Part shown: in pieces, positions 1 through 15,403 of the stretch
Numbering within the stretch: position 1 is the first letter of the stretch
How the letters are laid out: the number at the start of each line of letters is the position of its first letter
DNA from: an uncultured archaeon
GTDB lineage: Archaea; Asgardarchaeota; Thorarchaeia; Thorarchaeales; Thorarchaeaceae
Reading direction: 5' to 3'
Assembly: GCA_964458565.1 (NCBI GenBank)
Contig: CAYWJO010000064.1
Coordinates: 1 to 15,403 of the forward strand
Length of the DNA stretch: 15,403 nt
Notes under the pieces: generated by a model
What the model was told of the DNA's origin: nothing
Database searches by the model: none
The model's input: only the letters and a program-made list of their open reading frames with translations
Position numbers and translations under genes: made by a program

Positions 1-72
1 TCGCTTCACGGACTCGTCTAAGCGAACACCGTGTAGAAGGCTGGCGCCCTATCCGGGCTAGGCAACGGGCCC
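1..72 (-). tRNA. tRNA-Arg(UCU) with 32-nt BHB intron at 37/38; cut by the window edge (possibly the intact gene)
   Basis: Reverse complement of 72..34 = GGGCCCG TT GCCT AGCCCGGATA GGGC G CCAGC CT TCT A (acceptor 5' strand, D-arm with GG, anticodon stem, U33, anticodon TCT at 37..35, A37). Intron 33..2 = CACGGTGTTCGCTTAGACGAGTCCGTGAAGCG forms a BHB: CTTC/GAAG central helix, 3-nt bulges TA|C and CG|A, outer helix ACGG/CCGT. Confidence 0.9.
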
Positions 73-102
73 TTAGTGCTTCGCATTGCGTTTTTGGTCA
101 TG

Positions 103-126
103 TTTGACTTAAAGAGTCTTCGATAA
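103..126 (-). promoter_or_regulatory. Putative tRNA promoter (BRE + TATA TTTAAG), copy 1
   Basis: 24-mer TTTGACTTAAAGAGTCTTCGATAA is identical in all four repeats; on the minus strand it reads CGAAGACTC-TTTAAG about 35 nt upstream of tRNA G1. Confidence 0.7.
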
Positions 127-370
127 TAATCCATTTTCCCAATTTGGGTTAGCAAACTCAAATCGTTGCGTAGTAAGCAGACTAAAAGTGTGACTTGCAT
201 AGTACCTAGAGTTGCTGGAGTATATGAGCGAGAACACAAGTGTCAGAATGAAGTTGTCATCATCATCTGTGCACTATTTTCTTTCTTCTTCGTAAATTAG
301 TTGCATTATTTTCCATTTTTATCAATCAAGGTACGCATATTTTATTTTAATAATAAAAAAAAAAAAACAG

Positions 371-386
371 TTGAACTTATATTCAA
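371..386 (+). promoter_or_regulatory. Putative TATA box inside a palindrome, TTGAA-CTTATA-TTCAA
   Basis: About 38 nt upstream of ATG 420; identical at 5158-5173; followed by SD-like GGAGTG. Confidence 0.55.
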
Positions 387-419
387 AAGACATTATATTA
401 TCTTGGAGTGTAGTGAGAA

Positions 420-2717
420 ATGAGACGAACCTCTAAGAGAATTGCTGTGTCATTACTATCCGTAGTAATCCTTGTGTCTTTGAACATCACATCGGTATCT
501 GCCAGTTATGAGCAACTTACCGAGATCTCTGCCAACCCAATCAAGGTGATAGGGTCGCAACGTAACTTCACAGAGAACATCATGAATGTATACATCTGGA
601 TAGAAAATTGTCTCGATCAACCAATCATGGTCAAGGGAAACCTATCAGTACCAGATACCTTCGAGCTAGGTCTTGAGCGTGAGAATGGAATCGATTTCGA
701 TAAGGAAGGAAATATTCAGTTCTGGTCAGTGCTAAAGCCGAAGGATGTAAAATCCTCGGAAGAACCATTCAAGCTTGTAACAGATGAGATCTTCTTCATC
801 GAGCCCACTCAATTTCGCATAACTCTAGAATGGGCATATGTCAATGGGAGAGAGATTGATTGGCATAAGGTCACAGAGATCATTTATCCCGCCCGAGATA
901 CAAATTCTGATTCAGGTGATGGTGGACTACTCCGTGCTACCTTTGGTGTAGATTCGGTATCAGTCTCAGGAGAATCGACGAACAGTGACAAGGGTACTCC
1001 AATCCATTTTGTGGTGACATTCATCAACTGGGGAACTACATCTACTGGTACATTATATGTGAACATCAAGATAAGCGAGGACTCAAACTTATACCTTGGT
1101 TTCGATCAAGGTGTCTGGGCTTTCTCTGGGAATGGAAAGAACACTGGGAAATCCTTGCGTGCACCACGTTGGTATGAAGACTTTGTTCTTGGGACATATC
1201 ATCTGTATCTGGGTCCATATCTGACTGACGATGATAGAGGAATCTGGGCTCTCAATGGGATGACCCGAGTGAATGGGACATGTGTTCCGGAACCCTTGGG
1301 ATATAAAGGAACACGGGCAACCTGTTGGAGTGCAACAAAGGGAGCCGGAAATTCGGAGACTGGCACATGGAATTTCAATGTCAATGACACTGGAGATCAT
1401 GACATCTTTGTTGCAACAATAAGGGACAATTACTGGGCAGAGATGAGTTCCTATTCAGATGAAACTGAGTTCTTTGAATTTGCTGTTAATTATCCTATGG
1501 TGATTGGCTATGGGATAGACAACGATAGTGATGAAAGCAGCTTTGCAGACTGGTTTGATTTCACGTTCCATACAAAACATATCGACACATTGACATGGGA
1601 TGATGATGCCATAAACATAGATTCTTCTGATTTGAGACCAGAAGCCAAATTTCGGACTGCTGATTTGCTAGGAAACACACTGGGGATTGGTTCTGCAATG
1701 TGCTCAGCTCATCTTGACAATGGTGATGTGTCTACTCATCCAACAGGAGAAACATTCACCATGAGAGAGAATCATGGATTCGATATTGGATTTATAGGTA
1801 TCCCCAAGATTGGAGTGGGAGGTGTAAATCTTTCAAGAGGCACAGGGGCTGTATGGACAGTTGATGCAGCAATTGCTATCGCCATGGTGAATCCTGAACT
1901 ATCTCTTTATTTCAACCAGACTATAGGGAAGACCATTCATGAATTGACTCACCTCTTCAGTGGTATCCATCTGAATTCCACGGAGCTTGGCTATGCATGT
2001 ATCATGGCTGCAAATAACACACATGGTGATCACACAGGCAAGCACCAACTCAGAATGAGCACATTGACTGAAGGAAATATCTCACTCTCGTACAATCTAT
2101 TACAATTTGCAGGTGCTGCACGTCCCATGACTATTGCCAGTCAGAAATACGGGCAATGGGGTTGTCATGCGTTCTTCATGTTCACATCACCAACTTCTCC
2201 TATACAATACATGGACAACCCAGGTGGACCAAACGAATACTTTTGGGAGTATACCGGATGGTATGATTATTTCAACGTGGCAAATCAACGTAGTATGACC
2301 AATACCACTGCTGACAACAACGATGTCAATGAGTCCTACTATTATGTGGGGTATAAGCTCTATTTCAATTCAACTTTCTGGCCTACAGGATTCGATTCCA
2401 GTTCAACACAGCTGAAAGTGAACTTCAAAATGGAGGTTTCAGCGATAGCAGATAGTATTCAATATCGCTATGCATATGTGCGTCTCCTTGATGATGATAC
2501 TCAAAATCCATCCTCCCTTGGAGAGTGGTCATATGATTTTGCAAACAATGGCGACGTTGAAAAGCACACCGAGGTGAGTTCAGCATTCACTGATACTGAT
2601 ACAACTGTCTGGTTGCTGATTGGGCTTGAGGATGATACTTCGGATGACTATCACCAACAGGTGTATACATGGATAAAATGGATGGACATGCTCTATGAAT
2701 ATGGATATACACCCTAA
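420..2717 (+). CDS. Secreted zinc metalloprotease-like protein (metzincin-type)
   Basis: 765-aa ORF; signal peptide ending VSA; HELTHLFSGIH (three-His metzincin spacing, nt 1938-1970) followed by a CIM Met-turn-like motif (1998-2006). Confidence 0.7.
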   Translation: MRRTSKRIAVSLLSVVILVSLNITSVSASYEQLTEISANPIKVIGSQRNFTENIMNVYIWIENCLDQPIMVKGNLSVPDTFELGLERENGIDFDKEGNIQFWSVLKPKDVKSSEEPFKLVTDEIFFIEPTQFRITLEWAYVNGREIDWHKVTEIIYPARDTNSDSGDGGLLRATFGVDSVSVSGESTNSDKGTPIHFVVTFINWGTTSTGTLYVNIKISEDSNLYLGFDQGVWAFSGNGKNTGKSLRAPRWYEDFVLGTYHLYLGPYLTDDDRGIWALNGMTRVNGTCVPEPLGYKGTRATCWSATKGAGNSETGTWNFNVNDTGDHDIFVATIRDNYWAEMSSYSDETEFFEFAVNYPMVIGYGIDNDSDESSFADWFDFTFHTKHIDTLTWDDDAINIDSSDLRPEAKFRTADLLGNTLGIGSAMCSAHLDNGDVSTHPTGETFTMRENHGFDIGFIGIPKIGVGGVNLSRGTGAVWTVDAAIAIAMVNPELSLYFNQTIGKTIHELTHLFSGIHLNSTELGYACIMAANNTHGDHTGKHQLRMSTLTEGNISLSYNLLQFAGAARPMTIASQKYGQWGCHAFFMFTSPTSPIQYMDNPGGPNEYFWEYTGWYDYFNVANQRSMTNTTADNNDVNESYYYVGYKLYFNSTFWPTGFDSSSTQLKVNFKMEVSAIADSIQYRYAYVRLLDDDTQNPSSLGEWSYDFANNGDVEKHTEVSSAFTDTDTTVWLLIGLEDDTSDDYHQQVYTWIKWMDMLYEYGYTP

Positions 2718-2819
2718 TTCCAAGTTAAGGGTGCATCATCATCAAATCCTTTATCTCGTTTTTATCCGAGATTTTCCAGATGATATTGCCTTTCTAATGC
2801 GAACGGAGATGAAAACGCG

Positions 2820-4718
2820 TTGAGGATTAAATGTGCTATCTTAACCATCGCACTTCTACTTGGAGTACTACTCACAGTTTCAGATTGCACTGGATATCAT
2901 TTTGAGTTTCTTGAATCCGATCAATGTACTTATAGTATGATGGCTTATCAAATCCATCCCAAGTATACTAATGTTTCTGATAGCCTTTTGTACTCAACCC
3001 TCATTGGAGGAAACAGGGACGAATCTATAAGTTCAGTCTGTGTTGTACAAGGTGATGAAGTCTATATTGCAGGACCCACAGGCTCTCTTGATTTTCCCAG
3101 AAATATAGATGAATACGGATATCCGAATGGTAGCTATATGCCTTCGCAATCGGATTGTTTTATTCTAAAGATGAATCATTCAGGGCTTGTCTTCGCTGCA
3201 TTTGTTGGTGGTACTGGAAATGACTATCCATATGATATAGTCTTAGATGGAAAAGGAAACATCTATGTGACTGGTTCTACATGGTCAAGTAATTTTCCAG
3301 CAACAACATCCTTTGGTGACTGGCAAGTTGGGATTGACTGTTTTGTCTTCAAGCTGAGTCCGAATGGTGATAAACTCCTCTATTCAACGGTCATCAGGGG
3401 TAACAATGAAGAGCGTGCTATGGCCATTGATGTTGATGATGCGGGATGTGCCTACATCACAGGTTATACATTCTCACGTGACTTTCCTATGGCAGATGCT
3501 TTAGATGACTCGTACGGCGGAAATAGACTGACTGATTGCTTCATCACAAAGCTGAACCCTACTGGTGATGAGATTCTCTACTCGACATATTTTGGGGGTT
3601 ATGGAGGGGAACAGGGGAACAGTATCTTAGTTAACGAGCAGGGTTATATCTACATAGGGGGATTCACTACCTTTGATATTCCCTTGGTAAATGCGTTCGA
3701 CGACACATATGGAGGTCATCGGGATGGGTTCGTTGCAAAATTGACTCCATCAGGTGATGACGTGGTATTCAGCACCTATCTGGGAGGGTCAGGTCGAGAT
3801 TATGTACAAGACATCGATGTTGATGTAGAAGGGAATGTATATGCTACAGGATATACTGACTCGATTGATTTTCCCTTACATAATGCCTACGACTCCGAAA
3901 TTGATAATGATCAGTGTTTTGTCCTAGGGCTCAACAGTACGGGAAACGGACTTCTGTATAGCACCTATCTGGGTGGTTCAAGTGAAGACATAGGTCAGTC
4001 TATCCGGGTAGATGCGGGTGGTTATACCTATGTGGCAGGAGAGACCAGATCATCAGATTTTCCAACCTTATTGGCGTATGATAACACATCCAATGGAGGT
4101 GTGGACTCTTTTGTTTCTAGGTTTTCTCCTGAAGGTGACAAGCTCATGTACTCTACGTTTGTTGGAGGGTCTGGTAATGATTGGACCCGCGGACTTGCTA
4201 TTGACGAGTATGGAACCGCATATGTGTGTGGGTTCACAATATCTTCAGACTTCCCTCTAGTCAATCCACTTGATTCCGTTCTAAATGGAAGTGATGACGG
4301 TTTCTTGTACAAACTCGCAGACTTTAGTGACAGTGACAATGACACTCTGAGTGAATATCAGGAATCACTCTATGGCACCAATCGTTTTTCAGCTGACACT
4401 GATAATGACACTCTCGGTGATGCAGAAGAGATCTTTCTATATGGTACTTCACCATTGCTTGCTGATAGCGATAATGACACCTACGATGATGCGTGGGAGA
4501 TAAAATACGGATTCAACCCGTTGGACCCACTGGAACCAATGAGGACAATACAGTCACAGCAACTCATTCTGATGAGTGCTGCTGTCATGGTAGTATCCAT
4601 TCTTATTACTGCTGTACTCATACTTTGGCACCGCGCAAGAAGAGCGAGGATGAAAAAGGAAGAACTGGAGTCTGAGGAGAGAGAGGCAATACATGGTCTG
4701 GTAGGTGATGAGAACTAA
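2820..4718 (+). CDS. Membrane-anchored SBBP (beta-propeller) repeat protein with DxDxD Ca-binding-like repeats
   Basis: TTG start; N-terminal hydrophobic signal; about 7 repeats of YSTYLGGSGxD...I.VD..G..YV.G.T.S.DFP; DSDNDTL-type repeats; C-terminal TM followed by a basic then acidic tail. Confidence 0.85.
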   Translation: MRIKCAILTIALLLGVLLTVSDCTGYHFEFLESDQCTYSMMAYQIHPKYTNVSDSLLYSTLIGGNRDESISSVCVVQGDEVYIAGPTGSLDFPRNIDEYGYPNGSYMPSQSDCFILKMNHSGLVFAAFVGGTGNDYPYDIVLDGKGNIYVTGSTWSSNFPATTSFGDWQVGIDCFVFKLSPNGDKLLYSTVIRGNNEERAMAIDVDDAGCAYITGYTFSRDFPMADALDDSYGGNRLTDCFITKLNPTGDEILYSTYFGGYGGEQGNSILVNEQGYIYIGGFTTFDIPLVNAFDDTYGGHRDGFVAKLTPSGDDVVFSTYLGGSGRDYVQDIDVDVEGNVYATGYTDSIDFPLHNAYDSEIDNDQCFVLGLNSTGNGLLYSTYLGGSSEDIGQSIRVDAGGYTYVAGETRSSDFPTLLAYDNTSNGGVDSFVSRFSPEGDKLMYSTFVGGSGNDWTRGLAIDEYGTAYVCGFTISSDFPLVNPLDSVLNGSDDGFLYKLADFSDSDNDTLSEYQESLYGTNRFSADTDNDTLGDAEEIFLYGTSPLLADSDNDTYDDAWEIKYGFNPLDPLEPMRTIQSQQLILMSAAVMVVSILITAVLILWHRARRARMKKEELESEEREAIHGLVGDEN

Positions 4719-4776
4719 GGTATTCAGCTCACCGCTACTAATGTCCGAGGCGTGCAGACTAAAAGTGTGGCACGCA

Positions 4777-4860
4777 CGAACTCCAACTCGCTTCACGGAT
4801 TCGTCTAAACGAACTCCAACTTAGAAGGCTGGCGCCCTATCCGGGCTAGGCAACGGGCCC
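4777..4860 (-). pseudogene. tRNA-Arg(UCU) 5' fragment, chimeric (intronless junction + partial intron + duplicated 3'-exon piece)
   Basis: 5' exon 4860..4822 identical to copy 1; then AGTTGGAGTTCG (4821..4810), 21 nt of intron 3' part (4809..4789), AGTTGGAGTTCG again (4788..4777); no T-loop or acceptor 3' strand follows. Confidence 0.85.
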
Positions 4861-4889
4861 TTGATGTATCGTATAGCGTTTTGCTCTTA

Positions 4890-4913
4890 TTTGACTTAAA
4901 GAGTCTTCGATAA
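4890..4913 (-). promoter_or_regulatory. Putative tRNA promoter, copy 2
   Basis: Same invariant 24-mer as 103-126. Confidence 0.7.
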
Positions 4914-5157
4914 AACAGGCATGACTCACTATTTGGGTTAGCAAACTCAAATCGTTGTGTAGGATGCAGGCTAAAAGTGTGGCTCGTTCAGAATCCAGAG
5001 TTGTCAGGAGTATATGACCGAGAACGCGAGTGTTTGAGTAGAGTTGTCATCATCTGTGGACTATTTTCTTTCTTCTTTGTATATTATTTGCATACTTTTC
5101 CAATCTTGCCCATCAAAACACGCATGCCGTCTTTTACTTTAATAATAAAAAAAACAG

Positions 5158-5173
5158 TTGAACTTATATTCAA
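5158..5173 (+). promoter_or_regulatory. Putative TATA box inside a palindrome, TTGAA-CTTATA-TTCAA
   Basis: Identical to 371-386, at the same distance from the start codon. Confidence 0.55.
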
Positions 5174-5206
5174 GGGATATTATATTATCTTGGAGTGTAG
5201 TGAGGA

Positions 5207-7282
5207 ATGAGACGAAACTCTAGGAAAATATGTGTGCTACTACTTACTGTAGTAGTCTTTGTGTCAATGAATGTCATGTCGGTATCAGCCAGCTCTATAA
5301 GACCTGGTGAAAATGGATTATCTTCTCCTCAGGTTGATGAATCCATTGATTGGGAAATGATTCCCGACCCTCGTGTGGAGGCTGAAGTCTTAGCTCAGGG
5401 TGAAAAGACGCCTCAGAATGTGCCAGACGCTCCGCGATTGTTCTGGGATGAAGACCTTGGTCGCTGTTATATCAGTACAAACATCCCATGGGATATTTTA
5501 CAGGCTGCAGGTATCAGTCTGGAGGGCAGTTCTATTGAAGAGCGAATTCCCAATGCACCAAGATTTGAGGATGTCTATGATAGGATTCAGAGGATACAAT
5601 CGCTTTCAAATGCGAAATATCCGCGTACATTGTTATATGACCCTGTAGTTGTGATCTGGGTCACTGTACCTGCTATATGGAGCACTGGTGAAGATATCGA
5701 GATCAAGTTCAAGATGTTCAATGAGGGGTACCAGACTGCAACCGCATCCTGTCATTTCTATGGCTATGACAATAGTACTGGGTCTGATGAAGTGGAGTTC
5801 AGTGTAAGTGGGTCCGTCAATATACCCGGTGAATCTTATGGATACAAGACACTGACTGTGGAGATTCCTGAGGAATCAGTGGGGATTAAGCGTGGAATTG
5901 CCACAGCAACAGAAGATGCATCCTACAGTGAGGATATGGGATATGTCTTTGTGCAGAAATTTGGTGAGTTGGATGCGAGTGACCTTCCTGAGGATGATAG
6001 GATGTCATATACTTCAGGTAACGATAATTATTACTGGGAGGGTCTATCAGATATAGATGGATTCAATGTTCAGGTAAATTATTCAAGATATCATCCGTAT
6101 GCATGGAATATCACATGGCTTGCTGGTTGCCTGATAGATACTGAAAATGTTTCTACAATTGATAATGCTGCAGAGTACTTGACAAATGCGACAAATCAAA
6201 AGATGACATATGATTCTAAAGATGACGGGATAATAGACTATTCCCATAGTTCACACTGGTCTGACTTCAAGATTATGAGTGAGAACTTTACTGGTGTGTG
6301 TGATGAGTTTGCCTGTCTTGAAGTATCATTCCTTCGAAGTCTGGGTATCCCTTGTAGACAGATCGGTGGTTCAAGACAGGGCGGGGGTCATAGCTGGCTT
6401 GAATATTGGGGTCAGTTGAACGGTGATTGGTCGTGGATTCATGCAGATCCTACATGGAACAAATATAATCTACCAGCTGGTATCAAGAATCTGAACTATA
6501 CGAACATCAATCTCTATTCATACTGGAATGACAGTTCATATTCAGGTGGCACCATAGATGGTAATTCCACCAATAGAAGACTTGTAAAAAATGATGCAAA
6601 ATACAGTGTTTCATATGATGGACCAAATGACTTTGGTTATGCCTTCATAGATATTTGCGAGGACACACTCTCATGGACATACGATGGAAGTTGGCCAAAC
6701 CCAATATTCTCCATTGGAACTGGAACCCTATATACATCTAATGGGTATCTCAGAGCAGTACCAACTAATCAGGACGGTACAGGACCATTCTATTACCGAG
6801 AACTTGACAATGCTCTTGATATCTATGATTTCAGGAAATTAGAAATTGAAGTTTCATTCAATAATCCCTCTGACTCGTACAAGGGGTGTTTCGCTGTTGC
6901 ACTCTATGACTACTATAAGGAATTCATCTGCTATGTTATTCTCTATGAGTGGAGGGGTGCTCAAGTTGATATGGACTTCTATACAAGATGGTATCTTGAT
7001 AATGGCACAACCAGCAACTATAACGAGTTTGACTATCAGGGAGCCTCATGGCGAGGGATCATCGAGATATACCGAAACGAGACAAGTGGACCCTATGGTA
7101 ACTATTCTGGAGGAATATGGTCATATATCGAGGGATTTGGATATCAGCAGCTCTTCTCAGAATCGGATATTCAGGGTGACCAACGAGAGATCTGTTATAT
7201 TGGCATCCAGTGGAGAAGAGGTTCGGATACATTTCTGAATTACTATCTTCATGATGTTAGGGTATGGGAGTTCACCAGATGA
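5207..7282 (+). CDS. Secreted transglutaminase-like (Cys-His-Asp) domain protein
   Basis: 691 aa; signal peptide; GVCDEFA...LRSLGIPCR...GHSWLE...WIHADPTW (Cys codon 6299, Asp codon 6446) matches the transglutaminase-like core pattern. Confidence 0.85.
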   Translation: MRRNSRKICVLLLTVVVFVSMNVMSVSASSIRPGENGLSSPQVDESIDWEMIPDPRVEAEVLAQGEKTPQNVPDAPRLFWDEDLGRCYISTNIPWDILQAAGISLEGSSIEERIPNAPRFEDVYDRIQRIQSLSNAKYPRTLLYDPVVVIWVTVPAIWSTGEDIEIKFKMFNEGYQTATASCHFYGYDNSTGSDEVEFSVSGSVNIPGESYGYKTLTVEIPEESVGIKRGIATATEDASYSEDMGYVFVQKFGELDASDLPEDDRMSYTSGNDNYYWEGLSDIDGFNVQVNYSRYHPYAWNITWLAGCLIDTENVSTIDNAAEYLTNATNQKMTYDSKDDGIIDYSHSSHWSDFKIMSENFTGVCDEFACLEVSFLRSLGIPCRQIGGSRQGGGHSWLEYWGQLNGDWSWIHADPTWNKYNLPAGIKNLNYTNINLYSYWNDSSYSGGTIDGNSTNRRLVKNDAKYSVSYDGPNDFGYAFIDICEDTLSWTYDGSWPNPIFSIGTGTLYTSNGYLRAVPTNQDGTGPFYYRELDNALDIYDFRKLEIEVSFNNPSDSYKGCFAVALYDYYKEFICYVILYEWRGAQVDMDFYTRWYLDNGTTSNYNEFDYQGASWRGIIEIYRNETSGPYGNYSGGIWSYIEGFGYQQLFSESDIQGDQREICYIGIQWRRGSDTFLNYYLHDVRVWEFTR

Positions 7283-7362
7283 TTTCACAAAGACGTAGAT
7301 TCCTCATTATTGGAGGAATATCTCACATCCACTTGTGATAAATTCTAAATACAAGTCATGAA

Positions 7363-10341
7363 ATGATTACGGGGAGCGATAGAATGGTAATCAATATGTC
7401 AAGAATGAATGAGCGATTGTGGGGATTCTCACTGTTCTTCATATTGGTTCTTCTTCCACATGGCGTATTTCCTAATGTAAATTCTAACGTTAGTCAGGCA
7501 GATGGAGCATCCCAAAATGATGAGTCATTCCAACCATCCATTACACAGGCACTCGACAATGCAGCTCGCTCATTCTTTGTAGAGAACGTGGGGCAAATAA
7601 ACTCCTCCTCAGTGTTATTTTATGGCTATATAGATACATTCTATGTCAGCCTTGGTAATGATGGAATCCAGCTGTACGAATTATCTACAGGCAGGACTCT
7701 CAAGTTAGAGTTTGTTAACTCTCAGGGTCTCGTACTTCACGCATTGGACGCTATGGATGTGAAGTACAATTTCTTTCTTGGTTCAAGGGGAGAATATATT
7801 GATGTAATGTGTTATTCTCATATTTCGTACAAGAATGTCTGGCCGCATATCAATCTCAATATTCGATTGATTGAAAATAGAGTCGAATACGAGTACATTG
7901 TTCGACCGGGAGGAAATGTATCAGACATACAAATTAAGATTATTGAACAAGCGTCTATACCATTCGAAAAGAACGAGATAGAGATAGGTTTGAAAGAACG
8001 CCAAATCGTTGAGGGTTATACTATAGGCAATCAGAAGAATCAACAGATACAGATAGATTTTGTACAGGAGGATATTGATATCTATAGTCTTCAAGTGTAT
8101 GATTATGATTGCTCTTCCACACTTATCATTGATTGTCTGATATATTCTACATATATTGGTGGTTCTGAGATTGATATTGGGAGAGATATTGCAGTCGATA
8201 AGGAGGGAAATATCTATATTACTGGTCGAACAAGTTCGACGAACTTTCCAATCCAAAATGCATATGATTCCACCTATAATGCTGGAACTGCATCTATTAC
8301 GTATGACTGTTTCATATCGAAGATTGATTCTTCGGGAGCGATAGTCTATTCTACATATGTGGGTGGTTTATTTTGGGAGGAAGGAAATGGAATCGCCGTC
8401 GATGACGAGGGAATTGCATATGTCACAGGTGGAACAAGGTCCATTGACTTTCCAACTGTGAATGGGTATGATGAGAGTTTCGGTGGTGGTTCCTATGACT
8501 GTTTCATCCTAATCCTCAATGCAACGGGAAATGGATTAGTTTATTCGACATATTTAGGTGGGGCGTTTTCAGACATGGGCCAGGATATTATAATCGATGG
8601 CGTATCTAATATTTTCATTTCTGGCAGAACTGCATCAAGTTCATTTCCTACTGTCAATGCATATGATGACACCTGGAATGATGGCTATGACTGTTTTGTA
8701 TCGAAGATGAACTCTACAGGTACGGGTCTAATATATTCAACCTATGTGGGTGGAACATTTTCATACACTCCCCCCTATGATGATCGTGATGATGTTGCAG
8801 TAGCTTTGGCAGTTGACACTTTTGGGAATGCCTATGTTTCAGGCTACACGAACTCGTTGTATTTTCCCACTGTCAATGCGTATGATGACACTCTGGGCTC
8901 GTGGAATACCGAGGATTGTTTTGTCTTCAAGCTGAATGCCACCGGCAATGGTCTCATATATTCCACCTACATTGGTGGTACGGGACAGGACCAAGCCACA
9001 GATATTACCATCGATGCTGAGGGATGCGCCTACATCACAGGCCTCACGCAGTCTACAGACTTTCCACTGGTTGGTGCACTTGATTCGACTCTCAATGGCA
9101 CATCGGACTCATTTCTCGTCAAACTCTCTCCAGAAGGAGATCAGCTCCTCTATTCCACCCTTCTGGGTGGAAATGACACCGACTCGGGGCAGTCATTGAT
9201 GTGTGATGCCCTGAACAACATCTATCTTGGCGGTACCACCACTTCGCCAGACTTTCCTGTGGTCAATGGTGTTGAGTATGATGGAAACGGGAGTGCAGAC
9301 TGTTTTGTACTCAAGCTGAACATCACCGCAAACAGCATCATGTACTCAACATGTATGGGAGGTACTATGGATGACTCCCTGTTATCCCTCGTTATCGATT
9401 CTTACGGGACAGTCTATGCCACTGGTAGTACTTATTCCGACGATTTTCCCATGGTTGACCCCTATGATGACACTCAAAACGGAGAGAGTGATGTCTTTGT
9501 GTTCCTGCTTCCAGATTTTGGAGACTCGGATTCAGATGGCATACCGGACTATAATGAGTCTCTCTATGGCACTGACAGGTTCTTAGCTGACTCAGATTTT
9601 GATGGGCTCGGAGACTTCGATGAGATTTTCACGTATCTCACCAATCCGCTCTCGAATGACAGTGACTCTGATGCTCTTGATGACTTTTCAGAGGTCATGG
9701 TCTACCTCACAAATCCATTGAATAACGATTCTGACTCGGACTTCATGAGTGATGGCTGGGAGGTCCTGTACACACTAGACCCACTAGACCCGACTGATGC
9801 TGGCCTGGATTTAGATAATGACACACTCTTGAACCTCGGTGAGTATCAGCATGGTACGCTTCCTGACAACTGGGACACTGACTCTGATTTGATGAGCGAT
9901 GGATGGGAGGTACAATATGGACTGAATCCCCTGGACCCGACTGATGCCACAGGTGATCTTGATGCAGACTTCCTCACGAACTTGCAAGAATATGAGCTTG
10001 GTACAAATCCACGCTCAAGCGATAGTGATCTTGATGGGATTCCAGACAACTGGGAGGTCTCCATGGGATTCGACCCTCTCGATCCCACTGTCCCCCTCAT
10101 AGAATATCTCCTGTACAACCTTCACATCACAATCCTTGTGAGCGTTTTTATTGTAGGTGTTTGTGTTGGGCTCATCTACCGTCTTCGACCCCGTCTGGAG
10201 CGTCGAAAGATGAGGAAGGAACAGGAAGAAGAACACAAGGAGATCGAGGAGGGTATCAGGGATCTGGGAGGGCATGATACAAGAGATACACAGAATGGCA
10301 TAGATGACAGGGAGAACGGTGGAGATACCAAAAAACCCTAG
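7363..10341 (+). CDS. Large membrane-anchored SBBP beta-propeller repeat protein with many DxDxD repeats
   Basis: 992 aa (true start may be a later Met); N-terminal FVENVGQ-type domain typical of SBBP proteins; about 7 SBBP repeats; multiple DSDxDGxxDxxE...GxxP repeats; C-terminal TM and charged tail. Confidence 0.85.
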   Translation: MITGSDRMVINMSRMNERLWGFSLFFILVLLPHGVFPNVNSNVSQADGASQNDESFQPSITQALDNAARSFFVENVGQINSSSVLFYGYIDTFYVSLGNDGIQLYELSTGRTLKLEFVNSQGLVLHALDAMDVKYNFFLGSRGEYIDVMCYSHISYKNVWPHINLNIRLIENRVEYEYIVRPGGNVSDIQIKIIEQASIPFEKNEIEIGLKERQIVEGYTIGNQKNQQIQIDFVQEDIDIYSLQVYDYDCSSTLIIDCLIYSTYIGGSEIDIGRDIAVDKEGNIYITGRTSSTNFPIQNAYDSTYNAGTASITYDCFISKIDSSGAIVYSTYVGGLFWEEGNGIAVDDEGIAYVTGGTRSIDFPTVNGYDESFGGGSYDCFILILNATGNGLVYSTYLGGAFSDMGQDIIIDGVSNIFISGRTASSSFPTVNAYDDTWNDGYDCFVSKMNSTGTGLIYSTYVGGTFSYTPPYDDRDDVAVALAVDTFGNAYVSGYTNSLYFPTVNAYDDTLGSWNTEDCFVFKLNATGNGLIYSTYIGGTGQDQATDITIDAEGCAYITGLTQSTDFPLVGALDSTLNGTSDSFLVKLSPEGDQLLYSTLLGGNDTDSGQSLMCDALNNIYLGGTTTSPDFPVVNGVEYDGNGSADCFVLKLNITANSIMYSTCMGGTMDDSLLSLVIDSYGTVYATGSTYSDDFPMVDPYDDTQNGESDVFVFLLPDFGDSDSDGIPDYNESLYGTDRFLADSDFDGLGDFDEIFTYLTNPLSNDSDSDALDDFSEVMVYLTNPLNNDSDSDFMSDGWEVLYTLDPLDPTDAGLDLDNDTLLNLGEYQHGTLPDNWDTDSDLMSDGWEVQYGLNPLDPTDATGDLDADFLTNLQEYELGTNPRSSDSDLDGIPDNWEVSMGFDPLDPTVPLIEYLLYNLHITILVSVFIVGVCVGLIYRLRPRLERRKMRKEQEEEHKEIEEGIRDLGGHDTRDTQNGIDDRENGGDTKKP

Positions 10342-10396
10342 TTATAGTGGGATAGTGAGCTGTTATGTATAGAGTAGATTAAAAGTATGGTCCACA

Positions 10397-10447
10397 CGAA
10401 CTCCAACTTAGAAGGCTGGCGCCCTATCCGGGCTAGGCAACGGGCCC
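10397..10447 (-). pseudogene. tRNA-Arg(UCU) 5' fragment, intronless
   Basis: GGGCCCGTTGCCTAGCCCGGATAGGGCGCCAGCCTTCTA|AGTTGGAGTTCG: exact exon-exon junction, anticodon stem CCAGC/GTTGG; ends at the start of the T-stem. Confidence 0.85.
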
Positions 10448-10477
10448 ATAGTGCTTCGCATTGCGTTTTTGGTCGCA

Positions 10478-10501
10478 TTTGACTTAAAGAGTCTTCGATA
10501 A
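10478..10501 (-). promoter_or_regulatory. Putative tRNA promoter, copy 3
   Basis: Same invariant 24-mer. Confidence 0.7.
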
Positions 10502-10763
10502 AACAAATCCCATCCTTAACTTGGATATGGCTTGAGGTGAAGTAAGGAGAAGCCTCAGAACTACATTATATACCCTAATACTAAATCAAGAGGGATTCGA
10601 ACTCTTAAATTGGTCATGAGTGTATTACCTTATGGAAATACAATCCAGCGACTGGATGATAAATCTCATCAGAGGTGTTGCTATTATCTAAAGAGGCAAT
10701 GGTACATTATTTAAAAACAAAGTTTATTAAATAAAATTTGAGGAAATAGAATGGGGATTTGTT

Positions 10764-11588
10764 TTGGAAATGAGAAAGTGGATTAGGTATAGACTTAACA
10801 TACTAAATCTAGAACTTGATGTGTCATGGCCATCCTTTGCAATATCTTCCCTAATCGCATTACTTCTCATCACATATTCTATACTATTATTGAATACCTT
10901 CTCAAGTATTCGTACAGGATTTGGACCTGAAGGTCCCAGTAATATACCAAGAGTTGAATTCTTTGTCAATACACTAAATAGAGATACTATCAATGCTATG
11001 GGTATATCGACTTCCATCATGAATTATCTCATTATTTCAATCATCCCTCTTGTTATGTCAATCACATTTGCCAGTTCTTTTGAAAACGGTAACTTGCGAA
11101 ATTTATTATCAATGCCCATTGCAAGGAAGTCAGTATTCTTCATAAAATTCATCATTCTGTTTTCTGTAATCACCATTCCTTCTGTATTCGGTTTATTAAT
11201 TGGTACTTTTTGGTTTTTGCCAAATTCCGCTTCTCTTAAGATTCATGTATTGCTGAGTATTTCTCTGATATTGGTTATTTTTTTCAATACATCTATTTCT
11301 ATGTTAGTCGCTGTTCAAACAAAAAGTCTGATGAAGAGTACATTTCTGAGTCTTTCGATTTGTTATATCTTATTCTTATCCTCAAGCGCGAATCTAATTC
11401 CAGGACTGATGCTTGGCGTAGTAAATCCAATTCATGCAACCAATATTTACCTGGGAATTTTGCCTACAGTACAGGAATTAACATTAGGTCTTAATTTGTT
11501 ACTTCTTTCATTGGAGGGTTGTCTTGTGATATCTCTTCTGTTGTTGACTGTTTCCGTTATCAGTTTCGATAAGATTGAGATTGAATGA
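10764..11588 (+). CDS. ABC-2 type transporter permease
   Basis: About 6 TM segments; SFENGNLRNLLSMPIARKSVFFIKF motif typical of ABC-2 permeases; likely ATG start at 10770. Confidence 0.8.
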   Translation: MEMRKWIRYRLNILNLELDVSWPSFAISSLIALLLITYSILLLNTFSSIRTGFGPEGPSNIPRVEFFVNTLNRDTINAMGISTSIMNYLIISIIPLVMSITFASSFENGNLRNLLSMPIARKSVFFIKFIILFSVITIPSVFGLLIGTFWFLPNSASLKIHVLLSISLILVIFFNTSISMLVAVQTKSLMKSTFLSLSICYILFLSSSANLIPGLMLGVVNPIHATNIYLGILPTVQELTLGLNLLLLSLEGCLVISLLLLTVSVISFDKIEIE

Positions 11589-11614
11589 GGTGAGAAATAC
11601 TGCGTGCTCTCAAT

Positions 11615-12202
11615 TTGATATTTAGTCTGGGTGTGTCCTTTCTGATTATTTCTATTCTCTATGGTAGTACAGCAATATCTGGAAAGCTGCTTTATCAGGG
11701 AGAATATAGTGGTCACTTTGTAGCTGTGACTGAAGGTGTTCATATCCATGCTTGGGGGCAGGATAATAGAAATTTTACATTATATGTTTTGGATTTTGAT
11801 AATGGGTATAAAGCACTCAATGAGAGTTCACTCGAAAATGTTTCGTATGTGTGCATCTATGAGAATGTGGCTTATATAGAAATCAATGTTTTAGTACCTT
11901 CACCAGGTTGGTATGTGATTCTCGTCACACCATCAAATCCTGATGATTCAGTTATAAGATATGATATCATCATTAGTAGAAATGTCCCTCACCTTGGTCC
12001 ATTCTTTCTAGGTTTATTTCTCGTTCTTGGTTGTATCTTATTCAAAGGAAAAAAAGCTATTTCTGAACGAAATTTGTCCTTAGGGATGCCTCATGTTTTT
12101 GGAAATCAAAAGAAGTCTAAACCTGAGCAGCCAAAGTTGAATCTTATTCTCACCATATCTTATCCGGGTAGAAAAAAGTGTATAGGTGATATCTATGTGT
12201 AA
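11615..12202 (+). CDS. Hypothetical membrane protein (2 TM flanking an extracellular domain); paralog of 13910-14431
   Basis: Hydrophobic segments at the N-terminus and near the C-terminus; NRNFTLYVLDFDNGYKALNESSLENVS resembles NRSFTLYLLDYETGIKTLSEQSLKNVS; start uncertain. Confidence 0.7.
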   Translation: MIFSLGVSFLIISILYGSTAISGKLLYQGEYSGHFVAVTEGVHIHAWGQDNRNFTLYVLDFDNGYKALNESSLENVSYVCIYENVAYIEINVLVPSPGWYVILVTPSNPDDSVIRYDIIISRNVPHLGPFFLGLFLVLGCILFKGKKAISERNLSLGMPHVFGNQKKSKPEQPKLNLILTISYPGRKKCIGDIYV

Positions 12203-13121
12203 TGAAATAATGGTGTCCACAAAAGATCTAGTGAAACGTTTCAATAATATCACAGCTTTGGATAAATTGTCTCTGGAGGTTCCTTCTGGTATATTTGGCT
12301 TAATTGGACCTAATGGGGCAGGAAAGACAACACTCTTTCGTATTCTGATTGGTCTCATCTCTCCAGATGCAGGGACAGCTTATGTATGTGGACAAAATAT
12401 TGACGCACATCTATTAGAAATCAGACAACTAATAGGTGTACTTCATGAGCGTCCAGTATATCCAAAATCTCTTTCCGCAAAGCACTATTTGCAACACGTA
12501 GCAAATCTTTATGGATCCTCAAGTTCTCCGGATGAATATCTTGCATTAGTGGGTTTATCAGAATCAGTAGATAGAAAGATAGGATCTTATTCTGCAGGAA
12601 TGATTCAACGCTTAGGACTTGCTCAGGCACTTATTGGCAAACCAAAACTTGTTCTCCTTGATGAACCAACCTCAAATTTGGATGTTATAGGAAGAGAAGC
12701 CATCTTGAATTTAGTTGTTGACCTTCATCAGAAGTATAAAACATCCTTTCTAATAGCATCGCACATCCTAAGTGATTTGGAAAAAGTATGCACATCTATT
12801 GCCTTTATAAAAAAGGGGAAGGTTATCAAACAGGGAGATATCTTAGATATTGTTTGGAATCAGATGCCAAATGAATTCATCATTGTATTGTCAGATCCAA
12901 CAACATTACAGCAACATATCAAGAATGAGGATGGTATTATTGATACACATATCGCTGGTAGTAGATCATTACTAGTTGAATTAGATGAAGGGTATGAAGT
13001 GCAAGACCTTGAAGATATTGTTTCATTGATTTCAAGTCGTGAAAATATAAAAGTCTATTCAATTGAGAAGCAAAGCTCTCTAGAAGGTACTTTTCGAAGG
13101 GTGATAGAAAATGACTACTAA
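12186..13121 (+). CDS. ABC transporter ATP-binding protein (ABC-2/multidrug-type exporter)
   Basis: Walker A GPNGAGKT, signature YSAGM, Walker B LVLLDEP, H-loop ASH; likely ATG start at 12195 after SD GGTGA. Confidence 0.95.
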   Translation: MISMCNEIMVSTKDLVKRFNNITALDKLSLEVPSGIFGLIGPNGAGKTTLFRILIGLISPDAGTAYVCGQNIDAHLLEIRQLIGVLHERPVYPKSLSAKHYLQHVANLYGSSSSPDEYLALVGLSESVDRKIGSYSAGMIQRLGLAQALIGKPKLVLLDEPTSNLDVIGREAILNLVVDLHQKYKTSFLIASHILSDLEKVCTSIAFIKKGKVIKQGDILDIVWNQMPNEFIIVLSDPTTLQQHIKNEDGIIDTHIAGSRSLLVELDEGYEVQDLEDIVSLISSRENIKVYSIEKQSSLEGTFRRVIENDY

Positions 13122-13929
13122 GCTTCAACGCATGAAATCTCTGGTTAAATTTGAATTAGACGTTTCATTCAAATTTCCTCTACTTGAAATGTTATTTATT
13201 TTCTTTATTGTGATTACTACTGTTGGAGTATACGGTCAATCTCGCACACCTGCATTGTTTATTTTTCCTGGATATGATGTTTCCGAATCTGATGTGGAAT
13301 GGGTTATACAAATCATTGAAGAGATAGATATTCTTCGAGTGTCTGCGCCATTAAATATTATAACACTAATCGTATATTGTATCACGCCGCTTTTAATGTC
13401 ATTTCAAATTGCATATAATATTGAGGTTAATCTATTTAAAAGATATATTTCCTATCCAATCGGACGAAGAACACTAATAGTTTTCAGATTCATAGTTATT
13501 TGGTTTCTCTTTTGCGCTTCAACAACTATAGGGATAATAACTCCTCTCTTTTTCATGGGTGATTTAATCAACCTCGGCGTTATTATTGTCTTGCTCTCCA
13601 CATTTTATTCTACAAGTTTCTTTGTGGTTTCAGCTTCTATTTTAATTGCTGTTGCAACTAGAAAATTTTCATATTCTGTCCTTGGTGGATTGGGTTTGTC
13701 TTCTGTTCTATTAATCGTGAGCTATTTTTCTAGCCAATCATATCTCATTCGAGGAATATGCAATCCAATTTTTCTAGCTTTGGGATTTTTCACAGGTGTA
13801 CCTTTTATTGGAGGCTTTTTTGGAGATATTTTAGTAACAGATGTATTATATAGTATTTTCTTTAATCTCGCATTGGGAATCTGCGTATTCATAATCTCTT
13901 TACTAATAGTTGAAAGGATGGATGTTTAG
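13111..13929 (+). CDS. ABC-2 type transporter permease, paralog of 10764-11588
   Basis: Multi-TM; shares ELDVS, I.PL.MS, P-I-x-R, IAV and NPI motifs with the first permease; overlaps the ATPase stop. Confidence 0.8.
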   Translation: MTTKLQRMKSLVKFELDVSFKFPLLEMLFIFFIVITTVGVYGQSRTPALFIFPGYDVSESDVEWVIQIIEEIDILRVSAPLNIITLIVYCITPLLMSFQIAYNIEVNLFKRYISYPIGRRTLIVFRFIVIWFLFCASTTIGIITPLFFMGDLINLGVIIVLLSTFYSTSFFVVSASILIAVATRKFSYSVLGGLGLSSVLLIVSYFSSQSYLIRGICNPIFLALGFFTGVPFIGGFFGDILVTDVLYSIFFNLALGICVFIISLLIVERMDV

Positions 13930-14431
13930 AATGAATCAAATGAGAACCCAGAAATTCCTCATCATATTTGGAATTACTCTGATTGCACTATCTTATTCAG
14001 CAGTTGTGATTGATTCTTCAAAATCCTTATACATTCAAATTGATGAAGTTGGAGTTTATGAGGGCTTCTTTTTTGAATGTACTAGTATAGAACACATCAA
14101 AGTAACTGAGATAATGAATAGGAGCTTTACACTTTATCTACTTGACTATGAAACTGGAATAAAAACGCTATCTGAGCAGTCACTCAAGAATGTGAGTGTT
14201 CTAGAGTATCATATTGATATAATATCATATGAAGGTGATATTAGCGGTTTAGAAAACCGTTGGCTATCAATCCTGTTAACATTAGGCAATTCAACAGAAG
14301 AGATCCTATGTTATCTAACGATCACAACGAAAGGTCCAGAAATAGGATTGTTTGTTTCTGGTCTTCTATTATCTTCTATTGGACTGGTATGGATAACATA
14401 TGATTACTTTAACAATATAAAAATATATTAG
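13910..14431 (+). CDS. Hypothetical membrane protein (2 TM); paralog of 11615-12202
   Basis: Shared FTLY.LD...G.K.L.E.SL.NVS motif; likely ATG start at 13931 or 13940. Confidence 0.7.
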   Translation: MKGWMFRMNQMRTQKFLIIFGITLIALSYSAVVIDSSKSLYIQIDEVGVYEGFFFECTSIEHIKVTEIMNRSFTLYLLDYETGIKTLSEQSLKNVSVLEYHIDIISYEGDISGLENRWLSILLTLGNSTEEILCYLTITTKGPEIGLFVSGLLLSSIGLVWITYDYFNNIKIY

Positions 14432-14502
14432 TAATACTTTTAAATAATTGATGATATAACCAATTGTACAATATCCTGAATATTGTATAATGAGGTATTA
14501 TA

Positions 14503-15144
14503 ATGTGGTTAAGGAGACTTAAACTCATTTTAGTTATTCTTCTAGCTTTTGGAATGATAATACCAAATGTGTCAGCTTACACATTTACACAAGATGACGA
14601 CTCTGACTATTCTGTTGCGAATGGAGTTTATTCAATCTGGGCATTTGCTGTACGAAGCTGCAATTATGATACGGGTTTAATTGAGGTCATGGGTGCGTGG
14701 GCGAGTGCCAGTTTGCATTATGCCAAGCTGTATATTGGAATGGCTTTCACGGCACCAATATCTGGAAGAGTTCATTGCTCTGCAAAATGGACATTGAATT
14801 ATAAAATTATGGCTGGATTGAATGAGGGTGGTTATGCCAGATTATACATTCGTTACTATCTGCTATCCATTACTCAAAATGAGCTTGAATTTAAGAAGAA
14901 CATATACAAAGATACTGTTACATATGAATCTGGAGGTTATGAAACATCATCGGGCATTATCACTGAAGATGGTAGTAGCAGTGTTTATTGGGATTATCCA
15001 TTGTCAGTAAATACAACTTACTATGCAGCAGTAATGATCTACATAAAATTGTACTATGGTGGCTATGCATTCAGTCAAACAGGTACAATAATTTCCCCTA
15101 CCTATGTTTCTCTTGATGTAAGCGAAATAAATGTCTGGTCCTGA
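14503..15144 (+). CDS. Small secreted hypothetical protein
   Basis: 213 aa; signal peptide ending NVSA; SD-like GAGGT upstream; Tyr/beta-rich mature part. Confidence 0.7.
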   Translation: MWLRRLKLILVILLAFGMIIPNVSAYTFTQDDDSDYSVANGVYSIWAFAVRSCNYDTGLIEVMGAWASASLHYAKLYIGMAFTAPISGRVHCSAKWTLNYKIMAGLNEGGYARLYIRYYLLSITQNELEFKKNIYKDTVTYESGGYETSSGIITEDGSSSVYWDYPLSVNTTYYAAVMIYIKLYYGGYAFSQTGTIISPTYVSLDVSEINVWS

Positions 15145-15165
15145 AGAATAAATATTGACAACAAA

Positions 15166-15203
15166 GAAAGGCTGAGAAAACTCAACCTTTCCTATCTTTT
15201 TTT
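15166..15203 (+). terminator. Hairpin plus T-tract, putative terminator
   Basis: GAAAGG-C-TGAG-AAAA-CTCA-A-CCTTTC followed by T7 (15197-15203), just after the last gene. Confidence 0.55.
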
Positions 15204-15245
15204 AAGTTGTTAATTATTATCTCTCTTACTATGAATGATTTCAAT

Positions 15246-15328
15246 CGAACTCCAACTCGCTTCACGGATTCACCTAAGCGAACACCGTGTAGAAGACTGG
15301 TGCCCTATCCGAGCTAGGCAACGGGCCC
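15246..15328 (-). pseudogene. tRNA-Arg(UCU) 5' fragment with 32-nt BHB intron
   Basis: 5' exon 15328..15290 (3 substitutions vs copy 1), intron 15289..15258 with intact BHB, AGTTGGAGTTCG 15257..15246, then unrelated AT-rich sequence. Confidence 0.85.
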
Positions 15329-15358
15329 TTAGTGCTTCGCATTGCGTGTTTGGTCGTG

Positions 15359-15382
15359 TTTGACTTAAAGAGTCTTCGATAA
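15359..15382 (-). promoter_or_regulatory. Putative tRNA promoter, copy 4
   Basis: Same invariant 24-mer. Confidence 0.7.
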
Positions 15383-15403
15383 AACAATCGATTGGATTTT
15401 TGG

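Follow-up and report, generated by a model that had tools for sequence, protein, structure and literature searches.

A tandem stack of gene islands without integrases, probably built up by serial insertion at the 5' part of a Thorarchaeota tRNA-Arg(UCU) gene

Known CIMEs and tycheposon satellites sit at the 3' end of a tRNA gene, use a short att site and have a helper whose cognate integrase is found in the same site or genome. Integrons, as Ghaly et al. reportedly described in 2022, also occur in archaea. Among the systems closest to the locus considered here are certain Thermococcales elements, the pTN3-like (TKV-type) ones, whose target is the 5' half of a tRNA gene (Cossu et al. 2017; Krupovic & Bamford 2008; both summarised in PMC8371274). 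Their att site is internal to the gene of a 'suicidal' tyrosine integrase; integration splits this gene into int(N) and int(C) at the two att sites, and the gene's promoter then drives the tRNA (PMC8371274). The original prediction made for this DNA, which took tRNA-targeting elements to be as a rule duplicators of the tRNA 3' end, must be qualified accordingly, as 5'-half integration with a promoter supplied by the element has already been described (PMC8371274). Arrays of elements formed by re-use of one site have likewise been noted (PMC6563490).

The window analysed here, 15,403 bp in length, is the entire contig C64 of a metagenome-assembled genome (MAG; 93% complete, 5% estimated contamination) of a Thorarchaeota (Asgard) archaeon, and both its ends lie inside repeat copies. 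It comprises three blocks of 4.8-5.6 kb, free of any recombinase and bounded by four same-strand copies of the promoter and positions 1-48 of tRNA-Arg(UCU) (starts 72, 4860, 10447 and 15328; start-to-start distances 4788, 5587 and 4881 bp), the array preceding the genome's only tRNA-Arg(UCU) gene (Table 1). These four starts had been noted beforehand, and a search for the 39-nt tRNA 5' exon confirmed them, with exact minus-strand copies at 34-72, 4822-4860 and 10409-10447, a fourth with 3 substitutions at 15290-15328 (minus strand), and no further copy in the 3.73-Mb assembly, where the reversed control pattern also gave 0 hits. To judge from the sequence, the array resembles the pTN3-like elements in that the tRNA 5' half appears to have been targeted and an uninterrupted tRNA restored, the promoter having apparently been brought by the element and the old promoter and 5' part displaced. 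Unlike them, it has no integrase, whole or split (no int(N) or int(C) at the att sites), the promoter attributed to each element duplicates that of the tRNA itself, the elements form a stack of three, and they reside in an Asgard archaeon.

Table 1. Features of the window, in order of position; coordinates count from the first base of contig C64.
Feature	Coordinates	Strand	Remarks
Copy 1 (att1), intron + start of exon 2	1-33	-	32-nt intron at tRNA position 37/38 = 2-33; first base of exon 2 = 1
Copy 1 exon 1, tRNA-Arg(UCU) positions 1-37	34-72	-	5' part of functional gene
Promoter block P1	73-126	-	30-nt spacer + invariant 24-nt TATA/BRE-like block at 103-126
Linker common to blocks 1 and 2	127-176; second copy 4914-4964	.	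~91% identity between copies
23S rRNA 3' trailer copy	177-284	+	final ~7 nt of 23S followed by ~100 nt of trailer; precedes block 1 genes
Block 1 cargo	420-4718	+	two genes; paralogue at C1:13291-16346, 78% identity
765-aa secreted protein	420-2717	+	Pfam family: none
632-aa SBBP beta-propeller protein	2820-4718	+	C-terminal membrane segment
23S rRNA tail copy	4718-4777	+	last ~45 nt + first ~15-22 nt of trailer; head-on against copy 2 tRNA fragment
Copy 2 (att2), hybrid tRNA fragment	4778-4860	-	exon 1 at 4822-4860
Copy 2 end: second GTTGGAGTTC	4778-4787	-	
Copy 2 intron remainder	4788-4809	-	last 22 nt of intron
Copy 2 intronless continuation AGTTGGAGTTCG	4810-4821	-	
Promoter block P2	4861-4913	-	TATA block same as others; spacer matches at 19-20/30
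Second 23S trailer copy	4965-5089	+	upstream of block 2 genes; 80% identical to C1:254929-255055
Block 2 cargo	5207-10341	+	two genes; paralogue at C7:370-5173, 67-71% identity
691-aa secreted transglutaminase-core protein	5207-7282	+	
992-aa DUF7948 + SBBP protein	7363-10341	+	
Decayed 23S tail/trailer remnant	10345-10397	+	adjoins copy 3; core-like AGATTAAAAGTATG at 10376-10389
Copy 3 (att3), intronless tRNA fragment	10398-10447	-	exon 1 + AGTTGGAGTTC
Promoter block P3	10448-10501	-	
Block 3 cargo	10764-15144	+	six genes: ABC-2 permease-like proteins, ABC ATPase, small membrane/secreted proteins without known family
Copy 4 (att4), probable displaced ancestral 5' part	15247-15328	-	exon 1 with 3 substitutions, 15290-15328
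Copy 4 remainder	15258-15289; 15247-15257	-	full 32-nt intron; AGTTGGAGTTC
Promoter block P4	15329-15382	-	contiguous with conserved flank on contig C32

Tandem accretion at tRNA genes, as in CIMEs and satellites, likewise yields elements in a row, direct tRNA-derived att repeats, integrase-less members and a complete tRNA at one end, but here the 5' end is used, the shared block is long and no helper with a cognate integrase was found at the site. Similarly, tRNA islands recognised by the Islander principle have a complete tRNA at one end, displaced direct-repeat fragments and an empty site in relatives, as does this locus, whereas the element-encoded integrase that accompanies their att site is absent from it. 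The predicted label "integron-like" holds as an analogy only: gene cassettes are ordered at one chromosomal spot and separated by a repeat resembling a recombination site, but the array lacks IntI, attI and attC hairpins, its repeats are direct copies of part of a host gene, and its cassettes are multi-gene units with upstream regions of their own, whereas those of integrons mostly hold one gene without a promoter and are read from a common promoter Pc.

The left end of the window joins contig C87 (C64:1-55 equals C87:3876-3930 at 100%), which holds the remaining part of the tRNA, and copy 1 is therefore the beginning of a complete gene: together with C87 it yields a full tRNA-Arg(UCU) with T arm, acceptor 3' strand and two introns, and when both introns are removed in silico ARAGORN calls tRNA-Arg(tct). 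Neither ARAGORN nor Rfam calls a tRNA in the window (0 in each case), because the copies are fragmentary, while the complete gene, interrupted by two introns, extends beyond the contig end. The T arm and acceptor end occur 1 time in the assembly, joined to copy 1, as against 4 copies of promoter and exon, and C87 and the metagenome contigs are in line with the functional tRNA expected at the left end. On the right, C64:15349-15403 equals C32:1-55. Nine relatives belonging to other genera have one tRNA here and no blocks, in the order Spt5-L11-L1-L10-P1-HDAC-(100-aa ORF)-tRNA-Arg(UCU)-rSAM-AIRS; in this genome the same flanks lie on C32 (100-aa ORF, HDAC, P1, L10, L1, L11, Spt5) and on C87, and C64 separates the two. 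L030, a closer relative, shares the promoter and has a single two-intron tRNA at an empty site, so that the comparison with related genomes, proposed as a check, found the site empty throughout. Unusual tRNA introns are abundant in the genome at large.

Copies 2-4 consist of the promoter and a 5' fragment in the same orientation, all stopping at one tRNA position (after GAGTTC), and beyond this common end the sequence of block 3 is unrelated to that of blocks 1 and 2. The repeated block begins at about -60, ends at tRNA position 48 and contains the 24-nt TATA block, which is identical in all pairs (24/24) and of which a 22-mer also precedes the single tRNA-Arg(UCU) of L030. Within the array intron-bearing, intronless and hybrid versions of the tRNA adjoin. 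In copy 2 a third of the spacer positions differ, yet neither the TATA block nor the 39-nt exon that flank it has changed, a pattern that fits a block needing to function while element 2 diverged elsewhere, and one that decay of a dead stub in place would not yield. Only one minus-strand ORF leaves any att copy, an 80-aa frame lying antisense to a cargo gene, and the inverted repeats of the window amount to a single weak, intragenic pair.

The ten large ORFs all lie on the plus strand, opposite the tRNA as had been noted, and the minus-strand ORFs of at least 80 aa are all antisense inside them. Each block holds 2-6 genes with an upstream region of its own (250-350 bp), and all genes run counter to the only repeated promoter. 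By content the cargo amounts to surface-protein and transporter genes. A signal peptide or membrane segment is predicted in every cargo protein, in agreement with the secreted or surface functions foreseen for the array. Over their first ~500 bp, a stretch reaching from the tRNA fragment as far as the signal peptide, blocks 1 and 2 are ~80% identical, and block 3 has a paralogous operon at C7:31715-36282 (67% identity).

The promoter/tRNA copies are only one part of the repeat structure; a second repeat, overlooked in the original prediction, accompanies blocks 1 and 2. It consists of the final ~45 nt of the 23S rRNA gene with its trailer, split by the tRNA module, the true 23S end having been identified on C1 by Rfam (LSU match, 71.7 bits). 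The stretch 177-284 is 85% identical to the true trailer (C1:254948-255054), and 4718-4777 is 98% identical to C1:255031-255090. The 23S-tail copies differ from one another in their inner ends, and the tRNA/23S joint sits in a short shared GTGCG. Among 60 family genomes the linker has no homologue, and the chimeric tRNA/23S junction is absent from the other family genomes (85 searched), so that these give no evidence of a spread of the element type.

No recombinase or phage hallmark family matched the ten proteins in Pfam or PHROGs, as already noted for the blocks, and NCBIfam gave no match for the two lead proteins tested. Tyrosine, serine and Y1 recombinases are lacking in the blocks and also in the flanks C87 and C32, with no PF00589 or PF16795 match in C64, C87 or C32. 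The only PF00589 match of the assembly, on C53, is a sporadic MGE-type non-Xer tyrosine integrase; no att copy lies near its gene, and no viral contig matched the promoter block or the 23S-type repeat. Helper plasmids and viruses are usually not binned into MAGs, and in this one, at 93% completeness, no helper recombinase tied to the locus was found. Mobilisation in trans, as the original prediction had it, stays hypothetical.

The locus is best read as three gene islands without integrases, stacked in tandem, that were probably inserted serially, as circles, into the 5' part of tRNA-Arg(UCU), each by a single crossover. An island in circular form would carry ~110-140 bp comprising a native-type tRNA promoter and positions 1-48, with or without the intron at 37/38, and one Campbell-type crossover within this block would bring the whole circle to lie upstream of the tRNA's 3' part. 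Thereafter the complete gene would be driven by the promoter and 5' part of the island itself, the earlier ones persisting upstream as a dead stub. Each block would have brought along the promoter and first two-thirds of the gene, so that the tRNA stayed intact. The islands likely entered in the order block 3, block 2, block 1, which would make copy 4 the original stub and copy 1 the working gene; the gradient of age, with 3 exon substitutions in copy 4, a decayed 23S remnant at copy 3 and 98% identity at copy 2, fits serial insertion at the working copy. The proposal that blocks carry a replacement promoter and 5' part is thus largely supported by the stub ends, the empty sites and the pattern of copy 2, but the ongoing capture that it implied is not borne out: contigs of five samples contain no circles, empty sites or altered cassette orders, and current mobility is therefore unproven.

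Could the repeats, or their order, be an artefact of assembly or binning? With both contig ends in repeat copies and a contamination estimate of 5% the question is legitimate, but such an artefact is hardly conceivable, as independent assemblies (JGI and Logan, from several salt-marsh samples) bridge every junction. Seven contigs do so at 99.8-100% identity: L031, L072 and L076 (three JGI contigs from three samples) span the att1 joint between C64 and C87, L067 bridges att2, L069 and L070 bridge att3, and L065 leads from att4 into C32, while L066 covers the whole of block 3; moreover, the copies have no exact stretch of at least 55 nt in common. No more credible is the notion that the fragments are functional split-tRNA 5' halves of the Nanoarchaeum/Caldivirga type, each with its own transcript and joined in trans to a 3' half. 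The intact promoter block of every fragment and the wealth of unusual introns would suit it, but the assembly contains no separate 3'-half gene, the sole 3' part being that on C87, contiguous with copy 1; relatives have an ordinary single gene; and the sequences that follow the three stubs differ, so that they cannot all pair with one common leader. Tandem duplication in place of a promoter, 5'-tRNA and gene unit by unequal crossing-over, followed by divergence and gene replacement in a locus that was never mobile, is very improbable. It would account for the resemblance of blocks 1 and 2 in their first ~500 bp and two-gene layouts, and every block does have paralogues elsewhere in the genome; against this, block 3 has only the promoter/exon block in common with the other two, the spacer has diverged in copy 2 rather than in copies 3 and 4, although these ought to be at least its equal in age, three tRNA versions stand side by side, and the 23S pieces of blocks 1 and 2 are foreign to the ancestral locus of the nine relatives.

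We consider two candidates for the catalyst of serial insertion. We favour host homologous recombination on the shared block, to which we give somewhat less than an even chance, over a site-specific recombinase supplied in trans; several stable-RNA anchors, the variable inner ends of the 23S tails and a tRNA/23S joint in a short GTGCG all argue in its direction. A dedicated enzyme, encoded on a helper element or, like the C53 integrase, on the chromosome, would treat the blocks as satellite- or CIME-like passengers and cut in or beside AGTTGGAGTTC (anticodon-stem 3' strand and variable loop); we hold it a real but lesser possibility. The sharp inner boundary common to all three stubs, including that of the unrelated block 3, is expected of such an enzyme and less so of homologous recombination when two unrelated element types have it. 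The intron, kept in copy 4 and absent from copy 3, points the same way: were element 3 intronless, the crossover must be placed within the 11 nt that follow the intron and not in the ~100-nt promoter/exon stretch, as a site-specific cut would have it, an argument that fails if element 3 had the intron. A cut at the intron look-alike site GGTGTTCG would leave a hybrid such as copy 2, archaeal integrases count tRNA-Arg(TCT) among their preferred targets and those of pTN3-like type act on tRNA 5' halves (PMC8371274), and the sporadic C53 recombinase is at least present. Weighing against the enzyme are the lack of an integrase, whole or split, in or beside the array, of an att copy near the C53 gene and of a viral contig with either repeat; the length of the shared block, which far exceeds the 17-69 bp that PMC6563490 gives for archaeal att sites; and the great sequence differences among the rRNA-tail arrays, for which several enzymes would be needed.

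Whichever catalyst acted, the modules observed here are bounded by spare ends of stable-RNA genes with their flanking signal (promoter/tRNA 5' copies, 23S tail/trailer copies) and have no integrase. One possibility, which we put forward tentatively, is that Thorarchaeota have a general system of gene capture that needs no element-borne integrase, in which circular cassettes insert at the ends of stable-RNA genes, always regenerate the gene and can switch anchor. Cassettes would carry either the 3' tail and trailer or the promoter and 5' part of an essential stable-RNA gene, and the reaction might be catalysed by host recombination coupled to DNA uptake or by a still unrecognised recombinase. 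As intron-bearing, intronless and hybrid versions adjoin, insertions of this kind would also turn tRNA introns over. Blocks 1 and 2, being related elements with a 23S tail/trailer split by the tRNA module, are on our main reading derived from the 23S-tail cassettes behind the genome's 23S gene; under the wider hypothesis one such cassette would have gained a tRNA-Arg promoter and 5' module in a switch of anchor; two anchor types, tRNA 5' and 23S tail, are in any case fused in one cassette. Spare 23S tails are multiple in this genome and in many relatives, and the array beside the 23S gene on C1 resembles the present locus in its types of cargo, namely ABC-2 operons and an SBBP protein.

The metagenome-assembled genome (MAG) to which the window belongs comprises 3.73-Mb at 41% GC in 93 contigs, and its 15,403-bp contig C64 is the window in full. 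The 39-nt 5' exon of tRNA-Arg(UCU), made up of the acceptor, D arm and anticodon stem and ending 3' in the loop letters CTTCTA with the anticodon TCT, occurs here four times (att1-att4, copies 1-4) at intervals of 4788, 5587 and 4881 bp, and nowhere else in the assembly. Each copy is preceded by a 24-nt TATA/BRE-like block, identical in all four, followed by a 29-30-nt spacer, and in copies 2-4 the match to the tRNA stops after GAGTTC (about position 48), with unrelated sequence beyond. All ten large ORFs lie on the plus strand; their products invariably carry a signal peptide or membrane segment, and none matches a recombinase or phage hallmark family in family profile searches. The exon positions and family searches confirm the original prediction of four tRNA-Arg 5' copies on the same strand bounding three blocks devoid of recombinases. 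This structural part stands, while the mobility in trans and the 'capture platform' that were proposed with it stay conjectural.

Neither ARAGORN nor Rfam calls a tRNA in the window, because the gene has two introns and is cut by the contig end (a SNORD72 match at 15105-15182, E = 0.97, is due to chance). Nucleotides 1-55 of C64 are identical to the end of contig C87, and beyond this overlap C87 holds exon 2, a T arm with a 30-nt intron inside it, the acceptor 3' strand, the discriminator and CCA, so that the T arm and acceptor 3' strand that copy 1 was expected to have are both present. The two-intron gene occupies C87:3790-3930 together with window 1-72 and recurs in L031, one of three JGI metagenome contigs (L031, L072 and L076, from three samples) that run across C87, copy 1 and block 1 with 99.8-99.97% identity. 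Because C87 completes copy 1, these contigs span the joint, and ARAGORN calls tRNA-Arg(tct) once the 32-nt 37/38 intron and the T-loop intron are removed in silico, copy 1 is, as far as the sequence tells, the working tRNA gene and the sole gene for that anticodon in the assembly. ARAGORN misses the two-intron gene even with intron search on; since tRNA calling yields only ~32 genes although the genome is 93% complete, many of its multi-intron tRNAs are probably uncalled.

The flanks of the array can be followed into relatives. C87 encodes AIRS-like and radical-SAM proteins, and contig C32, which shares 55 nt with the right end of C64, encodes a 100-aa ORF, HDAC, P1, L10, L1, L11 and Spt5. Comparison of related genomes, as the original prediction had proposed, uncovered the empty site: in nine relatives, all from other genera of the family, a single tRNA-Arg(UCU) lies between the same flanking genes, about 80-150 bp from the 100-aa ORF, and the metagenome contig L030, from a closer relative, shares the promoter 22-mer and likewise has just one tRNA, with two introns, between HDAC and radical-SAM. 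These loci point to the addition in our MAG of ~15.3 kb between copy 4, the putative ancestral promoter and 5' part adjoining C32, and the tRNA 3' part. In L030, the closest relative found, a further 1.4 kb lies immediately 5' of the tRNA promoter block (L030:1287-2669), with minus-strand ORFs of 243 and 124 aa and no second tRNA fragment. The downstream side of the tRNA is also variable, since 6-10 kb separates the tRNA 3' end from the radical-SAM gene in two relatives, G016 (L023:10292-16075, including a 1927-aa ORF) and G001 (L024:3944-9993); no duplicated tRNA 3' ends were found 3' of the tRNA gene in these two genomes or in our MAG. In the MAG the tRNA and the radical-SAM gene are separated by a 271-aa gene that most relatives lack there (C87:2945-3760, minus strand, L013). 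As a recombinase candidate its product was rejected, since it belongs to a Thorarchaeota family that reaches 12 copies per genome and bears N-terminal LRR repeats in its longer members.

An assembly artefact is rejected, since independent assemblies bridge every junction (see table); the longest exact stretch common to any two repeat copies is 52 nt. The same array appears in contigs from five samples, with no circles or empty sites in these contigs, where rare events are invisible. Contigs from four other runs held no circle or empty-site joints either, and as contigs drop rare variants this evidence is neutral. Two joints considered as array variants, 4840>53 and 10427>4841, proved to be tRNA-Arg genes with D-loop introns that belong to other organisms. 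Each end of C64 (window 1-55 and 15349-15403) matches its neighbour, C87 or C32, exactly over 55 nt, yet the repeat copies have no 55-mer in common; this suggests, if the assembly graph was built at k=55, a third, unbinned path at both array ends; this path could represent structural variants in the population.

Features of the array, with window coordinates, block contents and the metagenome contigs that bridge its junctions
Feature	Position	Strand	Observation
tRNA 5' exon, 39-nt	34-72, 4822-4860, 10409-10447	minus	three copies identical
tRNA 5' exon, fourth copy	15290-15328	minus	three substitutions
Last ~45 nt of 23S + first ~15-22 nt of trailer	4718-4777	plus	98% identity to the real one
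23S trailer copy	177-284	plus	85% identity
23S trailer copy	4965-5089	plus	80% identity
Decayed 23S tail/trailer remnant	10345-10397	plus	
Block 1 cargo			765-aa protein, no Pfam family; SBBP beta-propeller protein
Block 2 cargo			transglutaminase-core protein; DUF7948 + SBBP protein
Block 3 cargo			ABC-2 permease + ABC ATPase operon; small unknown proteins
att1 junction			bridged by L031, L072, L076
att2 junction			bridged by L067 (equals C64:3942-9789)
att3 junction			bridged by L069, L070
att4 to C32 junction			bridged by L065
Block 3, entire			covered by L066

A repeat with the core CACACTTTTAGTCT (minus strand) flanks the tRNA modules in blocks 1 and 2 and also occurs five times on contig C1, where Rfam assigns the copy at the contig end, with 71.7 bits, to the final 113 nt of 23S rRNA, cut short by the contig boundary. 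Some 24 nt, TGCAGACTAAAAGTGTGGCNCGCA, stand on either side of each module of tRNA fragment, promoter and 50-nt linker, and the tRNA/23S joint sits in a short GTGCG common to the 23S trailer and some tRNA-Arg T stems. T-stem alleles of the GTGCG/GTGTG kind exist in genera g6 and g4; a foreign allele of this sort as the source of these letters after GAGTTC in copies 2 and 3 is possible and was set aside, the letters also matching the 23S trailer. Blocks 1 and 2 share ~80% identity over the stretch from the tRNA fragment through the signal peptide of the first gene and are thus two diverged members of one element family, in which a 23S-type site is fused to the tRNA-Arg module. Their common upstream region and signal peptide (window 260-505 and 5047-5292, ~80% identity) lead into different mature proteins, of no Pfam family in block 1 and with a transglutaminase core in block 2. 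The fused junction was present only in our MAG among 85 family genomes searched, the linker had no homologues in 60 family genomes, and neither the promoter 19-mer nor a 30-mer of the 23S-type repeat matched the scanned viral contigs.

Elsewhere in the MAG, the 23S rRNA gene is cut off by the end of C1 (L016, C1:237000-255159; 3' end near C1:255049). Behind it follow spare copies of the 23S tail and trailer, at roughly 250.3, 249.5 and 245.9 kb, and partial ones at 242.7 and 241.0 kb; between these copies lie ABC-2 operons, small ORFs and the gene for a 924-aa SBBP protein. The stretch is a 23S-anchored cassette array, and its ABC-2 operons and SBBP protein recall the blocks of the window. A complete tail and trailer copy 240 kb away from the 23S gene (L015, C1:13232-16346) adjoins a 78%-identical paralogue of block 1, comprising a 645-aa SBBP gene and a shortened first gene, and looks like a cassette at an ectopic site. 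Relatives, too, have many spare 23S tails: two genomes each have 13 matches to the 23S tail, the real 23S end being counted in.

The most likely origin of the array is serial insertion by single crossovers. A circle carrying flank a, promoter, tRNA 1-48 and flank b would recombine with the chromosomal tRNA gene, such that the incoming promoter and 5' part would come to precede the resident 3' part, while those already in place would be pushed upstream as a stub. Three rounds would yield the order X - att4 - block 3 - att3 - block 2 - att2 - block 1 - att1 - tRNA 3' part. The copies form a gradient of age: there are three changes in the exon of copy 4, and of the 23S remnants the one at copy 3 is decayed, the one at copy 2 nearly intact. 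In copy 2, furthermore, only 19-20 of 30 spacer positions match the other copies, while the flanking 24-nt TATA block and 39-nt exon are unchanged; at the spacer's rate, simple arithmetic (0.67^63) puts the chance of 63 unchanged flanking positions at roughly 1e-11. A diverged spacer between an unchanged TATA block and exon points to selection that would have kept the promoter and 5' part working while element 2, the mobile form proposed for block 2, diverged elsewhere, and this footprint in turn points to a probable arrival of element 2 from another lineage.

The introns differ among the copies: copies 1 and 4 contain one, copy 3 does not, and copy 2 is a hybrid with an intronless junction, the last 22 nt of the intron and then exon 2 again. 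A crossover between an intronless and an intron-bearing copy at the common GTTCG would give exactly this hybrid. Such neighbouring intron-bearing, intronless and hybrid copies would be footprints of tRNA intron gain and loss via such insertions, an idea that PMC8371274 attributes to Sugahara et al. 2012. Intron position in tRNA-Arg(UCU) varies among genera within one family, those of g6 and g4 (L046-L053) having a ~31-nt D-loop intron, with or without the 37/38 intron.

What catalysed the crossovers is a matter of two readings. Host homologous recombination on the 110-140-bp block, which needs no dedicated enzyme, is a serious if still tentative candidate, because it explains anchors in very different stable RNAs, the variable inner boundaries of the 23S tails and the fusion of anchors at microhomology. 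A site-specific enzyme supplied in trans, which in its fixed-cut-site version would place all crossovers within AGTTGGAGTTC, is a possible, somewhat less likely alternative: the identical inner boundary in unrelated blocks and a crossover that may have fallen in the 11 nt following the intron speak for it, but neither the blocks nor the flanks C87 and C32 contain recombinase genes, and the assembly has no match to the serine recombinase, Y1 transposase or SSV-type integrase families. Its only tyrosine recombinase (C53:16821-17918, minus strand, L019), present in 4 of 25 relatives, scores far under the XerA cut-off and adjoins a 692-aa SBBP-like protein, with no att copy nearby; canonical XerA was not detected in the MAG. 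The intron of copy 4, considered as proof of a site-specific crossover, fails as such if element 3, the proposed mobile form of block 3, carried the intron. Capture driven by homology, if true, would let genes flow and cell surfaces diversify by a simple and general route in the archaea most closely related to eukaryotes; were a hitherto unrecognised recombinase responsible, the 11-nt boundary would be a concrete candidate for its site.

Elements that integrate into the 5'-distal part of tRNA genes are rare but have been described, and arrays arising by repeated use of one site are known (PMC6563490). The pTN3-like integrases of Thermococcales use a tRNA 5' half as attB, the restored tRNA being expressed from the element's integrase promoter, and tRNA-Arg(TCT) is among the most used archaeal integration targets (PMC8371274). 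The locus works like these 5'-half integrators and re-used-site arrays, but without an integrase, and it shows none of the features that define an integron. The best fit is with the cassette arrays at stable-RNA ends of Thorarchaeota, the 23S part of which was checked in the MAG and by copy counts in relatives. Three features are new: an integrase-free anchor on the promoter side in an Asgard archaeon, 5-kb loads of surface and transport genes, and an anchor that fuses tRNA with 23S sequence. Here an essential tRNA gene serves as a landing pad on its promoter side, at which three 5-kb islands are stacked that encode secreted, surface and export proteins, with no visible integrase. The fusion of tRNA module and 23S tail in two islands is the first physical link between tRNA- and rRNA-anchored cassette arrays in the group and points to one mechanism common to both. 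At another tRNA gene of the MAG, two copies of the last 30 nt of tRNA-Ser(UGA) lie near one end of contig C45 (positions 69 and 985, minus strand, 916 bp apart), a duplication that may be a classical 3'-side insertion scar.

Follow-up and report, generated by a model that had tools for sequence, protein, structure and literature searches.

The window, i.e., the whole 15,403-nucleotide stretch of Thorarchaeaceae DNA analyzed here, consists of three integrase-free cassettes inserted at tRNA-Arg(TCT), 15 kb in all. Each cassette is ~5 kb long (cassette 3: 1–4777; cassette 2: 4778–10397; cassette 1: 10398–15246), and every one opens with a promoter and a tRNA 5′ fragment (Table 1). The four tRNA 5′ copies share one orientation, with the intact gene at one end, and the leftmost copy alone is completed by a tRNA 3′ end. 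No integrase was found among the ORFs of the window, and ten relatives have a single tRNA-Arg with no fragments. The two ORFs encoding secreted enzymes (765 aa and 691 aa) were confirmed with their N-termini as first given. Elsewhere in the genome, most of cassette 3, including the same 23S tail, is present as a 78% copy at C1:13.3–16.3 kb, and a 67% paralog of the cassette 1 cargo lies at C7:31.7–36.3 kb.

Table 1 Features of the window, in order of position.
Feature	Position	Strand	Remarks
5′ part of intact tRNA-Arg(TCT), anticodon-loop intron	1–72	−	3′ end and second intron (T loop) on adjoining contig C87
tRNA leader and putative promoter, TATA-like box 108–113	73–126	−	promoter role suggested by position
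23S rRNA trailer copy, left end of cassette 3	177–291	+	85% to trailer of real 23S on C1; 23S by Rfam, E 7e-20
Native promoter/ribosome-binding region and signal peptide of metzincin-like gene	371–506	+	common to metzincin homolog locus L042 and proteins P0002, P0003
Secreted metzincin-like protein: Ig-like domains, HExxH domain (about 345–570), C-terminal CBM-like jelly roll	420–2717	+	
SBBP beta-propeller surface protein, acidic repeats, C-terminal membrane anchor	2820–4718	+	632 aa
Last 43 nt of 23S rRNA and trailer start, right end of cassette 3	4718–4777	+	98% to C1 23S end
Copy 2: promoter and intronless tRNA-Arg 5′ fragment, then intron remnant and second anticodon/variable-loop piece	4773–4917	−	
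23S trailer, second copy, left end of cassette 2	4966–5089	+	
Metzincin-type promoter, ribosome-binding region and signal peptide heading transglutaminase gene	5158–5293	+	fusion at Val-Ser-Ala codons near 5284–5291
Chimeric secreted transglutaminase-like protein	5207–7282	+	PF01841, E 3e-11; triad Cys365-His395-Asp414
DUF7948 and SBBP beta-propeller surface protein, C-terminal membrane anchor	7363–10341	+	992 aa
Decayed 23S-trailer piece, right end of cassette 2	10374–10397	+	joint as at 4777
Copy 3: promoter and intronless tRNA-Arg 5′ fragment	10393–10506	−	
Cassette 1 cargo: ABC-2 type transporter cluster and small secreted protein	10764–15144	+	
Copy 4: promoter and intron-bearing tRNA-Arg 5′ fragment, three exon substitutions	15246–15387	−	adjoins host DNA (C32)

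ARAGORN missed the two-intron tRNA-Arg, and Rfam, when run on the window, missed the tRNA fragments and the 43-nt 23S piece; all of these became recognizable when set against longer copies, and tRNA-Arg(TCT) was also read by hand and against relatives. An assembly artefact was considered and rejected: an independent contig (L047) spans and confirms the left join to C87, the internal copies differ by 5–20%, and the right join, with an overlap of 55 nt only, is consistent with gene order in relatives. Contig L047 terminates at position 507–508, where its base differs from that of the window. A candidate second array in another genome (G076; two tRNA-Arg matches) turned out to be overlapping contig ends with full tRNAs.

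The genes for the two secreted enzymes start alike. Alignment of positions 1–505 with 4788–5292 (514 columns) gave 80.2% identity and a local score of 516 (maximum of 27 among 191 random genome segments), and beyond position 505 identity dropped from ~0.7–0.9 to the alignment background. The signal peptides are identical at 18 of 29 residues, and this 29-aa peptide was the sole BLASTP match between the two proteins; profile comparison added one further, weak beta-sandwich match (38 columns, probability 32%). The first-pass annotation had described one head on two unrelated bodies, with homology ending at about 505/5292 and unrelated mature parts, and these results bear it out. What it called a “conserved promoter” is a composite: the promoter and 5′ part of tRNA-Arg(TCT) (minus strand) come first, the 23S rRNA trailer next, and the start that belongs to the metzincin gene itself last, with tRNA and rRNA sequence making up most of the leader. 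Of the 419 upstream bases in common, about 290 belong to the tRNA-Arg promoter and fragment, the spacer, and the 23S trailer, and constitute a cassette border rather than a promoter of the enzymes. The leader's 5′ 126 nt occur four times in the window, not twice (also at 10398–10506 and 15247–15387).

Both enzyme labels, metzincin-like and transglutaminase-like, stand. HExxH is invariant in the metzincin-like family, the third His and a downstream Met are nearly invariant, and the Gly is shifted by one compared to HExxHxxGxxH. Weak reprolysin matches were obtained for 7 of 13 family members. The TACE catalytic domain aligned to the metzincin-like model (Z 8.3, rmsd 3.8, 186 aligned) in a region of low model confidence, and a whole-protein Foldseek search of this model, with its catalytic region at low confidence, returned beta-sandwich matches only. 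Leads from the ESM Atlas feature search all stayed under 0.9. The second enzyme has the Cys-His-Asp triad of the transglutaminase-like superfamily within its PF01841 core and may either cross-link or cleave; both enzymes would presumably act on surface proteins.

Polymorphic toxin systems and Mycoplasma variable lipoprotein families combine a conserved N-terminal export part with varied C-terminal parts, and the first-pass annotation had likened the two genes to polymorphic effectors, proposing that a constant expression and secretion chassis is fitted with interchangeable catalytic cargo. The likeness lies in a common export part that heads differing C-terminal parts, and an SBBP surface protein follows each of the two unrelated enzymes. 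However, a single alternative body exists here, with no immunity gene and no family of leader copies. A signal peptide profile matched only a metzincin homolog among 1.84 billion representative proteins and nothing in 85 family genomes, so that no third payload turned up, and a search with the leader DNA motif recovered only the same locus. In the databases searched, the leader was never seen on another payload, an outcome that the first-pass annotation itself had named as refuting its view. Within the genome (2493 ORFs), one of 11 head-sharing pairs has unrelated bodies. No small immunity-type gene was found after either enzyme, both of which precede surface proteins of one family. With a leader that is mostly tRNA and rRNA sequence in addition, a chassis shared across many payloads is extremely improbable.

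Instead, the leader signal peptide recurs in two metzincin homologs (P0002 and P0003), and no transglutaminase homolog carries it. Judged from these homologs, the peptide is native to the metzincin family, and the transglutaminase gene is a single chimera of a metzincin head on another body. The two unrelated secreted enzymes would thus share a start because a one-time fusion of genes from sibling cassettes produced one of them. The chimera has GTATCAGC in common, in frame, with a transglutaminase locus (L043), and comparison with relatives' alleles revealed an in-frame microhomology of 8 nt in the signal-peptidase codons. The fusion is in frame within these codons, and a working promoter and export signal would therefore be retained. 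Gene conversion in place, from the metzincin gene onto its neighbor, with its start in the tRNA repeat and its end at the signal-peptidase codons, could also have generated two heads that lie 4.8 kb apart and both start in a repeat. This is very unlikely: the heads are just 80% identical (although an old conversion is still compatible), the promoter of copy 2 is the most divergent (identity 0.81–0.83 vs. 0.90–0.93 among the other copies), the signal peptide of the chimera is no closer to that of its neighbor than to outside alleles (22/29 identical to P0002), and the tails of both cassettes have one joint in common as well.

Our best explanation of the locus, with a probability of about 0.62, is that it comprises integrase-free tRNA-Arg cassettes and a sibling-derived chimera, and that it arose by homology-anchored capture with an illegitimate second joint. 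As to the order of events, the joint mechanism, and the mobility of the cassettes, we infer that cassettes 2 and 3, which have a common head and tail joint and differ in the middle, would be siblings from one unit of a 23S-tail array. Most likely, the cassettes arrived through homologous recombination that used conserved host DNA as its anchor; the second joint would be illegitimate, guided by microhomology, and located inside an RNA gene. The resident gene end would stay behind as a direct repeat, and direct repeats would let ordinary recombination add, move, or lose later units. In cassette 2, the metzincin body would have been replaced by, or deleted up to, the transglutaminase gene via the 8-nt microhomology. 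At the joints at 4777 and 10397, the trailer shows a 5-nt microhomology to the T stem of close relatives; both this match and the 8-nt match were taken from relatives' alleles, and each is weak evidence singly. The repeats (60–130 bp, 80–95% identity) are short for efficient homologous recombination, which counts against this explanation.

Homology-facilitated illegitimate recombination, described in Acinetobacter, Streptococcus pneumoniae, and Pseudomonas stutzeri (PMC2884548), likewise involves one homologous anchor, one illegitimate microhomology joint, and no dedicated recombinase. The window too has a conserved anchor on one side and a microhomology joint on the other, the short matches being weak singly. 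In competent bacteria, this process replaces a resident segment (PMC2884548), whereas the outcome here is a duplicated gene end and a pile-up of units. No demonstration of it in Asgard archaea was found in the literature examined. Its products are expected to depend on natural DNA uptake and RecA/RadA; DNA uptake genes were represented by partial DprA-family matches only, in four of five genomes.

The locus also resembles tandem tDNA islands of the 5′-fragment class (Islander definition; 159 of 3919 islands have 5′ fragments, PMC4383910), given its intact tRNA, displaced same-orientation fragments with 5′ fragments upstream, and ~5 kb units. As this arrangement is an island signature (PMC4383910), the cassettes could be satellites made up of cargo alone, with site-specific integration at tRNA-Arg performed in trans by a tyrosine recombinase that was supplied by a passing element or by the one such gene of this genome (G000), the sole PF00589 match, on contig C53. 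The ends of the three tRNA-Arg fragments lie no more than about 5 nt apart, at the variable loop or in the 5′ T stem, and this clustering fits such integration; island crossovers fall in the anticodon loop, T loop, or T/acceptor junction. Both this clustering, also expected of a site-specific enzyme, and the existence of a tyrosine recombinase in G000 count against our best explanation. Unlike island members, which carry their own tyrosine integrase, no unit here has an integrase; the fragment includes the promoter, and units retain remnants of another kind of anchor (23S tail). Furthermore, similar arrays occur on five unrelated anchors in the genome (23S tail, 16S tail, rps19 end, and two tRNA 5′ ends), and the fact that rRNA tails and a ribosomal protein gene show this same layout, ragged fragment ends included (23S, 16S, and C47 tRNA), argues against site-specific integration. 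Among recombinase models, the C53 enzyme matched XerA/C/D only weakly, with scores far short of the cut-off, and IntI not at all. Just 4 of 85 genomes contain a close ortholog of it, in a conserved gene context and with no adjacent tRNA found. A candidate att site nearby (a trailer-like motif) was rejected, having three mismatches when shuffles yield 5–10 such matches, and viral contigs held no exact copy of either repeat. Overall, integration by a recombinase in trans is unlikely.

Arrays are frequent and family-wide: at least two 23S-tail matches were present in 18 of the 43 genomes having any match, including genomes without a detected recombinase. PF00589 had no match in the most array-rich genomes (which are incomplete, and a divergent recombinase could escape), and five genomes tested contained no serine recombinase, reverse transcriptase, or IS110 enzyme. 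That known recombinase families do not track the arrays, and that 23S fragments are short and start within a 30-nt band of the 23S end, would suit an unrecognized dedicated capture pathway (enzyme or RNA-guided) that targets the ends of highly expressed Thorarchaeota genes and builds arrays. Nevertheless, this pathway has no candidate gene, the anchors have no sequence in common, and quick deletion of long repeats would likewise leave short fragments, making it quite unlikely. It is also doubtful that, through such a pathway, the ends of conserved, highly expressed genes, be they rRNA tails, tRNA promoter ends, or ribosomal protein ends, form a general integrase-independent landing system in Thorarchaeota, with cassettes hopping between anchor types and reshuffling signal peptides and enzyme domains.

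Archaeal integrons and CALINs, reported to be enriched in Asgard archaea (PMC9668308), similarly consist of co-oriented cargo units between repeats, often without a nearby integrase. In contrast, the repeats here are tRNA and rRNA pieces and presumably not attC sites, the units hold 2–6 genes with their own promoters, and IntI is absent. A limited literature search, with term searches of PMC8813620 and PMC11529989, found no description of such arrays.

The leader swap by itself is an ordinary event. On our reading, the locus would record two steps seldom found together: the passage of a cassette from a 23S tail to a tRNA 5′ end, and the birth of a new secreted enzyme by fusion at signal-peptidase codons. 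If our reading is right, an Asgard lineage gathers surface and transport genes in arrays that are overlooked by island and integron finders because these tools demand an integrase or attC sites. The repeats also break metagenome assemblies, and the accessory genes of Thorarchaeota are therefore probably undercounted.

The two ORFs at 420-2717 and 5207-7282, and the N-termini quoted for them in the first-pass annotation, were both confirmed. The heads of these genes are homologous at the DNA level (window 1-505 vs. 4788-5292, 80.2% identity; alignment score 516 vs. a chance maximum of 27), and the match stops at codon 29, just past the signal peptide, as had been proposed. The mature bodies are unrelated: BLASTP gives no alignment between them, and a profile comparison returned a single weak 38-column match within a beta-sandwich. 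A transglutaminase-like label for gene 5207-7282 is supported by its fold and by a PF01841 core containing Cys365, His395, and Asp414. For gene 420-2717, the metzincin-like label is reasonable, not proven, based on an invariant HExxH with His and Met further on, weak reprolysin matches, and structural similarity to the catalytic domain of TACE (Z 8.3). The end of one independent contig (L047:2630-2646) coincides exactly with the signal-peptide boundary, and its terminal base is unlike that of the window, possibly marking a branch between population alleles.

The upstream leader had been described as a conserved promoter, which holds for one part of it. Only about 371-506 (plus strand) was assigned to the gene: the DNA match to a metzincin homolog of a different sample covers this portion and does not extend further upstream. 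Most of the remainder is tRNA-Arg- and 23S-derived DNA. Read on the minus strand, the first 126 bases comprise the tRNA-Arg(TCT) promoter, leader, and 5' portion, and four copies of this stretch are present in the window. The window itself is an entire contig with 55-base overlaps with contigs C87 and C32, and the tRNA gene, which has two introns, is complete across the C87 join (bridged by an independent metagenome contig). The remaining three copies end at the variable loop or within the T stem. The introns (window 1-72 with locus L002:3790-3930) lie in the anticodon loop and T loop and were missed by ARAGORN; the anticodon intron is precisely absent from two spare copies, whose promoters are 81–93% like the other copies. 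Copy 2 (window 4778-4860) is a hybrid in which an intronless 5' part joins an intron 3' part at GTTCG, as if a unit between intron-bearing and intronless copies had been deleted at this 5-nt match. A short stretch (10345-10373) preceding a decayed trailer resembles an inverted 23S-tail piece.

Coordinates and anchors of 23S-derived pieces in the window and of co-oriented repeat arrays elsewhere in the genome
Feature	Location	Anchor
23S rRNA gene trailer copy	177-291	
23S rRNA gene trailer copy	4966-5089	
Copy of last 43 bases of 23S rRNA gene	4718-4760	
Co-oriented repeat array	C1	23S tail
Co-oriented repeat array	C54	16S tail
Co-oriented repeat array	C35:12032-18721	rps19 3' end (ribosomal protein gene)
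Co-oriented repeat array	C47:45-5524	promoter and first 12-17 bases of another tRNA

The signal peptide is carried by the two closest metzincin homologs and by none of eight transglutaminase homologs. Its profile found one protein, a metzincin, among 1.84 billion representative proteins and had no match in 85 family genomes, and a leader DNA motif search returned no locus besides the window's own. Among 11 head-sharing ORF pairs in the genome, only 420-2717/5207-7282 has unrelated bodies. Because these searches and pairs gave no further payload, gene 5207-7282 is, on sequence comparison, a single chimera, a real but one-off gene fusion. The proposed chassis with exchangeable cargo was thus not borne out in the databases searched, the window does not belong to the polymorphic effector systems, and a purpose-built chassis is very improbable. 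A transglutaminase gene with a different N-terminus of its own (80.6% identity to window 5328-6207) shares GTATCAGC (Val-Ser-Ala), in frame, at the point of fusion. The chimera was probably made by recombination at this microhomology and would have been retained since its product is an in-frame exported protein. Copying of the head in place by gene conversion is very improbable.

The tRNA copies delimit three cassettes (4.8, 5.6, and 4.8 kb), and all three cargo sets have paralogs elsewhere in the genome (67–78% identity). Cassettes 2 and 3 share a 23S trailer/tRNA tail joint and, therefore, most likely descended from one unit. Cassette 3 has a truncated copy (78%), including 23S tail and trailer, beside a TFB-like gene and remote from any rRNA gene (L004; C1:13.3-16.3 kb). 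In each of ten relatives, one tRNA-Arg adjoins the same radical SAM gene, fragments of it are absent, and several of these genomes hold variable genes upstream of the tRNA. The C47 and rps19 arrays were found by self-comparison of the genome, and one rps19 unit holds a distant metzincin homolog (C35:16765-18522). At least two 23S-tail copies occur in 18 of the 43 genomes having any match (maximum 15; additional operons or split ends may account for some). They form direct repeats flanking varied cargo in eight relatives. The 5' ends of the copies are ragged over about 30 bases, with a few longer. One unit between two 23S ends (L031:328-7941, genome G030) holds a 1902-aa ORF and another of 550 aa whose start looks TnpB-like. 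The array-rich genome G012 has a full DprA-family gene (G012:C13:5145-5759) about 1.3 kb from 23S-tail copies.

An integrase supplied in trans is unlikely. Of 41 Thorarchaeota genomes of the family, 16 gave a tyrosine recombinase hit; none, including a clear XerA, was detected in the other 25, many >95% complete, and the genomes richest in arrays are among those without one. Close orthologs of this genome's single tyrosine recombinase occur in four genomes, at a fixed site where no adjacent tRNA was found. A search of five genomes found no serine recombinase, reverse transcriptase, or IS110 enzyme. A dedicated capture pathway of a new kind is also improbable. The best reading of the array, with a probability of about 0.6, is homology-anchored capture with a microhomology second joint. 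One side of incoming DNA from a relative would pair with conserved host DNA (in this window, at the 3' side of the tRNA and its neighbours), and the second side would be joined via microhomology within the RNA gene. The donor would bring a new gene end and the resident end would remain as a direct repeat, permitting later gain, loss, or movement of units. At the 4777 and 10397 joints, the 23S trailer matches the T stem of close relatives over 5 nt. Homology-assisted illegitimate recombination of the same general type has been reviewed (PMC2884548).

Compared to a tandem tRNA island array (PMC4383910), the window works alike, but no integrase is present among the genes of its three cassettes; its likeness to CALIN (PMC9668308) is confined to layout. 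Read from its sequence, the setting of the fusion is an array that lacks an integrase, sits on tRNA 5' ends, and contains units derived from a 23S-tail array; this setting is worth following.

Follow-up and report, generated by a model that had tools for sequence, protein, structure and literature searches.

In a Thorarchaeota genome we find four tandem copies of a partial tRNA-Arg(TCT) gene, one of which genuinely combines two versions of the same block, one without and one with an intron, joined out of register at the five bases GTTCG. The most plausible reading of this hybrid (copy 2) is that an intron-free block exchanged sequence with an intron-bearing one. By what route archaeal tRNA genes acquire and lose their introns is still debated, as is the question of whether introns shield these genes from integrating elements. 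The array described here places intron-bearing, intron-free and hybrid attachment blocks together, beside the one tRNA-Arg(TCT) gene that was found in this genome. The hybrid records one off-register recombination; the junction gives neither the date of that event nor the enzyme behind it.

Results

Four partial tRNA-Arg(TCT) blocks separate three cassettes

The window, by which we mean the whole stretch of 15,403 nucleotides that was analysed, is the entire contig C64 of a metagenome bin of 3.73 Mb in 93 contigs (93% complete, ~5% contamination), and at each end it shares an exact 55-nt overlap with one partner contig. Joining C32, C64 and C87 through these 55-nt overlaps gives the order housekeeping flank, copy 4, cassette C, copy 3, cassette B, copy 2, cassette A, and copy 1 with the remaining tRNA-Arg(TCT). 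The features of the window are:

1–126, minus strand: copy 1; promoter, 5' exon, 32-nt intron starting CACGGTGTTCG, and position 38; cut by the contig end and continued in C87
127–4776, plus strand: cassette A; a 765-aa protein with no Pfam match (420–2717) and an SBBP propeller protein (2820–4718)
4777–4913, minus strand: copy 2; promoter, 5' exon, AGTTGGAGTTCG, the last 21 intron nt, and AGTTGGAGTTCG again
4914–10396, plus strand: cassette B; a transglutaminase-like protein (5207–7282) and a DUF7948/SBBP propeller protein (7363–10341); no recombinase
10397–10501, minus strand: copy 3; promoter, 5' exon, then directly the 12-mer; intron-free; upstream boundary of cassette B
10502–15245, plus strand: cassette C; six genes, including ABC-transporter parts and unknowns; no recombinase
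15246–15382, minus strand: copy 4; promoter, 5' exon with three substitutions, 32-nt intron starting CACGGTGTTCG, and the 12-mer; adjoins the housekeeping flank on C32

The four blocks run in the same direction on the minus strand, and each consists of about 55 nt of upstream sequence, in which a TATA-like CTTTAAG is found, the 39-nt 5' exon of tRNA-Arg(TCT), and AGTTGGAGTTCG. This 12-mer occurs four times on the minus strand of the window (4777–4788, 4810–4821, 10397–10408 and 15246–15257), against 0.04 occurrences expected from shuffled sequence, in which four were never seen. In the promoter blocks, the distal 24–26 nt are identical in all four copies. With four same-direction copies in register and a rebuilt target gene, the array has the form of att-type repeats.

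Upstream of copy 4, contig C32 carries a histone-deacetylase-family gene and genes for ribosomal proteins L10, L1 and L11, Spt5/NusG and FtsZ, and on C87, downstream of copy 1, the rest of the tRNA is followed by AIR-synthase-like and radical-SAM genes. An independent metagenome contig, 99.8–99.9% identical, covers cassette A, copy 1, the complete tRNA and the C87 genes. A contig of a sister species, whose flanking genes are about 72% identical, has the same flanks and the promoter motif with a single tRNA and without the array, so the ~15-kb array is a lineage-specific insertion. Both breaks of the window contig fall inside block copies (1–55 in copy 1 and 15349–15403 in copy 4), with exact 55-nt overlaps to single partners. 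Breaks of this kind usually signal a branch in the assembly graph, and further alleles of the array locus may therefore occur in the sampled population.

The intact tRNA-Arg(TCT) gene (C87:3790–3930, minus strand) has one intron at 37/38 and another, about 30 nt long, in the T-loop; its CCA is encoded. We recovered this live tRNA by joining contigs and removing introns; minus both introns it is called tRNA-Arg(tct) by ARAGORN, and no other tct gene was found in the source genome. ARAGORN and Rfam called no tRNA within the window, since the four copies there are all fragments and the live gene is interrupted by two introns. In the sister species, the T-loop intron is related and the first intron is different. 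Of 14 tRNA-Arg(TCT) genes examined in the family, 11 have a 37/38 intron, of unrelated sequence, and the other 3 are without one; some of the family's tRNA-Arg(TCT) genes end in AGTTGGAGTTCG. As the family has intron-free as well as intron-bearing genes of this type, both kinds of partner for an exchange exist in nature.

The copy 1 intron (window 2–33) resembles, over its first ~22 nt, the 5' strand of its own gene's T-arm together with the start of the T-loop intron. The local alignment score of 20 was reached by 34 of 5000 shuffles for copy 1 and by 398 of 5000 for the copy 4 intron, and the likeness of the 37/38 intron to the T-arm may reflect a common origin of the two introns or chance.

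Searches for an allele lacking cassette B and for other carriers of the block comprised a metagenome scan with the 22-nt promoter motif, viral contigs, and two scans of genome contigs, and none was found. The metagenome scan returned three contigs, namely the same population (copy 1 side), the array-less sister species, and an unrelated match; the viral contigs gave no match; the first genome-contig scan was empty, and the second gave only chance matches in bacteria. A comparable array was also absent from the 86 family genomes searched, in which tRNA-Arg genes were found. The leader and trailer of the cassettes are essentially private to the source genome.

Copy 2 joins two versions of the block at GTTCG

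An earlier note on this DNA had described copy 2 as carrying AGTTGGAGTTCG where the intron should start with CACGGTGTTCG, followed by the remaining intron and a second AGTTGGAGTTCG. Alignment of the copies confirms this arrangement, at the following positions:

4861–4913, minus strand: promoter block of copy 2; distal 24–26 nt invariant, proximal 28 nt diverged
4822–4860, minus strand: tRNA-Arg(TCT) 5' exon, 39 nt, positions 1–37; identical to copies 1 and 3
4810–4821, minus strand: first AGTTGGAGTTCG; occupies the place of CACGGTGTTCG in the intron-bearing copies 1 and 4
4789–4809, minus strand: last 21 nt of the 37/38 intron; keeps the inner hairpin and the 3' half of the bulge-helix-bulge (GAAG, CG/A bulge)
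4777–4788, minus strand: second, distal AGTTGGAGTTCG; tRNA positions 38–48 plus G; abuts the end of cassette A

The alignment of all copies equally bears out that both alternative segments end in GTTCG, and that cassette B is bordered by the intron-free form on both sides, by copy 3 upstream and by the start of copy 2 downstream. The note had also taken the 12-mer for a piece of the 3' exon, which is right for 11 of its 12 nt and wrong for the final G, since the live gene has A after AGTTGGAGTTC; a G after AGTTGGAGTTC is position 49 in the tRNA-Arg(TCT) genes of five relatives.

An in-register comparison of AGTTGGAGTTCG with CACGGTGTTCG gives 7 identities over 11 positions, among them the final five (GTTCG). 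The replaced segment in copy 2 is identical to the 12-mer throughout (12/12). Immediately before GTTCG, copy 2 shares the A of the 12-mer and not the T of the intron, which places the switch 3' of this A, within GTTCG (4814–4810). The intron remnant, aligned over its 21 nt, shows two differences from copy 1 and three from copy 4; it is therefore a third variant, copied from neither of them.

The first base after GTTCG, at 4809, is T in copy 2 and C in copies 1 and 4, and the same T follows the 12-mer at cassettes A and B. We considered this T as cassette-derived, which would shift the junction by one base, and rejected the idea: within the intron hairpin this T has an A as its partner, and a T also stands in a similar context in the sister species. 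The hairpin pair at this site is T-A in copy 2 and C-G in copy 4, and in copy 1 a C stands opposite A. On these comparisons, the T more likely belongs to the intron lineage than to the cassette end.

The copy 2 block shows a mosaic of conservation, in which a diverged stretch of 28 nt lies between a perfect distal promoter and a perfect 5' exon. These 28 nt, next to the tRNA start in the copy 2 promoter (4861–4913), are about one third diverged, as against 3 of 28 in the sister species, and this divergence suggests that the left part of copy 2 may be of foreign origin.

For the introns, we took a bulge-helix-bulge to be two 3-nt bulges with a 4-bp helix between them and flanking helices, at the splice sites. 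The native introns of copies 1 and 4 fit this structure as CCAGC-CUUC-(UA/C)-ACGG ... CCGU-GAAG-(CG/A)-GUUGG. When imposed, the native structure has an energy of -9.4 kcal/mol, and the minimum-free-energy and near-optimal folds of copies 1 and 4 retain the inner and outer helices. The 33-nt insert of the hybrid has a predicted fold, 0.2 kcal/mol above the optimum, that keeps the central helix and the 3' bulge and has a 5' bulge of about 5 nt.

The junction is unlikely to be an assembly artefact

Several features of the assembly could make one suspect that the hybrid is present in no cell and was made during assembly or library construction: the contig starts and stops inside copies of one repeat, the source is a metagenome bin with about 5% contamination, and the longest common run, at 52 nt, falls just under 55. 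That run, which is shared with copy 3, is the longest exact match of 4740–4940 anywhere else in the assembly, and no 55-mer of this region is found elsewhere in it. As the contigs overlap by 55 nt, every 55-mer that spans the junction must come from reads. The junction is also flanked, within one k-mer, by private bases on either side, namely the diverged promoter stretch and the third intron variant, and the adjacent join at copy 1 is backed by the independent contig. Graph misassembly at k=55 is thus unlikely, which leaves chimeric reads as the sole way to obtain a false junction; overall, we regard an artefact of assembly or library as highly improbable.

Cassette contents, 23S rRNA tails and the search for a recombinase

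Contig C1 of the same genome ends in positions 2875–2987 of the archaeal 23S rRNA model (its last 113 positions), and a 16-nt motif at the ends of cassettes A and B consists of the final 7 nt of 23S rRNA followed by trailer sequence. At the end of cassette A, window 4718–4777 reproduces the 23S tail and the start of the trailer with 98% identity; at the starts of the two cassettes, 177–284 and 4965–5089 have 80–85% identity to the 23S trailer, from the 16-nt motif onward; and 10374–10396 is among the sites of the motif or the 23S tail at cassette ends. More copies of the 23S tail and trailer lie along the last 17 kb of C1 (C1:238000–255159). Cassettes A and B thus carry boundaries made of the tRNA block and the 23S tail. 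The 16-nt motif, examined as a candidate integrase arm site, was set aside given its identity with the last 7 nt of 23S rRNA and the trailer. GTGCG and GTGTG, which follow the 12-mer and might be remnants of a donor T-stem, were dropped as ambiguous, both being present within the 23S trailer copies as well.

Cassette C has no 23S-tail copies. Its GC content is 32–37%, against 39–48% in cassettes A and B, and by composition it is probably of different origin, despite having the same block limits. A weak C/D-box snoRNA-like match at window 15105–15182 (SNORD72, 28.8 bits, E 0.97, under the family threshold) is probably chance.

A Pfam search of all cassette and flank genes found no integrase or recombinase in cassettes A, B or C or in the flanks, so that no integrase gene adjoins the array. 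Genome-wide, PF00589 (tyrosine recombinase) has one match, on contig C53, beside a geranylgeranyl-reductase-like gene, and PF16795 (archaeal integrase family) and PF00239 (serine recombinase) have no match, absences that a MAG 93% complete leaves unproven.

A paralogue of the cassette B gene pair, 64–71% identical, is found at the start of contig C7 (1–5600), between 56-nt direct repeats (71–126 and 5501–5556). Beside it, at the 55-nt overlap with the end of contig C60, lies a truncated tRNA-like piece, and by its layout this locus may be another cassette site.

Discussion

How the hybrid may have formed

In the explanation that we favour, the left part of copy 2 (promoter, 5' exon and positions 38–49) would come from an intron-free block, and the right part (the last 21 intron nt and positions 38–49) from an intron-bearing one. 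The two versions of the block share about 94 nt of good homology across the promoter and 5' exon, followed by the 7/11 match that ends in GTTCG, and a recombination or repair tract would have begun in the long homology and extended to the last matching bases. Such a tract could reflect homologous recombination that had its anchor on one side and was resolved on the other at microhomology, or else gene conversion with an intron-free neighbour (copy 3, for example) as the donor. In either case, the likely agent would be the general recombination machinery of the host and not a site-specific integrase, and we infer, with modest confidence, that copy 2 is an out-of-register block hybrid made by that machinery. 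Against this stand the outer block limits, which are precise and identical in three cassettes (of which C is unrelated in content) and look site-specific, and the sequence GG(A/T)GTTCG, which with an 8/9 match could be a secondary core for a recombinase acting in trans or missing from the 93%-complete MAG; moreover, the hybrid is a single instance in one MAG.

The earlier note proposed instead that a cassette with an intron-free att site entered an intron-bearing internal fragment, with exchange or conversion between A37 and GTTCG; spelled out as a model, a circular cassette B would have been inserted by an integrase, with the hybrid as the crossover (overlap) region. Block limits are indeed precise in every cassette, pTN3-like archaeal integrases have been reported to act on the 5' half of tRNA genes (PMC8371274), and an exchange at the intron sequence GGTGTTCG, acting as a secondary site for GGAGTTCG, gives copy 2 as the downstream product. 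If a single reciprocal exchange is followed through at GTTCG, its downstream product is exactly copy 2; however, the matching upstream product, predicted as 5' exon, CACGGTGTTCG and B, is missing, and copy 3, which stands there, is intron-free. The two sites do not switch at one position, as a pair of recombinant att sites would, since copy 2 switches at GTTCG and copy 3 is intron-free throughout. What stands of the proposal is thus an exchange of intron-free with intron-bearing sequence within GTTCG, and what falls is the single reciprocal event: with the upstream product absent, the circular-element model needs a second switch point or conversion, and a later entry of C that repaired the missing product would contradict copy 4. 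In addition, a heterology of 7 nt against 6 nt lies between A37 and GTTCG. Such heterology normally blocks exchange by tyrosine recombinases, and lambda-type integrases tolerate it poorly. The term "strand-exchange region" used in the note presumes a site-specific recombinase, and there is none in the cassettes or flanks, nor a dedicated integrase in the MAG, whose sole tyrosine recombinase is on another contig; an entry of A after B at the live tRNA would also make an internal target unnecessary. On balance, we consider the integrase model unlikely.

Two further routes would do without an exchange between blocks. Intron-bearing copies have two GTTCG 33 nt apart, and replication slippage from one to the other could have duplicated a 33-nt unit, after which a precise loss of the first unit (the intron proper) would leave a product identical to copy 2; this takes two rare events where one is enough, the tandem-duplication intermediate is not seen in the genome, and we hold the route to be very improbable. 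Alternatively, the hybrid could be the older form, created by an insertion with duplication of 12 nt of exon, from which the present intron arose as the first repeat diverged. A 21-nt insert between perfect 12-nt direct repeats does resemble an insertion with target duplication, and the intron start matches the 12-mer at 7 of 11 positions. Yet this would put four substitutions and an indel into 12 nt against 2–3 changes in the adjacent 21 nt, the present intron forms a perfect bulge-helix-bulge where the hybrid's is merely relaxed, and 37/38 introns are widespread in the family with unrelated sequences, all of which makes a proto-intron extremely improbable. Finally, GTTCG could be the exchange point of an unrecognised Thorarchaeota system that moves integrase-less cassettes between the ends of stable-RNA genes (the tRNA-Arg promoter-plus-5' block here, the 23S tail elsewhere in the genome), and the hybrid its footprint at a secondary site in the tRNA intron. 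We rate this as a long shot; if true, cassette traffic would switch the intron of an essential tRNA on and off.

Three histories of the array fit equally well, and each needs one unusual event. The cassettes may have entered at the live gene in the order C, B, A, by exchange at the 3' edge of the block. Copy 4 would then be the original 5' part, which fits its three 5'-exon substitutions, and copy 3 would be the block of C, copy 2 that of B and copy 1 that of A. The hybrid would already have been in B on arrival, and the hybrid insert would once have served the live gene, which is possible given its predicted fold with a widened 5' bulge. Another history would have B enter with two switch points, one in the upstream long homology and one at GTTCG, as expected of a linear donor fragment with a homology anchor on one side and a microhomology join on the other. 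Or gene conversion from an intron-free neighbour (e.g., copy 3) could have crossed the 5' exon and ended with the final bases that still match. Common to all three histories is the recombination of an intron-free block with an intron-bearing one, out of register, at GTTCG; they differ in when and where. Only the history with two switch points requires B to have entered an internal fragment, so insertion into such a fragment, which the note had taken to be implied, does not follow, the other histories fitting equally well. Neither does the hybrid mark the entry of B into the array: nothing dates it, and an inherited B block or conversion by copy 3 would account for it equally.

If the cassettes came successively at the live gene, its intron state changed with each arrival, and the intron would then not fully block exchange and would divert it to the nearest matching bases. 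One junction in one metagenome bin does not by itself establish a mechanism, and we see the whole array, with its link to the cassettes that carry 23S tails, as more interesting than the junction alone.

Comparison with known systems

Like integrons, the locus is an ordered array of promoterless-looking cassettes split by a recurring site. It differs from them in lacking IntI, attI and folded attC, in that the recurring site is part of a tRNA gene, and in the cassettes themselves, which are ~5 kb long, multi-gene and equipped with their own upstream regions.

Phage lambda provides the familiar case of integration at secondary att sites, and homology-facilitated illegitimate recombination was reportedly described by de Vries and Wackernagel in 2002. 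The likeness to these processes lies in a homology anchor on one side, a join over a few bases, and an out-of-register hybrid; they have been demonstrated experimentally in bacteria, whereas here the process would be deduced from one junction in an uncultured archaeon.

In tandem accretion of the CIME type at tRNA genes, elements retain att sites and lack the integrase. The array is similar in that same-direction att copies separate self-contained, recombinase-less blocks at one tRNA gene. However, what repeats here is the promoter together with the gene's 5' part and not its 3' end, the array is wholly without an integrase, and two of the cassettes also bear copies of the 23S rRNA tail and trailer.

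[quoted passage not shown] The 104-bp minimum is close to the length of the intron-free block, ~105 nt. In the pTN3-like system, though, the integrase gene itself contains the site and is split when the element integrates, whereas here neither an integrase gene nor halves of one flank the blocks, the cassettes being occupied by other genes, and PF16795 has no match.

The closest precedent is the tRNA-Thr(GGU) locus of Caldiarchaeum subterraneum (Sugahara et al. 2012, PMC3293823), in which a displaced 5' piece of the tRNA gene is followed by an insert and a reconstituted tRNA. There an intron is present in one partner site and absent from the other, so that recombination alters whether the live gene carries it; the authors appeal to site-specific recombination followed by homologous recombination, and propose that such recombination moves introns. 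The Thorarchaeota locus likewise has displaced 5' fragments, a rebuilt gene and partner sites that differ by an intron. In contrast to Caldiarchaeum, where a putative recombinase gene lies in the insert beside the tRNA, the array has none; it has three inserts in tandem and not one; and its intron is at the canonical 37/38 and not at 24/25. An out-of-register hybrid inside the intron is not described for the Caldiarchaeum locus (PMC3293823), nor is one described in PMC8371274. By analogy, then, the Thorarchaeota locus can be regarded as a further example of the Caldiarchaeum type, integrase-less, with three cassettes, and in an Asgard archaeon, and it offers a concrete, testable Asgard case of the Caldiarchaeum model.

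Follow-up and report, generated by a model that had tools for sequence, protein, structure and literature searches.

An intron-free copy of the 5′ part of tRNA-Arg(UCU) lies at positions 10397–10447 of a 15,403-bp stretch of Thorarchaeota DNA. The copy is real, yet it is a truncated and non-functional leftover, located at the junction between inserted blocks of genes. It is probably an attachment-type relic in which the absence of the intron reflects a natural intron-free allele; most relatives are naturally without the intron, so that what the copy preserves is most likely an ordinary form of the gene without it. The stretch analysed, referred to below as the window, is the entire contig C64 of the MAG G000 (3.73 Mb, 93 contigs, 41% GC), and the public runs that hold this contig are salt-marsh metagenomes.

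Partial copies of tRNA-Arg(UCU) in the window

The window contains four same-strand copies of a repeat unit, which consists of approximately 62 nt of upstream sequence and tRNA positions 1 to 48/49:

Copy 1, positions 1–126, minus strand: promoter, exon (72–34), 32-nt bulge-helix-bulge (BHB) intron (33–2) and A38 at window position 1.
Copy 2, positions 4777–4917, minus strand: promoter about 20% diverged, identical exon (4860–4822), hybrid ‘intron’, truncated.
Copy 3, positions 10397–10447, minus strand: exon at 10447–10409 (tRNA positions 1–37), then AGTTGGAGTTCG at 10408–10397 (tRNA positions 38–49).
Copy 3 upstream block, positions 10448–10506, minus strand: includes the 24-nt promoter block TTATCGAAGACTCTTTAAGTCAAA, invariant in the alignment of the four copies.
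Copy 4, positions 15246–15387, minus strand: outermost fragment, adjoining the conserved chromosomal flank and truncated after AGTTGGAGTTCG.

The minus-strand sequence from 10447 to 10409 is the 39-nt 5′ exon of tRNA-Arg(UCU), and the same sequence occurs at 72–34 and at 4860–4822. In copy 3, A37 abuts AGTTGGAGTTCG; the intron between positions 37 and 38 (the 37/38 intron) is absent, the tRNA sequence is cut after position 48/49, and non-tRNA sequence lies beyond. A 40-nt pattern made of the 5′ exon and A38 is found on the minus strand with 0 mismatches at 4821–4860 and 10408–10447, and at 33–72 with a single mismatch, which is the first base of the intron; the pattern had no match in 200 shuffles. 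Removal of the 32-nt intron from copy 1 produces exactly the junction of copy 3, and no alternative register fits. The preliminary description had claimed that copy 3 joins A37 directly to A38, as at the spliced junction, and that its 5′ exon is the same as in copies 1 and 2. Both claims hold, the first by the pattern search and by agreement of two further samples, the second by 39 identical nucleotides.

The two further samples, X2 and X3, are salt-marsh samples other than the original one. In each of them a Logan contig (k=31) runs with 0 mismatches from unique DNA of the neighbouring gene block (cassette B, see below) across the A37/A38 junction into the exon; these are record 15 of X2, covering 9724–10424, and record 21 of X3, covering 9508–10421. 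A collapsed assembly, with the intron still present in the reads, is therefore not what the data show, as the contigs of both samples bridge the intronless junction. The k=31 contigs stop within the 39-nt exon repeat, and the linkage of the copy 3 junction to its promoter thus rests on the original assembly (k≥55) only.

Copy 1 is the 5′ portion of the functional gene; the contig ends at A38, and the remainder is on contig C87. The hybrid region of copy 2 consists of CCTTCTA, AGTTGGAGTTCG (4821–4810), 21 nt of the 3′ part of the intron (4809–4789) and a second AGTTGGAGTTCG (4788–4777), and this hybrid ‘intron’ does not fold as a BHB. In copy 4 the exon (15328–15290) carries three substitutions and the intron (15289–15258) is present, with three differences from that of copy 1; the upstream flank of this copy overlaps contig C32, on the side of the ribosomal protein operon, and is orthologous to the flank in L112, a JGI contig from the closest relative.

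ARAGORN found no complete tRNA in the window, and there was no Rfam tRNA hit at E≤1. The ‘intron-containing siblings’ of the preliminary description are therefore one functional gene (copy 1 together with C87) and three truncated fragments; the intron is indeed present in copy 1 and partial or hybrid in copy 2, but no copy in the window is a complete tRNA. The base that follows AGTTGGAGTTC is A in the functional gene and G in copies 2, 3 and 4, after which the sequence is unrelated, identifying these three as fragments cut at position 48/49. All three end at GAGTTC followed by this G and diverge beyond it. Copy 3 does not correspond to the 5′ half of a split tRNA gene, as it passes position 37 and continues to 48/49, and a full gene is present at the same locus.

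The functional gene and its introns

The first 55 nt of C64 are the last 55 nt of C87, and the last 55 nt of C64 are the first 55 nt of C32. The join between C87 and C64 is proven by L113, a JGI metagenome contig from the same organism, which spans C87 1738–3930 and C64 1–507 at 99.8–99.9%. The rest of the gene is positioned as follows:

G000 contig C87, positions 3930–3790, minus strand: remainder of the functional gene, continuing from window position 1.

Together, C64 and C87 give a 140-nt pre-tRNA-Arg(UCU), which folds as a cloverleaf with two introns, one at 37/38 and the other, of about 30 nt, in the T-loop (at approximately 58/59). The T-stem of the gene (ACGTG/CACGT) is unusual, and the CCA is encoded. 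The 37/38 intron of copies 1 and 4 forms a canonical bulge-helix-bulge, with a 4-bp CTTC/GAAG helix, 3-nt bulges and an outer ACGG/CCGT pairing; the splice sites lie inside the bulges, between TA and C and between CG and A. The T-loop introns of the G000 gene and of its relative L112 both contain AGAGAGTTCCTCTGG.

An insertion upstream of the working gene

C32 begins with orf100, a histone-deacetylase-family (HDAC) gene and the L12/L10/L1/L11/NusG operon, and C87 carries a 271-aa unknown gene, a radical-SAM gene and an AIR-synthase-related gene. The order of the locus is L12, HDAC, orf100, tRNA-Arg(UCU) and radical SAM in nine related genomes. Among 86 genomes of the family, four TCT copies are present in G000 alone and one in the others, with a second TCT copy, at a contig end, in two family genomes. 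L112, the flanking genes of which have about 72% nucleotide identity to those of G000, carries a single tRNA-Arg(UCU) at the same locus, with an empty site and the same promoter block; no tRNA-fragment repeats were found on it. The L112 gene contains the 37/38 intron and a T-loop intron homologous to that of G000. The conserved synteny and the single TCT copy in relatives indicate that the 15.3 kb between copies 4 and 1 are an insertion. This island, which lies upstream of the working gene, comprises three blocks, all transcribed opposite to the tRNA:

Cassette C, positions 127–4776, plus strand: a 765-aa secreted protein and a 632-aa SBBP beta-propeller protein.
Cassette B, positions 4918–10375, plus strand: a 691-aa transglutaminase-like secreted protein and a 992-aa SBBP/DUF7948 protein.
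Cassette A, positions 10507–15245, plus strand: an ABC-transporter gene cluster, with ends unlike those of B and C and unrelated to them.

The island has several of the properties of an att-type duplication: direct repeats of a tRNA part bound the insert, one of the repeats lies within an intact gene, and the site is empty in relatives. No match to the integrase families PF00589, PF16795 or PF00239 was found in the window, in C87 or at the start of C32; the island and its flanks contain no mobile-element gene of any sort, and the ORFs of blocks A, B and C include no recombinase or reverse transcriptase. The MAG as a whole has one tyrosine recombinase, on the distant contig C53 in a housekeeping-looking context; searches of it for serine recombinases, SSV-type integrases and RVT_1 gave no match. 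Joints that skip a cassette, or excised forms, were not found in the contigs of four runs, where the k=31 contigs cannot cross the 39-nt repeat. Viral contigs held no exact match to the intronless junction.

In L112, variable genes are present on both sides of the tRNA, with two unknown ORFs upstream (1287–2669) and a GNAT acetyltransferase downstream (3132–3617); in this relative, as in G000, the locus is a hot spot.

The first genes of cassettes B and C share a leader and signal peptide region that is about 80% identical in nucleotides (420–505 vs 5207–5292). The 29-aa signal peptides have 62% amino acid identity, and the mature parts are unrelated; the second genes of the two cassettes encode SBBP propeller proteins with 38% identity. 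Each cassette has a paralogue of 67–78% nucleotide identity elsewhere in the MAG, that of cassette A being at C7 31715–36282. For the first gene of cassette B, the nearest homologue is the in-genome paralogue on C7 (64% amino acid identity), while the rest of the family reaches at most 41%, and on this basis a recent import of cassette B from another sampled genus was rejected.

Several further features were observed in and around the cassettes. The paralogue of cassette B (at the end of G000 contig C60 and at C7 1–5556) is flanked by 56-nt direct repeats (C7 71–126 and 5501–5556) that are 96% identical. This paralogue adjoins a tRNA-like stump, GGGGACGTGGCCTAGTCCGG fused to GTTCAAATC, which is not called by ARAGORN. 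Close to the beginning of cassette A and some 80 nt from copy 3, the minus strand of 10583–10602 reads AAGAGTTCGAATCCCTCTT and resembles a T-arm, with a TTCGAAT loop motif; it is possibly a relic of the 3′ part of another tRNA. A C/D-box snoRNA model (SNORD72) gives an Rfam match of 28.8 bits (E 0.97) at 15105–15182 (plus strand), where UGAUGU and CUGA boxes are present and the final part of the last cassette A ORF is overlapped; this weak match is probably due to chance. A BLAST search for other partial-tRNA arrays with the 32-nt ends of ARAGORN-called tRNAs, which leave out the many multi-intron tRNAs that ARAGORN does not call, returned only cross-hits between related tRNAs.

Repeats of the 23S rRNA 3′ end

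A motif of 16–18 bp (GCAGACTAAAAGTGTG and adjoining bases) lies beside copies 2 and 3. It is part of a larger conserved unit, which is 85–95% conserved in 61 of the 86 family genomes. In Rfam, this unit aligns with the final 113 positions of archaeal LSU rRNA (LSU_rRNA_archaea, E 3e-19, for the copy at the end of contig C1), and a copy in another genome forms one uninterrupted stretch with 570 nt of 23S rRNA. By this alignment, window positions 4718–4760 are the last 43 nt of 23S rRNA and 4761–4777 are the 3′ trailer; cassette C thus closes with a 60-nt 23S 3′ end and trailer (4718–4777). Trailer-like sequence also opens cassette C (177–290) and cassette B (4966–5080). The element beside copy 3 is:

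Positions 10376–10396, plus strand: degenerate 23S 3′ end/trailer junction (AGATTAAAAGTATGGTCCACA) of this repeat family, adjoining copy 3 and the end of cassette B.

This flank of copy 3 matches the unit at only about 73%, as compared with 98% identity for the flank of copy 2. The remainder of the 23S gene is absent from the G000 bin: a whole-genome Rfam search of G000 returned nothing for LSU rRNA, although cmscan applied to the end of C1 does give a match.

Partial 23S ends were also observed on G000 contig C1 (at about 13314, 246007, 249535, 250395 and 255054), between blocks of approximately 4.5 kb. In other genera, copies of 65–96 nt of the 23S 3′ end and trailer are found 0.7–4 kb apart, between small cassettes that carry LRR proteins, an esterase, a HepT toxin and an M28 peptidase. 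The loci examined were L120 (G070 contig C33, 2514–7419), L121 (G098 contig C233, 87–4271), L122, L123 and L124, and no recombinase was present among ten ORFs scanned in L120 and L121. These cassettes look like a widespread and undescribed array tied to the end of an rRNA gene.

Two other readings of the inter-cassette sequence were rejected. The unit is not an integron-like attC site, as it has no fold above that of shuffled sequences (z from +1.6 to −0.7) and is the 23S 3′ end. The second concerns the bases that follow GTTC, which are GTGCG in copy 2 and GTGTG in copy 3; these could be taken for T-stem strands of foreign origin, since the variants occur only in genera g4 and g6. On the tRNA strand, however, the trailer unit itself contains ACTGTGCGAGCCACAC and ACTGTGCGAGCC, and the T-stem argument is therefore withdrawn. 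The GTGCG and GTGTG of copies 2 and 3 may be derived from the trailer or may reflect a shared microhomology.

The promoter block and the source lineage

The 24-nt block TTATCGAAGACTCTTTAAGTCAAA, at window positions 10483–10506 in copy 3, is invariant in the four copies and in L112, and about 12 of the next 30 alignment columns vary. The promoter region of other family members contains CGGAAAGCTTTATGAC instead. When JGI metagenomes were scanned with TTATCGAAGACTCTTTAAGTCAAA, two contigs only were recovered, L113 from the same organism and L112 from the relative. It may be that the fragments are transcribed antisense into the cassettes, or that the 24-nt block is a recognition site.

The common lineage-specific promoter, together with the in-genome paralogues of the cargo, points to a source within a narrow lineage rather than to a distant host. 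Judged from these sequences, copy 3 would derive from a close relative or from an earlier state of the resident gene. The upstream blocks of the copies differ from each other by 4–20%. In copy 2, the upstream region is about 20% diverged from copy 1 and the 39-nt exon is identical, which fits with time spent in a working gene or with a constrained attachment sequence.

Intron status in related genes

Across 67 species of the family, the 37/38 intron of tRNA-Arg(UCU) is absent from 41 and present in 26. Both states occur within single genera (14 species without and six with the intron in g6; one without and two with it in g12). Introns have been gained or lost independently at three sites in the family, namely the D-loop (20/21), the anticodon loop (37/38) and the T-loop (loci L032–L105), and some genes (G013, G014) have all three together. 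The exact intronless junction, CCAGCCTTCTAAGTTGGAGTTCG, is present in complete genes of seven GTDB Thorarchaeota MAGs, and exact matches to the tRNA junction are limited to Thorarchaeota MAGs. Copy 3 (10393–10447) is identical to the exons of the G056 gene at 55 of 55 positions. The same salt-marsh samples also contain other populations with complete tRNA-Arg(UCU) genes that are intron-free, seen as loose ends at 10395. As most of the related genes lack the 37/38 intron, the ‘precisely spliced’ junction is simply their native sequence.

The preliminary description had suggested, as one of three routes, that the sequence came from a host with an intronless tRNA-Arg. The survey supports the intronless source, by the 41 intron-free species and the 55/55 match; the notion of traffic from a distant host is not supported, in view of the lineage-specific promoter and the in-genome cargo paralogue.

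Origin of copy 3

With a natural intron-free allele as the source, the promoter and the first 48/49 nt of tRNA-Arg(UCU) would have been left at the boundary of two gene blocks, the blocks having been added successively just upstream of the working gene. The source allele would have been without the 37/38 intron at the time of copying; it could have been the resident gene at an earlier time, or a tRNA-like attachment sequence carried by the incoming block, in a family where this intron appears to come and go rapidly. Entry of the blocks would have been by site-specific recombination with a breakpoint at 48/49, through a recombinase that acted in trans or has since been lost. The G000 gene, the L112 gene and copy 4 all have the 37/38 intron, so that for this lineage itself the intron-free allele is one that we infer rather than observe.

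A one-step integration was considered, with the crossover placed at the left edge, in the anticodon loop or at GTTCG, and was rejected because none of these reproduces copies 1, 2 and 3 together. Even copies 2 and 3 by themselves would call for an additional step in any single integration scheme. As none of several single-crossover schemes yields the three copies, no order of events is given.

Copy 2 has the sequence of an intron-free copy as far as GTTCG and then continues with the intron from its own GTTCG onward; the start of the intron, CACGGTGTTCG, matches GGAGTTCG at 7 of 8 positions. Copy 2 is best read as a recombinant of intron-free and intron-bearing copies or as the product of a template switch. 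As a recombinant it would be a later product, joined at the shared GTTCG, and this reading presupposes an intron-free parent.

An origin within the chromosome, with no mobile elements involved, appears less likely but retains some weight, and is not exclusive of an intron-free source. Here, unequal crossing-over or microhomology duplication would have joined the tRNA at about 48/49 to the 23S-trailer-like units of an existing array, and copy 3 would be a fossil of the resident gene before it gained its intron. The lack of a recombinase or other mobile-element gene agrees with this, as does the fact that the best homologues of the cargo are paralogues in the same genome and that all copies have the lineage-specific promoter block. 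Copies 2 and 3 are moreover fused to the 23S 3′ end/trailer, which also separates cassettes on C1; in other genera 23S ends separate cassettes with no tRNA piece noted, at loci that were not scanned systematically for tRNAs. The GTGCG of the trailer is the same as a T-stem strand of natural tRNA-Arg alleles, providing 5 nt of microhomology. However, the unrelated ends and cargo of cassette A mean that at least two kinds of event would be needed, and three breakpoints at the same tRNA position are more typical of a site-specific enzyme. The upstream divergence of 4–20% next to identical exons also fits with evolution in separate functional contexts.

Deletion in place is a further conceivable origin of copy 3, and we regard it as unlikely. 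Slippage or recombination between the 12-bp repeats (AGTTGGAGTTCG) of a hybrid resembling copy 2 would remove 33 nt and leave the copy 3 junction. Copy 2 has exactly the repeat structure required, and the repeats are 21 nt apart, which makes the step mechanistically easy; the arms of B and C are homologous on both sides, so that the att fragments could have a common ancestor. Against this, copies 2 and 3 differ by about 10–12% in the upstream block and also in the first bases after GTTCG, and the 23S-end flank of copy 3 is old and degenerate in comparison with that of copy 2. The perfect 12/12 repeat of copy 2, beside a promoter that is about 20% diverged, suggests that the hybrid is young, and the hybrid would itself require an intron-free parent or an exon duplication.

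Reverse transcription of a spliced tRNA, followed by recombination back into DNA, had been proposed on the strength of the junction being exactly the spliced one, and is very improbable. Neither the MAG, which is 93% complete, nor the ORFs of the window have an RVT_1 match, so that the reverse transcriptase looked for near the locus was not found; copy 3 retains about 62 nt of untranscribed promoter and ends at 48/49, without the 3′ half or CCA, and the same junction is native in most related genes. It is hardly conceivable that copy 3 is an assembly artefact (a collapse of intron-bearing reads, or a chimera with the intron-free gene of another organism), for although the contig ends in repeats, the exon is a 39-nt exact repeat and the same samples hold other Thorarchaeota with intron-free genes, the k=31 contigs of two further samples link unique cassette B DNA to the junction with 0 mismatches, and the junction of copy 3 is followed by cassette-specific sequence and not by a T-arm.

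Possible intron remodelling and the idea of protection by introns

The duplicated segment includes the 37/38 intron in copies 1 and 4, and copies 2, 3 and 4 break 3′ of the intron position. The 37/38 intron was thus no obstacle to the events by which the array arose. The idea that tRNA introns block integration, on which copy 3 had been thought to bear, is accordingly not borne out for this intron: the intron-bearing copies 1 and 4 flank inserts, and the breaks at 48/49 are on its 3′ side. The T-loop intron, which lies about ten nt 3′ of the breakpoint, gives a weak hint of intron blocking.

The first 11 nt of the 37/38 intron (CACGGTGTTCG) resemble a decayed version of exon positions 38–49 (AGTTGGAGTTCG), which is undecayed in copy 2, and the other 21 nt share homology with the shorter L112 intron (GTTTAGA...GAATC...GAAG). 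An att fragment ending at 48/49 could have been fused into an older intron and then reshaped so as to restore the BHB. It is conceivable, though rather improbable, that the four copies are a fossil series of intron remodelling by attachment-site recombination.

Comparison with known systems

A similar arrangement has been described for tRNA-Thr(GGU) of Caldiarchaeum subterraneum, where a 5′ fragment precedes the full gene (Sugahara et al. 2012, PLoS One 7:e32504, PMC3293823). The fragment has one intron and the gene two, and the 1.8-kb insert contains a putative recombinase (PMC3293823). Sugahara et al. proposed that introns are transferred when attP and attB sites differing by an intron recombine; they discussed this as a way for introns to be gained and as support for the idea that att sites are protected by introns (PMC3293823). 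In both cases, a 5′ tRNA fragment forms a direct repeat around an insert and differs from the gene in intron content. The present locus differs in that its three blocks, each approximately 5 kb long, contain no recombinase and its four copies represent three states (intron, hybrid and none); it belongs to an Asgard (Thorarchaeota) lineage, and its fragments are fused to copies of the 23S rRNA 3′ end. It is a further and richer case of the Caldiarchaeum kind, in an Asgard lineage.

Archaeal integrative elements that target tRNA genes, of the pNOB8 and SSV types, encode tyrosine integrases (PMC8371274). As in these elements and in CIME-like arrays, partial tRNA repeats bound the insert and one repeat reconstitutes the gene. 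The tandem blocks on one target resemble CIME-like accretion without an integrase, in which decayed or integrase-less units are common. In contrast with the pNOB8- and SSV-type elements, no integrase or remnant of one was detected here, the repeat is the 5′ part of the gene with its promoter (about 110–140 nt) rather than the usual 3′ part, and the cargo is paralogous to chromosomal clusters instead of being viral or plasmid-like.

Integrons have an IntI integrase, an adjacent attI site and attC hairpin sites between the cassettes; archaeal integrons were reportedly described in 2022. The present array shares with them cassettes in the same orientation, a recurring short site between cassettes and the lack of a recombinase inside the cassettes. 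Unlike in integrons, there is no IntI-type gene nearby, the sites are pieces of RNA genes without a hairpin fold above shuffled sequences, and the cassettes contain several genes with their own leaders.

Randau and Soll are said to have put forward, in 2008, the hypothesis that integration is hindered by introns in tRNA genes and by the splitting of such genes. The locus sets intron-bearing beside intron-free attachment sequences of one and the same tRNA; inserted blocks are flanked by copies 1 and 4 as well, although these bear the intron.

The intron-free state of copy 3 requires no exotic mechanism. Three states of an attachment sequence beside a two-intron gene, together with the turnover of introns within genera, make the locus a natural setting well suited to testing two long-standing ideas, that the gain and loss of tRNA introns are driven by mobile DNA and that introns shield tRNA genes from integration. 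The first is supported here only as a possibility; shielding by the 37/38 intron finds no support from the locus. If the remodelling reading is true, the locus would hold a direct sequence record of mobile-DNA recombination building archaeal tRNA introns, and would be part of a wider Thorarchaeota system, so far undescribed, in which cassettes without a recombinase are exchanged at the ends of structural RNA genes, the 5′ part of a tRNA and the 3′ end of 23S rRNA.
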